Origin: Setoptus koraiensis
Lineage: Eukaryota > Animalia > Arthropoda
Length of the DNA: 64,000 nt
Assembly: GCA_048013815.1 (NCBI GenBank)
Contig: CM106586.1
Location: forward strand, 806,001 to 870,000
Reading direction: 5' to 3'
The number at the start of each line of letters is the position of its first letter. The first letter of the stretch is position 1. The notes below the pieces were generated by a model. The model was not told the DNA's origin and searched no databases. It worked only from the letters and a program-made list of their open reading frames with translations. The translations under genes were made by a program, and so were the position numbers. Positions 1 to 64,000 of this stretch are shown here, one piece after another.

Positions 1-164
1 TGGATCTAGCTGGATATCAAGTTTCATGCTTGTATCTTGAAGTTTCTGTAAAACCGGAAGTTTCCGCACTTCCAGACTACTCAAAGCATTGTCAGGGGGC
101 CCTACGGGCCCTTTGTGTGGAGTTTCATCCAAATCAAAGTGTGGCGCTCTTCGCTAGAACACCC
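1..164. mobile_element. Right end of a non-autonomous TIR element (MITE family A), truncated by window start
   Basis: Ends in GTGTGGCGCTCTTCGCTAGAACACCC; carries the CCGGAAGT motif and the GGGCCC-TAC-GGGCCC hairpin seen in all other arms. Confidence 0.8.
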
Positions 165-380
165 GAGAGAGTTAATCCGTCATGCTATGACTTTAACGAT
201 ATAGCCCGGCGGATTTTAGAGGCGCATCCGGTGTTGACACTCACGCTACGCGTGTTATACAACGGGTTAGTGACATATTTGCACTACATTGTAGCAACTT
301 GTTAGCGGTCTAGCGACCGCTAACAAGTTGATTTCAAAATTGCCGCTCTGTTTGTGCGCAGATTTGGGGGAGAAACATTC

Positions 381-1338
381 GGGTGTAGTCCCGAAGAGCG
401 CCACACTTCTATTGAGATGAAACTTCACACATGGGGCCCGTAGGGCCCCCTCAGTACAAATTGAGCGGTCCGGAAGTGCGGAAACTCCCGGTTCCGGTTT
501 TAATATAACTTCGAGATACAGACTCAAAACTCGGTACACTGGTAGATTCAAGCATGCTGAGCACAACGCCATCAATTTCAGCCATGTTGGACGCGCGGTT
601 TTTGAGATTTTTGGGAAAAACCAAGAGAAAGTTGTTAAAAGTTGGGGTTGCCCTGATAAGGGCCGTTTTTGTTGGTTTTCACCTCTTGCTTGCTATTCTA
701 TGCGCATGATCTTAGCGAGTTCAGCGAACGGGTCTTTGTTCGATGGAATGCCGTCATTGGACGACCTGCCAGAAGCTATACTTGCGCAATCGGTCGGAAT
801 TACGCTGATTGATGAACTGTTAAATCTGAAGCCTGCGCATTCGATGGGATGCTGTGAAATCTTGGGCTTCACAGTTCGCAGTCTGATTATCTCTTTTGAC
901 AGGGTATGGATTGCAGTCACGTGAGCGGAGGGTAGAGGGCGCAGCCCGATACCCGAAGCGCTCATCAACTCTACCCGAAGGGTTCCCGTCGCACGGAGTC
1001 GTCGCGAGAGCGACGACGGAGATGTGACTGCCTCCAGATTACGAGGCCGCAGGCCGAGTTCTTGGACCCATCACAATCAGAGCGAAGCTAAGGTCTGTTT
1101 CTACTATTCCTTGCTGTATTGGACGCGACTTCATCGATGTACCAAAAATTACCCCGAAAAAATACCCGCAAATCCCCAAGCGGCTGTCGGGTATCGAGAA
1201 ACGCCCATATAGCGTTACCTCGGTTATCTCGGGAACCAAGAATTTCCGCGAATCCATCGCGGTATCAGGGTACAATACCCTACCCAAAAATACCCAAAAT
1301 ACCCCGAAAAAAGTGTGGCGCTCTTCGGGACTATAACC
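381..1338 (+). mobile_element. Complete MITE family A copy (958 bp) with conserved core at ~906-1060
   Basis: TIRs GGGTGTAGTCCCGAAGAGCGCCACAC / GTGTGGCGCTCTTCGGGACTATAACC; perfect 8-bp TSD AAACATTC (373-380, 1339-1346). Confidence 0.92.
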
Positions 1339-1544
1339 AAACATTCTTCCCCTCTCAATATTTATGAGAGCGATTGTACATAGATATGGCTTGTTTTGCC
1401 GGCGATTCTTTTATTATACAGAACCTGTTTGTTCAATCCTCTGTTTCTTGCGATGCAGTCCATGGATAATTCTCTACAAGTAGAACAACTTCATGTTTTA
1501 TCTTCCGCTCTGCAAGAGTTTTTGCCGGCGATTCATAATTCTTG

Positions 1545-1887
1545 GTAAACAAATTTTGAACAGCTAGAATGTGATGATGAGGTGGCAGACTTAAAATTCG
1601 ATCATATCTGTAGCTCACTGTGTATTAGGGAGCGGAGCTACTTAAGTCTCAATCAAGCTGCAGCTTACAGTGTGCTAGGGAGTAGGAGCGACCTAAGTCT
1701 CAACTAGAGTGTGGCTTACTGTGTGCTGAGGAGGTGGAGTGACTTAAGTCTCATTCAGGCTGTAGCTTTCTGTGTGCTAAAGAGGGGGCGTGACTCGAAA
1801 TTGTAGGCTTGTGTGTGGATTGCCTCCTCCATTTAGAATCCAACATCACTACGTCATTAGCGCTTAATTAAAATTAAGCGCTAAAAA
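1545..1887 (-). mobile_element. 5' part of a Helentron-type non-autonomous element (HINE) with ~60-bp internal tandem repeats
   Basis: Palindromic terminus AGCGCTTAATT-AA-AATTAAGCGCT followed by AAAAA (1859-1887); interior is the reverse complement of the copy at 42954-43806. Confidence 0.8.
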
Positions 1888-2333
1888 TCTGTATCTTCTG
1901 CGATGAGATATGCATGTTGTCCACCAATGATGAATTTGACAAATCTGTCAATGATCAAATCATCACTGAATAAAAATCTTGTGTTGGCGATATCCTTCAT
2001 CAAGCCATGAGAACGTTTATAATGCCTCTTCAGCGTTACATGACTTGTTGATTTTGCATATTCCTGAATACAATCCGGGAACATACATCCCTTTTTATTG
2101 CCAACTGTCATGTATCTAGTTTTAACCCAAATTGAACTAACTGGTTCAGCTGACTCACCTAGATCTGCTGAGCTCTGGGTTTCAACAGTATCTACATCCA
2201 TAACTTCTTGCTGAGTCTGCACTGGAGAATTCTCTGATGAGCTTACTGGATTATCCGTGGCGTCCATGGTAGTGACTGATGAATGTGTTGATATGGTGAT
2301 TGGCATAAAAATATCTCCTTGGTAAATATTCAT
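1888..2333 (-). pseudogene. N-terminal fragment of a hAT-like transposase (BED zinc finger), truncated by a HINE
   Basis: SSIWVKTRY..KGCMFPDCIQEYAKSTSHVTLKRHYKRSH fits the BED finger pattern (W..C-x-C..T..L.RH..H); followed by a hAT-like helical segment (DLIIDRFVKFII). Confidence 0.7.
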
Positions 2334-2420
2334 ATCTCCACTAATATGATGACTAATATAATGAATAATATATCGAATGGTCGGTAATAGATGTCTGAAA
2401 CTTAATCTAAATAAATTTTT

Positions 2421-2939
2421 GGTTGTTGTAGCGAAAAGCGACCCGCCCCGATTTCGATGAAACTTCCGGTACGGGTACATCTTGACCTCAGTAGACCTGA
2501 AAAGTTAGTCCGGAAGTGCGGAAACTTCTAGTTCCGGTTTTACATGAAGCTAAGGATAGAGCTCCAAAATTCACCAGAGGGACGTTCCAGGCTACGCCAA
2601 ACACGATAAAATAATATTCAGCTCTCTACGACCTCCGGTTGTCTAGAAATATAGATATTACAAGGGTTTCAAGACCGGAAGTGACCAAATTATCGCTTCG
2701 CTGTGCTCGAGGATGAACATGCGGTGGGTCTGAAAACTCGGCCTGCGGCCTCGTATTCTGGAGGCCATCACATCTCCGTCGTCGCTCACGCGACGACTGC
2801 GTGCGACGGGAACCCTTCGGGTAGAGTTGATGAGCGCTTCGGGTATCGGGCTTCGCCCTCTACCCTCCGCTCGGGTGACTGCAATCCACACAGGAATGAA
2901 GGTGAAAGAATGAACTGGGGACATGTATTTGGCACAGAA
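2421..2939 (-). mobile_element. MITE family A copy (left arm plus core ~2737-2885), truncated by a HINE 3' end
   Basis: TIR GGTTGTTGTAGCGAAAAGCGACCC; near-identical to 41206-41720. Confidence 0.85.
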
Positions 2940-3742
2940 ACAAGTAATACTGATCAAATCAGTATTTCGAGCGCTTAATTTTTCGAGTGGACAAGTATTG
3001 TTGAAGGATTCAAAGGAGTTTATGACAACCTGTTAACCACCGAACTTCAAAATGTGACCATCGAACACTGACCACCGAACATCGAACGAGCAGATGAAAC
3101 TAGCATCAAGAATCCGAATTTCCAATTTCCGAATTTCGAATAGTCACCATCGAACTTCGAATTGTTACCACCGAACTTCGATTTGTGACCATCGAACTCT
3201 GTACGAGCACCTGGAACTCGTATCAGAAATTCGAATTTTCAACTTCGAATTTCCAAGTTCGACGTTCGGAATTTGACCATCGAACCTCGACACGAGCAGA
3301 TGAAACTATCATCAGGGATTCTGATTATACCAGTATAAGAGCGCTTAATTTTTCCAGTGAACAATCTTAGAGGTTTGGACAGTTTATTAAGAAGTGATAA
3401 GTGCTAGCTGTCTCTAGAAAGTTTTTCAAGAATTTATCCTGGTGAGAACAGTTTCGACAAGTAATACTGATCAAATCAGTATTTCGAGCGCTTAATTTTT
3501 TGGATAGATGAGTATAGTTGGAATAAAGATGCGAGTATGTGACAACATGTCGGAAATGAACATCCATGCCTGTCAGATCAGAGTAGCCGAAAAGATGACA
3601 GAATGAATACAAGTTCTCCAAATTTCTATCGCAGCATGATACACATGTGGATTGCTTGCGTACGGAATTTAGTAAGATTCTTATGGTGAATTTCGCCACA
3701 ATGAGTAATTTAGTTAGACAAACCAATTAGTCAATGGCACAC
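2940..3742 (-). mobile_element. Stacked HINE 3' ends with TTCGAA satellite (~3040-3310)
   Basis: Three subTIR (AGCGCTTAATTTTT) ends near 2940, 3320 and 3457; those at 2940 and 3457 carry the hairpin (ATACTGAT..ATCAGTAT); conserved HINE body 3500-3742. Confidence 0.8.
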
Positions 3743-4056
3743 TGTAACGCTTTGACTGTTGAAGGTTTGATTTAATCGACGCAAACAATAATTGACTATG
3801 ATTTTGTGTTTTATATACTATAAGACTTTATTTTCAACTACTCTCTTCAACATCGATTCGCCTCTCTTATATACTATTTCTCTCGACAGTTCAGTCTTTC
3901 TCTTCTCGTTCTAGTCTCCTGTACGGTGCAATAGGCGTATTGCACGAGACACGCGTGTTTTAATGTAAGACAATCAAGAAGCGGAACAGAAAGAAATTAA
4001 TCGCATCGCGCGCGTAATGCACAGTATAAAGAATTCATGTTGCACAGCGTGCTACA
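3743..4056 (-). repeat. 3' LTR (314 bp) of a Ty3/Gypsy retrotransposon
   Basis: On minus strand: PPT AGAGGAGGA (4057-4065) directly before TGTAGC..., ending ...GCGTTACA; the flank resumes HINE sequence at GTGTGCCATTGAC. Confidence 0.85.
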
Positions 4057-4103
4057 TCCTCCTCTGCTGAACTAAACTAACGGTCTCGATTAGCTGAATA
4101 TAA

Positions 4104-4901
4104 TTATTCCCAGATCTCTTCGTCGGGATACGCGTACTCGGCAGGTACTCCATCGTTCACTACCATCGAGTTGGTTGTTGACAGGTTTATACCGTTTAAA
4201 GTTCTCTCCAGTGAGTTATTATAGAGTATAGCGACTGACTTCGTCCAATTTTGTAATTCAGAGTCGACCACACTCACATATGTATTGGATTGTCCAAACT
4301 CTAGAGCGCTGACACACGTTTCTGGACTTAATACACGGTGATAATTGACAACTAATGAAGTGGAATGGTTGAAACCCGATCCTGTAAGTCGTCTCGCTTC
4401 TTCGAATAAATAACTTATGTTGCCGTTCGGTCTTAGATCAACTCGTTTTGTTTGGCCTTCGTACAATAAAGTAATCTTTCTGGTTCTCAATCTGGACAAT
4501 ACGAATGGATTTGAAATTGTGCTCGCTTGGTCTGTATTAACTCCTCTTGAAAATCCACTCATCTTAGGAAACGATGTACACTTGATTCGGTGCTTTTCGA
4601 CTTGCTGAATGATAATTTCTTCGGTACAATGAGTACACTTAAATTTCAACATCGCATGTATGTTTGCTAATGGTCGACAAATCGGTTTCATCGTTGATTC
4701 AGTTACTCTTTCTGGACATAAAGAACACTTGGGTGTTTCCGTTGCTAGTATACTTTGAACACAGTCTATGCAATAAATACTTTCACAAGATTTGTAGGCA
4801 TGATGGTAATACGGTTCCACTGGAATTGCTTTACAAGTGGTACATATGAAATGTTCAACCAGTGTCCGATCTTCAAATTGTTCAATCTCGATTACTGTCA
4901 T
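4104..4901 (-). CDS. RING-finger / TRAF-type Zn-finger / ubiquitin-like-fold protein (265 aa) between pol and the 3' LTR
   Basis: CTTC..CESIYCIDC..CSLC (RING-like, His ligand apparently replaced by Ser); CTHC-x11-H-x3-C; C-terminal KITLLYEGQTKRVDLRPNGNISYLFEEARRL resembles a beta-grasp fold; ATG start, intact ORF. Confidence 0.75.
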   Translation of the reverse strand: MTVIEIEQFEDRTLVEHFICTTCKAIPVEPYYHHAYKSCESIYCIDCVQSILATETPKCSLCPERVTESTMKPICRPLANIHAMLKFKCTHCTEEIIIQQVEKHRIKCTSFPKMSGFSRGVNTDQASTISNPFVLSRLRTRKITLLYEGQTKRVDLRPNGNISYLFEEARRLTGSGFNHSTSLVVNYHRVLSPETCVSALEFGQSNTYVSVVDSELQNWTKSVAILYNNSLERTLNGINLSTTNSMVVNDGVPAEYAYPDEEIWE

Positions 4902-5316
4902 TACTATTATCTAACTAATTGTCCTATGATTCAGTGATACTATACTGTTGTGAATTACCAAAGCTTCTCTTCTGTGGTGATAATACTAATTGTTGTATAA
5001 ATTCGTTGTTTCTCTTGAATAAATGATGGTTGAATTAATTAACTGTTAATCTCATTGGGATCTCGCTTATTCTATAGTTACACGGTTCAGTGCTAACAAT
5101 GGAATGAATGCGTAACACGTTTTCTCTTCGAATATCACGATCACGGTTAGTATACATCCTCTAGGTGCATGTAACAGGCGCAATTTTTGAAACGCCGATT
5201 GATTGATTGATTTTGATGTGCAAGAGCCGACTCTGCTCAGGCTCACGTAATATTTACATAATTATTCACACGTAATCTACAAGTGATTGTTTGCGATGAA
5301 TTTCTCGCTTGAATAT

Positions 5317-7987
5317 TCACTGACGTTGCTTTCTTCTACATTGGTTTCCTCTTCTTTGTGTATTTATATGGTCATACTCTATTGTTGAGTCACTATCTGC
5401 ATCTGAACTGAATTCTTGTCGAGACATATTTGTAAGATCATTGATTTCGTTGCCGAATCTTTGATTATCCACTCCCTCCTCTGCTAAGGATTGACTGTGG
5501 TCCTCTATGTTTGTTATTAGTGGCTGTTGTTGACCTGTCACTTCATTGTGGTCTCTTTCAACATATTTCTCTAACCTCTCAACATTCACTAATTGGTGCT
5601 GGACAACTCCCTTCAGATTGACTATCTCGTAGATATTAGGGTTGTCAAATACTCGTGTGACTCGATATGGTCCCTTTCTTATGTAATCAAACTTTTTGCC
5701 TACTAATGTTCTGACAGGAACTGTGAGTAAGACTAGATCACCAATGTCAAATGAGATGTTCATTCTGTCATCTTCTAGCCTGTTCATGTTTCTTAGTTGT
5801 GATTTCCGTATGGACTCTTGAACAATGTTTCTTATATCTCCTACTTTGTATCTATGTTCATCACCATCTTCTACGTCGAACGTATTCATCAATGTATCTG
5901 CATCTATGACGGGATCTTTGCAAAATACTAATTTATAAGGTGTCTGACCTGTTGTCTCATTGACGCTTGTGTTGTATGCAAATGTAATTTCACGTAGATA
6001 TTTATGCCAGTATTTTCTCTCCTGCTGTTTCAATGCTGCGATACTACTACCTAAAACTCTATGGAATCTCTCAGTTACTCCGTTGGTCTTTGGATGATAA
6101 GATGATGTTTTAATACGACCGATACCATGACTTTCAAAGAATTGATTCGCTTCTTCACTCACGAAGTTAGTTCCTCGATCGCTTATGATTTCTCTGGGAT
6201 TTCCAAATATTCTTAAGAAGTGTTTTGTCAACTTGTAACATATCGTTGTTGTATCGTGTTTCTTCAGTGGTAACAAGGTGACCCATTTGCTATAATGATC
6301 GACGATAGTTAAGACCCATTTATGTCCTTTGATCGAAGGTACAATTTTTCCCCAGGTGTCGACTCCTACTATATCAAATAGTCCACTTGGTGCGGGCATA
6401 AGCTGTGGTCTACCATATGGCTTGTGGTTAGAAGCTTTTCTCCTCTGACAATGGATACATGAACTGACATAACTCTTCACACAATTTTTCAAGTTTGGCC
6501 AATAAAATCTGGATGCAACCTTTCTAAATGTCTTTTCAATACCTAAGTGAGCTGAATTATCATGGCAAGACTTCAGGACGGCTTGTCTCCATGTAATAGG
6601 AACAACTGTGACATATTTGAATTCCTTATCGATCTTCACTCTTTTGAATAGACGTCCATTAATCAATTTGAAATTCTTCACGGATAATTGTTGTCTGATA
6701 TTCAGATCATTTCTCTTCAGCAATTCAATCACGGGCTTACATTGAGCATCTGCATCTTGTTGAGCTACAATATCATCGACTTCACCTGCTGTATACACTT
6801 GTATATCTTCGAGATCATCGTCGTCTTCATCTGGTGACTGAATCAATGGGTTGCGTGAAATGTAATCTACATCGCCATGACATATACCTGGTTTATATAT
6901 TATGTTGTGACGGAATGGTTGGAGCTTCAGTGCCCACCGAGCTAAACGTCCGTTCTGATCCTTAATATTCATCAAATATTGCAGCGCTTTGTGATCAGTA
7001 GTCACTGTAAATTTACGATTCCACAGATAGTGTCTAAGTTTAGTTACACACCATAATATTGCATAAGCTTCTTTGTCAGTGACTGTATAGTTGCGTTCGC
7101 TCTTCTTTAGCATTTTGCTGACATAGCATATCACACCATTGAGTGATGGATCTTTAGAAGTTTGCATAAGAATACCCCCTATTGCGTAATCGCAGGCATC
7201 TGTTCGTAGCTCCAGATCACTGTTGGGGTCATAATGAACTAAAACTGGGCTCTCAGTTATAAGATTCTTGATGGTTTCAAATGCATGATCAGCTTCCTCT
7301 GACCAGTCGATCTTTTCTCTTTTGCCTTTCTTGTTTATGATCAGTTTGTTTATCGGTGCTACAATTTTGGCGAGGTCAGGAATAAACTTACGGAAGAAAG
7401 ATGCTAAACCAGTGAATGATCTCACATCAGTGACGGTTTCAGGTCTTTTGAATGATTTCACTGTATCAATACGAGCTGGATCTGGTCTTACACCTTCAGC
7501 TGATATCAGATGTCCTAGATATTCAACAGATTTGCGTATGAATCTGCACTTTTTCGGTCTTATCTTGATATTGTTCTTCTCTAATCTTTCGAGTATTTGT
7601 CCAAGATGCTGTAAATGATCGTCGAATGACGCACTAAATACTATAATATCGTCAAAGTAGACGTAACAGGATTTTCTTACTAGATCTCCTAATAACATAT
7701 TCATCAATCTCACAGCTGTAGCAGGTGCTCCACATAATCCAAATGGCATGACACTATATTCATAGAGGCCAAAAGGTACTACAAAAGCGGTTTTGCACTT
7801 ATCTTCTTCTCTCATAGGAATCTGCCAGTACATTAAAGCAATATCTATTGTACTAAAGTATCTCTTGTTACCTAATAGGTCTTCGATCTCAGCCATTGAT
7901 GGAATTGGATAAGCACTCTGTTCTGTAATGGAGTTGAGTTTGCGGTAATCTACACACATTCTAGTATCACCTGTTTTCTTTCGAATT
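5317..7987 (-). CDS. pol: Ty3/Gypsy pol (RT, RNase H, integrase), 5'-truncated by a HINE
   Basis: GDTRMCVDYRKLN, YFDD catalytic motif, RNase H TDACDYAIGGIL, integrase HHCC (HDNSAH..CIHC), D-D-E core (VGVDTW, ISDRGTNF, NGVTER), GPY motif; RT-RH-INT order. Confidence 0.97.
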
Positions 7988-8365
7988 ACAAGTGATCCTG
8001 ATTCAATCAGTATCTCGAGCGCTTAATTTTTTAGATAGACGAGTATCGTCGGAATATGGATGCGAGCATGTGACAACATGTAGGAGATACACATCTAGGC
8101 CTGTCAGATCAGAGTAGCCGGAAAGATGACAGAATGAATACAAGTTCTCCAAATTTATATCGCAACAAGATAAACATGTGGGCGAGCAGCTGGAACTCTT
8201 ATGAGGAATTCGAATTTTCAATATTCGAAGTTCAAATTGTTACCATCGGACTCCGACCATTGAACACTGACCAAGGAACTCTGAACGAGCATCAGATGAA
8301 ACTATCATCAGGAATTGGTATTTTCGAATTTCGAATTTCCAAGTTCAAATTGTGACCATCAAAGT
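7988..8365 (-). mobile_element. HINE 3' part inserted into Gypsy pol, running into a gap
   Basis: ACAAGTGATCCTGATTCAATCAGTATCTCGAGCGCTTAATT terminus, conserved body, start of satellite. Confidence 0.85.
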
Positions 8366-8865
8366 NNNNNNNNNNNNNNNNNNNNNNNNNNNNNNNNNNN
8401 NNNNNNNNNNNNNNNNNNNNNNNNNNNNNNNNNNNNNNNNNNNNNNNNNNNNNNNNNNNNNNNNNNNNNNNNNNNNNNNNNNNNNNNNNNNNNNNNNNNN
8501 NNNNNNNNNNNNNNNNNNNNNNNNNNNNNNNNNNNNNNNNNNNNNNNNNNNNNNNNNNNNNNNNNNNNNNNNNNNNNNNNNNNNNNNNNNNNNNNNNNNN
8601 NNNNNNNNNNNNNNNNNNNNNNNNNNNNNNNNNNNNNNNNNNNNNNNNNNNNNNNNNNNNNNNNNNNNNNNNNNNNNNNNNNNNNNNNNNNNNNNNNNNN
8701 NNNNNNNNNNNNNNNNNNNNNNNNNNNNNNNNNNNNNNNNNNNNNNNNNNNNNNNNNNNNNNNNNNNNNNNNNNNNNNNNNNNNNNNNNNNNNNNNNNNN
8801 NNNNNNNNNNNNNNNNNNNNNNNNNNNNNNNNNNNNNNNNNNNNNNNNNNNNNNNNNNNNNNNNN
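8366..8865. other. Assembly gap (500 N)
   Basis: Run of N. Confidence 1.
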
Positions 8866-9105
8866 TGAAATTCTAGGTTTCGACCTATATACAGGCCGAT
8901 ATACCTATATAGGCCTGTAGTGAAGGGTCAACTCGCTAATCCAGGCCTGTAGTCAGCATCATACCAGCTAATTCAGACCTGAAGTGGCTACAGAGTACAA
9001 TACACGCCTGTATTCTCTGAATGAATGTCAATGGAAGTGCCCAAAAAATGACCTAATTCTACATAGATCACCCATCTGATGGTGAGATATATTGTCTTGC
9101 TATGA

Positions 9106-9525
9106 AATGAATATGATGAGCAACAACAGCACGTACAACAACAACAACAACAACAACAATATCAACAACAACCACAATACCAACAACAACAAGAACCGAT
9201 ACAACTACACGTTGTTTCCCAGCCACAAGAATATGTACAACAACATGTATCACAGCAGCAACAACAACCACAGCAACAATATATTCAACAATATTATCAA
9301 CCTCAACAACAATACAGCACACAAAATATAGCATTTGGGCATGCAGAATGGTCCGATGTATACTCGATTGTGGACCATGCCATAATAAATAACAAAATAT
9401 ATTATAAAATAAAGTGGGCCCCAATTGGCCGCTTTCCTGACAGTTTGGAGCCAACAGACAATTGCCTATGCGATAAATTTATACGCAGGTATTTTGAAAA
9501 TCTCTCATTATATGGGAGATTCTAA
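9106..9525 (+). pseudogene. polyQ plus chromodomain reading frame (copy A); no in-frame ATG
   Basis: CAA frame reads ..QQQQ..EWSDVYSIVDHAIINNKIYYKIKWAPIGRFPDSLEPTDNCLCDKFIRRYFEN*; matches the chromodomain pattern (aromatic..I....Y.VKW......TWEP..N). Confidence 0.75.
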
Positions 9526-9544
9526 ATTTTTGGTGGGAGTAAAG

Positions 9545-9800
9545 AACAGTGAAAAATAAGCACCTCCCATAGCAGCACAAAACTCCTCCCATCATGATGA
9601 GACTCCTCCCATCATAGAAACAAGCTCCGCCTAATATTAAATGCAAGCTCCTCCCCTATATAGGCTCTAGGGAGAGCACTGATGCCAAAAAAGATTACTT
9701 GTATCTGACTATCAATAAATACAATAAGTAGTATAAACAGTACATTGCATTGCTAGTATTTTATTCTCTATCTATTAGTGTGTTGTACATCTTGCTCGCA
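9545..9800 (+). repeat. LTR-like repeat, copy 1 (CTCCTCCC arrays, TATA, AATAAA)
   Basis: Homologous to 10880-11150, ~11990-12270 (minus) and 25275-25500; TATATA box followed by AATAAA ~60 nt later. Confidence 0.6.
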
Positions 9801-10285
9801 ACATTCTGTGCAAGTATGATCAGCCATCAATAGGCCGTATTCGAGACAGAAAGAAATTTCGGATGACGGATGTCTCAAGATATATAAATATCATAAATAT
9901 AAATAAATAAATACAGCATCCATTACTTCATTATTATATTATTTAACATTCATTTTCATTTCGCTCTGTATCGTTCATTCATTCAAGCACCGAAACTTCT
10001 TGTACAAACAACCGCAAAACTTCATGTTCTAATTTGTAGAACTTGGAGTTTTGTTGTTCCAAAACTTTATGCACACAGCTTCGCAAAACTTCATGTTCCG
10101 TCAAACCATACAGATTGTCAGCTAAATCAACACATCTTACTCCATATAATATCGGTCTTAATATACATAATGTCACGTGATCAAGACACTTATCCATAAC
10201 ATTTCTAGCCAGAACATATATGACATGTATTCAGATATATATTAGACTATATATTGCCGCACTTCAAGTGTTGCAATTAGCAAAA

Positions 10286-10700
10286 CTTCTCTGACCATCG
10301 AACACTGACCATCGAATATCGAACGAGCAGCTGTAACTCTCATCAGAAATTCGAATTTTCAATTTCGAAGTTCGAATTGTGACCATCGAACTCTGACCAC
10401 TGAACTCTGACCATCGAACTCCGACAGAACAGATGAAACTATCATCAGAAATTCGAATTTTCAATTTTGAAGTTCGATTTGTCACCACCGAACTCCGCAC
10501 AAATGTGACCTAGTCAAATCTCCATAGAATTGCATACGAAACATTTTCGAGTGAAGCGATAATAATCCAAGTCAAATCTGCATAGGAATACATGTGTAAT
10601 GTCTAGCAGGATTCTCACTAATTTGACTAAGTCAAACCTCCATAGGATTACATAGTCACGTGAATAAACGTATCCAACATCACTACCCCAGTAATACTAT
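10286..10700 (-). mobile_element. Partial HINE (satellite plus 5' body)
   Basis: TTCGAA satellite, then GTGACCTAGTCAAATCTCCATAG and CACGTGAATAAACGTATCC shared with 24730-24930. Confidence 0.75.
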
Positions 10701-10879
10701 GAGCTTACGACAGATCGCTATATATCTCCATTAGTCGCTCAATATTTCCAGAGGACGATGACGATGGCAAGTTTATCAGTGACCCTGACTGATAGAGATT
10801 GATACTCGGTGGTGGTGGAAATCTGTTATCCTGCTGATGCGATTCATTGACGGTGTGTGAAAAGAAGTATAAATTAATA

Positions 10880-11150
10880 TGTTGCTCCCTAAAAGAATAA
10901 GCACCTCCCATAGCACAAACTCCTCCCATCATGATGAGAAGCTCCGCCTAATATCAAATGTAAGCTCCTCCCCTATATAGGCTCCTCCCACAGTGAAGAC
11001 TATATAAGGGAGAGCACTGATGCCAAAAAGAGTACTTGTTATCAACCATCAATAAATAGTATAAGTAGTACATACAGTACATTGCTTTGCCAACTTGTTT
11101 TATTCTCTATCTTTTAGTGTGTATATCACTTGTATTATCACTTATTATAT
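10880..11150 (+). repeat. LTR-like repeat, copy 2
   Basis: GACTATATAAGGGAGAGCACTGATGCC..CAATAAAT; high similarity to copy 1. Confidence 0.6.
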
Positions 11151-11268
11151 CATATTCGCCTACTAGTGATTGGTGGTGGTGTTGGGTCGACTCATCAGGC
11201 TGATGAGACGATTTTCTCAACTTGAAAGTTAAATGTGAAGCCACTGAAAAAACTACATTTATAAGTAG

Positions 11269-11514
11269 TTAAACAATAATAACGACGACAGAAAATCGGA
11301 TGGGTGCGGAAACACAAATTGCAATATGCCCTCCTTCATTCGTTTTTGCGAAAGCAGCCGCGGTCCAGAGTTCTCTTCTATACCAGCGACCATCTGGATA
11401 ATTGTCTGCAATACGCATTACAAAACAATATTCAGTGTTTGGCTCTAAGCCGTCCAGATTAACTTTGTTTTCAATTATTTCGAAATGCCTTGTTTCAATC
11501 TTGTTAACATTCAT
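11269..11514 (-). CDS. Short ORF with a fibronectin type III-like segment
   Basis: VNLDGLEPNTEYCFVMRIA matches the FN3 L.GL.P.T.Y...V motif; only part of a domain is evident. Confidence 0.4.
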   Translation of the reverse strand: MNVNKIETRHFEIIENKVNLDGLEPNTEYCFVMRIADNYPDGRWYRRELWTAAAFAKTNEGGHIAICVSAPIRFSVVVIIV

Positions 11515-11989
11515 CGTGATAACTCCTGCGATACGTTCAATTCCAGGCTCTGGTCAGAATTAGGTCAGATTGACAGGTCAGACAGGTTAATACGTATGGA
11601 TTGTCAGATAAATATGTACAAACCGCTCACATGACTGCAATCCAAATACAGCTGCAGGCGGTTCCATAATCCGTACACTCACACCGTTGTGTGAGTAAAC
11701 GGATTATATACTTTACAAGGGTACTAGATAATGTTCTACAATTATAGCAATTGAGTTGAGTTAAAGAAGGAGTGCCTAGTCCAAGCTCTTTTCGACTTGC
11801 GTCACAAGGAACATCTTATTGCTCTACTAAGAAGCTATGGGCACGACTCAATACTTTTCGAACGGGGTGCAATGTCTACTAGGTATTCAGTGAGATAGAT
11901 GCTTATCGAGAGTGATGAATTAGGAATTGGGAATTTGTGTTCACTACTTTACTTTTGATACTTTACTACTGACTTGTATTTATTCTGTC

Positions 11990-12270
11990 TTGACTTATTC
12001 GCTATTTTGGCTGTTAACCTAAAAGAGAATAAAGCTATCAGACACTATACTGTATGTTGTACTTATTATGTTTATTGATACTGATAGAAAATACAAGTAG
12101 AGAATTTACTGACACTGCTCTCCCTTATATAGTCTCCTCTGTGGGAGGAGCCTATGTAGGGGAGGAGCTTAACATGTATTGCTAGGAGGGGCTTATTCAT
12201 AATGGGAGGAGTGTAACAGTGGGGAGGTGTGGCTTGTATAGGGGAGGTGGAGCATACTACATATTATATT
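11990..12270 (-). repeat. LTR-like repeat, copy 3 (inverted)
   Basis: Reverse complement closely matches 25275-25480. Confidence 0.6.
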
Positions 12271-12586
12271 TTACTTCTTTATACACACACAAGCAGCACA
12301 GCTGCCAGTGCGCCGCACACAGCCGCTCTCTGCATGCTGTAGCTTCCACAGTGCATCGACAGCAAATGCACTGTGGAAGGCAGCCGTAGCCTTGGCAGTG
12401 CATTTGTATCGCTCTGCTTGAAACACCCTTTATTATACACACTATCATAGATATATTAGTATATTATTACATTATCAACAAAGAAAATCATTTTTAACAA
12501 CCATGGTTAGACCGGAATCAGCAAGAATGTCAACCTCTAGGACCGAAAAGAAAGGGCAGAAAGGCTAGATCGTAGATGGAAGAAAC

Positions 12587-13458
12587 GGGTGTTGTAGCGA
12601 ATAGTGCCACACTCAGATTTCCACCAAACTTCACACATTGGGCCCGTAGGGCCCCCAAACAACGGATTCGCTAGTCCGGAAGTGCGGAAACTTCCGGTTC
12701 CGGTTTTACACAAAATTCAAGCTAGAGCAATGAAACTTGATATGCAGCAAGATATAGACATTCTGAGTACAATGGAGTTTGTTTTACGTGTGTGCCGCTT
12801 CCGGTTCTGGAGAGATTCAGGAAAAACCGCGCGGGTATCCCGCTCGGAACGAGGCATACGCGCGCACGAGTAAATACGTGCGCCCTTGAGGCTCCGATAA
12901 GTCGCCACACAAGATGGCAAAGCGCTAGATCTGTGCTTAAATCATGTTCCGAGGCTTTCAACATTTCTTCTTGTCTCTTACTCTCGTCTATGGTTTGCAG
13001 TCATGTGAGCGGAGGGCTGAGGGCGAAGCCCGAAACCCGAAGCGCTCATCAACCCTACCCGAAGGGTTCCCGTCGCACGCAGTCGTCGCGGGAGCGACGA
13101 CGGAGATGTGGCGGCCTCCAGATTACGAGGCCGCAGGCCGAGTTCTCAGACCCATCGCAGGTTCATCCCCGAGTGCAGCGAAGCTGAAATTCGTCAACTT
13201 CCGGTCTTCCAAACCAATAAATATGCCGATATCTCAAGAACCGGAAGTTCCACTGAGCTGAAAATTGTGCCATCGTGTTGAGCGTTCTTCGGAACGTCAC
13301 TATGGTGATTTTCAGACCTCTAGCTTTCTTTTGAGGTAAAACCGGAACCGGAAGTTTCCGCACTTCCGGACCACTTTTTTCGTTCTATTGAGGTCAAGAT
13401 AAACCTATACCAGGAGTTTCATCAGAATCTGAGTGTGGCACTATTCGCTACAACAACC
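12587..13458 (+). mobile_element. Complete MITE family A copy (872 bp), core ~12990-13145
   Basis: TIRs GGGTGTTGTAGCGAATAGTGCCACACTCAGATT / AATCTGAGTGTGGCACTATTCGCTACAACAACC; TSD GAAGAAAC. Confidence 0.93.
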
Positions 13459-13683
13459 GAAGAAACTATTCCTAAAAAAAATCCAATATCTCGGAAAGAA
13501 AGCTTATGCTTTCTAATATGCTCCATTTCAACTTGCAGTCCTTGATCCCTCTTTCCGTCAAGGAAAAGATTATAAGCCTTTTTAAGAAGCTCCGCCAACT
13601 CTTTTTCGGAGTCATGAATGGAAAACTCCACAACAGAGGCAGCTACATCGGTGCAAGTCAAAGGCAAACTAGGCCGGGATGGC

Positions 13684-14541
13684 CTACAAACCTGGGTTGT
13701 AACATTTTTTACCCTCCATATGAGCAGAGAGCTTCTCTGCGGAAGACATCAAACGATCCAAGGTTGCATTGCTATCCTTGCATCGCGTCAAATTATTAGT
13801 CACGTAATCTGGGACGCCATGTCTGAGCACATCAGACTGTTCCATGACACGCTGCCTAATATAAGGCATTATAGCATAAGGGGTAAACACTCCATCGAGA
13901 ATCTCATTCTGCAAACCATAATGCCGGGCCGATTCCGCCCGAGCAGACATGATCAATTCTCTTTTGGTCCCCAAATAGAGAGCAGTTGGAATCACAGTAC
14001 ATGGCCGAGTCATGGCAAATCCATAGTCCCTATCTCGTACAATATAATAAGGATTGGCAAAACAGTCCTCTGTAACCAATCTAATATAGTCATTAACATC
14101 CACTGGGCACTGAGAAAACACCTCATGAGGTGGATGAGGCAAGCAAATAAGCCATTGCATTATACAATTGTAATGATCCATGGCAGTAGGTGCATCATGA
14201 TAACATTTCCTATGACACATTCGTGTATAATCATAGGTTATGGGATCAAGCGCCACTGTAAACTGAAAAATGCGACTAATCTGCATCAAAATAGCAGTAA
14301 TGTCCAACAATGAATGATAATTATCCATGGCAAAATTGTCATCCGTGAGAATAAACCCATGGGTAATATCAGTATCCAATGCCCGATTAACGAAGGCTAT
14401 GTAAATAACATGGGTAGACAACACTACCGGCAAAACAATTGGTGTAAATCTCACAAAGCCAATACCATCCCTGTAATGTGGAAACTGCCTATAGTCGACT
14501 TTAAGGTCCTTGTATCCATGACCACAAACCATGGGTGGCAA
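13684..14541 (-). CDS. Hypothetical protein (~285 aa), family not recognised; part of co-oriented ORF cluster
   Basis: Long stop-free frame with globular-like composition; begins 3 nt after the alternative stop of the upstream ORF. Confidence 0.55.
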   Translation of the reverse strand: MPPMVCGHGYKDLKVDYRQFPHYRDGIGFVRFTPIVLPVVLSTHVIYIAFVNRALDTDITHGFILTDDNFAMDNYHSLLDITAILMQISRIFQFTVALDPITYDYTRMCHRKCYHDAPTAMDHYNCIMQWLICLPHPPHEVFSQCPVDVNDYIRLVTEDCFANPYYIVRDRDYGFAMTRPCTVIPTALYLGTKRELIMSARAESARHYGLQNEILDGVFTPYAIMPYIRQRVMEQSDVLRHGVPDYVTNNLTRCKDSNATLDRLMSSAEKLSAHMEGKKCYNPGL

Positions 14542-14650
14542 AATTTAAATATAGCCAAGTTCAACAGCACGCCTAATTGTGGCATCATCGGATTCTGCAA
14601 AAATATCGCATACCTCTTTGACAAAAATTTTAATGCCATCGACATTACTT

Positions 14651-15484
14651 TTATTCTGGGAATAATATCTTGGCCCTAGGCATTGCGTCCGGCTCCCTAT
14701 ATTCATACTTTATCCGACCATAAACTGTGATATCTTCAGACATCTTGATAAGACTTCGTCCAAGAGACCTGTTGTATATATTGAAGGGTATTTTTATAGG
14801 CCGAATTGCCTGTATAGCTCCAGGACCGGTGGCAAATACATAATCATCCTCACCGATTTTATTAATAATGCGCTTCTGCACAAACAAATCCAGAGTATGA
14901 TCGACAAATGCTTCATGAAGCATGGCAACGGTAGAGGGGCCTATATAATGCAGGAGTTTGGGGGCATACCCCGGCACCTCGATATCAATATACAAAACCT
15001 GAGGCCGCTCGTTAAAATCACTGGCAGTAGCGGAATTACGCTCAGGCTGACTTGGCAAATAGGTCTCATCCAGAGGCAATATAATAGTTGTTTTCTTTGC
15101 CAAAAACTGCTCGCTCCAGTTATGAGCAATCTTATCTCCAGTGATAGGTCCTTTACCTGGATAAATCACGCAACAAAACAAATAATCTCCACGGAGATTT
15201 GTAAATATCATATGGAGAGCTATCTTACAAGAAGTTCCATAGGTGCCAGGCAAATAAGCGATAATAATTCCGGCCTTTTTATTTTCCACAATGGCCTCTA
15301 TAACACTTGGTGGAAGCCCATACAGATGGTACCCACTGAGTGGCAAACCAACAGCATGAAAGCTAGAATTAAATCTCGAACAATGCTCGTTAAATACAGC
15401 GGCAGTTCGCTTGTTCCAATATTCCATCCTACTAAGGTCCTCATAGGAATCTTGCGTATTGACAGTAAAGAAAGACATGATCAC
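14651..15484 (-). CDS. Hypothetical protein (277 aa), possibly frameshifted near the C-terminus
   Basis: ATG-initiated long ORF; an alternative frame continues LGPRYYSQNKSNVDGIKIFVKEVCDIFAESDDATIRRAVELGYI* to ~14545. Confidence 0.55.
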   Translation of the reverse strand: MIMSFFTVNTQDSYEDLSRMEYWNKRTAAVFNEHCSRFNSSFHAVGLPLSGYHLYGLPPSVIEAIVENKKAGIIIAYLPGTYGTSCKIALHMIFTNLRGDYLFCCVIYPGKGPITGDKIAHNWSEQFLAKKTTIILPLDETYLPSQPERNSATASDFNERPQVLYIDIEVPGYAPKLLHYIGPSTVAMLHEAFVDHTLDLFVQKRIINKIGEDDYVFATGPGAIQAIRPIKIPFNIYNRSLGRSLIKMSEDITVYGRIKYEYREPDAMPRAKILFPE

Positions 15485-15531
15485 CTAATCACTTATCTGC
15501 CAGAACCACATCAATAGCCCCTTAATTAAAA

Positions 15532-15987
15532 TTAATTTTGATGGGATATGTATGTGGTTGCAATTGTTATGTCATCACTACAGCTTGGCTGCACATAAAT
15601 GAGTACTAAGTGCCCACTTAATAGGACTGGGTGAATTATACCAGCATTATACACTGGACCAATTTTCGTGTACGATGTTCCGCCATCGTCTATGTTGATG
15701 ACTTTGCCCACTTTGACCTTGAAACCCCTCTCGTGGACAGTCTCCTCGAGCATATTGATTTGTCGTTCCAGATTCTTGTTCGCCGGCGAAAAGCGAGTTG
15801 TGTAGTAATAGTTTCCGGTGGAGTTTGCATCTGCACATTCGCAGGATATATTTCGAGAGCTAGCCAACGGTTTGGCCACACCTTTGTGTCGTGACACAAT
15901 TGTGCTGGTATTACTTAAAATTATAATAATCAATAAGTACGAGGTGGTACGCCTTCTGGCGAACACCCGTTGGCGTTGCTGGCGCAT
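15532..15987 (-). CDS. Hypothetical protein (151 aa) with N-terminal basic and hydrophobic segment (signal/anchor-like)
   Basis: MRQQRQR..YLLIIIILSNTSTIV; starts 5 nt after the upstream ORF stop. Confidence 0.5.
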   Translation of the reverse strand: MRQQRQRVFARRRTTSYLLIIIILSNTSTIVSRHKGVAKPLASSRNISCECADANSTGNYYYTTRFSPANKNLERQINMLEETVHERGFKVKVGKVINIDDGGTSYTKIGPVYNAGIIHPVLLSGHLVLIYVQPSCSDDITIATTYISHQN

Positions 15988-15992
15988 TGGTA

Positions 15993-16343
15993 CTAAACCT
16001 TTGTCGCTGTTGTTGCTGTTGCTGTTGCTGTTGCCATTGCTGTTGCTGTTGACGATTTGACGATGTTCGGTTGGATGGATGTTGGGCGCGCTCGGTCGAG
16101 TCTTATATAGTATATATTATGAGCACTCTTGTCACTCAGCTGGAATTCTATAATTGGAAAAGGAAATCCGTTCACTGCTAAATAGCAAGGAACGGAGGCA
16201 CCAAAGTGGGAGAGCCCCGGCACTTGTTTGTCCTCATGATTCCTAGAAAACTTGGTGCTGTTATCATGCACTTCCCAGTTCCACCAATAATTAATGATAG
16301 TAGCTATATTAATCAATAAATTAATAAGGCAATAAATATGCAT
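15993..16343 (-). CDS. Hypothetical protein (116 aa) with hydrophobic N-terminus and Thr/Ala-rich tail
   Basis: ATG start; first ORF of the tandem cluster. Confidence 0.4.
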   Translation of the reverse strand: MHIYCLINLLINIATIINYWWNWEVHDNSTKFSRNHEDKQVPGLSHFGASVPCYLAVNGFPFPIIEFQLSDKSAHNIYYIRLDRARPTSIQPNIVKSSTATAMATATATATTATKV

Positions 16344-17456
16344 CCATTCAATCCTCGTATGGTGGCAGCCGTAGGCTCACATATTAAGTCAGCTTCAAAA
16401 ACAAACAGAATAAACAGTTAATTTACAATTATAGACCTAAGTCTTCGTTTTATGTCACATTGTCACATTATTAACATTATCAAGATAATATAATCTTCCG
16501 ACAATTAACAATTGAATAACCATAGTTAACGCTGCTGGCAAAAGGTTGGAAGGCTGACTCGATTACCGTATCTGAATTCCGAATCTTCCGGCGGATGCGT
16601 CTGAACTCTTTGGATGCAGTCTTTTGACACCCTCCACATATTAATAATATCAAATGATTTTTTTCGTCTTGAGCAGAGCTCTAGCCGAAGAAGGGCGGTC
16701 TTTCTAAATTATTAAAAGAGCACTCTTCGGATATCGAGTATTCACAGAAGAGTACTCTTTTTTTACTTGAGAAGAGCAATCTTCCCATAGCTCAATGATC
16801 TAACCTATACTTGCATACTGGAATGATATATATATATAACTTTAATATATGTTGAATGCTTGATTGTACTAGAAGTTTTGCTAATTGCAACACTTGAAGT
16901 GCGGCAATATATAGTCTAATATATATCTGAATACATGTCATATATGTTCTGGCTAGAAATGTTATGGATAAGTGTCTTAATCATGTGACATTATGTATAT
17001 TAAGACCGATATTATATGGAGTAAGATGTGTTGATTTAGCTGACAATCTGTATGGATTGACGGAACATTGTGCATCGCATGTGAGCATACTTTTACAAAT
17101 CTAAAAGAGTGCTCTTCCTGATTACTGGATACGAAAAGAGCATTCTTCTAGTATTTCAGCATAAGAAGTGTGCCCTTCTCTAGATGTTTTTTTTTCGTCG
17201 GTTCAATCTTATGCAAAGAACGCCTGTAACGGTATGAGACTAAAATTCTGCACTGGATTCAAACTGTAATAATTCTCAACCATTTGGGTGTGGACGATTT
17301 ATTTTTTCACTAGGATTTTCTTCTTTTATAGTTCAAACATTATTATCAATGAATAGCGGCTAACAAGCCTTCTCTTGCACAAACTCTCACTCTCTTGCGA
17401 CAAGAACCAAATGTTCTTCGCGCAAGATCCATATCAATTGTTTTTAAAGTTGGTTA

Positions 17457-18367
17457 AACTAAACCTAAACAAGAAGAGCTGCGCGCTAGAGTCGCGAAAT
17501 TTTATGAAAACTCTGCTGGTCGCAACAAACTTTCAACAGTCCGACACTTCATTGCGGAAGGATATTCAAAAAGGACCATCTATGCCATCATCGCCACATA
17601 TGAGGCTCGCCAGACAGTGTCTCGGAAGGAGGGATCTGGACGCCCAACCAAAATTTTAAACAAAAAAGTCCTCAATGACATCAAGGCTAAACTGGACAAC
17701 AAGGACAACACCAGCTTCAGAAGAGTTGCGAAGCAACTTGGCTGTGATCGGATGCATGTCAGTCGCACCCTCAAGTCCGAGTTTGGCCTCCAATCGCGAA
17801 AGAAAATAAAAGCTCCCCAATTTAAGGATGAGAATGAGCTAATCATTGCCAAACGACAATGTTCGCGCTTGGAGCGCCAATTCAGAGGCAAAAGCATCAT
17901 CCAGGATTATGAAACATACATCGAGCTTGAGGACAATTTCAACAGACTATACTATACCTGTGATCCGGATACCGCTCCCAATGATGTCAAGTACCGACAG
18001 AAGCAGAAATTCTGCAAAAAAGTATTGATTTGGATGGCCGGTTCCGAGCGAGGTCTGTCGGAAGTTTTCATCAACACCAGCATGGATGCAATGAACAGCA
18101 AGATGTATATAAAAGAATGCCTTCTAAGGCTTAAAAGATTCATCCAGAAGTATCATCCAGATGATAATTAGTTATTTTGGCCGGATAAAGCGTCTTGTCA
18201 TTACTCAAGAGACACTTTGGCTGCACTCAATGAGTTGGACATCAAAGTTGTCGCTAAATTGGATAATCCTACGTGCACTCCGCAAGCTCGCCCTATTGAA
18301 GATTTTTGGTCCATTCTCAAGAGAAATATATGGGCCACCAATAGAAAGCCAAAAGATAAGAAACAAC
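17457..18367 (+). pseudogene. Tc1-like DD37E (TRT-type) transposase pseudogene
   Basis: KQEELRARVAKFYEN..TIYAII..RKEGSGRP paired-like HTH; WPDKASCHY..PQARPIEDFW with 37 residues between D and E; one internal stop, no ATG, interrupted by a MITE at 18368. Confidence 0.88.
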
Positions 18368-18485
18368 GGGTGTTCTTGCGATTAGGTCCCCACTCAGATT
18401 TCGATGAAACTTCACACATGGGTCCCGTAGGGGCCCCACATCATGGAATGAGTGGACCGGAAGCCAGGAAACTTCCGGTTCCGGA
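18368..18485 (+). mobile_element. MITE family A arm fragment
   Basis: GGGTGTTCTTGCGATTAGGTCCCCACTCAGATTTCGATGAAAC terminus. Confidence 0.75.
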
Positions 18486-18489
18486 GTCA

Positions 18490-19060
18490 CCTCCTCAGCA
18501 CACAGTAAGCTACAGCTTGATTGAGACTTAAGTTGCTACGCTCCTTAATACACAGTGAGCTACAGACATGATCTGAATCTAAGTCTGCCACCTCATCATC
18601 ACATTCTAGCTGTTCAAAATTTGTTTACATGTTGTTGCTTCACAGTCTCGTGTGTAGATAGCTGGCTCTGCAGGCTGTTCACTTATTGATGAATTTCTAC
18701 ATTTAGTGTGTAGATACCTGGCTCTGTAGCTTGTTTACATTCGTGGTTCGAGTTCTACAATGAGACTAGAGATAATTTGTTGGTTGAGCACGAAGAAGGT
18801 TATTTCAATGATGTGGAATTTCGCAGCACCTTAGTCCAATTTGATCAATGGTTGATTGATGTTAAAGTATCTAAACATTACACATGTTAACCCTATGGAG
18901 ATTTGAGTCTCTAAAATCCCGAGTTAAAGTATCTAAACATTACACATGTTAACCCTATGGAGATTTGAGTCTCTCGATTACCATGTTAAAGAATCTATAC
19001 ATTACACATGTTAACCCTATGGAGATTTGAGTCTCTCAATTTCTTTGTTAAAGTTTCCAA
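18490..19060 (+). repeat. HINE-internal tandem repeats (~60-bp units)
   Basis: Shares repeats with 43020-43700; GTTAAAGTATCTAAACATTACACATGTTAACCCTATGGAGATTTGAGTCTCT x3. Confidence 0.75.
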
Positions 19061-19154
19061 GAAAAAAAAAGGATTGAAAAATTCATTCGAAAGCTACCAA
19101 ATTCGCACTGTCGAACAGTCTATCTATGGCTATCTAGTGTGCAAAAATTGGCAA

Positions 19155-20851
19155 TTTTTAGCGCTTAATTTTAATTAAGTAGCTATTGGGGTGGTTCTGG
19201 CAGATACGTTTATTCACGTGAGTAGAACAAATCAGTGCTTTTTTTCAACTAGGAAAAAATAGCACGGTGAAAGCTGTACTGTGAGAAATAAACTAGATAA
19301 ATTTAGAACAGTCAAAGCTTACAATGTTGATTAGTTAAATTTAGCACATAGAATGCTATGCGCGTTCACTTACTAGACGCGATTAGCACGCTCAAAGCTG
19401 AGATGCTAACTAGATGAATTTAGCACAGCAGAAGTCTAGCTGTATACAATTCGGATTTAGTACACTGGAAGCTAGAGGTGTTGGAACTAGGAGATTGTAG
19501 AACAGTAGATACTATTCAGGATAACTACTGCTTCTCAGCACTGTCAATGCTGATGTGGCTGAAACTAGACGAGTGTAGCACGCTCAATACTGAGATGTAA
19601 AATAGATGAATTCAGCACAGCAGAAGGCTAGCTGTCTACAATTCTGATTTAGTACACTGGAAGCTAGATGCTTTGTAGCTAAGAGATTACAGTTCTTCCC
19701 TGTGTTAAAGTATCTAAACGTTAACAATGTTAACCCTATGGGAATTTGACTTTGACGATTTTGAAAAAAAAATTTTTTCTTCTCTGTGTTAAAGTATCTA
19801 AACGTTAACAATGTTAACCCTATGGGAATTTGACTTTGACGATTTTGAAAAAAAAATTTTTTCTTCTCTGTGTTAAAGTATCCAAACGTTAACAATGTTA
19901 ACCCTATGGGAATTTGACTTTGACGTTTTTGAAAAAAAAATTTTTCTTCCCTGTGTTAAAGTATCTAAACGTTAACAATGTTAACTCTATGGAGATTTGA
20001 CAGAGTTCGATGGTCATAATTCGAAGTTCGCTGGTGACAATTCGAAGTTCGCTGGTGACAATTCGAAGTTCGATGGTCACATTTCGAAATTCGAAATTGA
20101 AAATTCGAATTTCTGATGACAGTTCCATCTGCCCGTTCGAAGTTCGGTGGTCACATTTCGAACTTCGAACTTCGAAATTCGAAATTGAAAATTCGAATTT
20201 CCGATACGAGTTCCAGGTGCTTGTACAGAGTTCGATGGTGACAATTCGAAGTTCGCTGGTGACAATTCGAAGTTCGATGGTCACAATTCGAACTTCGCAA
20301 TTCGAAATTGAAAATTCGATTTTCTGAAATGAGTTTCATTTGCTTTGTCGAAGTTCGATGGTCAGGGTTCGGTGGTCAGAGTTCGATGGTCATGGTCAAA
20401 ATTCGAAGTTCGAAATTCGAAATTGAAAATTCGATTTTCTAATGACAGTTCCATCTGCTCGTTCGATGTTCGGTAGTCAGTGTTCGATGGTCAGTGTTCG
20501 ATGGTCAATGTTCGATGGTCACATTTCGAACTTCGAAATTCGAATTTGATGCACCATAACAAAGTGTGTGCCATTGACTAATTGGTTTGTCTAACTAAAT
20601 TACTCATTGTGGCGAAATTCACCATAAGAATCTTACTAAATTCCGTACGCAAGCAATCCACATGTGTATCATGCTGCGATAGAAATTTGGAGAACTTGTA
20701 TTCATTCTGTCATCTTTTCGGCTACTCTGATCTGACAGGCATGGATGTTCATTTCCGACATGTTGTCACATACTCGCATCTTTATTCCAACTATACTCAT
20801 CTATCCAAAAAATTAAGCGCTCGAAATACTGATTTGATCAGTATTACTTGT
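19155..20851 (+). mobile_element. Full-length HINE (~1.7 kb) with 84-bp repeats and TTCGAA satellite
   Basis: 5' TTTTTAGCGCTTAATTTTAATTAAG; 3' AAAAATTAAGCGCT plus hairpin AATACTGATTTGATCAGTATT plus ACTTGT; no TSD. Confidence 0.88.
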
Positions 20852-21029
20852 ATCTTGACAAACTTGGAAACTATGGCTGATTTTCGAAAATAAAATAGTG
20901 CATGAAAATGCGGATGCATCATAGCGATCAAGTATCGTTCAAATATAGATGCGAGTATGTGATAGCATGTCGGAGTTGAACATCCATGCCTGTCGAATCA
21001 GAGTACTCGAAAAGATGACATAATAAATA

Positions 21030-21204
21030 CAAGTTCCTATCACGTTGTGATAGGAATTTGAACGTGTTGACCGACTACTCTGATCTGACAGGCATAGATG
21101 TTCATCTCTGACATGGTGTCACAAACTCGCATCCATATTCCAACGATACTCGTCTATCCAAAAAATTAAGCGCTCGAGATACTGACGGAATCAGTATCAC
21201 TTGT
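21030..21204 (+). mobile_element. HINE 3' fragment
   Basis: Conserved body, subTIR, hairpin, ACTTGT. Confidence 0.75.
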
Positions 21205-21795
21205 TTCGTTCTATTGAGGTCAAGATGAACCTATATCGGAAGTTTCATCAGAATCTGGGAGTGGCACTATTCGCTAGAACAACCAAAGTATCTAAATAAT
21301 ACACATGTTAGCTCTGCGTGCGACGGGAACCCTTCGGGTAGGGTTGATGAGCGCTTCGGGTATCGGGCTAAGCCCTCCACCCTCCGCTCACATGACTGCA
21401 ATCCATGCATAAATGAAGGGGGGAATATAAAATTAAGGATGAGACAGGTAGGAACAACTGAATTACTAGCTGATTCATGGTGTTGCGCAGTCTGTGCACA
21501 GTATGGGCCCGCTTACCGCAACCGCACAGGCCCGGCCGCACCTCTAATTTCAGTTGAACCTTGATATCTAGCAAACCGGAGGTGATACCGGATTGATTTT
21601 GATTTCATCCTGCTCCGCTTAGGGTCATCTACCTGATTCTCAATTTCCAGAGCTCTAGCTTCAACTTTATGTATAACCGGAACCATAAGTTTCCGCACTT
21701 CAGGACCACCTAATCCATGATGTGAGGCCCCAGCAGGGCCCGTGTGTCAAGTTTCATGATGATCGGCGCTGGGACCTAATCGCAAAAACACCCCA
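21205..21795 (-). mobile_element. Rearranged MITE family A fragments including partial core (~21315-21410)
   Basis: Both terminus types present; arm matches 33800-34185. Confidence 0.7.
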
Positions 21796-21924
21796 AGGTG
21801 TTAACCAGATTGATACACAATTAATCAGGTAAACATTTTGACAAAGAGCCATTAGCGCCATATTGGATTGGTCAACAAAGGACCATCGAATCCAAAAAGA
21901 ATCAAAGATGTGTTTCATTATCAA

Positions 21925-23205
21925 CAAGTTATACTGATTATACCAGTATAAGAGCGCTTAATTTTTCCAGTGAACAATCTTAGAGGTTTGGACAGTTTAT
22001 TAAGGAGTGATGAGTGCTAGCTGTTTCTAGAAAGTTTCAAGAATTTATCCTGGTGAGAACAATTTCGTAAATTGCACATACTGTGGAAGGACATGTGCCC
22101 CAATATGGCCTAAAGCGCCAATACTAGAAACAGAAAATTGATTAGACTTGCACAGATCGTGTATGGCACAGTGCCTGCTGTCTCTAGAAAGTTTCAAGAA
22201 TTTATCCTGGTGAGAACAGTCTCAAAAATCGCACATACTGTGGAAGGACCCGTGCCACAAAATGGCATATAGCGCCAATACTAGAAACAGAAAATTGATT
22301 AGACTTGCACAGATCGTGTAAAGCATCGATCCACCTCCTCACAAAACATTAACTTCTGCATGAGCCCGAGAGTTAAAATTCAATCCACCTCCCTGAAATG
22401 TGTGTTTGGGAGGTGGACGAACCTTCGAGTCTCAAACTTGTATGTAGGTTGTTGCATGCTCAGGAGGTGAAATTATTGTTTAAGCTCAAGCTAGTCCACC
22501 TCCCAAGCATGAGTCGCCTCACGCTATTTCGAGTAGCTAAACCTATCTCGTTATAGCTTCGGTCCACCTCCTAACTAGACATGAGCCCGAGACTCAAAAT
22601 TCAATCCACCTCCCTAGTAAATGTGTGTTTGGGAGGTGGACGAACTTTCGAATCTCAAGCTTGAGTGTACCTCCCACCTCCCACCTCCCAAGCACATTTC
22701 AGCCTACACACTCACTAAGCACTGATTATGCTAGTGCTAATGTATGCAAGCATGTAAGGAATAAGATACGTTCATATGTAAAAATATAAAGTTTATTCTG
22801 TAACATACAAAACGGTATACTAATGCCCGCTGGGCTGTGTGTTACAGGCTTATATAGCTCTGCTGAGTCTATTGACTCAGTAGGGCTTACACACGAGACT
22901 CAACTTGTGAGTCTCGTAAGAAGCACACAGCGCGTGACTCTATAGATCGAAAACTGTGAATATCCACAAATAAACCGGTACGTGGATATTCACTGGCATA
23001 CAAAGTCTGAGTATTCACAAGCACACAGCGCGTCAATCACCATAGCACAATTGGTGAATGTCCTATGAAATGCACGAATTAAGTATCCACCATCATACCG
23101 TGCGTGGATATTCATGCGTGATCTTCAGGATCCCACCACACTACATCATAAGCGCTTAATTAAAATTAAGCGCTAATAATTAAAATTAAGCGCCAAAAAC
23201 GTTCG
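21925..23205 (-). mobile_element. HINE subfamily with duplicated 5' end and internal ~165-bp and ~230-bp duplications
   Basis: 3' hairpin TATACTGATTATACCAGTATA plus AGCGCTTAATT at ~21930-21965; two palindromic 5' ends at 23150-23200. Confidence 0.7.
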
Positions 23206-23245
23206 CCGAGTGACGAAGTTAAAGTCTAAATCAATTAAATTAAAA

Positions 23246-25249
23246 ATGTCTGACACCGAATCTTACAGTGATGCGACAATGGACGATGTATCGTCATCAT
23301 CGTCAGATCTCGAATTAATATATGAGGAGCAACAGCCGCAGCTACAACAACAACAGCAGCAGCATCAACTGCAATATCAATTGCAACAACAAGTGATCCT
23401 GATTCAATCAGTATCTCGAGCACTTAATTTTTTGGATAGACGAGTATCGTTGGAAAAGGGATGCGAGCATGTGACAACATGTCGGAGATACACATCTAAG
23501 CCTGTCAGATCGGAGTAGCCAAAAGGATGACAGAATAAATACAAGTTCTCCAAATTTCTATCGCAGCATGATACACATGTTCATTGCTTGAAACTATCAT
23601 CGGAAATTCGAATTTTCAATTTTCGAATTCCGAACTTCGAATTGTTACCACCGAAGTTTGAAATGTGACCATCGAACATCGAACGAGCAGATGGAACTCT
23701 CATCAGGAATTCGAATTTTCAATTTTCGAACTTCGAATTGTTACCACCGAACTCTGACCATCGAACATCGAACGAGCAGATGAAACTGCCATCGGAAATT
23801 CAAATTTTCAATTTCGAATTCCGAACTTCGAATTGTTACCACCGAAGTTTGAAATGTGACCATCGAACGAGCAGATGGAACTGTCATCGGAAATTCAAAT
23901 TTTCAATTTCGAATTCCGAACTTCGAATTGTTACCACCGAAGTTTGAAATGTGACCATCGAACGAGTAGATGGAACTGTCATCGGAAATTCGAATTTTCA
24001 ATTTTCGAATTTCGAACTTCGAATTGTTACCACCGAAGTTTGAAATGTGACCATCGATCGTCGAACGAGCAGATGGAACTATCATCAGGAATTCGGGTTT
24101 TCAATTTTCGAATTTAGAAGTTCCAATTGTGACCTTCGAACACCGACCATCGAACATCGAACGAGCAGCTGTAACTCCCATCAGGAATTCGAATTTTCAA
24201 TTTTCAATTTTCGAATTTCGAACTTCGAATTGTTACCACCGAAGTTTGAAATGTGACCATCGAACATCGAACGAGCAGATGGAACTGTCATTGGTAATTC
24301 AAATTTTCAATTTCGAATTCCGAACTTCGAATTGTTACCACCGAAGTTTGAAATGTGACCATCGAACGAGCAGATGGAACTGTCATCGGAAATTCGAATT
24401 TTCAATTTCGAATTTCGAACTTCGAATTGTTACCACCGAAGTTTGAAATGTGACCATCGAACATCGAACGAGCAGATGGAACTCTCATCAGGAATTCGAA
24501 TTTTCAATTTTCGAACTTCGAATTGTTACCACCGAACTCTGACCATCGAACATCGAACGAGCAGATGAAACTCTCATCAGAAATCCGAATTTTCAATTTC
24601 GAATTTCGAAGTTCGAAATGTTACCACCGAACTCTGACCATAGAACTAAGAACACTCAACCACTAACTTTGAACGAGCAGCTAAAACTCTTATTAGAAAT
24701 TCGAATTTTCAATTTTGAAGTTCGATTTGTCAACACCGAACTCCGCACAAATGTGACCTAGTCAAATCTCCATAGAATCGCTTACGAAATATTTTCGAGT
24801 GAAGGGATAATAGACCAAGTCGAATCTACATAGGAATACATGTGTAATGTCTAGCAGGATTCTCACAAATTTGACTAAGTCAAACCTCCATAGGAGGACA
24901 TAGTCACGTGGATCAACGTAGTCATAATCACCACCCCAATAGCAGCTTAATTAAAATTAAGCGCTTAAAACCACAGATCCAAGTGCAATTGCAACCACAA
25001 AAGCAACAATTGCAGAATAATACTAATATGCAAAATGGCAATACTAATAGTGCAACATCACTAGTGCAATGGGATGTGTTTGCGATTATCAATAGTACAA
25101 TTGTCAACGGGACAATATATTGCCGTGTGCAATGGGCTCCACCGGGACGCCATGAGGATACCTGGGAGCCAGGTCGCAATTGTCTATGTGACAGGTTAAT
25201 AAGAGAGTACTATGAAAGACGATTTTGGGTTCAATCGCAACATAATTAA
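23246..25249 (+). pseudogene. polyQ-chromodomain micro-gene (copy B) split by a HINE at 23389-24968
   Basis: Removing the HINE restores a continuous frame MSDTESYSDATMDD..QLQQ|PQIQVQ..QWDVFAIINS..YCRVQWAPPGRHEDTWEPGRNCLCDRLIREYYERR. Confidence 0.8.
23389..24968 (-). mobile_element. Full-length HINE with ~95-bp unit satellite (23590-24760)
   Basis: Both termini present; inserted at an AA/TT site without TSD; unit length from repeat starts at 23822 and 23917. Confidence 0.9.
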
Positions 25250-25274
25250 TTTTCGTGGGAGTATAGAGAAGTAT

Positions 25275-25500
25275 AAAATAATATGTAGCTCCACCTCCCC
25301 TACATAAGCCACACCTCCCATCTATTGCACTCCTCCCATTATCAGTAAGCCCCTCCTTACACTACATGTTAAGCTCCTCACCTACATAGGCCCCTCCCAC
25401 AGAGGAGACTATATAAGGGAGAGCAGTGTCAGTATAAACCTTACTTGTATTCCACTATCAATAAACAGTATCAGTATGTATATGTAAGATTGATGTTTAT
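25275..25500 (+). repeat. LTR-like repeat, copy 4
   Basis: TGTAGCTCCACCTCCCC..GACTATATAAGGGAGAGCAGTGTCAGT..CAATAAAC, directly after chromodomain copy B. Confidence 0.6.
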
Positions 25501-25799
25501 TCGTCAAAAACTAGATACAACTGACTGATTTTAGGCAGTGCTTCCCCTAATTATAGGGGGAGGGAAGCACTGCCAAAGGCAGACCCTAGGTGGGTCGCAG
25601 GCTCCACTACAGCTCCTCTATTGAGGAATAGAGGCTGTAGTGGAGCCTTCTACAAGCGTTTGAGGGACTCTACAGGGTGACTTTAAGGCCACTCTGTAGA
25701 GTCCTCGTTATAGTTGATCGTTTGCTTGTTGTTGGTGCCGCTACAGGCACTGCCTGTAGATATATATATATATTATTTTAAAAGCGGAATCTCCCGTCT

Positions 25800-26270
25800 A
25801 GTATATTGATTTCAGAAAATCGTCTGATTAAACGGTCACAAAGACAGTGCTCTGTGGGCTACCAGCTATCTGGTTATCTCCCGACCGGTGCCCATTTTAT
25901 TTAATAACATAATCTATTATTGATTATCGCATCAAGAATTGTAGAAACATCCCACCACTCATTCGTGGGTTGTTGTTGTTCAACATGTAGCTGCATAGGT
26001 TGTTGATATGCTTGTTGCATATGAAGATATTGTTGTTGTTGCATTTGATGCAATTGTTGTTGTTCATTTTGCTGCTACTGTTGATATTGCTGCTGCTGAT
26101 GTTGCTGCTGTTACTGCGGTTGCTGCTGCCGCTGTTGCACTTGCTGTTGCTGTTGTATTTGCTGTTGTTGTTGTACATGCTGTTACTGTTGCGGATAAAA
26201 TTCATGTAGTATTTCTAGATATGACGATGAGACTTCGCTCATCGTCGCGTCACTTGAATAGTCGTGATTT
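25800..26270 (-). pseudogene. polyQ-chromodomain micro-gene (copy C), multiple stops
   Basis: SDATMSEVSSSYLEILHE..polyQ..EWWDVSTILDAIINNRLCY*IKWAPVGR*PDSW*PTEHCLCDRLIRRF; same N-terminus as copy B. Confidence 0.8.
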
Positions 26271-26757
26271 GACACCTTAAGTCTTCCGAATAAGGTTTTA
26301 AAATGAAGTCTCTTGATTGGCTAGCTAGATCCCAGGGATCCGGCCACTCCATATTGTTATTGATTTGATTTATATACATCAAATGTTTCCTTGTGTACTA
26401 ATTCACGCTGACACCCATTGTATACAACTTAATCGGTTAATTGGTGTTAAATACACATGTTGAATGCAATTTTTGACCGCTTGGATCGCATTAGTCTCTC
26501 CTTTTTCCACTAGAGGCGCTTGTGCTGCGTACAGCCTGTACCATACAGGGTGTATCTCTGGTGTGCGCCATCTGGTGATTCTTATTAGAAATGCTAGGAT
26601 TTGAGCAGCTTCTAGTGATTATCTTGTTTAGCGCCACCTACTGTCTTCTTTGCGAAGTAAACTTTGACTCTGTGTATTTTCTTAGGTTTCTCGTATGTCA
26701 AGGGTATATTGGATATAGTCAGGGGTATTTTTGGGTATTTTTGTGTTTGTCATATTT

Positions 26758-28330
26758 TTATACCTCTGTAAGCGTAACTTGACTATTTGGATGTACTTGA
26801 TACCTCATTTGTTCTAGATCATAATAAGCAGTGATCCTTTGATCATTTAACTTCTGTAATTCATAGTAACATCCTAGAACAGTCAATACACATATACCCA
26901 CTATTATCCAAATTAATAGAATTAGAATTGCATTTTCGTTGTTCTCTATGATTAATCTATCTGTTGTATGAGCCATTAAAAGTTATAATTTACCTTTCTG
27001 GATCAGCTGTTATATCTATGATAGATGTATCCTTAGTTTCGATCTCATTTAATTCCTTAAAATTCAATAGTTCTGCTACTTCCGGTATTGCTATTCGTCC
27101 TAATTTGCATTCTTTAACTAAGTAACTAAGTTTTTAAGATCTATGACTTAGAATATGTATAGCTTGGCAAACATTTCGGGTATTCTATACAAGAGCGCCA
27201 CACTCCGATTCCAATGAAACTCAACACAGGGGGCCCGCAGGGCCCGACAACAATAAATTCGAAGGTCCGTAAGTGCGGAAACTTCCGGTTTCAAGAAAAA
27301 TCAAAGATAAAGCTTGAAACTCAGTATACAGCCTGCTCAGAGCATGTCAAAAAGAAAAGTGTCAATTTCAGATCTGAACGACTTCCGGTTCTTATAATAC
27401 TGCCGTTACTCTTTTGGAAGAGGCATTTTCACATGTGTTTGGGGGGAGTTGACAGGGAACATTCTGATCTTCCACTTTTATTCGGGTATGGATTGCAGTC
27501 ATGTGAGCGGAGGGTAGAGGGCGTAGCCCGATACCCGGAGCGCTCATCAACCCTACCCGTAGGGTTCCCGCAGTCGTCGCGGGAGCGACGACGGAGATGT
27601 GACGGCCTCCAAAATACGAGGCTGCAGGCCGAGTTTTCGGATCAAACGCAGACTCATCGCCCAGCGATGCAAAGCTCAAATCTGCAAAAGTAAGCTTGTC
27701 TGCAGAGGCCCGATCTCTTTTGGTCACCGTAAATGTTTGTTTCCTACGCCCTGGCACGGACCACTTTTGCTTGATCTCGGGGTCACTATCTTCACCAAAT
27801 AAAGTACCCATACTGGGTCACAATGAGTTGCTCCACCCTGGAACACCCATGCTACCCCAAAAAAATGCCCCGAAAAATGCTCGCGGTCGTCGGGTATTGA
27901 AAAACGCCCACTAAGCGGTACCTCGGTTATCTCGGGAACGAGGAATTTCCGCACTTCCGGAATACTCAATCCGGTTTCAGGGTACAATACCCCAGCCGAA
28001 AATACCCAAAAATCCCCGAAAAGAGTGTGGCGCTCTTGTATAGAATAACCAACATTTCTTCTTTAGCTTCTTGAGGTAAAAGGTCCTCTTTCTTTATGCT
28101 TTTACTCATACTTATCAGATCAACCCACATTAGCTCTTTATATATTCATAAAAGACATCTCCTGTATCGTGTCTTAGATGATCTCCCCAATCTTTCATTT
28201 GCTTCTCAAAGTCTGTGACTTCTGCAAAAGCGAACTTTGATCTTAACAAATTAGTTACTATTATACCAGTTATATTTGCTCCTGTGTTATAATGGATACT
28301 ATCTCTTTTCCATCTCTTTTGGGGTTGACA
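26758..28330 (-). pseudogene. env-like glycoprotein pseudogene interrupted by a MITE
   Basis: Furin-like KKRWKR site, N-glycan sequon NIT, C-terminal TM (LILLIWIIVGICVLTVLGCYY); homologous along its length to 50890-51823. Confidence 0.65.
27178..28050 (+). mobile_element. Complete MITE family A copy (873 bp), core ~27487-27635
   Basis: TIRs GGGTATTCTATACAAGAGCGCCACACT / AGTGTGGCGCTCTTGTATAGAATAACC; TSD AACATTTC. Confidence 0.93.
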
Positions 28331-28349
28331 GTTATTGAGTATCTTACTG

Positions 28350-28625
28350 ACTAATTGGTGTGTCTAACTAAATCACTCATTGTGGTGAAACTGACCATTA
28401 GAATCTTACTAAATTCCGTTCGCAAGCAATGAACATGTGTATCATGCTGCGATAGAAATTTGGAGAACTTGTATTTATTCTGTTATCCTTTCGGCTACTC
28501 CGATCTGACAGGCTTAGATGTGTATCTCCGACATGTTGTCACATGCTCGCATCCATATTCCAACGATACTCGTCTATCCAAAATATTGAGCGCTCGAGAT
28601 GCTGATAGAATCAGTATCACTTGTT
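28350..28625 (+). mobile_element. HINE 3' fragment
   Basis: Conserved body, subTIR variant ATATTGAGCGCT, hairpin, ACTTGT. Confidence 0.75.
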
Positions 28626-28704
28626 TCTTTTTAAAACCTATCGGTCGTCCCCACTTCACTGAGTTGTTATCTTTTCTGTTGATCGTTGTGGATAGCGACA
28701 GGTC

Positions 28705-29710
28705 AGTTATTGTTCGGAACACGTACCACGCCCAATTTGGGTATTTTGGGTATTTTTGGGTAGGGTATTGTGCCCTGATACCCGAATGGGTATTCCGGAA
28801 GTGCGGAAATTCTTCGTTCCCGAGTTACCCGAGGTACCGCATTGTGGGTATTTTAGGGTATTTGGAGGCATATTGACGATACAATCGATCGTACCCACCC
28901 AAACGGACATCGGTTAGGGTACCAACATCTTTATACCGAAGGTAGATTGCACCTAGAAGCTCTAGAAGTCGAGTAAAAGCAGTCGAACTGAAGAGGCGTG
29001 ACCGATGCGCGCGGCGCGGAGTGAAACCGCACCCGCAATTAGTCAGACTACACACCGAGTCTCAGCGCGTGCACTATTACTATTTGCTACCATTTGCGCG
29101 TGCCTATTCACGTGTGGACCAGATTCAGGTACATCACACGATCAGGGATATATCCCCAAACTTTTGGGATTTTACGACCGGAAAAGAGTACCACAGTCGA
29201 GCAGGTTGGGCCCGGGCCGGAAGAGGGGTTGGGCCGTCAGTCGTCCCGCCGGAGGCCGCAGGCCGTAAGCGTGGACGACTGACGGCCACCTAACTAAAAA
29301 AGATTCTTCCCGAGGAATGGGAGTCGAGTGGGCGGGGCCCGTGATCGGGCCGGGTTTCTTCCATATATGGTGTGAACCCGCTTTAGAGACGGTAACTAGG
29401 TGGTAGTACAGCCGAATCGCGTCAGTTTGCAAACAGGAAGTGTGACTTGCACTTATTGTCAAATCGCCAACGAGTTGATGTAAGAGATTTATCTCAACGC
29501 TATCATATAGATAGCATCTGGATCTAGACAATCAGACAAAAATCTAAGGTCTGGGGCCCCTCAGAGGCCCGAAAAACGCATTTTTCCATATCTCCGGAAG
29601 TAGAAATTTCCGCACTCCCGGACCACTATATTTGTTCTTTAGGGCCCCTTCGGGGCCCATGTGTGAAGTTTGGAGGAAATCGGGCTTGGTATGTGTTCCG
29701 AACAGCACCC
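28705..29710 (+). mobile_element. Complete MITE family B copy (1006 bp) with second GC-rich core (~29190-29360)
   Basis: TIRs ..TTATTGTTCGGAACACGTACC / GGTATGTGTTCCGAACAGCACCC; TSD GACAGGTC. Confidence 0.9.
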
Positions 29711-29809
29711 GACAGGTCTACTGGAGACAGTGCATAATAGAGAACTTTACACAACCAGACGAGGACCATTGCGAATGGTCTTATGGCCATTATTGCCATA
29801 ACAACGACG

Positions 29810-31448
29810 GGTTATAGTCCCGAAGAGCGCCACACTTTTTTCGGGGTATTTTGGGTATTTTTGGGTAGGGTATTGTACCCTGATACCGCGATGGGTATTC
29901 CGGAAGTGCGGAATTTCTTGGTACCCGAGATAACCGGGGTGTTCTTTCGATTAGGTCCCCACTCAGAATTCGATGAAACTTCACACACAGGCCCCGCAGG
30001 GGCCCCACATCATGGATTATGTGGTCCGGAAGTGCGGAAACTTCCGGTTCCGGTTTTACAAAAAGTTGAAGCTAGAGCTCTGAAAATTCATAATCAGATA
30101 GGTGACCCCTAGCGGAGCACGATGAAATCAAAATAAATCTAATATCACTTCCGGTTAGCTAGATATCACGGTTAAACTGAAATTAGAGGTGCGGCCGGGC
30201 CTGTGCGGTGGCGGTGAGCGGGCCCATACTGTGCACAGACTGCGCATCACCATGTATTAGCTTGTAATTCAATTGTTCTTACTTGTCTCATCCTTATTTT
30301 TCATTCCCCCGCTTTGTTTGTGGATGGATTGCAGTCATGTGAGCGGAGGGTAGAGGGCGCAGCCCGATACCCGAAGCGCTCATCAACCCTACCCGTAGGG
30401 TTCCCGTCGCACGCAGTTGTCGCGGGAGCGACGACGGAGATGTGACGGCCTCCAGAATACGAGGCCGCAGGCCGAGTTCTCAGACCCACCGCATGTTCAT
30501 CTTCTCCGAGCGCAGCGAAGCAATAATTTGGTCACTTCCGGTCTTCAAACCCCGCAAATATGACCATATCTTGAAAACCGGAACTCGCACAGATCTGAAA
30601 ATTATTCCATCGTGTTGAGAGTAGCCTGAAATGTCATTCCAGTGAATTTCAGAGCTCTAGCTTCAACTTTTTGTGAAATCGGAACCGGAAGTTTCATCAA
30701 GATCTGAGTGGGGACCTAATCGAAAGAACAACCGATAACCGAGGTAACGCTCTATGGGCGTTTCGTGATACCCGACAGCCGCTTGGGGATTTGCAGGTAT
30801 TTTTTCGGGGTAATTTTTGGTACCTCGATGAAGTAGCGTCCAATACAGCAAGGAATAGTAGAAATAGACCTTAGTTTCGCTCTGATTGTGATGGTTCCAA
30901 GAACCGGAGGCCGTCACATCTCCGTCGTCGCTCTCGCGACGACTCCGTGCGACGGGAACCCTTCGGGTAGGGTTGATGAGCGCTCCGGGTATCGGGCTAC
31001 GCCCTCTACCCTCCGCTCACGTGACTGCAATCCATACCCTGTCAGAAGAGATGATCAGACTACGAACTGTGAAGCCCAAGATTTCACAGCATCCCATCGA
31101 ATGCGCAGGCTTCAGATTTAACAGTTCATCAATCAGCGTAATTCCGACCGATTGCGCAAGTATAGCTTCTGGCAGTTCGTCTGATGACGGTATTCCATCG
31201 AACAAAGACCCGTTCGCTGAACTCGCTAAGATTATGCGCATAGAATAGCAAGCAAGAGGTGAAAACCAACAAAAACGGCCCTTATCAGGGCAACCCCAAC
31301 CTTTAACAACTTTCTCTTGGTTTTTCCCAGTAATCTCGAGAACCGCGCGTCCAACATGGCTGAAATTGATGGCGTTGTGCTCAACATGTATGAATCTACC
31401 AGTGTACCGAGTTTTGAGTCTGTATCTCAAAGTTTTATTAAAACCGGG
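29810..31448 (-). mobile_element. MITE family A copy (same subfamily as 381-1338) with a nested copy
   Basis: GGTTATAGTCCCGAAGAGCGCC terminus; 30742-31445 is the reverse complement of 480-1230; core partly deleted. Confidence 0.85.
29937..30733 (+). mobile_element. Nested MITE family A copy, core ~30324-30480
   Basis: TIRs GGGTGTTCTTTCGATTAGGTCCC / GGGACCTAATCGAAAGAACAACC; TSD GATAACCG. Confidence 0.92.
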
Positions 31449-32045
31449 GGTGTTGTAGCGAATAGTGACCCAGTCAGATTTCGATGAAACTTCACACATA
31501 GGGCCCGTAGGGCCCCCCGACAACAGTTTGAGTGGTCCGGAAGTGCGGAAACTTCCGGTTCCGGTTTTACAAAAAAAGAGAGCTACGGCAATGAAACTCA
31601 GTCGACTGATTGATAAGAGCATGCTGATCATGCTGAACTCGTTCTTTAGTCTCTGCGACTTCCGGTTCGGGAGATATCGAGGGAATTTTGGAGATAGGAG
31701 CGTTTCTGCTTCGTGCGCTTGCACAGAACTTAATCTGGGTGCTGTAGCGAACTGGGCGTAGCTCAGATCGCGACGAAACTCACGGTGTGTGTACCTTAAG
31801 GGGCCCTGATGAAGATTTGTTTAGACCGGAAGTGTAGAAACTACAGGTTCCGGTTTTAGCTTAATCTTCGAGCTACAGTCTTGAAAGTCGGTATGTAGGT
31901 GGATTTGATCACGATGATTCCGATGACATCAACTTCTGATTCTTACAACTTCCGGTTCACAAGATATTCGGTGATAACCGCTGCAAGGGCGGCGACAGGA
32001 CGGAATGTCGACCAAATACGTGCGCTAGCAGGCCCGTTCAGATCA
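31449..32045 (+). mobile_element. Two further MITE arms (starts 31449 and ~31737) running into a gap
   Basis: GGGTGTTGTAGCGAATAG and GGGTGCTGTAGCGAACTG termini with CCGGAAGT motifs. Confidence 0.7.
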
Positions 32046-32545
32046 NNNNNNNNNNNNNNNNNNNNNNNNNNNNNNNNNNNNNNNNNNNNNNNNNNNNNNN
32101 NNNNNNNNNNNNNNNNNNNNNNNNNNNNNNNNNNNNNNNNNNNNNNNNNNNNNNNNNNNNNNNNNNNNNNNNNNNNNNNNNNNNNNNNNNNNNNNNNNNN
32201 NNNNNNNNNNNNNNNNNNNNNNNNNNNNNNNNNNNNNNNNNNNNNNNNNNNNNNNNNNNNNNNNNNNNNNNNNNNNNNNNNNNNNNNNNNNNNNNNNNNN
32301 NNNNNNNNNNNNNNNNNNNNNNNNNNNNNNNNNNNNNNNNNNNNNNNNNNNNNNNNNNNNNNNNNNNNNNNNNNNNNNNNNNNNNNNNNNNNNNNNNNNN
32401 NNNNNNNNNNNNNNNNNNNNNNNNNNNNNNNNNNNNNNNNNNNNNNNNNNNNNNNNNNNNNNNNNNNNNNNNNNNNNNNNNNNNNNNNNNNNNNNNNNNN
32501 NNNNNNNNNNNNNNNNNNNNNNNNNNNNNNNNNNNNNNNNNNNNN
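32046..32545. other. Assembly gap (500 N)
   Basis: Run of N. Confidence 1.
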
Positions 32546-32606
32546 ACTGAGGTAATTCTAAAACTGCATTTAAATACAGATCAACCTGTAAATTTAAGCA
32601 ATAAAC

Positions 32607-32939
32607 ATGGCTCAAAACCGGGACTCTCATTCGGACGAATGGGAGTATATCCAAAACGGAGAATCTTATGGAAGATCACTAGAAGAAGATTTTATGCGTA
32701 TTGCAGATATAGAGGACCGCCATCAGCGCCCACCCATAGCTTATGGAGAATGGGAAATAGAACCCATTATTGGTCATTGTGTGACCGAGAATGGGATGAT
32801 ATTTTATCAAGTAAGATGGCGACCTGTCGGACAATGGGCTGACACATGGGTGTTAGCAGAGTGCGTAATCTCTCACCGCTTAGTGAGAGAATACTTTGAG
32901 AGAAGAGTTTCAGAATTGGGGGCAGTACAACGTAACTGA
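32607..32939 (+). CDS. Intact stand-alone chromodomain protein (110 aa; copy D, no polyQ)
   Basis: ATG start; YGEWEIEPIIGHCVTENGMIFYQVRWRPVGQWADTWVLAECVISHRLVREYFERR. Confidence 0.75.
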   Translation: MAQNRDSHSDEWEYIQNGESYGRSLEEDFMRIADIEDRHQRPPIAYGEWEIEPIIGHCVTENGMIFYQVRWRPVGQWADTWVLAECVISHRLVREYFERRVSELGAVQRN

Positions 32940-33329
32940 TCGTGCTGTACAGGTGAGTGGGAGTATTGGACTCCAAACCTGCGCAGTGCGATCAGTGCGC
33001 TCTACAAAAAGTATAAAATGCGCTGCATCAGTAGGTGCAGCACTCAGATGAAAATATGTATTCAACATAAAATAAACTATATATAAAATACTATATATCG
33101 CGCTGCCTTTATTTCTATTAGTCGGTTATCGCCGTTCTTTTTCCAACGGTCTCCCGATCCTCTTTCTCTCCTGGAGGATCGTTTGTCGTTTGGGCCACTC
33201 TTCGACCTGTTACGATTATTCTTACGCGAGCTAGAACCGTGATCGTCTTGTTTCACCGCATTCACGGATCTGTCGACGAGACTTCACGCGTGCCTCACCG
33301 TTCTCGACGCTGTTTGCAACGCGGATTAG

Positions 33330-34185
33330 GGTTGTTCTAGCGATTAGGTCCCAGCGCCGATTATGATGAAACTTCCGGTACAGGTTCATCTTGACCCAAA
33401 ACCATCAGGAAAAGTGGTCTGGAAGTGCGGAAACTTCCGGTTCCGGTTTTACATTAAGTTGCTTCTAGAGAGTTGAAACTCACCAGAATGACGTTCTAGA
33501 TGACGATTAACACGATGACATAAGTTTCAGCTCTCTACCACTTCCGGTTCTCTGGTTATAGCGATATCTCGAGGGTTGAGAGACCGGAAATTGCAGAATT
33601 CATGCTTCGCTACACTCAGGGATGAGCCTGAAATTGTTCGTAGAACTCGGCCTGCGGCCTCGTATTCTGGAGGCCGTCACATCTCCGTCGTCGTTCCCGC
33701 GACGACTGCGTGCGACGGGAACCCTTCGGGTAGGGTTGATGAGCGCTTCGGGTATCGGGCTGCGCCCTCTACCCTCCGCTCACATGACTGCAATCCATCG
33801 ACAAACAAAGGGGGGGAATGAGGAATAAGGATGAGACAAGTAGGAACACCCGAATTACAAGCTGATACATGGTTATGCGCAGTCTGTGCACAGTATGGGC
33901 CCGCTTACCGCAACCGCACAGGCCCGGCCGCACCTCTAATTTCAGTTGAACCTTGATATCTAGCAAACCGGAAGTGATACCGGATTGATTTTGATTTCAT
34001 CGTGCTCCGCTGAAGGTCATCTACCTGATTCTCAATTTTCAGAGCTTTAGCTCAAACTTTATGTAAAACCGGAACCAGAAGTTTCCGCATTTCCGGACTA
34101 CCTAATCCATGATGTGGGGCCCCTGCAGGGCCCGTGTGTCAAGTTTCGTGATGATCGGCGCTGGGACCTAATCGCAAGAACACCC
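33330..34185 (-). mobile_element. MITE family A copy (856 bp) without matching TSD; chimeric arms
   Basis: Both TIRs present; core ~33645-33800; flanks CGGATTAG vs CAACTATT differ. Confidence 0.85.
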
Positions 34186-34324
34186 CAACTATTCGTTTTA
34201 ACACTGACTCTTGGTAATATTTGTTTGTTTTCAACTGATGGTTGTGAGCTGTTCGTGTTCAAATCTGAAATGACAAAATTATCGTGAACAAGTGGTCTGC
34301 TCATCACAAATGGGCGACCAAGTG

Positions 34325-34710
34325 TTCGGTTAATTACAGTTGGAGGTAACCAGAGAGGTGACCTTCTTCGAGTATCACAGCCAACAGTATCAAGATGTGT
34401 CTAGAGAGTATCATACGCCCTTGCAAGTCTGCCCGCCCATTATCTGCAGTTTCCATCAAATGATGAACAAGATGCAATCAAGGAGAATATCTACGCAATA
34501 GATAGATTTCCCGGTGTAATTGGTGACTTAGATTGCACTCACATACCATTTTCGACTATCAGCGAGAGGAACCGCGAAAGATTCCGAAATAGGGAGAACA
34601 GCATCAATGTTCAAGCAGTTGTAGATGCTGAGACCAACATTGTAGCTCGTTGGCCTGGGTCAACACATGATGCCAGAATATTCGACAATAGTCGAATTAG
34701 GATGCAATTT
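34325..34710 (+). pseudogene. PIF/Harbinger (HARBI1-like) DDE nuclease fragment
   Basis: VSQPTVSRCV..FPGVIGDLDCTHIP..SINVQAVVDA..ARWPGSTHDARIF motifs. Confidence 0.9.
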
Positions 34711-35985
34711 TCGGGTAGGGTATTGTGCTCTGAGACTCCGCTCACATGACTGCAATCCAAACACAGCTGAAGGCGGGAAGAGTGAGCGAACCACCCAACA
34801 GAGAATGAGAAAGAATGGATTAAATGACTGAAACAGACGTGAATACAGAGTGCAGCGAGCACGAGGCACAGAATGGGTCCGCTGACCGCGACCGCACAGG
34901 CCCGGCCTCACCCCTAAATTTGGTTTAACCTCTGTATCTTATGGACCGGAAGTTAAAGCGGATTAGTTTTGATCTCATCATGCTCCGCTAGGTGGCAACA
35001 ATCTGATTCCGAAGTTTCGAAGCTCTATCTCAATATTTTAGCATATCCGGAACCGGAAGTTTCCGCACTTCCGGACTACTCAATTCATAGTACAGGGCCC
35101 CTGCGGGGCTCGTGTGTCAAGTTTCATGATGATCGGCGCTGGGACCTAATCGCAACAACACCCGGAAATTCTTCGTTCCCGAGTTACCCGAGGTACCGCA
35201 TTGTGGGTATTTTAGGGTATTTGGAGGCATATTGACGATACAATCGATCGTACCCACCCAAACGGACATCGGTTAGGGTACCAACATCTTTATACCGAAG
35301 GTAGATTGCACCTAGAAGCTCTAGAAGTCGAGTAAAAGCAGTCGAACTGAAGAGGCGTGACCGATGCGCGCGGCGCGGAGTGAAACTGCACCCGCAGTTA
35401 GTCAGACTCCACACCGAGTCCTAGCGCGTGCACTATTACTTTTTGCTACCAGTTGCGCGTGCTTATTCATGTGTGGACCAGATTCACGTACAGCACACGA
35501 TCAGGGATATTTCCCCCAACTTTTGGGATTTGACCACCGGAAATGAGTACCACAGTCGAGCAGGTTGGGCGCGGGCCGGAGGAGGGGTTCGGCCTCCAGT
35601 CGTCCACGCCTACGGCCTGCGGCCTCCGGCGGGACGACTGACGGCCACCTAACTAAAAAAGATTCTTCCCGAAGAATGGGAGTCGAGTGGGCGGGGCCCG
35701 TGATCGGGCCGGGTTTCTTTCATATATGGTGTGAACCCGCTTTAAAGACCGTAACTAGGTGGTAGTACAGCCGAATCGCGTCAGTTTGCAAACCGGAAGT
35801 GTGACTTGCACTTATTGTCAAATCGCCAACGAGTTGATGTAAGAGATTTATCTCAACGCTATCACATAGATAGCATCTGGATCTAGACAATCATACAAAA
35901 ATCTAAGGTCTGGGGCCCCTCAGAGGCCCAAAAAATGCATATCTCCGGAAGTAGAAATTTCCGCACTTCCGGACCACTATATTTG
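34711..35985. mobile_element. Partial family A copy (to 35164) inserted in a family B copy (35165-35985)
   Basis: 35165-35985 is near-identical to 28815-29630; family A terminus at 35164. Confidence 0.8.
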
Positions 35986-36846
35986 GGTTGTTCTAGCGAA
36001 TAGTGCCACACCCAGATTCTGATGACACTTCCGGTATAGGTTCATCTTGACCTCAATAGAACGAAAAAAGTGGTCCGGAAGTGCGGAAACTTCTGGTTCC
36101 GGTTTTACCTCAAGTTAGAGCTAGAGGTCTAAAACTCACCATAATAGCGTTCCAAAAGACGCTAAACACGTTGGCATAATTATTAGCTGGGTGTGACTTC
36201 CGGTTCTCGAAATATCGGCATATTTATTGGTTCAGAAGACCGAACCAATGACGAATTTCAGCTTCGCTGCACTCGGGGATGTACCTGCGATGGGTCTGAG
36301 AACTCGGCCTGCGGCCTCGTAATTTGGAGGCCGTCACATCTCCGTCGTCGCTCCCGCGACGACTGCGTGCGACGAGAACCCTTCGGGTAGGGTTGATGAG
36401 CGCTTCGGGTATCGGGCTACGCCCTCTACCCTCCGCTCACGTGACTGCAATCCATGGAAAATTCTTGGTTGAAGAAATGCGACGATAGAAACTGAATTCA
36501 TCACAATGATGCGTATCATCAAGAATCGGAGAGATACCGGGATGAATTGGCGCACGTATGTTCTCGTGCGCGCGGATGCTTCGTTCCGAGGTGAATACCC
36601 ACGCGGTTTTTCCTGAATATCTCTTGAACCGGAAGCCGCACACAGATGAAACGAACTCCGTTGTACTCAGCACGTCCGCATCCTGCTGCTCATCAAGTTT
36701 CATGGCTCTAGCTTGAAGTTTGTGTAAAACCGGAACCGGAAGTTTCCGCACTCCCGGACTAGCGAATCCGTTGTTTGGGGGCCTTTCGGGGCCCATGTGT
36801 GAAGTTTGGTTGAAATCTGAGTGTGGCACTATTCGCTAGAACACCC
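35986..36846 (-). mobile_element. MITE family A copy (861 bp), core ~36300-36455, no matching TSD
   Basis: Both TIRs present; similar to the reverse of 12587-13458. Confidence 0.87.
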
Positions 36847-37065
36847 ATACTTTTCACACCTGTCGAATTGTCAATTTTTCACTGTCAATCGTGCGTATAG
36901 CGCGCTTTTGATGTAATTTGAAGCACGTACGCAACTTTGTTCATAGATGCAGATGCGTGTAGTTAAACAAAGCATGCATAATTATGCAAATTATGATTTC
37001 ATTACGCATCACCTGCCAGGTGGAGTCTTCATAGTTGCTGTGATAGCCGTTAGGGTCGTTGCTGC

Positions 37066-37160
37066 TGTGGATATTTATGCTGTGGATATCTATGCTGTGG
37101 ATATCTATGCTGTGGATATATATGCTGTGAATATTTTTGCTGTGGATATATATGCTGCTA
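37066..37160. repeat. 15-bp minisatellite (TGCTGTGGATATCTA)x~6
   Basis: Direct reading. Confidence 0.9.
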
Positions 37161-37189
37161 TGTAATGATAAGTTGTGCTATGTGATGAT

Positions 37190-37554
37190 AAGTTGTGCTC
37201 GTTTACAAGACTGTCCAAGTGTCATCACTCCCACTCGAGCATGACTTGTCATCATCTTGACGAGGATTCTCAAGCTTATCAATAATTGACGCATTTGATT
37301 TATTTCATTCTGGATCGCGATGCCAATGTCCAATATTGCCACATGCTCGAAATGGCTCTTTCTGTTTGCGTTGTGCGACATTACCTGCAAGTTCTCTCTT
37401 CTGTTCCCAAGTGACCTGTTTCGTGGCAGTAGAAGCATAATCTTGTAGGTGAGTTTTTGCCGTCACAGCACATCTTTTCAAGGTGCCATCCTTTGCTTAT
37501 ATACATTCCATTCTTCCAATTGCATTTGTGATCGCGAGTAACGTTGCAATCTTT
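37190..37554 (-). pseudogene. Degenerate gag-like zinc-knuckle fragment
   Basis: CFYCHETGH and ACGNIGHWHRDPE CCHC-like motifs with stops and frameshifts. Confidence 0.5.
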
Positions 37555-38348
37555 GGTTATTCTATCTAACACGTACCACGCCCAACTTGGGTATTTTGGA
37601 TATTTTTGGGTAGAGTATGATGCCCTGGTACCAGAAAAGGTATTCCGGAAGTGCGGATATTCTTCGTTCCCGAGATACCCGAGGTACCGCATTGTGGGTA
37701 TTTCAGGGTATTTGTGGGCATATTTGGGGTACGGGCAGCCGTACTCTCCCGCATTCACATACGGTGTGGTACTGATGGTCGACCTAACAGCCCCAGAAGG
37801 AAAATAAAAGTAGTTCAACCTAAAGGGTGTGACCAATGGATGCGGCACGGAGCGCAAATGCGCCGACGGCAAAATGATTGACGGCCTGCCTCGTGACGGC
37901 CCTACCGGCCGTCTCGCATCCCGGGAAAGGATTATTTCCCGTAGGCTGGGGGTCGAGTGGGCGGGGCCCGCCATCGGACCGGGTTTTATTCAACCCCGCT
38001 TTGAAGTAGCAAGCTCTAACAGACGATTATGCCAAACAGGCTACCCGAATCGCGTTGAATCTCGGACCGGAAGTGCTAGATGTAGAAAATAGTGAATTTC
38101 TCAAGATCGGGATCTCAAATATAATTCAATCTAATGAAATCACGTAGATCGTGGTGGAAGCTGTGCGATCATACCAAAATATATGGTAGAAAGCATCTGT
38201 GAGACCGAAAGAATGGATTTTTCGAAATCTCCGGAAGTGAAAATTTCCGCACCTCCGGACTGTCATATTCGTCTTTGAGGGCCTCTTCGGGGCCAATGTG
38301 TGAACTTTCGTGGGAATCGGGTTTGGGTACGTGTTAGATAGAACACCC
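37555..38348 (+). mobile_element. MITE family B variant
   Basis: TIRs GGTTATTCTATCTAACACGTACC / GGTACGTGTTAGATAGAACACCC; core-2 hairpins at 37860-37990. Confidence 0.82.
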
Positions 38349-39069
38349 AAACGTTTTATTGAATTTGTCTGGATCTCATATCTGTTGTGATAAGATGAGC
38401 AATTCCACTTGTCCATCTTTACTGTATGTTAGTCTTTGTCTACATCTTCATCATACTGCCATCCATTATTTGACTAATTCTTCTCCTATGTTTTGAATTC
38501 CATTCCGATTATCTTTGCAAATCTTCGGTGCCACATGCATACATTTCGAAGTGTTTTGTCAAATTGTCCTTCCTATTAAAGCGCTAAAAATTGAGAATTG
38601 GTCATGCAAGAAGAGCCAGCATGAACAACATGACGAGTATAACTTATATTGGAAACACATCGAGTATATGCAACGCATGAGCGATGACGACTCATCGAAC
38701 AATTCATCGAATGAGCACACAGCCAAAGAGTCAATTTGTGGTTGGTGTGAGGATAAGGATGCGAGACTCATGGCTTATAAAGCCTATCTGACATCAGAAA
38801 GCCAGGAGAGCAACATCGAGCCAGAACGCCAGGAAAACAGCGGAGAGCCGGAACCGAAGAGGCGACGACAGTCGGCACGAAAATCAACCACAATTACGGA
38901 CATGCACATCTATGCGAATAAGGAGTGAGGACCCTTCCTCGAGTAAGAGTGTGAACGAACGACGAGATTCCTCACATCTGTGCGAGTAGCTTGTGAGCTC
39001 AAAATGTGGTGCATACTGCTCATGTCGCTCAGTATAAATAGTGCTGCAGCAGCAGCAGTCTAGATACTT

Positions 39070-39275
39070 GGGGTGTTGTAGCGAATAGTTCCACACTCAG
39101 ATATCCACTAAACTTCACACATGGGCCCCGAAGGGCCCCAAACATCGGATTCGCTAGTCCAGAAGTGCGGAAACTTACGGTTCCGGTTTTACACAAACTT
39201 CGAGCTAGAGCCATGAAACTTGATGAACAGCAGGATGCAAACGTGCTGAGCACAATGGAGTTCGTTTCACCCTAA
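39070..39275 (+). mobile_element. MITE family A arm fragment
   Basis: GGGTGTTGTAGCGAATAG terminus; matches the arm of 35986-36846. Confidence 0.75.
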
Positions 39276-39789
39276 ATAAATATGACTAACGTGCTAAGTA
39301 GAGAAGTAGCTTCATAAAGTTCGGCGCATCTCAACTATGAAGATCACCGAATTAAGTACGAAAAGTGCAAGTTTTGCCGAGACATCTGTGGACTTGAAAA
39401 GAAAATTGAAGAGTCCCAACAAGAAATCCAACCACTAAAAGAGGAGTTAAGACGAGCATTAGCTTTAGCTAATGAAGAGTACGCCAAGACAAACGAAACA
39501 CGAGACATGATCACAAGAGCTTGTCCTTAATACAAGAAACGATGGTAAGTCTTGACTAAAGTACCCATCGCTAAACTTCATCCGGAAGCAAATATATATA
39601 TTGACCAACAATTGAGTGTTCATTGGTGGGAACCAAACAAAGACCGTCCCAAAATGTGCAGTCAGTGTGGTGAGGAACGAGAGCCCAAGTGTGATTGGTA
39701 CCCGGATCAAGATTACTACATTAAGGATAACAAGAAAGTCGAAAGAGATGAAGAAAGTTGGGACCATCCGCCTGATAGGTGGCGGTCAG

Positions 39790-40033
39790 CCTTAAAGCCA
39801 ACCACTAGGCCCATGTTTTCAACGCTTATCGCTGATCCTAATAGAGCAAGAGCTTGCATATTATTTGGCTCTTCTAGATTCTCATCAGTTACGTTCTTAT
39901 ATAGACCCTTAGCTCTCAACACATCTTCCATCTGCCGCTTCCAAGTTACATAGTTTAAATCCTCTAATTTATCTAATTTGTAATCTAATCTTGTTCCAGA
40001 AGCATTTTCTGATGCATTTTTTTGCAAAGCCAT
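39790..40033 (-). pseudogene. gag: Ty1/copia gag N-terminal fragment
   Basis: KLEDLNYVTWKRQMEDVLRAKGL motif typical of copia gag; upstream GGTTAT PBS-like site at ~40136-40142. Confidence 0.7.
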
Positions 40034-40214
40034 TATTTTAATTTGTTCTCTATTGCTCTTGCCGATGAATTTTCTTCAGATTAGAACAAAACTATTTTCT
40101 TTTTCACTTAAATGACTTACTAGATCAAGATCACGTTATAACCAAATTCTGTCAACAAACTTCAATTATCCTATGAATTAACGAACAACTTAATTACTTT
40201 ACCACTCAATCCAG

Positions 40215-42508
40215 TTTTTGGCGCTTAATTTTAATCAAGCTGCTATTGATGTGGTTCGGATGGATACGTTTATTCACGTGACTGTGTAATCCTATGGAGG
40301 TTTGACTTAGTCAAATTTGTGAGAATCCTGCTAGACATAACACATGTATTACTATGTAGATTCGACTTGGTCTATTATCGCTTCACTCGAAAATATTTTG
40401 TATGCAATCCTATGGAGATTTGACTAGGTCACATTTGTGCGGAGTTCGGTGGTGACAAATCGAACTTCAAAATTGAAAATTCGAATTTCTTATAAGAATT
40501 TCATCTGCTCGTTCGATGTTCGATGGTCAGAGTTCGATGTTCGATAGTCACAATTCGACGGTTACAATTCGAACTTCGAAATTCGAAAATTGAAAATTTG
40601 AATTCCCAATGATATTTTCAGCTGCATTGTCGGAGTTCGATGGTCAGAGTTCGATGTTCGATGGTCATAGTTCGATCGTCATAATTCGAACTTCGAAATT
40701 CGAACTCCTAATGAGAGTTTCAGATGCTTGTTCTATGTTCGATGGTCAGAGTTCCGTGGTCAGAGCTCGATGGTCACAATTCGAAGTTCGAAATTCGAAA
40801 ATTGAAAATTCGAATTCCCAATGATAGTTTCAGCTGCATTGTCGGAGTTCGATGGTCAGAGTTCGATGTTCGATGGTCATAGTTCGATCGTCATAATTCG
40901 AACTTCGAACTTCGAATTTCGAAATTCGAAAATTGAAAATTTGAATTCCCAATGATAGTTTCATCTGCTCGTTCGATGTTCGATGGTCACAATTCGATGG
41001 TCACAATTCGAACTTCGAACTTCGAAATTCTAAATTGAAAATTCGGATTTCTGATAAGAGTTACAGCTGCTCGTTCGATGTTCGATGGTCAGGGTTCCGT
41101 GGTCAGAGTTCCGTGGTCAGAGTTCCGTGGTCAGAGCTCGATGGCCACAATTCGAAGTTCGAAATTCGAAAATTGAAAATTCGAATTCCTAATGATAGTT
41201 TCGTCGGTTGTTGTAGCGAATAGCGACCCGCCCCGATTTTGGTGAAACTTCCGGTACGGGTACTTCTTGACCCCAATAGACCGGAAAAGTTGGTCCGAAA
41301 GTGCGGAAACTTCCGGTTCCGGTTTTACATAAAGTTAAAGATAGAGCTCCGAAATTCACCAGAGAGACGTTTCAAGCTACGCTGAACACGATGAAATAAT
41401 ATTCAGCTCTCTGCAACTTCCGGTTGTCTAGAAATAGAGATATTACAAGGGTTTGAAGACCGGAAGTGACCGAATTATTGCTTCGCTGCGCTCGGGGATG
41501 AACATGCGATGGGTCTGAAAACTCGGCCTGCGGCCTCGTATTCTGGAGGCCGTCACATCTCCGTCGTCGCTCACGCGACGACTGCGTGCGACGGGAACCC
41601 TTCGGGTAGGGTTGATGAGCGCTTCGGGTATCGGGCTGCGCCCTCTACCCTCCGCTCAGGTGACTGCAATCCACACAGGAATGAAGGTGAAAGAACGAAC
41701 TGGAGACATGTTTTTGGCACAGAAAAAAGGCTGTGCCAGCTTGTGTGATAAATTGCATGAGCCTCTGAGCGCACGAATTCATTCAGGCGCGCGGATAGTT
41801 CGTCCCGTCGACGCCCTCTCAGCAGTTTTAACCAAATATCTCGTGAACCGGAAGTCGTACAGACTTGAAATAGACATGATCGTATTCCGCATGCACAGTT
41901 TCAGTTATCTAGTGAGTTTCAAATCTGTATCTCAATGTTTTTGTAAAACCGGAACCGGAAGTTTCCGCACTTTCGGACCACTCAAACTGTTGTCAGGGGG
42001 CCCCACGGGCCCGATGTGTAAAGTTTCATCGAAATCTGACTGGGTCGCTATTCGCTACAACACCCGTTTCGTCTGCTCGTTCGATGTTCGATGGTCACAA
42101 TTCGAAGTTCGAAATTCGAAAATTGAAAATTCGAATTCCTAATGATAGTTTCGTCTGCTCGTTCGATGTTCGATGGTCACAATTCGAACTTCGAAATTCA
42201 AAATTTATGCACTATAACAAAGTGTGCGCCATTGACTAATTGGTGTGTCTAACTTGATTACTCATTGCGGCGAAACTGACTATTAGAATCTTACTAAATT
42301 CCATACGCAAGCAATCGACATGTGTATCATGCTGCGATAGAAATTGGGAGAACTTGTATTCATTCTGTCATCTTTTCGGCTACTCTGATCGACAGGCATA
42401 GATGATTATCTCCGACATGTTGTCACATACTCGCATCCATATTCCAACGATACTCGTCTATCCAAAAAATTAAGCGCTCGAGGTACTGATAGAATCAGAA
42501 TCACTTGT
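40215..42508 (+). mobile_element. Full-length HINE with TTCGAA satellite and a nested MITE
   Basis: 5' TTTTTGGCGCTTAATTTTAATCAAG; 3' AAAAATTAAGCGCT plus hairpin plus ACTTGT. Confidence 0.87.
41206..42065 (-). mobile_element. Complete MITE family A copy (860 bp), core ~41520-41675
   Basis: TIRs GGTTGTTGTAGCGAATAGCGACCC / GGGTCGCTATTCGCTACAACACCC; TSD GTTTCGTC. Confidence 0.93.
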
Positions 42509-42953
42509 TGAATTCTGATCTAGTGCACGGTAAGCTAGATGCGTTGTAGCTAGGAGATTACAGCACAGCAGAAACTGCTCAACCATTCAAGGTATCTAAA
42601 CGTTAACAATGTTATCCCTATGGAGATTTGACAGAGTTCGATGGTCACATTTCGAACTTCGAAATGCAAAATTGAAAATTCGAATTTCTAATGACAGTCC
42701 CATCTGCTCGTTCGATGTTAAACGCAACGAGTGTCGCAACGAGTGTCCGCCCTTGGTAGCGCTAGTTGCGCTTGCGCATCAGTTAAGAAGATCAGTGTTG
42801 CTTAGCGCGTGCAACACTTTAACGCGCAAATATAGAGCGACTTTTATAGAGCGAGTGCCCTTTTAACACGTTCACCCGGCCCAATTTTACCCGGCCTACG
42901 CTCACCCGGCGCTTTGCCCCGTCCATTCGACCCCCAGCCTTCGGTTGACTCGT

Positions 42954-43806
42954 TTTTAGCGCTTAATTTTAATTGAGCGCTAATGATGTAGTGATGTTGG
43001 ATCCTAAATGGAGGAGGCAATCCACACACAAGCCTACAATTTAGAGTCACGCCCCCTCCTTAGCACACAGAAAGCTACAGCCTGAATGAGACTTGAGTCG
43101 CTCCGCCTCCCTAGCACACAGTAAGCTTCAGCTTGATTGAGACTTAAGTCGCTACGCTCTCTAGCACACAGTAGGCTACACACTAGTTTGAGACTTAAGT
43201 CGTTCCACTTCCTCAGCACACAGTAAGCTACAGTTTGTTGAGTCTCTCTGCTTCTTTAGCACACAGTAAGCTACAGCTTGATTAAGACTTAAGTCGCTCC
43301 ACCTCCTCAGCACACAGTAAGCTTCAGCTTGATTGAGACTTAAGTCGCTCCACCTCCTCAGCACACGGTAAGCTTCAGATATGATCGAAATCTAAGTCTG
43401 CCACCTCATCATCACATTCTAACTGTTCAGAATTTGTTTACATATTGTTGATTCACAGTCTCGTGTGTAGATAGCTGGCTCTACAGCCTGTTCACTTATT
43501 CATGAATTTCTTAATTTAGTGTAGATACCTGGCTCGTTAACTTGTTTACAAATTGTTGATTACAGTTCTCGTGTGTAGCTGGCTCTGTAGATTGTTTACA
43601 TACAGTTGAATTTCTCAATAAGTTGAAGTATCTGAACATTACACATGTTAACTCTATGGAGTTTTGAGTCTCTCAATTCACCGTGTTAAAGTATCTAAAT
43701 ATTACACAGGTTAACTCTAAGAGATTTGAAATTTGAAATTTGATATCTGCAAATTACCAACTCTCAAAATTAAGCGCTCTCGATACTGATAAGACCAGTA
43801 TCACTT
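42954..43806 (+). mobile_element. Full-length HINE (~850 bp) with ~58-60-bp tandem repeats
   Basis: 5' palindrome AGCGCTTAATTTTAATTGAGCGCT; 3' AAAATTAAGCGCT plus GATACTG..CAGTATC plus ACTTG. Confidence 0.87.
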
Positions 43807-43825
43807 GCAGTATCACGCAGGGCTA

Positions 43826-44515
43826 ATGGATATCCATGAGATGAGAGAGGATAACAATGAAGAGCCTATGGAATGTGATTCAAGAGTGGACCAAGGAGAC
43901 ATCGACGATGGAATCAGGGAGATTATTCTTACTCCTCCATCTCGTCAATCGACAATGACAACGGATTGTGAAGCTCTACTCCATCAAGGCTTGAAGGACA
44001 TTACAAATAATAGATTTTTAGATTTTCCAGTTGTCCGTTCGGAGGCTGAAGACTCTGTAGACATGGAGACGTCATATGGGGACGTATATACATATTTGGA
44101 GTATTATGCCCAGGACTTTGAACGTCAATTTGGAGAAAACATTTGCTGTGTTCCTGTTACAATGGTTGCAGAAGACCAGGCTCGTGAAATTTCTATTAGG
44201 GTCTCAGGAAAGCGCTTTGTAGTATTTATGATACGATGCACTTCGGATGTAGTAACAGTCTTCATTGACACTCAACAACGCGCATACATATCATTTGGCG
44301 TCAAGAATCCAACCAAAAGAAGTCCCTTGATGAAAAGAATAATTGAGGAGGGCATGTTAGTGTTCATACCAGCCATCGACGAATACACACACACACCGGC
44401 GAGTGTTATGTGTACTGCATACAAAGATTGGGATCTTATGCATGCCTTCTTATGTCTCAACACCATCACGGCGTATATGAAACACTATGCAAAGCTGCCT
44501 ATCGGAAGCTTGTAA
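43826..44515 (+). CDS. Hypothetical protein (~229 aa): acidic N-terminus, possible catalytically dead Ulp1/C48-like fold
   Basis: Long ORF; secondary-structure rhythm (GDVYTYLEYY..FVVFMIR..VTVFIDTQQRAYISF..AFLCLN) recalls C48 peptidases, but no His/Cys catalytic motifs are seen. Confidence 0.4.
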   Translation: MDIHEMREDNNEEPMECDSRVDQGDIDDGIREIILTPPSRQSTMTTDCEALLHQGLKDITNNRFLDFPVVRSEAEDSVDMETSYGDVYTYLEYYAQDFERQFGENICCVPVTMVAEDQAREISIRVSGKRFVVFMIRCTSDVVTVFIDTQQRAYISFGVKNPTKRSPLMKRIIEEGMLVFIPAIDEYTHTPASVMCTAYKDWDLMHAFLCLNTITAYMKHYAKLPIGSL

Positions 44516-44519
44516 TTAA

Positions 44520-44810
44520 GTAGCGATTGGGACAAAATGAAAATTCGATTTTCTAATAGGAGTTTCAGCTGCTTCGTCGATGTTCGATGGCCAGAGTTCG
44601 ATGGTGGTGGGCAATCAACATGTGTATCATGCTGCGATAGAAATTTGAAGAACTTGTACTTAATTGGTCGCTCTTCGGCTGCTCTGATCTGACAAGCATA
44701 GATGTTTATCTCCGACATGTTATCACATACTCAGGTCTTTATCCCAAAGATACTCGTTTATCCAAAAAATTAAGCGCTAGAGATACTGATTGAATCAGTA
44801 TCACTTGTAA
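44520..44810 (+). mobile_element. HINE 3' fragment
   Basis: AAAAATTAAGCGCT plus perfect hairpin GATACTGATT-G-AATCAGTATC plus ACTTGT. Confidence 0.8.
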
Positions 44811-44934
44811 ACTTTAGATTTTCACTATAATATTGATGTAATATTTGATGTTTTATTCCACTTTACAAAACACTTACAATTCATTCATATGTCAACTCAC
44901 TTCTGACACCATGTTGGAAATCAACTGAAAAGTT

Positions 44935-46800
44935 TTTTAGCGCTTAATTTCAATTAAGTTGCTGTTCGTGTGGTGATGATGGATACGTTTATTCACGTGA
45001 GTAGAACAAATCAGTGCAATTTTCGGGTGTTCTTTCGAATAGCGCCTCACTTTGATTTGGATGAAACTTCACACACAGAACCCGTAGGACCCCTTGACAA
45101 TGCTCTGAGTAGTCCGGAAGTGCGGAAACTTCCGGTTCCGGTTTTAGCTTCATCTTCGAGATACAGTCCAGAAACTCGGTATGTTACTAAATCAGACTAC
45201 GATAACCCCGATGACATCATTGAAAACAATCTCTACAACTTCCGGTTCTCGAGATATTCAGGTAAATTGCATGTATGGGCGAATCTAGGCCGGTCTGGGT
45301 CTAATCAGAGCCAAAATCTTACACCCAGAGCAGGGTGACACGCATTCATGAACAAAACCCGGCTCGATCACGGGCCCCGCCCACTTGACTCCCAGTCCTC
45401 GGGAAGAATCTTTTTTAGTTAGTTGGCCGTCAGTCGTCCCGCCGGAGGCCGCAGGCCGTAGGCGTGGACGACTGGAGGCCGAACCCATTCTCCGGTTCGG
45501 GCCCAAGCTGCATGTCAGACGGAAGGGCTCTTATATATTGAACATGGGTGAGCATGGGCACCCCGGGTATCCCGTGCTACCTGCGACGGTCATGCCGCAC
45601 TCATCCGGTTGTGATTATCACCCTTGCGTAGCCTAATACACACTCGGATACCCGAAATACCCGGGTACAACCTGGTATCGCTCCTCGGGTTCATTTTCAC
45701 ACATCTGGTATACAATTTCTGAGTTCAGAAAGCTTGACTGTACCTTGCTGTCGCAAAATTATCTTCAAAAAAAGCAGTGGGAACCACTAGCGGTCGTCGG
45801 ATATCTCAGAACGCCCACTGTGCGGTACCTCGATTATCTCGGGAACGGAGAATTTCCGCACTTCCGGAGTATCCATCGTGATATCGGAGTACAATGCCCT
45901 ACCCTAAAATACCCAAAATACGCCGATAAAAGTGTGGCGCTATTCGAAAGAACAACCCGATTTTCTATCTAGGGAAAATTAGCACAAGGAAGGCATCGGG
46001 AAGCATCTGGTGGGTTTCATCGTTCTAAATTTACCTAGTTTGTTAGTACAGTGGAAGCTAGGAGGCGGAGTCATTGGAAAACAATTATACAGTGGAAGCT
46101 GAGGTGCTTACTAGACAAAATTAGAAGCAAGAATGCTAGCTGTTTACAAATTGGAATTAGCACTAGGGAAGCTAGAAAGGCGAAAACTGGGTAGATTTAG
46201 TACAATAGAACGCTTAAATGTTGGTTTATTAAATTTAAGACAGGAACAGCTAGGAGGCGGAATCACTAGGAAACAATGAAACAGAGAAGACTGAGATGCA
46301 AACTAGGTGGATCTAGCAAAGTAGAAGGCTAGCTGTTGACAATTAGGATCTAGCGCACGGGAAGTTAGTAGTCATGAAACTAGGAAATCACAGTACAGTA
46401 GAAGCTACTCAAGTTGACAAGTGTCTCGCAGCACAATTTATCCTGTGATTGGTCGAACTAGGTGAAAGTGACGAACTTGGAGCTGGGATGCCCACTAGAA
46501 TGATTTAGCAGAGCAGAGGGCTACTGATTAATTAAGATCAAGTGCACGAGGATCGAGTAACAGCTAGCTTACATTATTGGGTCGTAATCAGCACTGTGAA
46601 AGGCACATAACTCAGTCATGCAGCACAGTCAAAGGCACGCAAAAATTTGAACAGCGTCATAGCTGAGAATTGAACAGTTCTCAGCTATGACAAACACAAT
46701 TAATATTGTCAAAGGCACTATAACTGTGCTGTACTGTGTGGAAACTGAAGATGCACATGCTCTCAGCTATGACATGCACAATTAGCACAGTCAAAGGCTA
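44935..46800 (+). mobile_element. HINE 5' part with degenerate AGCAC/GAAGCT repeats and a nested MITE
   Basis: TTTTTAGCGCTTAATTTCAATTAAG terminus; body resembles 19200-19700. Confidence 0.65.
45025..45957 (+). mobile_element. MITE family B variant (933 bp)
   Basis: TIRs GGGTGTTCTTTCGAATAGCGCC / GGCGCTATTCGAAAGAACAACC; TSD CAATTTTC/CGATTTTC (7/8). Confidence 0.88.
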
Positions 46801-47159
46801 TGAGAGAAACACATTTTGTATATAGTATTATATTAGTGTTTATTGTATGTTAACGTATTGGACAACATAGTCCAACTGGCTGCTTTACATGTATAGCGTA
46901 CAATACATATGTACAATCGCCTTCATAAATATTGCGAAAGGGGAAAAAATTTGCGCCCCTGACAGTGCGCAGAGGGGCAGCGCAATTTTTAAAATTGTTG
47001 CAGTTAGCGGTCGCGAGACCGCTAACGTGTTGATCTAATTGATTCAAACTGCGCTGCCTACTGCGCACAGTTGAGGGGGGAGGGGACCATCACGTTGCGA
47101 TATATTATCACACACAGAATGCATACTACAATAGTGTATAAAACAAGGGAACATATTAT

Positions 47160-47925
47160 TCATGCGTATGGTAACTTGTTGGTCAGAGTCAAATTGCCAT
47201 TTAGCTCTTTTAACTTGTTGACTTGTTCTGCTAAATATTTTTGATTCGCAATTAAGAGTATCTCATTTTCGGCAGTTGTGTCTATTTCATTGTAATGCAT
47301 GTTATCAACCACCACGTCTCTTCTTGTGATGTTTAACATCACTGTAATAGCCTCTACTTCTATATCACCTGTTTTAAAGCTGACGTCGACGGGTAATTTA
47401 AACACGGATGACGGGCAGAACTGACTGTGGTTGTGAATTGTTATGTTGCCAGGGTAGCAGTAAACATAGTTATATAGTTTGGTAACTACTACCCTCGGCT
47501 CTATGTCTGTTAGGCTAACGTTTGTTAACGTAATCCAGCGGTTAAGGGAAGGATCAATATGATCTTTTACGGTGCATCTTTCTGATATGATGTTAGCTCT
47601 CTCGTCTACGACTGCTTTCCTGCAGTTATGTACTCTATCGTAGAGTACATAGTTCTTACCGACATATCTTTTGAACTAGTATATATATCCCAGTGGTCGA
47701 ATGCTACTATCTGGTAAATTCTTGCGTGTGGATACTCAATAATTAGTGCGAAGTGGAGATGCAGACCGTTACCATTGCTGACTAAGGACGCTGAGATGAA
47801 CTCGGTAAACTCTGGGTTATAATTAACGAGGTCAATATCTAGATTTTCGACACGGAGATGATGTGTTGCATTCACATTCATGAAGTGGGCAACATCACGT
47901 GTCGCTACTTTACCTTGCTGAGCTT
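47160..47925 (-). pseudogene. Second env-like glycoprotein fragment (frameshifted), unrelated to the other env copies
   Basis: Beta-rich ectodomain-like sequence with Cys and sequons (NAT, NVS, NIT, NLT; YVYCYPGNITIHNHSQFCPSSVFKLP) and a C-terminal heptad-like helix. Confidence 0.5.
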
Positions 47926-48435
47926 GGTTGTTCTAGCGATTAAGTCCCCAACCGGATCTTGATGAAACTTCAGGTATAGGTCTATTTTGACCTAACTAAG
48001 ACGGAAAAAGTGGTCCGAAAGCCAGGAAACTTCCGGTTCCGGTTTTACATAAAGTTGAAGCTAGAGCTCTAAAATTCACCAGAGAGAGATTTTAAGCTAC
48101 GCTCAACACGTTGACATAATTTACAGCTCCGTGCGACTTCCGGTTCGCCAGATATAGGGATAATACAGGGGTCAGAAAACCGGAAGTGACCAAATTATTG
48201 CTCCGCTGCGCTCGGGGATGAACATGCGGGAGGTCTGAGAACTCGGCCTGGGGCCTCGTAATCTGGAGGCCGTCACATCTCCGTCGTCGCTCCCGCGACG
48301 ACTGCGTGCGACGGGAACCCTTCGGGTAGGGTTGATGAGCGCTTCGGATATCGGGCTGCGCCCTCTACCCTCCGCTCACATGACTGCAATCCAAACACAG
48401 CAGGCGGGAAGAGTGAACGAACCAACCAACAGAGA
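47926..48435 (-). mobile_element. MITE family A copy (left arm plus core ~48240-48395), truncated by a HINE
   Basis: GGTTGTTCTAGCGATTAAGTCCC terminus. Confidence 0.85.
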
Positions 48436-49497
48436 ACAAGTAATACTGATCAAATCAGTATTTAGAGCGCTTAATTTTTCATGTAGACGATTATCGTTGA
48501 TAATTAGGAGGAGTTTATGAAGACCTATTAGCGCTCGCAATCGATGAATTGATGCATACTTGGTAGCCAAGAGTACGAGAGATCTCAGCTATACCACTAT
48601 GTGCTCGTGTGCGGTATGCTATCCAAATTAATCGTTTGGTCGTTTCATACCATCTAAAGAGTATAACAAACTAGATCCAGGTTTCTCAAATTCTCACCAT
48701 AGTTAGATGTACATGTCTGCTGCCTGCATGCAAAAATTGGTGCACTTCTATCGGTTAGTTTTGCCACAATTAATGATTTCAATACATACACCAAGAAGCA
48801 ATGGCGTACTATGTGTTGAAGCGCGCGCTTCATGTGCGGTGTGCTATTCAAATTGATCGTTTGGTCGTTTCATACCATCTAAAGAGTATCACAAACTAGA
48901 TCCAGGTTTCTCAAATTCTCACCATAGTTAGATGTACATGTCTGCTGCCTGCATGCAAAAATTGGTGCACTTCTATCGGTTAGTTTTGCCACAATTGATG
49001 ATTTCAATACATACACCAGGACGCAAAGGCGCACTATGTGAATTCATCTAGTTAGCATCGCAGCATTGAGCGTGTTACTCTCGTCTAGTTTCATCTACAT
49101 CAGAATCAACAGTGCTGAGAAGCAGTAGTCATTCTGAGTAGCTTCTACTGTTATACAATCTTCTAGTTCTAACGCCTCTAGCTTCCAGTGCACTGAATCC
49201 GAATTGTATACAGCTAGCCTTTTGCTGTGCTAAATTCATCTAGTTAGCATCTCAGCATTGAGCGTGCTAATCGCGTCTAGTAGGTGGACGCGCATAGCAT
49301 TCTATGTGCTAAATTCAATTAATCAACATTGTAAGCTTTGAGTGTTCTAAATTTATCTAGTTTATTTCTCACAGTACAGCTTTCACCGTGCTATTTTTTC
49401 CTAGTTGAAAAAAGCACTGATTTGTTCTACCCACGTGAATAAACGTAGAGCCCAGAACCATCCCAATAGCTGCTTAATTAAAATTAAGCGCTAAAAA
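48436..49497 (-). mobile_element. Full-length HINE with an internal ~225-bp tandem duplication
   Basis: 3' ACAAGTAATACTGATCAAATCAGTATT plus AGCGCTTAATT; 5' TTAATTAAAATTAAGCGCTAAAAA; duplication 48625-49040. Confidence 0.85.
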
Positions 49498-49519
49498 GAA
49501 ACAAGCGGAAACCTAGAGA

Positions 49520-49910
49520 CATATCTCAAATTTTATTATCACACCAATTCGTTGATATTCAGGGTTAAAATGACCGAAACAGAAATCGATACAGGGTGTT
49601 GCGCGCACGTGGCACAGGATGGGTCCGCTCATCGCGACCGCACAGGGCCCGGCCACATCCTTTTTGGCGTTAAACAGTCATATCTAGGTAACCGGAGGTG
49701 GCAGAGGATTAATTTTGATTTCATCGTGCTCCGCTAGGCGTCATCTATTCGATTATGAATTTTCAAAGCTCATTCTCAATCTTTTGGTAACTCCGGAACC
49801 AGAGGTTTCCTGGCTTCCGGTCTACTCATTACATGAGATGGAGCCCCTATGAGGCCCATGTGTGAAGTTTCATCGAACTCTGAGTGGGGACTTAATCGCA
49901 AGAACACCCG
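49520..49910. mobile_element. MITE family A arm fragment
   Basis: Ends GGGACTTAATCGCAAGAACACCC. Confidence 0.7.
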
Positions 49911-50017
49911 ATTAATTGACTGTAAAAGGATTTTCAATTTCGGAGTTCAAATTGTCACCACCGAACCCCTCACAAATTTGACCTAGTCAAACCTCCATAG
50001 TATTACATGGTCACGTG

Positions 50018-50888
50018 GGGTGTTGTAGCGATTAGTGCCCCAGTCAGATTTCAATGAAACTTCACACACGAAGCCTGCAGGATCCACAAATGATAACCTT
50101 GGTGGTCCGGGAGTGTGGAAACTTCCGGTTCCGGTTTTACTTAAAAATTGAGATACGGACTTGAAAATCTCTATAATTATCGATCTAAAGATGCATAGGA
50201 AGATACAGCTAATTTTAAGACTGAAAAACTTCCGATTCACGAGACATTGGGTGGGAACCCCTGCAAGGCGGTGACGGGACTGAATATCGACCTATATGTG
50301 CGCTAGAAGAACCCGTACTGTCCACCACAAAATTCCGCGCCTCTTCCGTTCCTCGAGATTCTCACACTTGGATGTCCAGGTTCACGGTGAACAGTCCGTT
50401 CCTCTACTTACGGTCGTGTATGGATTGCAGTCATGTGAGCGAAGGGTAGAGGGCGCAGCCCGATACCCGAAGCGCTCATCAACCCTACCCGAAGGGTTCC
50501 CGTCGCACGCAGTCGTCGCGGGAGCGACGACGGAGATGTGACGGCCTCCAGATTACGAGGCCCCAGGCCGAGTTCCCAGACCCATCGCCTACTCATTTCT
50601 GAGCAAATCGAAGCTCTAATTGCCACTTCCGGTCTTCTGACGTCAAATAAATCGCTACATCTGGAAAACCGGAAGTCGAACAGAGCTAAAGATTATGCCA
50701 TCGTGTTCATCGTTGTCAGTAACGTCTCTCTGGTAATTTTCAGGCCTCTAGCTCAAACTTCATATAACACCGGAACCGGAAGTTTCCGCACTCCCGGACC
50801 AACTTTTCCAGTCTATTTGGGTCAAGATGTACCCGTACCGGAAGTTTCATCAATATCGGGGCGGGGCACTAATCGCTACAACAACCAA
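50018..50888 (+). mobile_element. MITE family A copy, core ~50420-50575
   Basis: TIRs GGGTGTTGTAGCGATTAGTGCCCC / GGGGCACTAATCGCTACAACAACC; no matching TSD. Confidence 0.87.
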
Positions 50889-50889
50889 A

Positions 50890-51823
50890 CTTTCACCTTC
50901 TTCTCGACATAGATAATCCCTGTCATCAATTTTCAAAGGCAGACATAAAATCATGTAATGATACGTCTTTAAAAGCTCAAACACGATGCTTATGTGATGG
51001 ATTCTTCGAAAACAGGCTACATCCAGTAATGAGAAAACTTAAATTATGCCTACCAACAGTAAAAGCGAAGAGAGAAACCTTCAACCCAATACCAAACATA
51101 ACTGGTATCTCAGTTACTAATCTGTTTAAAACAGAATTCCAATTGGATAGTAGCAACCGTTTCGACCAATTGAAAGATACTCTTGGTATTAGTATCGATG
51201 ATGACGCCGCTAGCTATATGAAAGAAGGAATAAAGGAATAGATAAAGTCCGATCTTATTTCCATAAGCAACGTCATAGCAGATGAACAGTTTATACACAA
51301 GTCTGTACTCGATGATGCAGATCCGATCTTACATGCATTTCATCTAATAGATCTAAAAACTTTAGCTACAGAAGTAATCTTACGTAGAATAATAATGGAG
51401 TGTAAATGGGGGAAAATGGCAATACCTAAGCTAGCTGAACTGCTTACCTATCCTGATTTAACTAAAATTGAAACAAAAGACACCACACTTTTGGACATTA
51501 CAGTTGATATTTTGACACAAAACATAAACTTTGTGTTTACAGCTCGTATGGAGGAAGATTACAGTGGTCCATACTCCAGTTTCAGAGCAGTTTGGATCAT
51601 TATAATTTGGACAATTGTTGGTAGTTGCGTATTACTCAGCGTGAAATGTTATTATGAATATGTCAGACGTAGTGGGGCTTTGAGAAGGCAGATGACAAAC
51701 GAAGTTGACATTGATAATTTTCAATATGAAACGCCTGCTGAGAATGAAATAGTGCAAACTGCACTAGATCGCACTACACCGCGCTACACTACACTATACA
51801 CGAGCATACAGCAGCACATATGA
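50890..51823 (+). pseudogene. env-like glycoprotein C-terminal part (stops present)
   Basis: Furin-like KAKR site, NIT sequon, TM (VWIIIIWTIVGSCVLLSV) and cytoplasmic tail; located directly before an LTR. Confidence 0.7.
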
Positions 51824-51832
51824 AAAGAGCGC

Positions 51833-52090
51833 TGTACTGTCCACGTCATATGAAAGACATTGTTTAGACTACCAATCATACGAGACGATCAGACATTATT
51901 TAGAATACCAATCATACGAGACGATCAGACATTGTTTGGACTACCAATCATACGAGACGACCACCGTCTCGTAAAATGTATCAATATCATTACATAAATA
52001 AACATTCCATCTAGCCCCTGAATATAGAAGAAGGGTGCTAGATGGAAAGGAGTTCAGTTTCGGACTCAAGAAATAAATAGTACCATTTCA
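51833..52090 (+). repeat. Putative LTR (TG..CA) with three ~40-bp internal repeats
   Basis: Purine tract GAAAAGAG before TGTACTG; AATAAA; ends TTTCA, followed by TT and PBS-like TGGCATCCCATGAGGG. Confidence 0.6.
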
Positions 52091-52092
52091 TT

Positions 52093-52108
52093 TGGCATCC
52101 CATGAGGG
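52093..52108 (+). promoter_or_regulatory. Putative primer-binding site (possibly tRNA-Arg-like)
   Basis: TGG-starting tract 2 nt after the LTR end; cognate tRNA not verified. Confidence 0.45.
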
Positions 52109-52439
52109 AGTAATAGTAATAGTCCAAAGAGGATATTAGTATGAATGAAGAAAGTTGGGATAATGACAATCACCCACATTTTAGACCAATAAGTGTGAAG
52201 TGGCAAGCCCAACAATACCCTTTAATACCAATGCGAATAATTCACAAGCATTGGACAGACAAGCAATGGTCAAAATATTACAACTTAACATTAAAAACTA
52301 TTGAATTAAAGTACGACTCGGAAGAAAAGAAGTTGGAAGAAATTGATAATCTCCGAGCATTTATGTATACCAATTACGGATACAATTAACAGAGATCAAG
52401 AAAATAAGAGATTGATAAAGGAAGGGAATAAAAGAATAA

Positions 52440-52580
52440 AGAAATAGTAGAAGCCATAAGTAGTAGTAGTAGTAGTATTAAGTAGTAGTAATAGTAATAA
52501 GTAGTAGTAGTATTAAGTAGAAGTAGTAGCTATAAGTAGTAGTAGTAGTATTAAGTAGTAGTAGTAATAACAAGTAGTAA
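52440..52580. repeat. Degenerate (AGT)n microsatellite in the retroelement leader
   Basis: Direct reading. Confidence 0.9.
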
Positions 52581-52591
52581 AAGAAGAAGAA

Positions 52592-53908
52592 ATGGCCGAA
52601 GAAATCCAAATAAATTTAGAGCATTTGAGAGAAATAGTAAACCCAGGTCATAATAAGACCGATAAGAAAATTCCCACGTACTATGGAGATAAGCAAGATA
52701 TAATATCTTGGTTAGAAACTTACGAATATGTTGCACGAAGCAAAGATTGGAATAATGAGAAAAAGTTGCTGAATCTACCAGCACATCTTCAAGATACGGC
52801 CTTAGAATGGTATCAGATGAATGTAGAACCTGCAATTACAGCAGGAGAGGTAATCATTTGGAATAATATTAAAGAAAACATGAGCGAATATTTCTTACCT
52901 TGCGGGTATGACAAATATTTGAAAATTCAATTGAGAGAAAGAAAGCAAAGAATAGATGAAAGTATTACTACGTACATTTCAAACAAAGCATCATTATGCT
53001 ACAAAATCAATCGAAACATGTCACAGGCAGAAATTATCGAGGAAATAGAAGCAGGCCTGACACAAGAATATAGACAAGCATTAACTATGTTCTCATGTAA
53101 TACAGTTATGGAAGTCCTAAACAAATTGAAACATTATGAGTCATCAAAACTTGACTTCGGACAAATTCCTCAATCAAAGGATAAGAAAAAAGAAGAAAGA
53201 GACCTTAAGAAAGAGATAGAAGAGTTAAAAAAGGGAATGAATAATCTAGCCTTGAAAGCGCAAAAGAACTATTATAGAAGTTTTCCGGTGAACAATATTA
53301 ACAGACCACAAGGTTCTAAACCAGCCTTAAATCAAGGTGAGTCATCTAATAGACAAAACAATCGTTCCTATAAACGATACCCCGAACGAAGAGAAATACC
53401 AACTTGTTTTAACTGTCAAAGAAAAGGGCATGTAGCGAAATTCTGCCGGGTTCCACGTCAACAAACCAATCAACCGACTTATAATAATCAGTCAAATAGA
53501 GTTAACCACTTAGAAGGGATAGAAGAAGAACAGGGAGAGGAGGAAGAGGAAGCAGTTAACCTGATTCTTCAAACTCCTGATCGTTTGCTCTACGCCCAAT
53601 TCGAAATGAATTATCACGAAACGGAATGTATGATCGATACGGGAGCCACCGTCACCTGTGTTGATGAAGAGTATTCCAAATACATTGGTTGCGAGATAAC
53701 TAAATCGACAAAAACCATGGTGACTGGCGCAAATGGCCAGAATCTCGATGTTGTTGGCGAGACCATGATGATGGTCGGATATACAGATACCGAAGGGGAA
53801 AACCATAACTTCGAAATTCGGACCGTTGTCGTCAGATTCTTAGGTTATCTGATGTTATTAGATTTAGACTTCTTAGCAAAGCATTTCAGCGCACAAATCC
53901 CATTATAA
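52592..53908 (+). CDS. gag: Ty3/Gypsy gag-protease (438 aa), truncated
   Basis: Retrotransposon gag capsid-like motif (WLETYE..HLQDTALEWY), CCHC knuckle CFNCQRKGHVAKFC, aspartic protease MIDTGA. Confidence 0.93.
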   Translation: MAEEIQINLEHLREIVNPGHNKTDKKIPTYYGDKQDIISWLETYEYVARSKDWNNEKKLLNLPAHLQDTALEWYQMNVEPAITAGEVIIWNNIKENMSEYFLPCGYDKYLKIQLRERKQRIDESITTYISNKASLCYKINRNMSQAEIIEEIEAGLTQEYRQALTMFSCNTVMEVLNKLKHYESSKLDFGQIPQSKDKKKEERDLKKEIEELKKGMNNLALKAQKNYYRSFPVNNINRPQGSKPALNQGESSNRQNNRSYKRYPERREIPTCFNCQRKGHVAKFCRVPRQQTNQPTYNNQSNRVNHLEGIEEEQGEEEEEAVNLILQTPDRLLYAQFEMNYHETECMIDTGATVTCVDEEYSKYIGCEITKSTKTMVTGANGQNLDVVGETMMMVGYTDTEGENHNFEIRTVVVRFLGYLMLLDLDFLAKHFSAQIPL

Positions 53909-54283
53909 AATTAGTTCCAAAAGGACACACCAGGGGGCGCTAACAAATAACTGGATATAGCGCAAATCCCCCATGTATGCACTAAGAAAAAGAATTGATC
54001 AAAGATAAGTGCAATAACGAATCTTGAAGGAGAAATGAAGGAGAAATGAAGGACTGCAAGGATGTGATGCAATATGACTTCCATTTTTAATTAAGTTGAA
54101 CAACACTTGTTGTAACACAACTGTAACTGATTGATGCACTGGGCATCAACTAGTTACTCTGAGTTACAAGTGGGTGAACTGGCACAAAGAGTTTGAAAGA
54201 AGAAAAGTGATGCAGCACAACTCTATTGATGTATTTGGTTACATCCGGCTTGAATTTTGCTTCAATTTTGTTAGCGCTTAATT

Positions 54284-54783
54284 NNNNNNNNNNNNNNNNN
54301 NNNNNNNNNNNNNNNNNNNNNNNNNNNNNNNNNNNNNNNNNNNNNNNNNNNNNNNNNNNNNNNNNNNNNNNNNNNNNNNNNNNNNNNNNNNNNNNNNNNN
54401 NNNNNNNNNNNNNNNNNNNNNNNNNNNNNNNNNNNNNNNNNNNNNNNNNNNNNNNNNNNNNNNNNNNNNNNNNNNNNNNNNNNNNNNNNNNNNNNNNNNN
54501 NNNNNNNNNNNNNNNNNNNNNNNNNNNNNNNNNNNNNNNNNNNNNNNNNNNNNNNNNNNNNNNNNNNNNNNNNNNNNNNNNNNNNNNNNNNNNNNNNNNN
54601 NNNNNNNNNNNNNNNNNNNNNNNNNNNNNNNNNNNNNNNNNNNNNNNNNNNNNNNNNNNNNNNNNNNNNNNNNNNNNNNNNNNNNNNNNNNNNNNNNNNN
54701 NNNNNNNNNNNNNNNNNNNNNNNNNNNNNNNNNNNNNNNNNNNNNNNNNNNNNNNNNNNNNNNNNNNNNNNNNNNNNNNNNNN
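54284..54783. other. Assembly gap (500 N), directly after a HINE 5' end
   Basis: Run of N preceded by TTAGCGCTTAATT. Confidence 1.
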
Positions 54784-54930
54784 AACAACGAACAAGTATC
54801 GAACGTCGCTTGTCCGATTGTTCTCTCTCTTTCTCTGCCATTTGTGTCTCCCTATTTTGGCAAGCCAGCCAATAAGCTACGGCTAAGCTTGTCTATGTGT
54901 GTGCGTTTGTAAAGTAAACTTGTGCCTTTC

Positions 54931-54932
<2 letters not shown>

Positions 54933-54966
<34 letters not shown>
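54933..54966. repeat. (GA)17 microsatellite
   Basis: Direct reading. Confidence 0.95.
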
Positions 54967-54971
<5 letters not shown>

Positions 54972-55907
54972 GCCAGAAAAGACTTCCCAGAAAAGAAATT
55001 GAGCTGTGATTGAAAAAAATATCTGCTCGTAAGATGTGTGCGTATGTAAAATTCGTTCGGGTCTTTAGCGCGTTGAAAATGCTTGTTGGGGCGACAAATT
55101 CGCGCGGATTGTCGAAATTCGCCCGTTGATCTGGCAACAGCATCGCCGATAAACTTACCGGCAATATTGCGGTATGTAATGGTGTATTGTATGTTATGTG
55201 ATGTCTAATTGTCGCCAGATGACGCCAAAACCATCAGTCATGATTTACAAGAGCAGAAAGTAGATGGGTGAATCAATGGCCAATCTACTGTTGATTGGCT
55301 TCGTCGCTCATTTCATCGAGTCGCCATTGGCTGTGACACGTTTGTCGGCAGCATCTCTGATGGTGACCTCAAGATCCATCGCCCAACATGGGGCAACAGC
55401 GACAGAATGAGCGACTCCTTTCAAGAGAGAGAGAGAGTTGTCATCATCGCTCATTACCCGTTCCTTGTTCTTGTTTTTCTACTTCCATTGTCGTCGCCGC
55501 TACAACATTTACCTGTCTCAGCTAGTGGCTTCTTTTTCCAAACTAGTCAACAGACGCACACAGAAAGAAGCTCCGAATTCTTTTGTTATTTCTTCAGTCA
55601 TGTTGATTGGCTTGTCTTGTCTCTTCTCGCCAACACCATTCATTGTATCTGTATCTCTGCTGACTGATGCTGATTGCATTTCATCTATCATCCCACAGCA
55701 AGTTCAACGACCCTCGCGTGCCACAATAACTGTCACTATAGTCAGCTGATTTGTGTTTATATCGCGAATATAACACAACATCACGTGCCATTTTTGTTGA
55801 GATAAACGCCCATTTTATTACTTACTATGAGATTCTTTGAAACTAGTGCTACTGATAAACTAATTCAAACATGATATTTGTTTATTGTTTTCCTTACTCA
55901 CCTAAAG

Positions 55908-57690
55908 ATTGCCAAGTAATGGCGCACAAACGGACCAACAACAACAAGCGGCTAGCTTGCCAAATATTCAAACAGGAAATCAACAACAGCAACAGCCCAA
56001 CAATGGAAACAACCAAAAGATGGCAGCACTGGCACAAAAATATCAGATACACTCTTTGCAGTCGTTGCAAAAACGTGATTCAAGCTTCTCAAAATTGGCC
56101 ACTTGTTTTGAGGCTCAACTTACCATATTGGAGCCAGAATTAACTGATCAACGAGACTATCAATTGATTGTTCAAAATGAACGCGGTCAACAATCGGCAA
56201 TAATACGAATGAGAGTATCATCTCCATTGTCGCCAATACTCATGTTAAGCTCGGCATTTATGACAATATTTGCATTGTTTGTCTGCTCCCTAGTGGCCAT
56301 GTTTGTAATTAGAAAGCGAAAGAAGCAACAGGAACAATTGGACGAACAAGATGCAACCAATAGCAATACTAACATCAATACAAACAACGGAAATGGAGTA
56401 TTGAGCCAGGAAAACATAAACACCTCACTAGCGTCCGCTAATGGCAAACAAAATGGAAAACTAGGTGGTGCCGATGCTTTATTGGGTGGTCAACAGTTGG
56501 ACAGTGTTGTAAGCCGACGTTCTAGACATGATAGCTCAACTATGGGATCCAATAGTAATAGTACAAGCCAATCTACAGCCAATTCAACGCCGTCTCCGCA
56601 ATCGTCGCCCCCTCTAACGGGAAACACTGGCATTATGAGTGGTAACCAAAATAAAACAGGAAGTGCGGCGTTGCGTCATCATCTTACATCGGCCTTAACT
56701 GGTGCAACAAACAATGTTAACTCAAATAATAGTTCTACTTATCAAGCAGCCGAATCAATTAATTTGTCGTTACATTCACAATTAGCAGATCATCATCATC
56801 ATCATATTAATCAATTGCATCATTTTCAGTCAGCGAACAAGTCATCGTTAGAGCAGCAGCAACAACAACAACATTCTACTGAACATTCCACTGAACAACA
56901 ACAACAGCAACAGCAGCAACAACAACAACCGGTGCAACGCAGTAGCACCACCAGCTCACAAGAGGGTCTCATATATGCAAATTTAGATTTCCACGATCAT
57001 CAGGATCCTTCAATGATTCATGTTGGTCAACAGCATCAACATCGTCAAATGGCGTCGCCTCAAAGTTACACAGATAGCGGTTCTATGGTGAGTCAACAGC
57101 ATCAACAGTCGATTCTTTTGGATGGTAACTCAGACAATGGTTTAGCATTGCATAATAATCATAGTCATCATCATTCGCAAGTGATCTCTTATAATGGTCT
57201 ATCAGTGGCAACACCATCTTATATGATGCAAGATCATTCGCCCAATACAAACAACACAAAAAATATTGCACAACAACAAACAAATGCACCTAGCTCTGTC
57301 GGCGCTACAGTGGCTATGATGAATAGTCAAATTCAGCAACAACAACAGGTATCTAGCGGAAGTGTTAACGGGGTCAATCAACAACAACAGTCAACGACAC
57401 CAGTAAGGAAACCTGGACCTCCTAAGCCACCCAAGCCCATTATTCACCAGAGGAGCAAATTTTATGGTCAAGTGGCGGCCGCTGGCGGTTTAAGCGAGGG
57501 TCTGATCATGAAAGTCCAACAGCAGCAACAACAAAACAACAATCAATCTGGAAACAGTATGACAATAACGGAACAACAAGCATCAAATGGCGCTCTATAT
57601 AATCAAAGTTCAAAGGATAACAGTCTGGCCAATAATGAAATGTCTATAGAATATGCCAGAATAGCATTTCCTGCCAGCGCCGAGCTCTAG
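55908..57690 (+). CDS. Fas3: Terminal coding exon of a host Ig-superfamily adhesion protein, Fasciclin-3-like
   Basis: Acceptor-like CTTACTCACCTAAAG just upstream; CFEAQLTILEPELTDQRDYQLIVQNERG (end of membrane-proximal Ig domain), TM helix, RKRKK stop-transfer, GLIYANLDF and EYARI tyrosine motifs, RKPGPPKPPKP. Confidence 0.72.
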
Positions 57691-58619
57691 ATAACAAGAA
57701 ACATTTATGCATTGAGCTCAGAGACGAAATTTAGACTATCGACACTAAATTGAGGCATGCAGTCTCAATTGAATCAATATCTGTAACGTTTGTATGGCAT
57801 CCGCTTAAACAATGGCCTCCTAATCAAACAATCCAGTCAGCAATTCAAAGACTAATTGTTGTGTGATGTTGACCAATCGTCATTTTGCTGCTCCACTCGT
57901 GTTAATCACCCCCAAAACATCTGACTAATTGATATATCGTTAACTGTCTCTTAATAAAAGCAACAACAATGATTCAGTGGCGACAGCAATACGACTTGAT
58001 ACAATTAATAGCTGGCACTGCTGTAATCTGATGAATGATGAATTTTATCTCAACATTTATGTCTACATGTGTGTAAATAGTTGATGAAATAGGAAGGAAG
58101 AGTAGAAGAAGAACAAAGAAAGAGAGACGGAGCAAGATGTAAATATTCTATATTATTATAAATATATTATATTATTACTAATGTCTATTACTATTATTAT
58201 TATTGTGTTTGTTGTTGCCTGCCTTGATAATCCATCTTATCATCATTGTTTAAGTATATTACACAGTAGAGGATGTTTTAAAAGCATTTCGTCCCCGTAA
58301 CAACAAAAAATCGCACTGATTCTAGTGTGTCACTTCATAGAAACAGATCTGAGTGAAAATAAAATGCAACGTTAGAATTCGATTAATTTTTCTTGTTGAT
58401 TTAGTTTCTGAAGTTAATTATCTCGAAAAGATGGTGTTGCTTCATTTCATAAGGAAATGTCCCTAACGTCGTGCCGGACTCGCAAAGCTATACAGCAGCC
58501 AACTGCCGTGACTCTAATCGAATAAAATAGTTGATAAAGACTCTGTTCCTTCCATTCCGAAAGGACCTCTTCCATATGAAGGCTCGAAAATCAAACGTGT
58601 TTTAGATCAAATTTTTGGG

Positions 58620-59644
58620 TGTTCCATCGAACAGTGACCCACTCCGATTTTCTTCAAACTCAACACAGGGGCCCTGGAGGGGCCCCGAAGTACAAATAAA
58701 GTGGTCCGGAAGTGCAGAAATTCTTACTTACGGAGATATGGAAAAATGGGGTGCTGTTCGGAAAGACGACACACTCCGATTTCGATCAAACTCAACACAG
58801 GGGCCCCCAAGTACAAATATGACAGTCCGGAAGTGCGGAAATTTTTACTTCCGGAGATATCGAGAAATCCATTTTTTTTGTCTCACAGATGCTTTTTACC
58901 ATATATTTTGGTATAATCGCACAGTTTCCACTACGATGTACGTGATTTCATTAGATTAGATCATATTTGAGAACTTGATCTCGAGAAATTCACTGTTTCT
59001 TATCTAGTACTTCCGGTCCGAGATTCAATGTGAATAGAGTAATCTGTTTGGCGTAATTGACCATTCAGGCTTACAACTTGAACGCAAGGCCGAACAGAAC
59101 CCGGCCCGATCGCGGGCCCCGCCCACTCGACTCTCAGCCCACGGGAAACAATTCTTTCCCGGGATGCGGGACGGCCCGTAGGGCCGTCACGAGGCAGGCC
59201 GTCAATCGTTCCGCCGTCGGCCGAAGGCCGAGGGCGTGGACGGTAAGCCGGCCTATGCGGGTGGGCCAAAGGCCCACCCGCACATCGTGGCACCTCCTGA
59301 GGGGCGCAGCCCCGAAGTGCGTGCTCAGAATCCCCTCGATGATACGAAGAGCCTTCCTAAGTTAAATCACTTTTATTCTGCTCCTGTGGCTGCTAGGGAG
59401 AATCTACTTTCGGTGAATGACCATCAGCACCACACCGGATGTGAATGCGGGATGGCACCGCCGCCCGTACCCCAAATATGCCGAAAAATACCTTAAAATA
59501 CCCACAAGGCGGTACCTCGGGTATCTCGGGAACGAAGAATTTCCGCACTTCCGGAATACCCTTTCTTGTCTCAGGGCATCATACCCTACCCAAAAATACC
59601 CAAAATACCCAAATCGGGCTGGGTACGTGTCCCATACAATAACC
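58620..59644 (-). mobile_element. MITE arm fragment (58620-58748) plus family B variant (58749-59644)
   Basis: Termini GGGTGTTCCATCG, GGGTGCTGTTCGG and GTGTCCCATACAATAACC; core-2 hairpins at 59090-59290. Confidence 0.8.
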
Positions 59645-59891
59645 CAGTTTTGCTATGGCATATTAGAACTTCAGTAGCTCCATTAGGGAGCGGGTTTACA
59701 ATTTTAGACAATAAATATTTTAATTTATCTTCGGTACTAACTAATTTTATATCTGTTTTTATTCTTATCTTACTTCCATTTATTAATCTATCCTTTAGCC
59801 CCCAGCAAAAGAGTTTAGAGGCACATATGCGGATTCGAGCCTTCCTATTTATCGCTACCCTGAAGGACGGAGCAGACCAAGGCCTACTACC

Positions 59892-60654
59892 GTGCCTTCC
59901 GAACCGCCTGTGGCGCTGGAACATTATATTGAGGACCCTCGTCAGTACCCACGTCCTGGGTATCGCAATAACTTTCAAGTCATGGTCAGAAGCACTTTTG
60001 CTTATTTGTTCCCAGCAGCCGCAGCCGAATTCGGGTGTATGAACATTTTCAGATTTACACAGGATCAATTCTTTAGTGTACGACTAATTCACTTTGGCTA
60101 TGTTAGTTCCAGGTTGGCCCTCGAATCTCCGGATCCCATTGATCCAGATGCTCTCAAGCCGCCCCACAATATAACTTTGCCTATTACCGACGTGCCGATC
60201 AGTGACTATCCAATCCCCTATCGAGGAGAAGAGAGTCTTAATCGACAATGTAAGACTATCCAGGCCCTTATCAGAAGTTTTTATATGGACTCCGATTCTA
60301 GAGCACAGTATATTTGGAATAGATTTAGAATTAACACCGCCAACGATCATCGGGTTCTCGTTGAAGCTTATACTTCCAAAAATTATTCGATATCTAAGCA
60401 TAAGCCAGAATATTGTTTTATCGTCGATAGCCAATGGTTGGCCATCTATAATAGTAGATCTAAGAATGCCTTCATTTGGATGTGCAGCCCCACGGAGTGT
60501 TCCGATGGTAGGCCAGCTAAGATGCATCATGCTTCTAAACAGATGCGAGATGAGTATCTTATGGGAAAGCGTACCAGAATTATGACTGGACAGAGTGCTC
60601 GGCATAAGGACAAGCCTAATTCCAAACTTGCTCAGGCGGACCTGAAGAAAATTC
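59892..60654 (+). CDS. Hypothetical protein (>250 aa), family not recognised, interrupted by a MITE at 60655
   Basis: Long stop-free frame in unique sequence with complex composition. Confidence 0.5.
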
Positions 60655-60738
60655 GGGTGTTGTTCGGAACACGTACCAAGCCAGATTTCCTCCAAACTTC
60701 ACACATGAGCCTCAAAGAGGCCATAAAGAACAAATAAA

Positions 60739-61610
60739 GGTTGTTGTAGCGATTAGGTCCCAGCGCCGATCATGATGAAACTTCCGGTACAGGTTCATCT
60801 TGACCCAAAACCATCGGGAAAAGTGGTCCGGAAGTGCGGAAACTTCCGGTTCCGGTTTTACCTAAAGTTGCTTCTAGAGAGTTGAAACTCACCAGACTGA
60901 CGTATTAGATGACGATCAACACGATGACATAGCTTTCAGCACTTCACCACTTCCGGTTCTCTGGTTATAGCGATATCTCTAGAATTGAGAGACCAGAAGT
61001 TGCCGAATTCTGGCTTCGCTACACTCAGGGATGAGCCTGCAATTGTTCTTAGAACTCGGCCTGCGGCCTCGTATTCTTGAGCCCGTCACATCTCCGTCGT
61101 CGCTACCGCGACGACTGCGTGCGACGTAAACCCTTCGGGTAGGGTTGATGAGCGCTTCGGGTTTCGGGCTGCGCCCTCTACCCTCCGCTCACGTGACCGC
61201 AATCCACACACAGCTGCAGGCGGGAAGAGTGAACGAACCACCCAACAGAGAATGAGGAAGAAGGGATTAAATGACTGAAACATACGTGAATACAGAGGGC
61301 AGCGAGTACGAGGCACAGGATAGGTCCGCTGACCGCAACCGCACAGGCCCGGCCTCACCCCAAAATTTGGTTTAACCTCTATATCCTATGAACCGGAAAT
61401 TAAATCGGATTGATTTTGATCCCTTCATGCTCCGCTAGGTGTCCACCATCTGATTCTGAAGTTTCGAAGCTCTATCTCAAAATTTTTGCATCTCCGGAAC
61501 CGGAAGTTTCCGCACTTCCGGACTACTCAATTCATAATAAAGAGCCCCTGTGGGGTCTGTATGTCAAGTTTCATGATGATCGGCGCTGGGACCTAATCGC
61601 AACAACACCC
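60739..61610 (-). mobile_element. Complete MITE family A copy (872 bp), core ~61052-61205
   Basis: TIRs plus TSD CAAATAAA. Confidence 0.93.
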
Positions 61611-61708
61611 CAAATAAAGTGGTCCGGGAGTGCGGAAATTTCTACTTCCGGAGATATGGAAAAATGCATTTTTCGGGCCTCTGAGGGGCCTCAGACCTTA
61701 GATTTTTG

Positions 61709-63488
61709 GTGTATTGTATGGAACAGCGCCACACTTTGATTTTGATGAAACTTCATACCTGAGGCCCGCAGGGCCTCCTGACAACAGTTTGAGTGGTCCG
61801 GAAGTGCGGAAACTTCCGGTTCCGGTTTTACAAAAACTTCGAGATAGAGCTTCGGAACGCAGTATGCAGCATGATTCGAGCATGCTGAACACAATGGAGA
61901 CAAATTAAATTGCGTGCAACTTCCGGTTCTTGAGATATTCTCAGTTCAAGATATATTTCCATGGTAAATAGTCTGTTCATCCACCTTTAATCGTGTATGG
62001 ATTGCAGTCATGTGAGCGAAGGGTAGAGGGCGCAGCCCGATACCCGAAGCGCTCATCAACCCTACCCGAAGGGTTTCCGTCGCACGCAGTCGTCGCGGGA
62101 GCGACGACGGAGATGTGACGGCCTCCAGAATACGAGGCCGTAGGCCGAGTTCTGGGTGTAGTCCCGAAGAGCGCCACACTTCTACTGAGATGAAACTTCA
62201 CACATGGGCCCCGTAGGGCCCTCTTATTACAAATTGAGTGGTCCGGAAGTGCGGAAACTTCCGGTTCCGGTTTTAATAAAACTTTGAGATACAGACTCAA
62301 AACTCGGTATACTGGTAGATTCAAGCATGCTGAGCACAATGCCGTGAATTTCAGCCATGATGGACGCGCGGTTCTTGAGATTTTTGGGAAAAACCACGAG
62401 AAAGCTATAAAAAGTTGGGGTTGGCCCTGATAAGGGCCGTTTTTGTGGGTTTTCACCTCTCGCTCTTATTCTATGCGCATGATCTTGACGAGTTCTGCGA
62501 ACGGGTCGATGGAATGCCGTCATCAGACGACCTGCCAGAAGCTATACTTGCGCAATCGGTCGGAATTACGCTGATTGATGAACTGTTAAATCTGAAGCCT
62601 GCGCATTCGATGGGATGCTGTGAAATCTTGGGCTTCACAGTTCGCAGTCTGATCATCTCTTTTGACAGGGTATGGATTGCAGTCACGTGAGCGGAGGGTA
62701 GAGGGCGCAGCCCGATACCCGAAGCGCTCATCAATCCTACCCGAAGGGTTCCCGTCGCACGCAGTCGTCGCGGGAGCGACGACGGAGATGTGACGGCCTC
62801 CAGATTACGAGGCCGCAGGCCGAGTTCTTGGACCCATCACAATCAGAGCGAAGCTAAGTCCTATATCTACTATTCCTTGCTGTATTGGACGCGACTTCAT
62901 CGAGAAACCAGAAATTACCCCGAAGAAATACCCGCAAATCCCCAAGCGGCTGTCGGGTAACGAGAAACGCCCATAGAGCGGTACCTCGGTTATCTCGGGA
63001 ACCAGGAATTTCCGCACTTCCGGAATACCTATCGCGGTATCAGGGTACAATAGCCTACCCTAAAATACCCAAGATACCCCGAAAAAAGTGTGGCGCTCTT
63101 CGGGACTTTAACCCGAGTTCTCAGACCCAGCTTCCAGCCTGATCGGTTGCGATTTCATATTCATTCGATCAGGATATCATGACAGCGCAGACACGAACCT
63201 TTTTTTGCTGGATTTATGAGTCACTTTTAGGAAATCTAAAAGTACCCAGATCGGTTCAAAATGAATTTGTCTACCCAAAAATACCCAAAATACCCCGAAA
63301 AAATGCCTTAGAAACCGCTAGCGGTCGTCGGGTATCGAGAAACGCCTTCCATGCGGTACCTCGGTTATCTCGGGAACTAGGAATTTCCGCACTTCCGGAA
63401 TACCTATTCCGGTATGAAGGTATTATACCCTACCCAAAAATACCCAAAATATCCCGAAAAAAGTGTGGCGCTGTTCCATACAATAACC
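61709..63488 (+). mobile_element. MITE family A copy (core ~61997-62150) containing a further copy
   Basis: TIRs ..TATTGTATGGAACAGCGCCACAC; TSD GATTTTTG. Confidence 0.9.
62154..63113 (+). mobile_element. Complete MITE family A copy (960 bp), same subfamily as 381-1338
   Basis: TIRs GGGTGTAGTCCCGAAGAGCGCC; TSD CGAGTTCT. Confidence 0.93.
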
Positions 63489-63931
63489 GATTTTTGTATG
63501 ATTGTCTAGATCCAGATGCTATCTATAGGATAGCGTTGGGATAAATCTCTTACATCAACTCGTTCGCGATTTGACAATGAGTGCAAGTTACACTTCCCGT
63601 TTGAGAACTGAAGCGATTCGGGGATGTTACCGAGATGTTCAAGGATGCAACACCTACGGATATTTATTGTGGTATAGTGCCTTTCCTGTTCAATCCAATT
63701 GATTGGCAATTGGTAGAGCTCACTATTGCTTACTGGATTATGGTACAACTTGATTTTGTTCAGCCCAAGTTGGATCATGAGTACGATGTGCCATACCGTA
63801 TTCCAATATCGCCACAAGATTTGGACTATGTATCTATACTTATTGGTATGTCGATGTTTAACATGGCCCTGAAGGCTGGTGGGAGAACCCCCAGTCAGAC
63901 CGGTGGTAGATCACCGAGTAGAGATAACGAA

Positions 63932-64000
63932 ACAAGTAATACTGATCAAATCAGTATTTCGAGCGCTTAATTTTTCGTGTGGACAAGTATTGTTGAAGGA
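63932..64000 (-). mobile_element. HINE 3' end
   Basis: ACAAGTAATACTGATCAAATCAGTATTTCGAGCGCTTAATTTTT, same as 2940. Confidence 0.85.

What the first reader, a model, noticed from the sequence alone, without database searches (positions are those of the whole stretch)
906..62828. Near-invariant ~150-bp core in ~15 MITE copies folds into C-GNA-G triloop hairpins, a signature of folded single-stranded DNA
Seen: copies at ~906, 2737, 12990, 21315, 27487, 30324, 30905, 33645, 36300, 41520, 48240, 50420, 61052, 61997 and 62672 are almost identical in the core while the arms are only distantly related. On the GGATTGCAG strand the core forms: TGAGCG-GA-[GGGTA-GA-GGGC-GNA-GCCC-GA-TACCC]-GAAG-CGCTCA with tandem G.A pairs; ACCC-GNA-GGGT; GTCGTCGC-NNNN-GCGACGAC; GGCCTC-loop-GAGGCC; and GGCC-GNA-GGCC. 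A closing helix GTCAYGT/ATGTGAC tolerates the observed C/T polymorphism as a G.T wobble. Substitutions concentrate in loops, and the triloop middle base varies (GCA/GTA/GAA) while G and A are usually kept (exceptions: TTA at ~21365, CCA at ~50560). Established: d(C-GNA-G) mini-hairpins and sheared tandem G.A pairs are exceptionally stable in DNA; structured RNAs more typically use GNRA/UNCG tetraloops. Inference: the core is a functional folded ssDNA or RNA element, such as a single-strand replication/priming origin, a nuclease or recombinase recognition site, or an ncRNA. That is unexpected in the middle of a TIR/8-bp-TSD cut-and-paste element.
Basis: partly seen in the sequence, partly recalled or inferred. 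Interest (0 to 1): 0.88.

Follow-up and report, generated by a model that had tools for sequence, protein, structure and literature searches.

The report
Hyper-conserved hairpin core inside MITEs
A 155-base, hairpin-rich module sits in the middle of at least four families of small cut-and-paste transposons and is far better conserved than the transposon ends themselves, so the elements appear to need it as a folded single strand, although what it does is still unknown.

Summary
The window carries 15 copies of a ~155-nt core that are 91-97% identical. The sequence around them is 23-90% identical. Seven elements have perfect 8-bp target-site duplications. The copies belong to four MITE families whose terminal inverted repeats differ, so the core is better conserved than the transposase-recognised ends.

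The GGATTGCAG strand folds into a cloverleaf plus one extra hairpin, closed by C-GNA-G triloops and one C-GNGA-G tetraloop, with invariant tandem G.A pairs. This strand is the more stable one in 12 of 12 copies. Variants shared by two or more copies avoid stems (12 of 14 unpaired, p=0.0003), while private changes are random. That fits selection in the transposing lineage followed by neutral decay.

Classical covariation is absent: one compensatory pair. There is no Rfam, tRNA or coding signal, and no copy turned up outside the window.

A second, different hairpin-cluster core sits at the same central place in sister families. One copy of it carries a flip-flop inversion of its hairpin.

Best reading: a cis-acting folded-strand module of the transposon. 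Whether it acts as ssDNA or RNA is unresolved, with a slight lean to DNA. The nearest described phenomenon is the highly conserved domains of SINEs. Identity with a known one could not be tested.

The parts
907..1062 (+). Type I core copy c907, inside the F2 element 381-1338 (TSD AAACATTC)
   Evidence: 193 bits
2733..2888 (-). Type I core copy c2888, inside a 5'-truncated F1b element 2421-2944
12587..13458 (+). Complete F1a MITE (872 bp, TSD GAAGAAAC) with core at 12991-13146. Carries the only compensatory stem change (A-T to T-A, alignment columns 31/47)
21314..21405 (-). Type I core copy c21405, broken after column 95. Its first triloop reads TTA. The left arm runs to 21795
27181..28050 (+). 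Complete F3 MITE (TIR GGGTATTCTATACAAGAGCGCCACAC, TSD AACATTTC). Core at 27489-27637 with a 7-nt deletion
29936..30733 (+). F1 mosaic element with core at 30325-30480. Its left arm resembles c33797 and its right arm resembles c41673
30890..31034 (-). Type I core copy c31034 (F2 type) with a deletion of about 21 nt that removes the last hairpin
33330..34185 (-). Complete F1d MITE with core at 33642-33797. Its core carries the majority allele at all 13 recurrently variable columns compared by hand
35986..36846 (-). Complete F1a MITE with core at 36299-36454
   Evidence: 197.5 bits
41206..42065 (-). Complete F1b MITE (TSD GACGAAAC) with core at 41518-41673. This copy was used for the single-sequence folds
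47924..48436 (-). 5'-truncated F1 element with core at 48238-48393. The loop of its last hairpin reads CCA
50018..50886 (+). Complete F1c MITE with core at 50421-50576. The loop of its last hairpin reads CCA
60739..61610 (-). Complete F1d MITE (TSD TTTATTTG) with core at 61051-61206. It is the most decayed core copy
61708..63488 (+). F4 MITE (TIR GGTGTATTGTATGGAACAGCGCCACAC, TSD GATTTTTG) with core at 61998-62153. It is interrupted directly 3' of the core by the F2 element
62154..63114 (+). F2 MITE nested in the F4 element (TSD CGAGTTCT, which is core columns 152-159 of the host copy). Its own core is at 62673-62828
34736..35164 (-). F1d-like left arm plus only the first 26 nt of the core (truncated copy)
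45026..45957 (+). Sister MITE with the same arm architecture but a different central module, the type II core (about 45340-45510). Its main hairpin is CAGTCGTCC / GGCC-GCA-GGCC / GGACGACTG
29190..29375 (-). Type II core copy in 'flop' orientation: the inner 26 nt of the hairpin are reverse-complemented relative to the other copies
35555..35735 (-). Type II core copy in 'flip' orientation
59085..59345 (+). Type II core variant with four triloop hairpins (DNA fold z=-5.9). Its outer stem shows one G-C to A-T compensatory change plus two wobble changes relative to 45026
37800..37995 (-). Fifth type II core copy. It keeps the upstream block that includes the invariant stretch CGGGCCCCGCCCACT, and it is truncated in the hairpin part

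Best explanation
The core is a cis-acting functional module of a superfamily of non-autonomous TIR transposons with 8-bp target-site duplications. Selection among transposing lineages has kept it nearly unchanged while arms and even TIR tips diverged. After insertion, each copy decays neutrally.

What is selected is a fold of one strand, the strand that reads from left arm to right arm. An interrupted 11-bp closing helix encloses three hairpins. A fourth hairpin follows. Loops are of the C-GNA-G and C-GNNA-G type, and two tandem G.A platforms are invariant.

Inferred, not shown: the fold is recognised by a protein when the element is locally single-stranded. That protein would be the transposase or a host factor that also binds the TACCC and CCGGAAGT repeats of the arms. 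Recognition would raise that copy's chance of being mobilised or copied.

I lean slightly to DNA rather than RNA as the active form, for three reasons:
- Only a cis-acting feature can be kept by selection in a non-autonomous DNA transposon.
- The loop class is the one that is exceptionally stable in DNA.
- The sister core shows a DNA-level hairpin flip.
For: - The core is the best-conserved segment in all 28 pairs of elements compared (0.86-0.96 against 0.37-0.90 for the TIR tips).
- The most variable sites inside the core (columns 39, 136, 17, 104) have a pairwise difference of 0.48-0.59, as high as or higher than the arms. The core is therefore old and constrained, not young.
- Shared polymorphisms avoid stems (2 of 14 paired against 88 of 145 columns paired, p=0.0003). 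Columns with only private changes are random with respect to stems (12 of 17 paired, p=0.79).
- 98.7-99% of the alignment cells (one copy at one base pair) form a standard pair. Ten one-sided changes all give G.U on this strand, and one change is compensatory.
- The sense strand is more stable than the antisense strand in 12 of 12 copies, as RNA and as DNA.
- C-GNA-G hairpins number 63 against 5.9 expected, 39 sense and 1 antisense in the cores.
- The stems have unrelated sequences but the same loop type.
- The sharp 5' edge of conservation coincides with the first base of the closing helix.
- A different core (type II) at the same central position in sister families is also a cluster of triloop hairpins.
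- The hairpin flip-flop with palindrome 'perfection' and the loss of one whole hairpin (c31034) show that intrastrand pairing happens in the DNA.
- TACCC is enriched in arms (10-12 per element in F2 and F3, 6 in the sister element, against 1 per kb) and occurs 3 times in the core.
- Mini-hairpin DNA is far more stable than the RNA equivalent, and such hairpins serve as protein recognition sites at ssDNA origins and at phage N4 promoters (PMC13037366).
Against: - There is no significant covariation, and stem sequences are almost invariant. Sequence-level recognition or homogenisation could explain as much as structure does.
- Only 15 copies from one 64-kb window were available.
- The structure was derived from the same sequences that were used to test it.
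- No ssDNA stage is known for eukaryotic TIR/TSD transposons.
- The GNGA tetraloop, the conserved G.U pairs and the wobble tolerance are at least as typical of RNA.
- No autonomous partner or transposase was found in the window.
- Half of the shared polymorphisms are incongruent with arm families, which points to recombination or gene conversion between cores.
Confidence: 0.45

Rival explanations
1. The core is a structured RNA domain. The MITE is transcribed from about 30 nt upstream of the core, where there is a CAGTY-like initiator and a pyrimidine tract. The folded RNA acts either on the nascent transcript in cis or as a small non-coding RNA.
For: - RNA fold z-scores are -2.9 to -6.3 on the sense strand.
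- The tetraloop varies as GAGA/GUGA/GGGA, the GNRA pattern.
- G.U pairs are conserved and the one-sided stem changes are G.U-compatible.
- There is an excess of C>T over G>A on the sense strand in the core and the right arm but not in the left arm (24 against 10, p=0.01). This pattern is expected for the non-template strand of a rightward transcript.
- A semi-conserved CAGTYYGTTC plus CT-rich tract lies before the core.
Against: - No Rfam family matches, even at E<=10.
- Three C-GNA-G triloops within the ~155-nt core, plus one just 3' of it and one in the left arm, are unusual for a functional RNA, and they are much less stable as RNA (PMC13037366).
- A trans-acting RNA cannot keep each master copy intact in a DNA transposon.
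- No conserved terminator or poly(A) signal was seen.
- No expression data exist.
Confidence: 0.25
2. The core has no function. It is kept uniform by ectopic gene conversion and recombination. Hairpin-forming DNA breaks often, and the core has far more homologous donors than any arm. The core would then be a recombination hotspot that also shuffles arms, as has been proposed for the conserved domains of SINEs.
For: - The arms are mosaic, with crossovers at the core. c30325's left arm is 88% identical to c33797 but its right arm only 72%. c33797 and c61206 are 92% identical in the right arm and 76% in the left.
- About half of the shared core variants are incongruent with arm families. c62673 lacks the two variants shared by the other F2 copies.
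- Even the closest pairs have less diverged cores than arms.
- The recombination-hotspot hypothesis for SINE conserved domains is set out in PMC5804259.
Against: - Conversion is blind to structure, so it does not explain why persistent variants sit in loops.
- It does not explain why the tandem G.A mismatches are invariant instead of being 'corrected' to perfect complementarity.
- It does not explain why the conserved block starts exactly at the closing helix in all families.
- Several core sites are as diverged as the arms.
Confidence: 0.15
3. The core acts as double-stranded DNA. It would be a cluster of binding sites: an internal transposase-binding enhancer, or a promoter-like module that keeps chromatin open. 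The hairpins would be a by-product of palindromic sites.
For: - The CACGTG E-box at columns 15-20 is intact in 5 of 15 copies.
- Three TACCC sites in the core match the repeat that is enriched in arms.
- CCGGAAGT (ETS-like) repeats occur 3-6 times per element in most elements (1-3 in F2), against 0.07 per kb.
- The type II core has an invariant GC-box-like block, CGGGCCCCGCCCACT.
- Cis action on DNA is the natural mode for a DNA transposon.
Against: - Five palindromes with unrelated half-sites share only their loop type, and only on one strand (39 against 1).
- The G.A/G.A mismatches break palindromic symmetry yet are invariant.
- Stem transitions favour the wobble-compatible side 9-10 to 3 (p about 0.05-0.07).
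- The E-box is mutated to CATGTG in 8 of 15 copies.
Confidence: 0.12
4. The core is a piece of a known repeat or RNA gene, for example a SINE highly conserved domain. It would have been acquired once by an ancestral MITE, as the V domain was acquired by human MER6, and then carried along.
For: - MER6 is a precedent for a SINE domain inside a MITE (PMC6887750).
- Arthropods carry the Nin, Inv and Pln domains, and the Inv domain forms hairpins (PMC5804259).
Against: - There is no tRNA, 5S or 7SL head and no A-rich or LINE-like tail next to the core.
- Capture alone does not explain continued conservation while arms diverge.
- No match was found in any searchable collection.
Confidence: 0.06

Closest known systems
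Highly conserved domains (HCDs) of SINE superfamilies (CORE, V, Deu, Nin, Inv, Ceph, Pln, Meta); the V domain inside the human MITE MER6
   Same: A central domain is shared almost unchanged by otherwise divergent non-autonomous elements. The reason for the conservation is unknown. Modules are exchanged around the domain. One such domain (Inv) forms hairpins, and one (V) sits in a MITE (PMC5804259, PMC6887750).
   Different: Here the carriers are TIR/TSD DNA transposons, not Pol III retroposons, so RNA-level explanations do not carry over. The core is conserved across several MITE families rather than being a single captured SINE. It has an explicit strand-specific mini-hairpin architecture. 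Sequence identity with any known HCD could not be tested.
Folded single-stranded DNA sites of bacteria and phages (integron attC, IS200/IS605 and REP hairpins, plasmid sso/ssi and phage G4 complementary-strand origins, phage N4 hairpin promoters)
   Same: These are orientation-specific clusters of imperfect hairpins recognised as structure. GNA/GNNA mini-hairpins closed by C-G occur at several of these sites (PMC13037366, PMC6393395, PMC3333891).
   Different: Those systems have a known ssDNA stage and a dedicated HUH enzyme, tyrosine recombinase, primase or polymerase. None is known or seen here. This element is eukaryotic and has TIRs and 8-bp TSDs.
hAT-like and other MITEs with 8-bp TSDs
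   Same: TIRs, 8-bp TSD, a size of about 0.8-1 kb, no coding capacity, subterminal short repeats, high local copy number and nested insertions.
   Different: In ordinary MITEs the termini are the conserved part and the interior drifts. Here the interior core is the most conserved part. The TIR tips (GGGTGT...) do not fit the usual hAT terminal motif.
Quasi-palindrome template-switch mutations and flip-flop hairpins of parvovirus or poxvirus termini
   Same: The inner part of the type II hairpin is found in both orientations between inverted repeats, with 'perfection' of a flanking mismatch.
   Different: The hairpin is internal to a chromosomal transposon, not a replicating terminal hairpin. 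Only one flop copy was seen.

Membership tests
MITE (non-autonomous TIR DNA transposon) | Terminal inverted repeats | tested here: met
   Left and right termini are inverted copies over about 26-35 nt in all four families
MITE (non-autonomous TIR DNA transposon) | Target-site duplication of fixed length | tested here: met
   Perfect 8-bp TSDs in 7 elements, including a nested insertion
MITE (non-autonomous TIR DNA transposon) | Small size, no coding capacity, many copies | tested here: met
   Elements are 810-963 bp. All three sense frames of the core have stops. Variable sites show no third-codon-position bias in either strand (counted by hand). The window holds 15 core-bearing copies plus arm-only relatives
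hAT superfamily | 8-bp TSD | tested here: met
hAT superfamily | Terminal motif of hAT type and a cognate hAT transposase | tested here: inconclusive
   The tips read GGGTGT..., not the usual YARNG (from my own knowledge). The only candidate is an ORF with a BED-like zinc finger at 1881-2480. It has no Pfam support and lies outside a MITE
SINE highly conserved domain | Central domain shared by divergent non-autonomous families | tested here: met
   (as an analogy only)
SINE highly conserved domain | Carrier has a Pol III head (tRNA/5S/7SL) and a LINE-related or A-rich tail | tested here: not met
   No tRNA, no Rfam hit. The carriers have TIRs and TSDs
SINE highly conserved domain | Sequence match to a described HCD consensus | not testable with these tools
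   No Repbase, SINEBase or Dfam. Supplements of the HCD papers are not held
Known RNA family or ribozyme (Rfam 15) | Covariance-model match | tested here: not met
   0 hits at gathering score over 64 kb. Only chance-level hits at E<=10 on a 301-nt stretch
DNA mini-hairpin motif (GC-GNA-GC / GC-GNNA-GC) | G...A loop closed by a C-G pair | tested here: met
   Three triloops and one tetraloop in the core, one more directly 3' of it and one in the left arm. 63 such hairpins in the window against 5.9 expected
DNA mini-hairpin motif (GC-GNA-GC / GC-GNNA-GC) | Forms as ssDNA in vivo with a sheared G.A pair | not testable with these tools
   Needs chemical or enzymatic probing or NMR
Folded-ssDNA recombination or priming sites (attC, IS200/IS605, sso/ssi) | Strand-specific imperfect hairpins | tested here: met
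Folded-ssDNA recombination or priming sites (attC, IS200/IS605, sso/ssi) | Partner enzyme (HUH nuclease, tyrosine recombinase, primase) and an ssDNA life stage | tested here: inconclusive
   No such gene was recognised among the window's ORFs. Absence from a 64-kb window proves little

The most novel reading that the evidence does not exclude
A eukaryotic superfamily of TIR transposons with 8-bp TSDs depends on a central folded-ssDNA module. The module would be a cluster of C-GNA-G mini-hairpins, read on one strand as a loading, synapsis or priming site. This would imply a single-stranded or replication-coupled step in the movement of an element that otherwise looks like an ordinary cut-and-paste transposon. 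It would be a eukaryotic counterpart of attC, IS608 or sso-type folded DNA.
Probability: 0.17. Interest if true: 0.85.

Novelty: new variant of a known kind. Interest (0 to 1): 0.62.

Why it matters
In MITEs the ends are expected to be conserved and the interior to drift. Here the interior is the most conserved part, across families whose ends have diverged, and it has an explicit strand-specific fold.

If the core is needed in cis, it identifies a requirement for DNA transposition beyond transposase-end recognition. It also offers a tractable model for an open question: why non-autonomous elements keep 'highly conserved domains'. That question has stood for SINEs for some 25 years.

If the active form is ssDNA, it would extend folded-DNA recognition from bacteria and phages to eukaryotic transposons.

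If the cause turns out to be concerted evolution driven by hairpin fragility, it would be a clean example of structure-dependent gene conversion shaping repeat families.

Tried and rejected
- Rfam at gathering score on the whole window and at E<=10 on one copy gave nothing meaningful. ARAGORN found no tRNA.
- Hammerhead, K-turn, C/D box and Pol III A/B box readings were checked by eye and do not fit.
- Coding was rejected. All three sense frames have stops. The open antisense frame has no homologue among 5.8 billion clustered proteins or 1.84 billion representative proteins. Variable sites show no codon periodicity.
- Exact-pattern scans for two core segments and one arm motif found nothing. 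Core segment 1 was scanned against viral, metagenome and prokaryote-genome contigs, core segment 2 against metagenome contigs, and the arm motif against viral contigs.
- Loci from related organisms, reached through a host gene and a gypsy element, hold no copy.
- A covariance model of the core finds only the 15 known copies strongly. Its weak hits led to the type II core.
- The arms show no conserved RNA-like structure; the covariation term is positive.
- No autonomous partner is in the window.
- CpG decay as the cause of the C/T polymorphism was rejected as a general force. CpG observed/expected is about 0.9-1.2 everywhere, and other core CpGs are intact.
- A recent discrete insertion of the core was rejected. 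Flanks on both sides remain homologous with graded identity, no empty-site copy exists, and the most variable core sites are saturated.
- Literature searches for the sequence or for a similar MITE core found nothing.

Full report
SETTING

The window looks like an animal genome, probably a chelicerate or another small arthropod.
- It holds a Ty3/gypsy pol ORF at 5317-7959, whose named relatives are from ticks, spiders, a pseudoscorpion, a mite and rotifers. One unnamed relative, 91% identical, sits on a Logan contig.
- It holds a Q-rich exon of an Ig/transmembrane protein. Its 50-70% relatives lie on compact eukaryotic contigs from metagenomes.
- CpG observed/expected is about 1.
- The three 500-N gaps touch none of the elements discussed.

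blastn with the first copy finds 15 copies at 89-97% identity over about 155-170 nt. A 25-mer from the first hairpin occurs 14 times, against 0 expected. The copies and their defects are listed under 'parts'.

Extending the comparison shows that each core sits near the middle of an element of about 810-960 bp.
- The elements have terminal inverted repeats.
- Seven elements have perfect 8-bp target-site duplications. One of these seven is an element nested in another, directly after the host's core.

In fact four families carry the core, and their TIRs differ:
- F1: GGGTGTTGTAGCGAATAGTGCCACAC
- F2: GGGTGTAGTCCCGAAGAGCGCCACAC
- F3: GGGTATTCTATACAAGAGCGCCACAC
- F4: GGTGTATTGTATGGAACAGCGCCACAC
F1 further splits into subfamilies.

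In all 28 pairwise comparisons the core is the most similar segment:
- core: 0.86-0.96
- terminal 30 nt: 0.37-0.90
- 120-nt arms: 0.63-0.91 (one right-arm pair 0.23)
- 60 nt before the core: 0.23-0.68

Within the closest pairs the core is still 2.6-fold less diverged than the arms (12/408 against 117/1547, p=0.0005).

THE FOLD

Single copies fold well, with z = -4.4 as RNA and -3.9 as DNA. RNAalifold on the 15-copy alignment A1 gives a cloverleaf:
- A closing helix pairs columns 4-17 with 121-133 (TGGATTGCAGTCAY with GTGACGGCCTCCA).
- Hairpin 1 is TGAGCG / GGGTA / GGGC-GNA-GCCC / TACCC / CGCTCA. It has an invariant tandem G.A and a 2x4 internal loop.
- Hairpin 2 is AACCCT...AGGGTT, or alternatively ACCC-GAA-GGGT.
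- Hairpin 3 is GTCGTCGC-GNGA-GCGACGAC.
- A fourth hairpin lies outside the cloverleaf: AC-GA-GGCC-GNA-GGCC-GA-GT. It repeats the design of the tip of hairpin 1.

The closing helix starts exactly where conservation starts. It competes with an alternative extension of hairpin 3 (columns 83-91 with 118-127), which the single-sequence fold prefers. The data do not decide between the two.

A GC-GAA-GC mini-hairpin follows about 40 nt downstream of the core. A GGGCCC-GNA-GGGCCC hairpin sits in the left arm and shows some compensatory change.

Hairpins of the form C-GNA-G with at least 4 bp number 63 in the window, against 5.9 +/- 2.4 after shuffling. In the cores, 39 are on the sense strand and 1 on the antisense strand. 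The sense strand is the more stable strand in 12 of 12 copies, with either parameter set.

IS THE FOLD CONSTRAINED?

Classical covariation is absent. There is one compensatory pair (A-T to T-A in c12991), and 45-59 of 500 shuffles do as well. There is simply too little variation in stems.

The distribution of variation is informative.
- Of the 145 core columns, 88 are paired.
- Fourteen columns vary in two or more copies. Twelve of those are unpaired (p=0.0003).
- Seventeen columns carry only private changes. Twelve of those are paired, which does not differ from invariant columns (p=0.79).
- The most variable sites are the middle bases of the loops and a few junction bases. Their pairwise difference is 0.48-0.59, as high as or higher than the arms.

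So the core is as old as the arms, its unconstrained sites are saturated, and the rest has been held. Changes made after insertion fall at random. This is the signature of selection among transposing lineages, not selection on each genomic copy. With 15 copies in 64 kb, a host function for every copy is implausible anyway.

Transitions in stems fall on the wobble-compatible side 9-10 times against 3 (p=0.05-0.07). Because these are mostly private changes, the bias may be mutational. Private C>T exceeds G>A on the sense strand, 7 to 1 in the core and 17 to 9 in the right arm, but not in the left arm.

WHAT IT IS NOT

- It matches no Rfam family and is not a tRNA.
- It is not coding. The sense frames are closed. 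The antisense frame has no homologue. Variable sites show no codon periodicity.
- No copy was found in viral, metagenomic or prokaryotic contigs, or in the loci fetched from related organisms.
- The arms are not structured RNA.
- It is not a recent discrete insertion. The flanks on both sides remain homologous at graded identity across families, and no empty-site copy is present.

A SECOND CORE

Weak GC-rich hits of a covariance model built from the core led to five copies of a different central module. They lie in sister elements with the same arm architecture: 45026-45957, about 28780-29700, about 35160-35985, 59085-59345 and 37800-37995.

This type II core is again the segment shared among elements whose flanks do not align. 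It consists of two parts:
- a block that includes the invariant stretch CGGGCCCCGCCCACT;
- a hairpin cluster that again uses GGCC-GCA-GGCC and other triloops.

Pieces of it (CAGTCGTC, GAGGCCGCAGGCCG) recur in the type I core in a different arrangement.

One copy carries the inner 26 nt of the main hairpin as an exact reverse complement (25 of 26), between 9-nt inverted repeats. The flanking G.A-type mismatch is converted to a perfect pair. This is what intrastrand template switching at a quasi-palindrome produces (my own knowledge). It shows that these sequences pair within one DNA strand in vivo.

The 59085 variant has one G-C to A-T swap and two wobble changes in the outer stem.

Nearly all GC-rich islands of the window are cores of one type or the other.

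MOTIFS SHARED WITH THE ARMS

TACCC occurs three times in the type I core. It occurs 10-12 times per element in the arms of F2 and F3 and 6 times in the sister element, against 1 per kb elsewhere. CCGGAAGT occurs 3-6 times per element in most elements (1-3 in F2), against 0.07 per kb. These look like subterminal protein-binding repeats. Their presence in the core suggests that the same protein touches the core. That is an inference.

MECHANISM

Shown:
- conservation beyond that of the TIRs;
- a strand-specific fold;
- stem-sparing of lineage-level variation;
- neutral decay of inserted copies;
- an analogous hairpin module in sister families;
- DNA-level hairpin events.

Inferred: the module acts in cis on the element's own propagation. 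In a non-autonomous DNA transposon only a cis-acting feature can be kept by selection, since a trans-acting product would be a public good. That reasoning favours DNA. So do the loop class, which is exceptionally stable as DNA and much less stable as RNA, and the use of such hairpins as protein recognition sites at ssDNA origins and phage N4 promoters (PMC13037366).

Against DNA: no single-stranded stage is known for eukaryotic TIR/TSD transposons, and the GNRA-like tetraloop and G.U pairs are ordinary RNA features.

I therefore commit to 'cis-acting folded-strand module of the transposon' at 0.45. Within that I split roughly 55:45 for DNA over RNA acting on the nascent transcript. A free-standing RNA role is listed separately as a rival.

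RIVALS

- Gene conversion or a recombination hotspot without function has real support. The arms are mosaic with crossovers at the core, and about half of the shared variants are incongruent with arm families. It does not explain the stem-sparing, the invariant G.A mismatches or the structural edge of the conserved block.
- A double-stranded binding-site cluster explains cis action. It does not explain the one-strand loop bias.
- Capture of a SINE domain, as in MER6 (PMC6887750), could not be tested for lack of repeat libraries.

COMPARISON WITH WHAT IS KNOWN

The nearest described phenomenon is the highly conserved domains of SINE superfamilies. Their conservation is called a major enigma, and recombination-hotspot and host-function hypotheses are on the table (PMC5804259).

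This case differs in three ways:
- its carrier is a set of TIR DNA transposons;
- it is shared by several MITE families with divergent ends;
- it has an explicit mini-hairpin fold.

In how it may work, it most resembles bacterial folded-DNA sites (attC, IS200/IS605 and REP hairpins, sso/ssi). It fails their membership test, because no partner enzyme or ssDNA stage is in evidence.

VERDICT

Function is unproven. Novelty is a new variant of a known kind: a MITE with a conserved central domain. Interest is 0.62.

Noticed in passing
window 45026-45957, 28780-29700, 35160-35985, 37800-37995, 59085-59345: Sister MITE families carry a second, different GC-rich hairpin-cluster core (type II) at the same central position. 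It is again the only segment shared between otherwise unalignable elements.
   Followed up: partly
window 29215-29295 compared with 35575-35655 and 45425-45482: Flip-flop: the inner 26 nt of the type II hairpin are the exact reverse complement (25 of 26) in one copy, between the 9-nt inverted repeats CAGTCGTCC/GGACGACTG. A flanking mismatch is converted to a perfect pair, which looks like intrastrand template switching.
   Followed up: yes
window 62144-62160 and 63107-63125: An F2 element inserted into an F4 element directly at the 3' edge of the host's core. Its TSD, CGAGTTCT, consists of core columns 152-159.
   Followed up: yes
MITE arms, e.g. window 12676-12710, 13340-13380, 62990-63030: CCGGAAGT (ETS-like) repeats occur 3-6 times per element in most elements (1-3 in F2) against 0.07 per kb background. 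TACCC repeats occur 10-12 times per element in F2 and F3 and 6 times in the sister element. They are probably subterminal protein-binding repeats. TACCC also occurs 3 times in the core.
   Followed up: partly
type I cores and F1 right arms (alignments A1, A2): Private substitutions show C>T in excess of G>A on the sense strand (core 7:1, right arm 17:9, left arm 6:10). This is a possible transcription- or replication-linked mutational asymmetry that starts at the core.
   Followed up: partly
left arm, about 350 nt upstream of the core (e.g. window 12640-12660, 27232-27246, 61762-61778): A GGGCCC-GNA-GGGCCC hairpin whose sequence differs between subfamilies but stays complementary: C-G to G-C in 2 copies and to G-U in 1 at one pair, and U-G wobbles at another.
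   Followed up: partly
window 4104-7959 (-) and 52592-53908 (+): Ty3/gypsy retroelement parts. A pol ORF of 880 aa is followed by a RING/TRAF-like extra ORF. A separate gag-protease ORF runs towards the gap at 54284. A 91% identical pol is on a Logan contig of run SRR33593474.
   Followed up: partly
window 1881-2480 (-): An ORF with a BED-like C2H2 zinc finger and a hAT-like downstream motif lies just outside the right end of the c2888 element. It has no Pfam support. It may be a remnant of a hAT-type transposase.
   Followed up: partly
window 17617-18171 (+): An ORF with a helix-turn-helix N-terminus that resembles a Tc1/mariner-type transposase fragment.
   Followed up: no
window 23589-24646, 40460-41136, 20004-20529, 10289-10495, 3130-3198: A TTCGAA-rich satellite-like repeat (units of about 21, 95 and 191 bp) recurs next to several MITE copies.
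   Followed up: no
window 55909-57690 (+): A single-exon ORF of 593 aa with the end of an Ig-like domain, one transmembrane helix and a long Q/N-rich tail. Relatives at 50-70% identity lie on compact eukaryotic contigs from metagenomes (L002-L004), next to Tollip-like, PQ-loop and RB genes. Those loci hold no MITE copy.
   Followed up: partly
whole window: CpG observed/expected is 0.89-1.21 in background, arms and cores, so there is no sign of germline CpG methylation. Apart from four short stretches that were not followed up, all GC-rich islands (at least 58% GC over 120 nt) are MITE cores.
   Followed up: yes

What the first reader, a model, noticed from the sequence alone, without database searches (positions are those of the whole stretch)
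29937..61610. MITE arms are interchangeable around the core (combinatorial left/right arm swapping)
Seen: left-arm type l1 (..GTGACCAAATTATTGCTTCGCTGCGCTCGG..) and type l2 (..CGCTACACTCAGGGATGAGCCTG..) pair with different right arms. 29937 is l1+r1 (TSD intact), 33330 is l2+r1 (no TSD), 60739 is l2+r2 (TSD intact), 47926 is l1+r2, and 41206 is l1+r3 (TSD intact). Copies 381, 27178 and 61709 use a third arm type (AAAATACCC-rich). The switch points coincide with the core. Inference: the core acts as a recombination or template-switching hub generating new arm combinations, and different combinations carry perfect TSDs, so they transposed in that form. TSD-less two-ended copies (33330, 35986, 50018) may be genomic recombinants that rearranged the DNA between them. 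This modular core-plus-arms system is the best candidate for an undescribed mechanism in the window.
Basis: partly seen in the sequence, partly recalled or inferred. Interest (0 to 1): 0.82.

Follow-up and report, generated by a model that had tools for sequence, protein, structure and literature searches.

The report
Arm-swapped mosaic miniature DNA transposons
A very abundant family of small, gene-less jumping elements keeps an almost identical 155-base centre, while the stretches on either side have been exchanged between sub-families and the hybrids kept jumping; the pattern is real, but ordinary homology-guided DNA repair between related copies would produce it.

Summary
The window carries about 20 full or partial copies of one group of 800-960 bp non-coding TIR elements. 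They have GG termini and 8-bp TSDs (Merlin-like) and share a 154-158 bp central core that is 95% identical on average.

The flanking arms are far more diverged, and their relationships conflict. Copy A (29937-30733) has a D-like left arm and a B-like right arm. B has an F-like left arm and an A-like right arm. The trees reject each other, and the best breakpoints for A, B and H all fall inside the core.

A, D, F and G have perfect TSDs. A also lies inside a continuous host element, so it is not an assembly chimera and it transposed in mosaic form.

Three corrections apply:
- The arms are diverged homologues, not unrelated modules.
- The core is one of at least three conserved anchors where switches occur. 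The others are the 32-bp CCGGAAGT box and a GAAACTTC motif.
- TSD-less copies (B, C, E and also H) have matched, sub-family-specific ends. Their missing TSDs are better read as later rearrangements at element ends, unrelated to arm exchange.

Homology-dependent gene conversion or template switching explains the pattern, so no new mechanism is needed. This scan had already noted the ultra-conserved core on other DNA of this genome.

The parts
29937..30733 (-). Copy A (GGT end at 30733): core 30324-30481, D/H-like left arm 30482-30667, B/K-like right arm 30060-30323. Perfect TSD GATAACCG. Nested in family-2 copy F2b.
33330..34185 (+). Copy B: F-like left end and left arm (33330-33640), core 33641-33798, A/K-like right arm 33799-~34135, F-like last ~45 bp. 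No TSD.
35986..36846 (+). Copy C (core 36298-36455): same arm types as G. No TSD. Its left flank is host repeat P, cut at the octamer where F sits in another P copy.
41206..42065 (+). Copy D (core 41517-41674): E-like left end, A/H-like left arm, C/G/E-clade right arm. Perfect TSD GTTTCGTC.
47926..49909 (+). Copy H (core 48237-48393): l1 left arm, F-like proximal right arm, and a ~1.15-kb nested insertion at 48444-~49589. Matched ATTAAGTCCC ends. No TSD.
50018..50886 (-). Copy E (core 50420-50577): arm types of its own. No TSD. Its GGG end cuts repeat T at ..CACGTG.
60739..61610 (+). Copy F (core 61050-61207): l2 left arm and r2 right arm. Perfect TSD CAAATAAA, inside host repeat P.
12587..13458 (-). 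Copy G (core 12990-13147): sister of C in both arms. Perfect TSD GAAGAAAC.
2421..2953 (+). Copy J (core 2732-2889): D-like (92%). Right arm interrupted at 2954 by the same kind of insertion as in H.
21314..21793 (+). Copy K: right half only, starting inside the core. Its right arm is 95% identical to B's and it has the same alpha2-type end, so the B-type right half exists at a second locus.
34736..35163 (+). Fragment R: last 24 bp of the core plus an F-type right arm and end, lying inside the AAAATACCC-rich end module of another element.
381..1338 (-). Family-2 copy F2a (core 906-1062): AAAATACCC-rich GGT end. Perfect TSD AAACATTC.
29810..31447 (+). Family-2 copy F2b (core 30906-31035, with a 21-bp deletion): host of A. 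Right end cut by element S at 31448.
62154..63113 (-). Family-2 copy F2c (core 62672-62828): perfect TSD CGAGTTCT. Inserted into the edge of N's core.
27178..28050 (-). Family-3 copy M (core 27488-27638): perfect TSD AACATTTC.
61709..63488 (-). Family-3 copy N (core 61997-62153), split by F2c. TSD GATTTTTG.
45025..45957 (-). Copy I: same kind of ends (AAATACCC-rich GGT end, standard GGG end) but no core. TSD matches at 7 of 8 positions.
32046..32545 (.). Assembly gap between element S (31448 onward) and the unique left flank of B. No element used here spans it.

Best explanation
This is a large, old and diversified group of non-autonomous cut-and-paste DNA transposons of Merlin type (GG termini, 8-bp TSD, no ORF).

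A few blocks are held almost constant across all sub-families:
- the 23-bp termini;
- a 32-bp box with CCGGAAGT motifs about 95 nt from each end;
- a GAAACTTC motif;
- a hairpin-rich 154-158 bp central core.

The sequence between these blocks (the 'arms') has drifted to 45-75% identity.

Because the constant blocks are the only long tracts of near-identity shared by different sub-families, homology-dependent exchange between copies starts and ends in them. The exchange could be gene conversion, template switching during repair of the double-strand gap left by excision, or ectopic recombination. The result is swapping of whole arm cassettes of about 250-400 bp, for example box-to-core or core-to-GAAACTTC motif. 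Recombinant elements keep intact ends and are mobilised again, which gives mosaic copies with perfect TSDs.

Shown here: the mosaic pattern, the breakpoints at conserved blocks, and transposition of mosaic forms.

Inferred: the repair pathway, and that the constant blocks are kept by selection for mobilisation.

TSD-less copies are a separate phenomenon. They reflect rearrangements or deletions that begin exactly at element ends in a region dense with elements.
For: Element definition:
- Eight perfect 8-bp TSDs and one 7/8 match.
- GG termini, with one end GGT and the other GGG in every copy.
- No transposase among window ORFs of 180 aa or more.

Core conservation:
- Core identity is 95.3% on average and 95.5% between families. 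Of 154 columns, 124 are invariant and 19 differ only in single copies.
- Arms are 45-75% identical between types.
- Residual homology continues beyond both core edges.

Incongruence:
- The right arm splits {A,B,K,F,H} from {C,G,D,E} with 100/99 support. It rejects {A,D} (p-AU 3e-53) and {A,H,D} (1.3e-4).
- The left arm rejects the right-arm split {A,H,B,F} (p-AU 0.022).
- A quartet of TSD-bearing copies only (A, D, F, G) gives 7:2 on the left against 2:32 on the right, Fisher p 3.6e-5.

Breakpoints (alignment columns; core = ~319-471):
- A at cols 369-372, B at 316-344, H at 429-458, all inside or at the edge of the core, permutation p <= 0.001. Control C/G is not significant.
- Further switches at the box (cols 69-124) and at cols 843-857.

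A is not an assembly chimera. Its flanks are contiguous family-2 sequence around the TSD.

The B-type right half is present at a second locus, K.

Core word depth in public runs is about 10 times that of any arm.

A 62-bp deletion between 12-bp direct repeats in A shows slippage or template-switch type repair acting on these elements.
Against: - Only about 10 family-1 copies could be analysed, because the window is the only sequence available.
- Left-arm support for the A+D+H+J group is moderate (77/85), and the left-arm AU tests are only p~0.02. The groups were named after the identities had been seen.
- Breakpoints cannot be placed more finely than the core, because the core has almost no informative sites. 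'In the core' is therefore partly forced.
- No autonomous partner or transposase is in the window, so the Merlin assignment rests on TSD and termini plus unchecked notes from this scan.
- Two of the four combinations in the l1/l2 x r1/r2 table (B and H) lack TSDs.
- Long-read validation was not possible. Only short Logan contigs were served.
Confidence: 0.68

Rival explanations
1. One reading: the core is a dedicated recombination or template-switching hub. For example, its dense hairpins stall repair synthesis and force the nascent strand to re-anneal on the core of another copy, or a recombinase acts on it. Arm shuffling would then be promoted beyond what sequence identity alone allows.
For: - All three central switches fall in the core.
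- The core folds better than shuffles as single-stranded DNA on both strands (z -2.18 and -3.92).
- The core is less diverged than the arms even within one family: 96.8% against 92.3-92.9% for F2a vs F2c. Ongoing conversion at the core would produce this.
- Two unrelated truncated pieces start at the same core position, 11623 and 34736.
Against: - Switches also occur at the box and at the GAAACTTC motif.
- The core is simply the longest near-identical tract, so it is the expected crossover place under plain homology.
- No fixed crossover point can be shown.
- No recombinase was found in the window.
Confidence: 0.12
2. The exchange did not occur between miniature copies. The sub-families are independent internal-deletion derivatives of several autonomous elements that were themselves mosaic or differently diverged, so the combinations are inherited from the parents.
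For: - Unchecked notes from this scan place the same core downstream of a Merlin transposase gene in full-length elements.
- Terminal variants differ between sub-families and are matched at both ends of each copy, as expected if several transposase lineages exist.
Against: - All family-1 sub-families have the same length, the same spacing of CCGGAAGT islands and alignable arms throughout. This points to one founding deletion derivative, not many.
- The conflict between left-arm and right-arm trees still requires recombination somewhere.
Confidence: 0.1
3. Assembly artefact: the assembler jumped between copies through the identical core. This would create false arm combinations and copies without TSDs.
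For: - The core is present in the order of a thousand-fold single-copy word depth.
- The scaffold has three gaps in 64 kb.
- B and H, the two combinations that complete the four-gamete table, lack TSDs.
Against: - A, D, F and G have perfect TSDs. A and F also sit in host repeats that continue correctly on both sides. Incongruence is significant with these four copies alone.
- Both ends of B, C, E and H carry the same rare sub-family variants.
- An independent run holds a contig across B's left junction.
Confidence: 0.05

Closest known systems
Non-autonomous (MITE-like) elements of the Merlin superfamily of DNA transposons
   Same: Terminal 5'-GG, 8-bp TSDs, TIRs within the 24-462 bp range given for Merlin (PMC8101967), no coding capacity and high copy number.
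   Different: At 800-960 bp they are larger than typical MITEs. They carry a central block conserved far better than the TIRs. The link to a DDE_Tnp_IS1595 transposase was not testable in this window.
SINE superfamilies with a highly conserved central domain (CORE-, V-, Deu-SINEs) and their 'mosaic evolution'
   Same: A central domain of unknown function is kept across lineages whose flanking modules differ and are exchanged by recombination (PMC11481361, citing Zietkiewicz and Labuda 1996).
   Different: SINEs are Pol III-transcribed retroposons with LINE-derived tails. They have no TIRs and no fixed 8-bp TSD, and their exchange is thought to occur at the RNA/cDNA level.
Abortive gap repair with template switching after excision of cut-and-paste elements (P element, Ac/Ds, Mutator; from my own knowledge of that literature)
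   Same: It produces internally deleted and chimeric elements with joints at short or long homologies, and the elements keep intact ends and remain mobile. The 62-bp deletion between 12-bp repeats in A has this signature.
   Different: In those systems it was shown experimentally. Here it is inferred from sequence only, and ectopic homologous recombination would give the same products.
Alternative transposition / hybrid-element insertion and element-mediated adjacent deletions (P, Ac/Ds, bacterial IS; own knowledge)
   Same: Intact two-ended elements without TSDs, whose host sequence is cut exactly at the element terminus, as at C and E.
   Different: The partner breakpoints were not found in the window. 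Ectopic recombination between same-type copies, or misassembly, cannot be told apart from it here.

Membership tests
Merlin superfamily (non-autonomous member) | 8- or 9-bp target site duplication | tested here: met
   Perfect 8-bp TSDs at A, D, F, G, F2a, F2c, M and N, and a 7/8 match at I. The criterion is taken from PMC8101967.
Merlin superfamily (non-autonomous member) | TIRs of 24-462 bp with conserved terminal 5'-GG | tested here: met
   All 27 termini start with GG(G/T)T. The ends match at 39-45 of 52 terminal positions in family 1. Degenerate inverted symmetry extends to ~220 bp, with CCGGAAGT islands ~104 and ~211 nt from both ends.
Merlin superfamily (non-autonomous member) | Mobilised by a DDE_Tnp_IS1595 transposase encoded by a full-length element with the same ends | not testable with these tools
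   None of the ten window ORFs of 180 aa or more that were scanned against Pfam is a transposase of this kind. Notes from this scan report such elements elsewhere in the genome, but I could not read that DNA.
hAT superfamily (alternative with 8-bp TSD) | Short TIRs of the hAT type and a hAT transposase partner | tested here: inconclusive
   The TSD length fits. The termini begin GGG/GGT, unlike the hAT consensus as I recall it (own knowledge). No transposase is available to test.
MITE in the strict sense | Short (usually under ~800 bp), non-coding, TIR plus TSD, high copy number | tested here: met
   Length is 797-960 bp, at the upper limit. There are only short ORFs without homologues. Word depth is 50-300 times single copy for the arms and about 1000-3000 times for the core (this is not a strict copy count).
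HCD/CORE-type SINE | Pol III promoter head and LINE-derived or A-rich tail, with no TIRs | tested here: not met
   TIRs and fixed 8-bp TSDs are present. There are no tRNA, 5S or 7SL matches in Rfam.
Site-specific recombination module (res/att-like core) | Fixed crossover point and a cognate recombinase | tested here: inconclusive
   Breaks can only be placed somewhere within the 154-bp core. No recombinase is in the window. Switches also occur at other conserved blocks.

The most novel reading that the evidence does not exclude
The hairpin-dense core is more than a conserved tract. It would be an evolved cis element that both helps mobilisation and actively provokes strand dissociation and re-annealing (copy choice) during gap repair. 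Under this reading, the whole group of non-autonomous Merlin elements evolves as a cassette-exchange system around it, a DNA-transposon counterpart of the conserved-domain SINEs.
Probability: 0.12. Interest if true: 0.75.

Novelty: new variant of a known kind. Interest (0 to 1): 0.42.

Why it matters
Recombination between transposon sub-families is well known for retroelements and SINEs. It is seldom documented for miniature cut-and-paste elements.

Here, exchange of whole arm cassettes between conserved anchors can be read directly from a single 64-kb window, and the mosaic products were clearly still mobile. This gives a concrete system for asking two questions:
- which internal parts of a non-autonomous DNA transposon are needed for spread (the anchors that never vary);
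- how new sub-families arise.

In practical terms, consensus-based repeat libraries and copy-age estimates for this genome will be misleading unless the arms, core and ends are treated separately.

Tried and rejected
- Rfam, at gathering thresholds on the whole window and at E<=1 on copy D, found nothing. The core is not a described RNA family.
- An ORF through the core has no protein relatives in the word-indexed search, so I could not fetch further copies that way.
- Exact scans for the core and the box found nothing in metagenome contigs or viral contigs.
- Public runs are served only as short Logan contigs. They gave relative abundance and some junctions, but could not validate whole copies or bridge the gap.
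- Reciprocal-flank tests for deletion and inversion signatures among all 27 termini gave no pair beyond the elements' own TSDs. The one exception is explained by C and F using the same site of a host repeat.
- I tried to decide which left/right combinations are 'native' from the complementarity of the inner arms. All combinations scored 48-69%, so this was uninformative.
- The shared variable sites inside the core show all four combinations, but one of them is a CpG site that also differs between the sister copies C and G. They cannot place the crossover.
- I considered that fast evolution of the B/F left arm alone could mimic the A+D grouping. I rejected this as a full explanation, because the left arm carries almost no signal (2 sites) for the split that 32 right-arm sites support.
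Full report
WHAT IS THERE

The window is eukaryotic and repeat-rich, with three 500-N gaps.

A 32-bp box (GGAAGTGCGGAAACTTCCGGTTCCGGTTTTAC) occurs 20 times against 0 expected. A 23-bp terminal motif occurs 27 times against 0 expected.

The termini pair up into elements of 797-960 bp. In every element one end begins GGT and the other GGG, which gives each element an intrinsic orientation.

Perfect 8-bp TSDs flank A (29937-30733), D (41206-42065), F (60739-61610), G (12587-13458), F2a (381-1338), F2c (62154-63113), M (27178-28050) and N (61709-63488). Copy I (45025-45957) matches at 7 of 8 positions. B (33330-34185), C (35986-36846), E (50018-50886) and H (47926-49909) have no TSD.

None of the ten window ORFs of 180 aa or more scanned against Pfam is a transposase of this kind. 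The large ORFs belong to Ty3/gypsy-type elements.

ANATOMY (GGT end on the left; alignment)

1. 23-bp terminus.
2. About 70 bp of subterminal sequence.
3. The 32-bp box.
4. Left arm, about 190 bp.
5. Core of 154-158 bp, alignment columns ~319-471.
6. Right arm, about 300 bp.
7. Box, subterminal sequence and terminus in inverted order.

The octamer CCGGAAGT occurs 83 times in the window against 1.2 expected. Within elements it lies at mirrored distances of about 104 and 211 nt from both ends. The arms are therefore long degenerate inverted repeats with conserved motif islands.

The core occurs 15 times in the window. It is shared by three families whose arms barely align: family 1, family 2 (F2a, F2b, F2c) and family 3 (M, N).

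Core identity averages 95.3%, and 95.5% between families. Of 154 columns, 124 are invariant and 19 differ only in single copies. Arms of different types are 45-75% identical.

Weak but clear homology continues past both core edges in all families. The arms are diverged homologues and the core is the peak of a conservation profile.

The core folds better than shuffled sequence as single-stranded DNA on both strands, with z -2.18 and -3.92. It matches no Rfam family.

In public runs, core word depth is roughly 1000-3000 times that of single-copy flanks and about ten times that of any arm. This is a rough measure and not a copy count.

THE MOSAIC

| Region | Grouping | Source |
|---|---|---|
| Left arms | {A,H,D,J}, {B,F}, {C,G}, E | |
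| Right arms | {A,B,K} and {F,H,R}, together forming one clade, against {C,G}, D/J and E | |
| Termini | Follow the right-arm clades | |

The right-arm tree supports the split {A,B,K,F,H} | {C,G,D,E} at 100/99. It rejects {A,D} (p-AU 3e-53), {A,H,D} (1.3e-4) and {A,H,D,E} (2.4e-4).

The left arm rejects the right-arm split {A,H,B,F} (p-AU 0.022) and {A,B,F} (0.026). These groups were named after I had seen the identities, so the left-arm p values are only moderate evidence.

A quartet using only TSD-bearing copies (A, D, F, G) gives these informative sites:
- Left: AD|FG 7, AF|DG 2.
- Right: AD|FG 2, AF|DG 32.
- Fisher p 3.6e-5.

Maximum chi-square breakpoints, all with permutation p <= 0.001, are:
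- A between cols 369 and 372;
- B between cols 316 and 344;
- H between cols 429 and 458.

All three are inside or at the edge of the core. The control (C against G and D) shows no significant break.

Further switches lie at or next to the box: H at cols 69-72, and D at 85-93 or 121-124. Others lie at the GAAGTTTC motif: B and K at cols 853-857, and A at 842-844.

The exchanged units are therefore cassettes bounded by conserved anchors. The core is one anchor among at least three.

ARE THE MOSAICS REAL MOLECULES THAT MOVED?

- A lies inside family-2 copy F2b. Its TSD GATAACCG is F2b sequence, and F2b continues correctly on both sides. An assembly jump through the core could not produce that.
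- F lies in host repeat P, with P continuing on both sides.
- The B-type right half (r1 arm plus alpha2-type end) recurs at a second locus, K, at 95% identity.
- Contigs of another sample end exactly at A's two termini and continue into other flanks.

Mosaic forms therefore transposed.

Long-read validation of B, C, E and H was not possible.

ASSEMBLY GAPS

No analysed copy spans a gap. Element S (from 31448) runs into the first gap. Continuity across it is not shown, because depth is zero and no contig bridges it. One contig runs 84 nt into the gap from the right.

TSD-LESS COPIES

Both ends of B, C, E and H carry the same rare sub-family variant. They are not random joins of unlike copies. 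C has the same arm combination as the TSD-bearing G.

The flanks do show rearrangement:
- P is cut exactly at C's left end, and C's right flank is unrelated.
- Repeat T is cut exactly at E's end.
- B lies between a Chromo-domain ORF and a DDE_Tnp_4 fragment.

No reciprocal flank pairs exist within the window.

Three causes all fit and cannot be separated here:
- ectopic recombination between same-type copies;
- transposase-mediated alternative transposition with adjacent deletion;
- misassembly.

MECHANISM

The simplest account is homology-dependent exchange that starts and ends in the only tracts still near-identical between sub-families, followed by renewed mobilisation. The exchange could be gene conversion, template switching during repair of excision gaps, or ectopic recombination.

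The 62-bp deletion between two GAAACTTCCGGT repeats in A is the kind of product such repair leaves.

The core is less diverged than the arms even within family 2: 96.8% against 92.3-92.9%. Either selection on source copies or ongoing conversion at the core would explain this. The hub idea is therefore not excluded, but it is not required.

COMPARISON WITH KNOWN ELEMENTS

TSD length, GG termini and TIR range fit Merlin as defined in PMC8101967. The transposase link was untestable here.

Unchecked notes from this scan report the same ultra-conserved core in Merlin elements elsewhere in this genome, and describe the genome as that of an eriophyoid mite. The core itself was thus found before on other DNA. 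The arm exchange is what this report adds.

The nearest conceptual parallel is the 'mosaic evolution' of SINEs with highly conserved central domains (PMC11481361).

VERDICT

- Observation: confirmed.
- Interpretation: partly supported.
- Mechanism: ordinary.
- Interest: moderate.

Noticed in passing
35978-35985 and 60731-60738 / 61611-61618; host repeat P at 29427-29710, 35760-35985, and (reverse strand) 63640-63489 + 61708-61611 + 60738 downward: Copies C and F, of different sub-families and in opposite orientations, are inserted at the same octamer (TATATTTG / TTTATTTG) of two different copies of another repeat. This may be an insertion hot spot.
   Followed up: partly
2954 onward and 48444-~49589: A different element, starting CAAGTAATACTGATCAAATCAGTATTT, is inserted 45-55 bp to the right of the core in both J and H. 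In both it follows ..ACAGA(A/G)AA, although the two right arms are of different types.
   Followed up: no
whole window, e.g. 41247, 41309, 41416, 41460, 41848, 41955 in copy D: The octamer CCGGAAGT (an ETS-site-like motif) occurs 83 times against 1.2 expected. It sits at mirrored positions about 104 and 211 nt from both element ends, even where the surrounding arm has diverged. These are likely subterminal protein-binding repeats.
   Followed up: partly
11623-11661 and 34736-35163: Two unrelated 5'-truncated pieces of F-type elements begin within 2 bp of the same position near the 3' end of the core.
   Followed up: no
both ends of every element, e.g. 47926-47950 / 49885-49909: The terminal 23-45 bp vary between sub-families but are always the same variant at the two ends of one element. 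In B, F and K a 16-bp subterminal stretch of one end is the inverted copy of the other end, which suggests concerted evolution of the two TIRs.
   Followed up: partly
32598-32936 (+) and 34405-34734 (+): A Chromo-domain ORF lies left of B and a PIF/Harbinger-type DDE_Tnp_4 transposase fragment lies right of it.
   Followed up: partly
62154-63113 within 61709-63488; 29937-30733 within 29810-31447; 31448: There is dense self-nesting. F2c sits in the edge of N's core, A sits in the end module of F2b, and S sits in F2b's box.
   Followed up: yes
10289-10662, 23388-24910, 40275-41205, 49930-50017: A TTCGAA-rich, internally repetitive repeat (called T here) has several copies. One remnant of 108 bp is squeezed between the facing GGG ends of H and E.
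   Followed up: no
34186-34321: A 537-nt contig from the run of a second organism matches only 34201-34321 and then departs from the window 15 bp short of B's right end. This may be a structural difference at B between samples.
   Followed up: no
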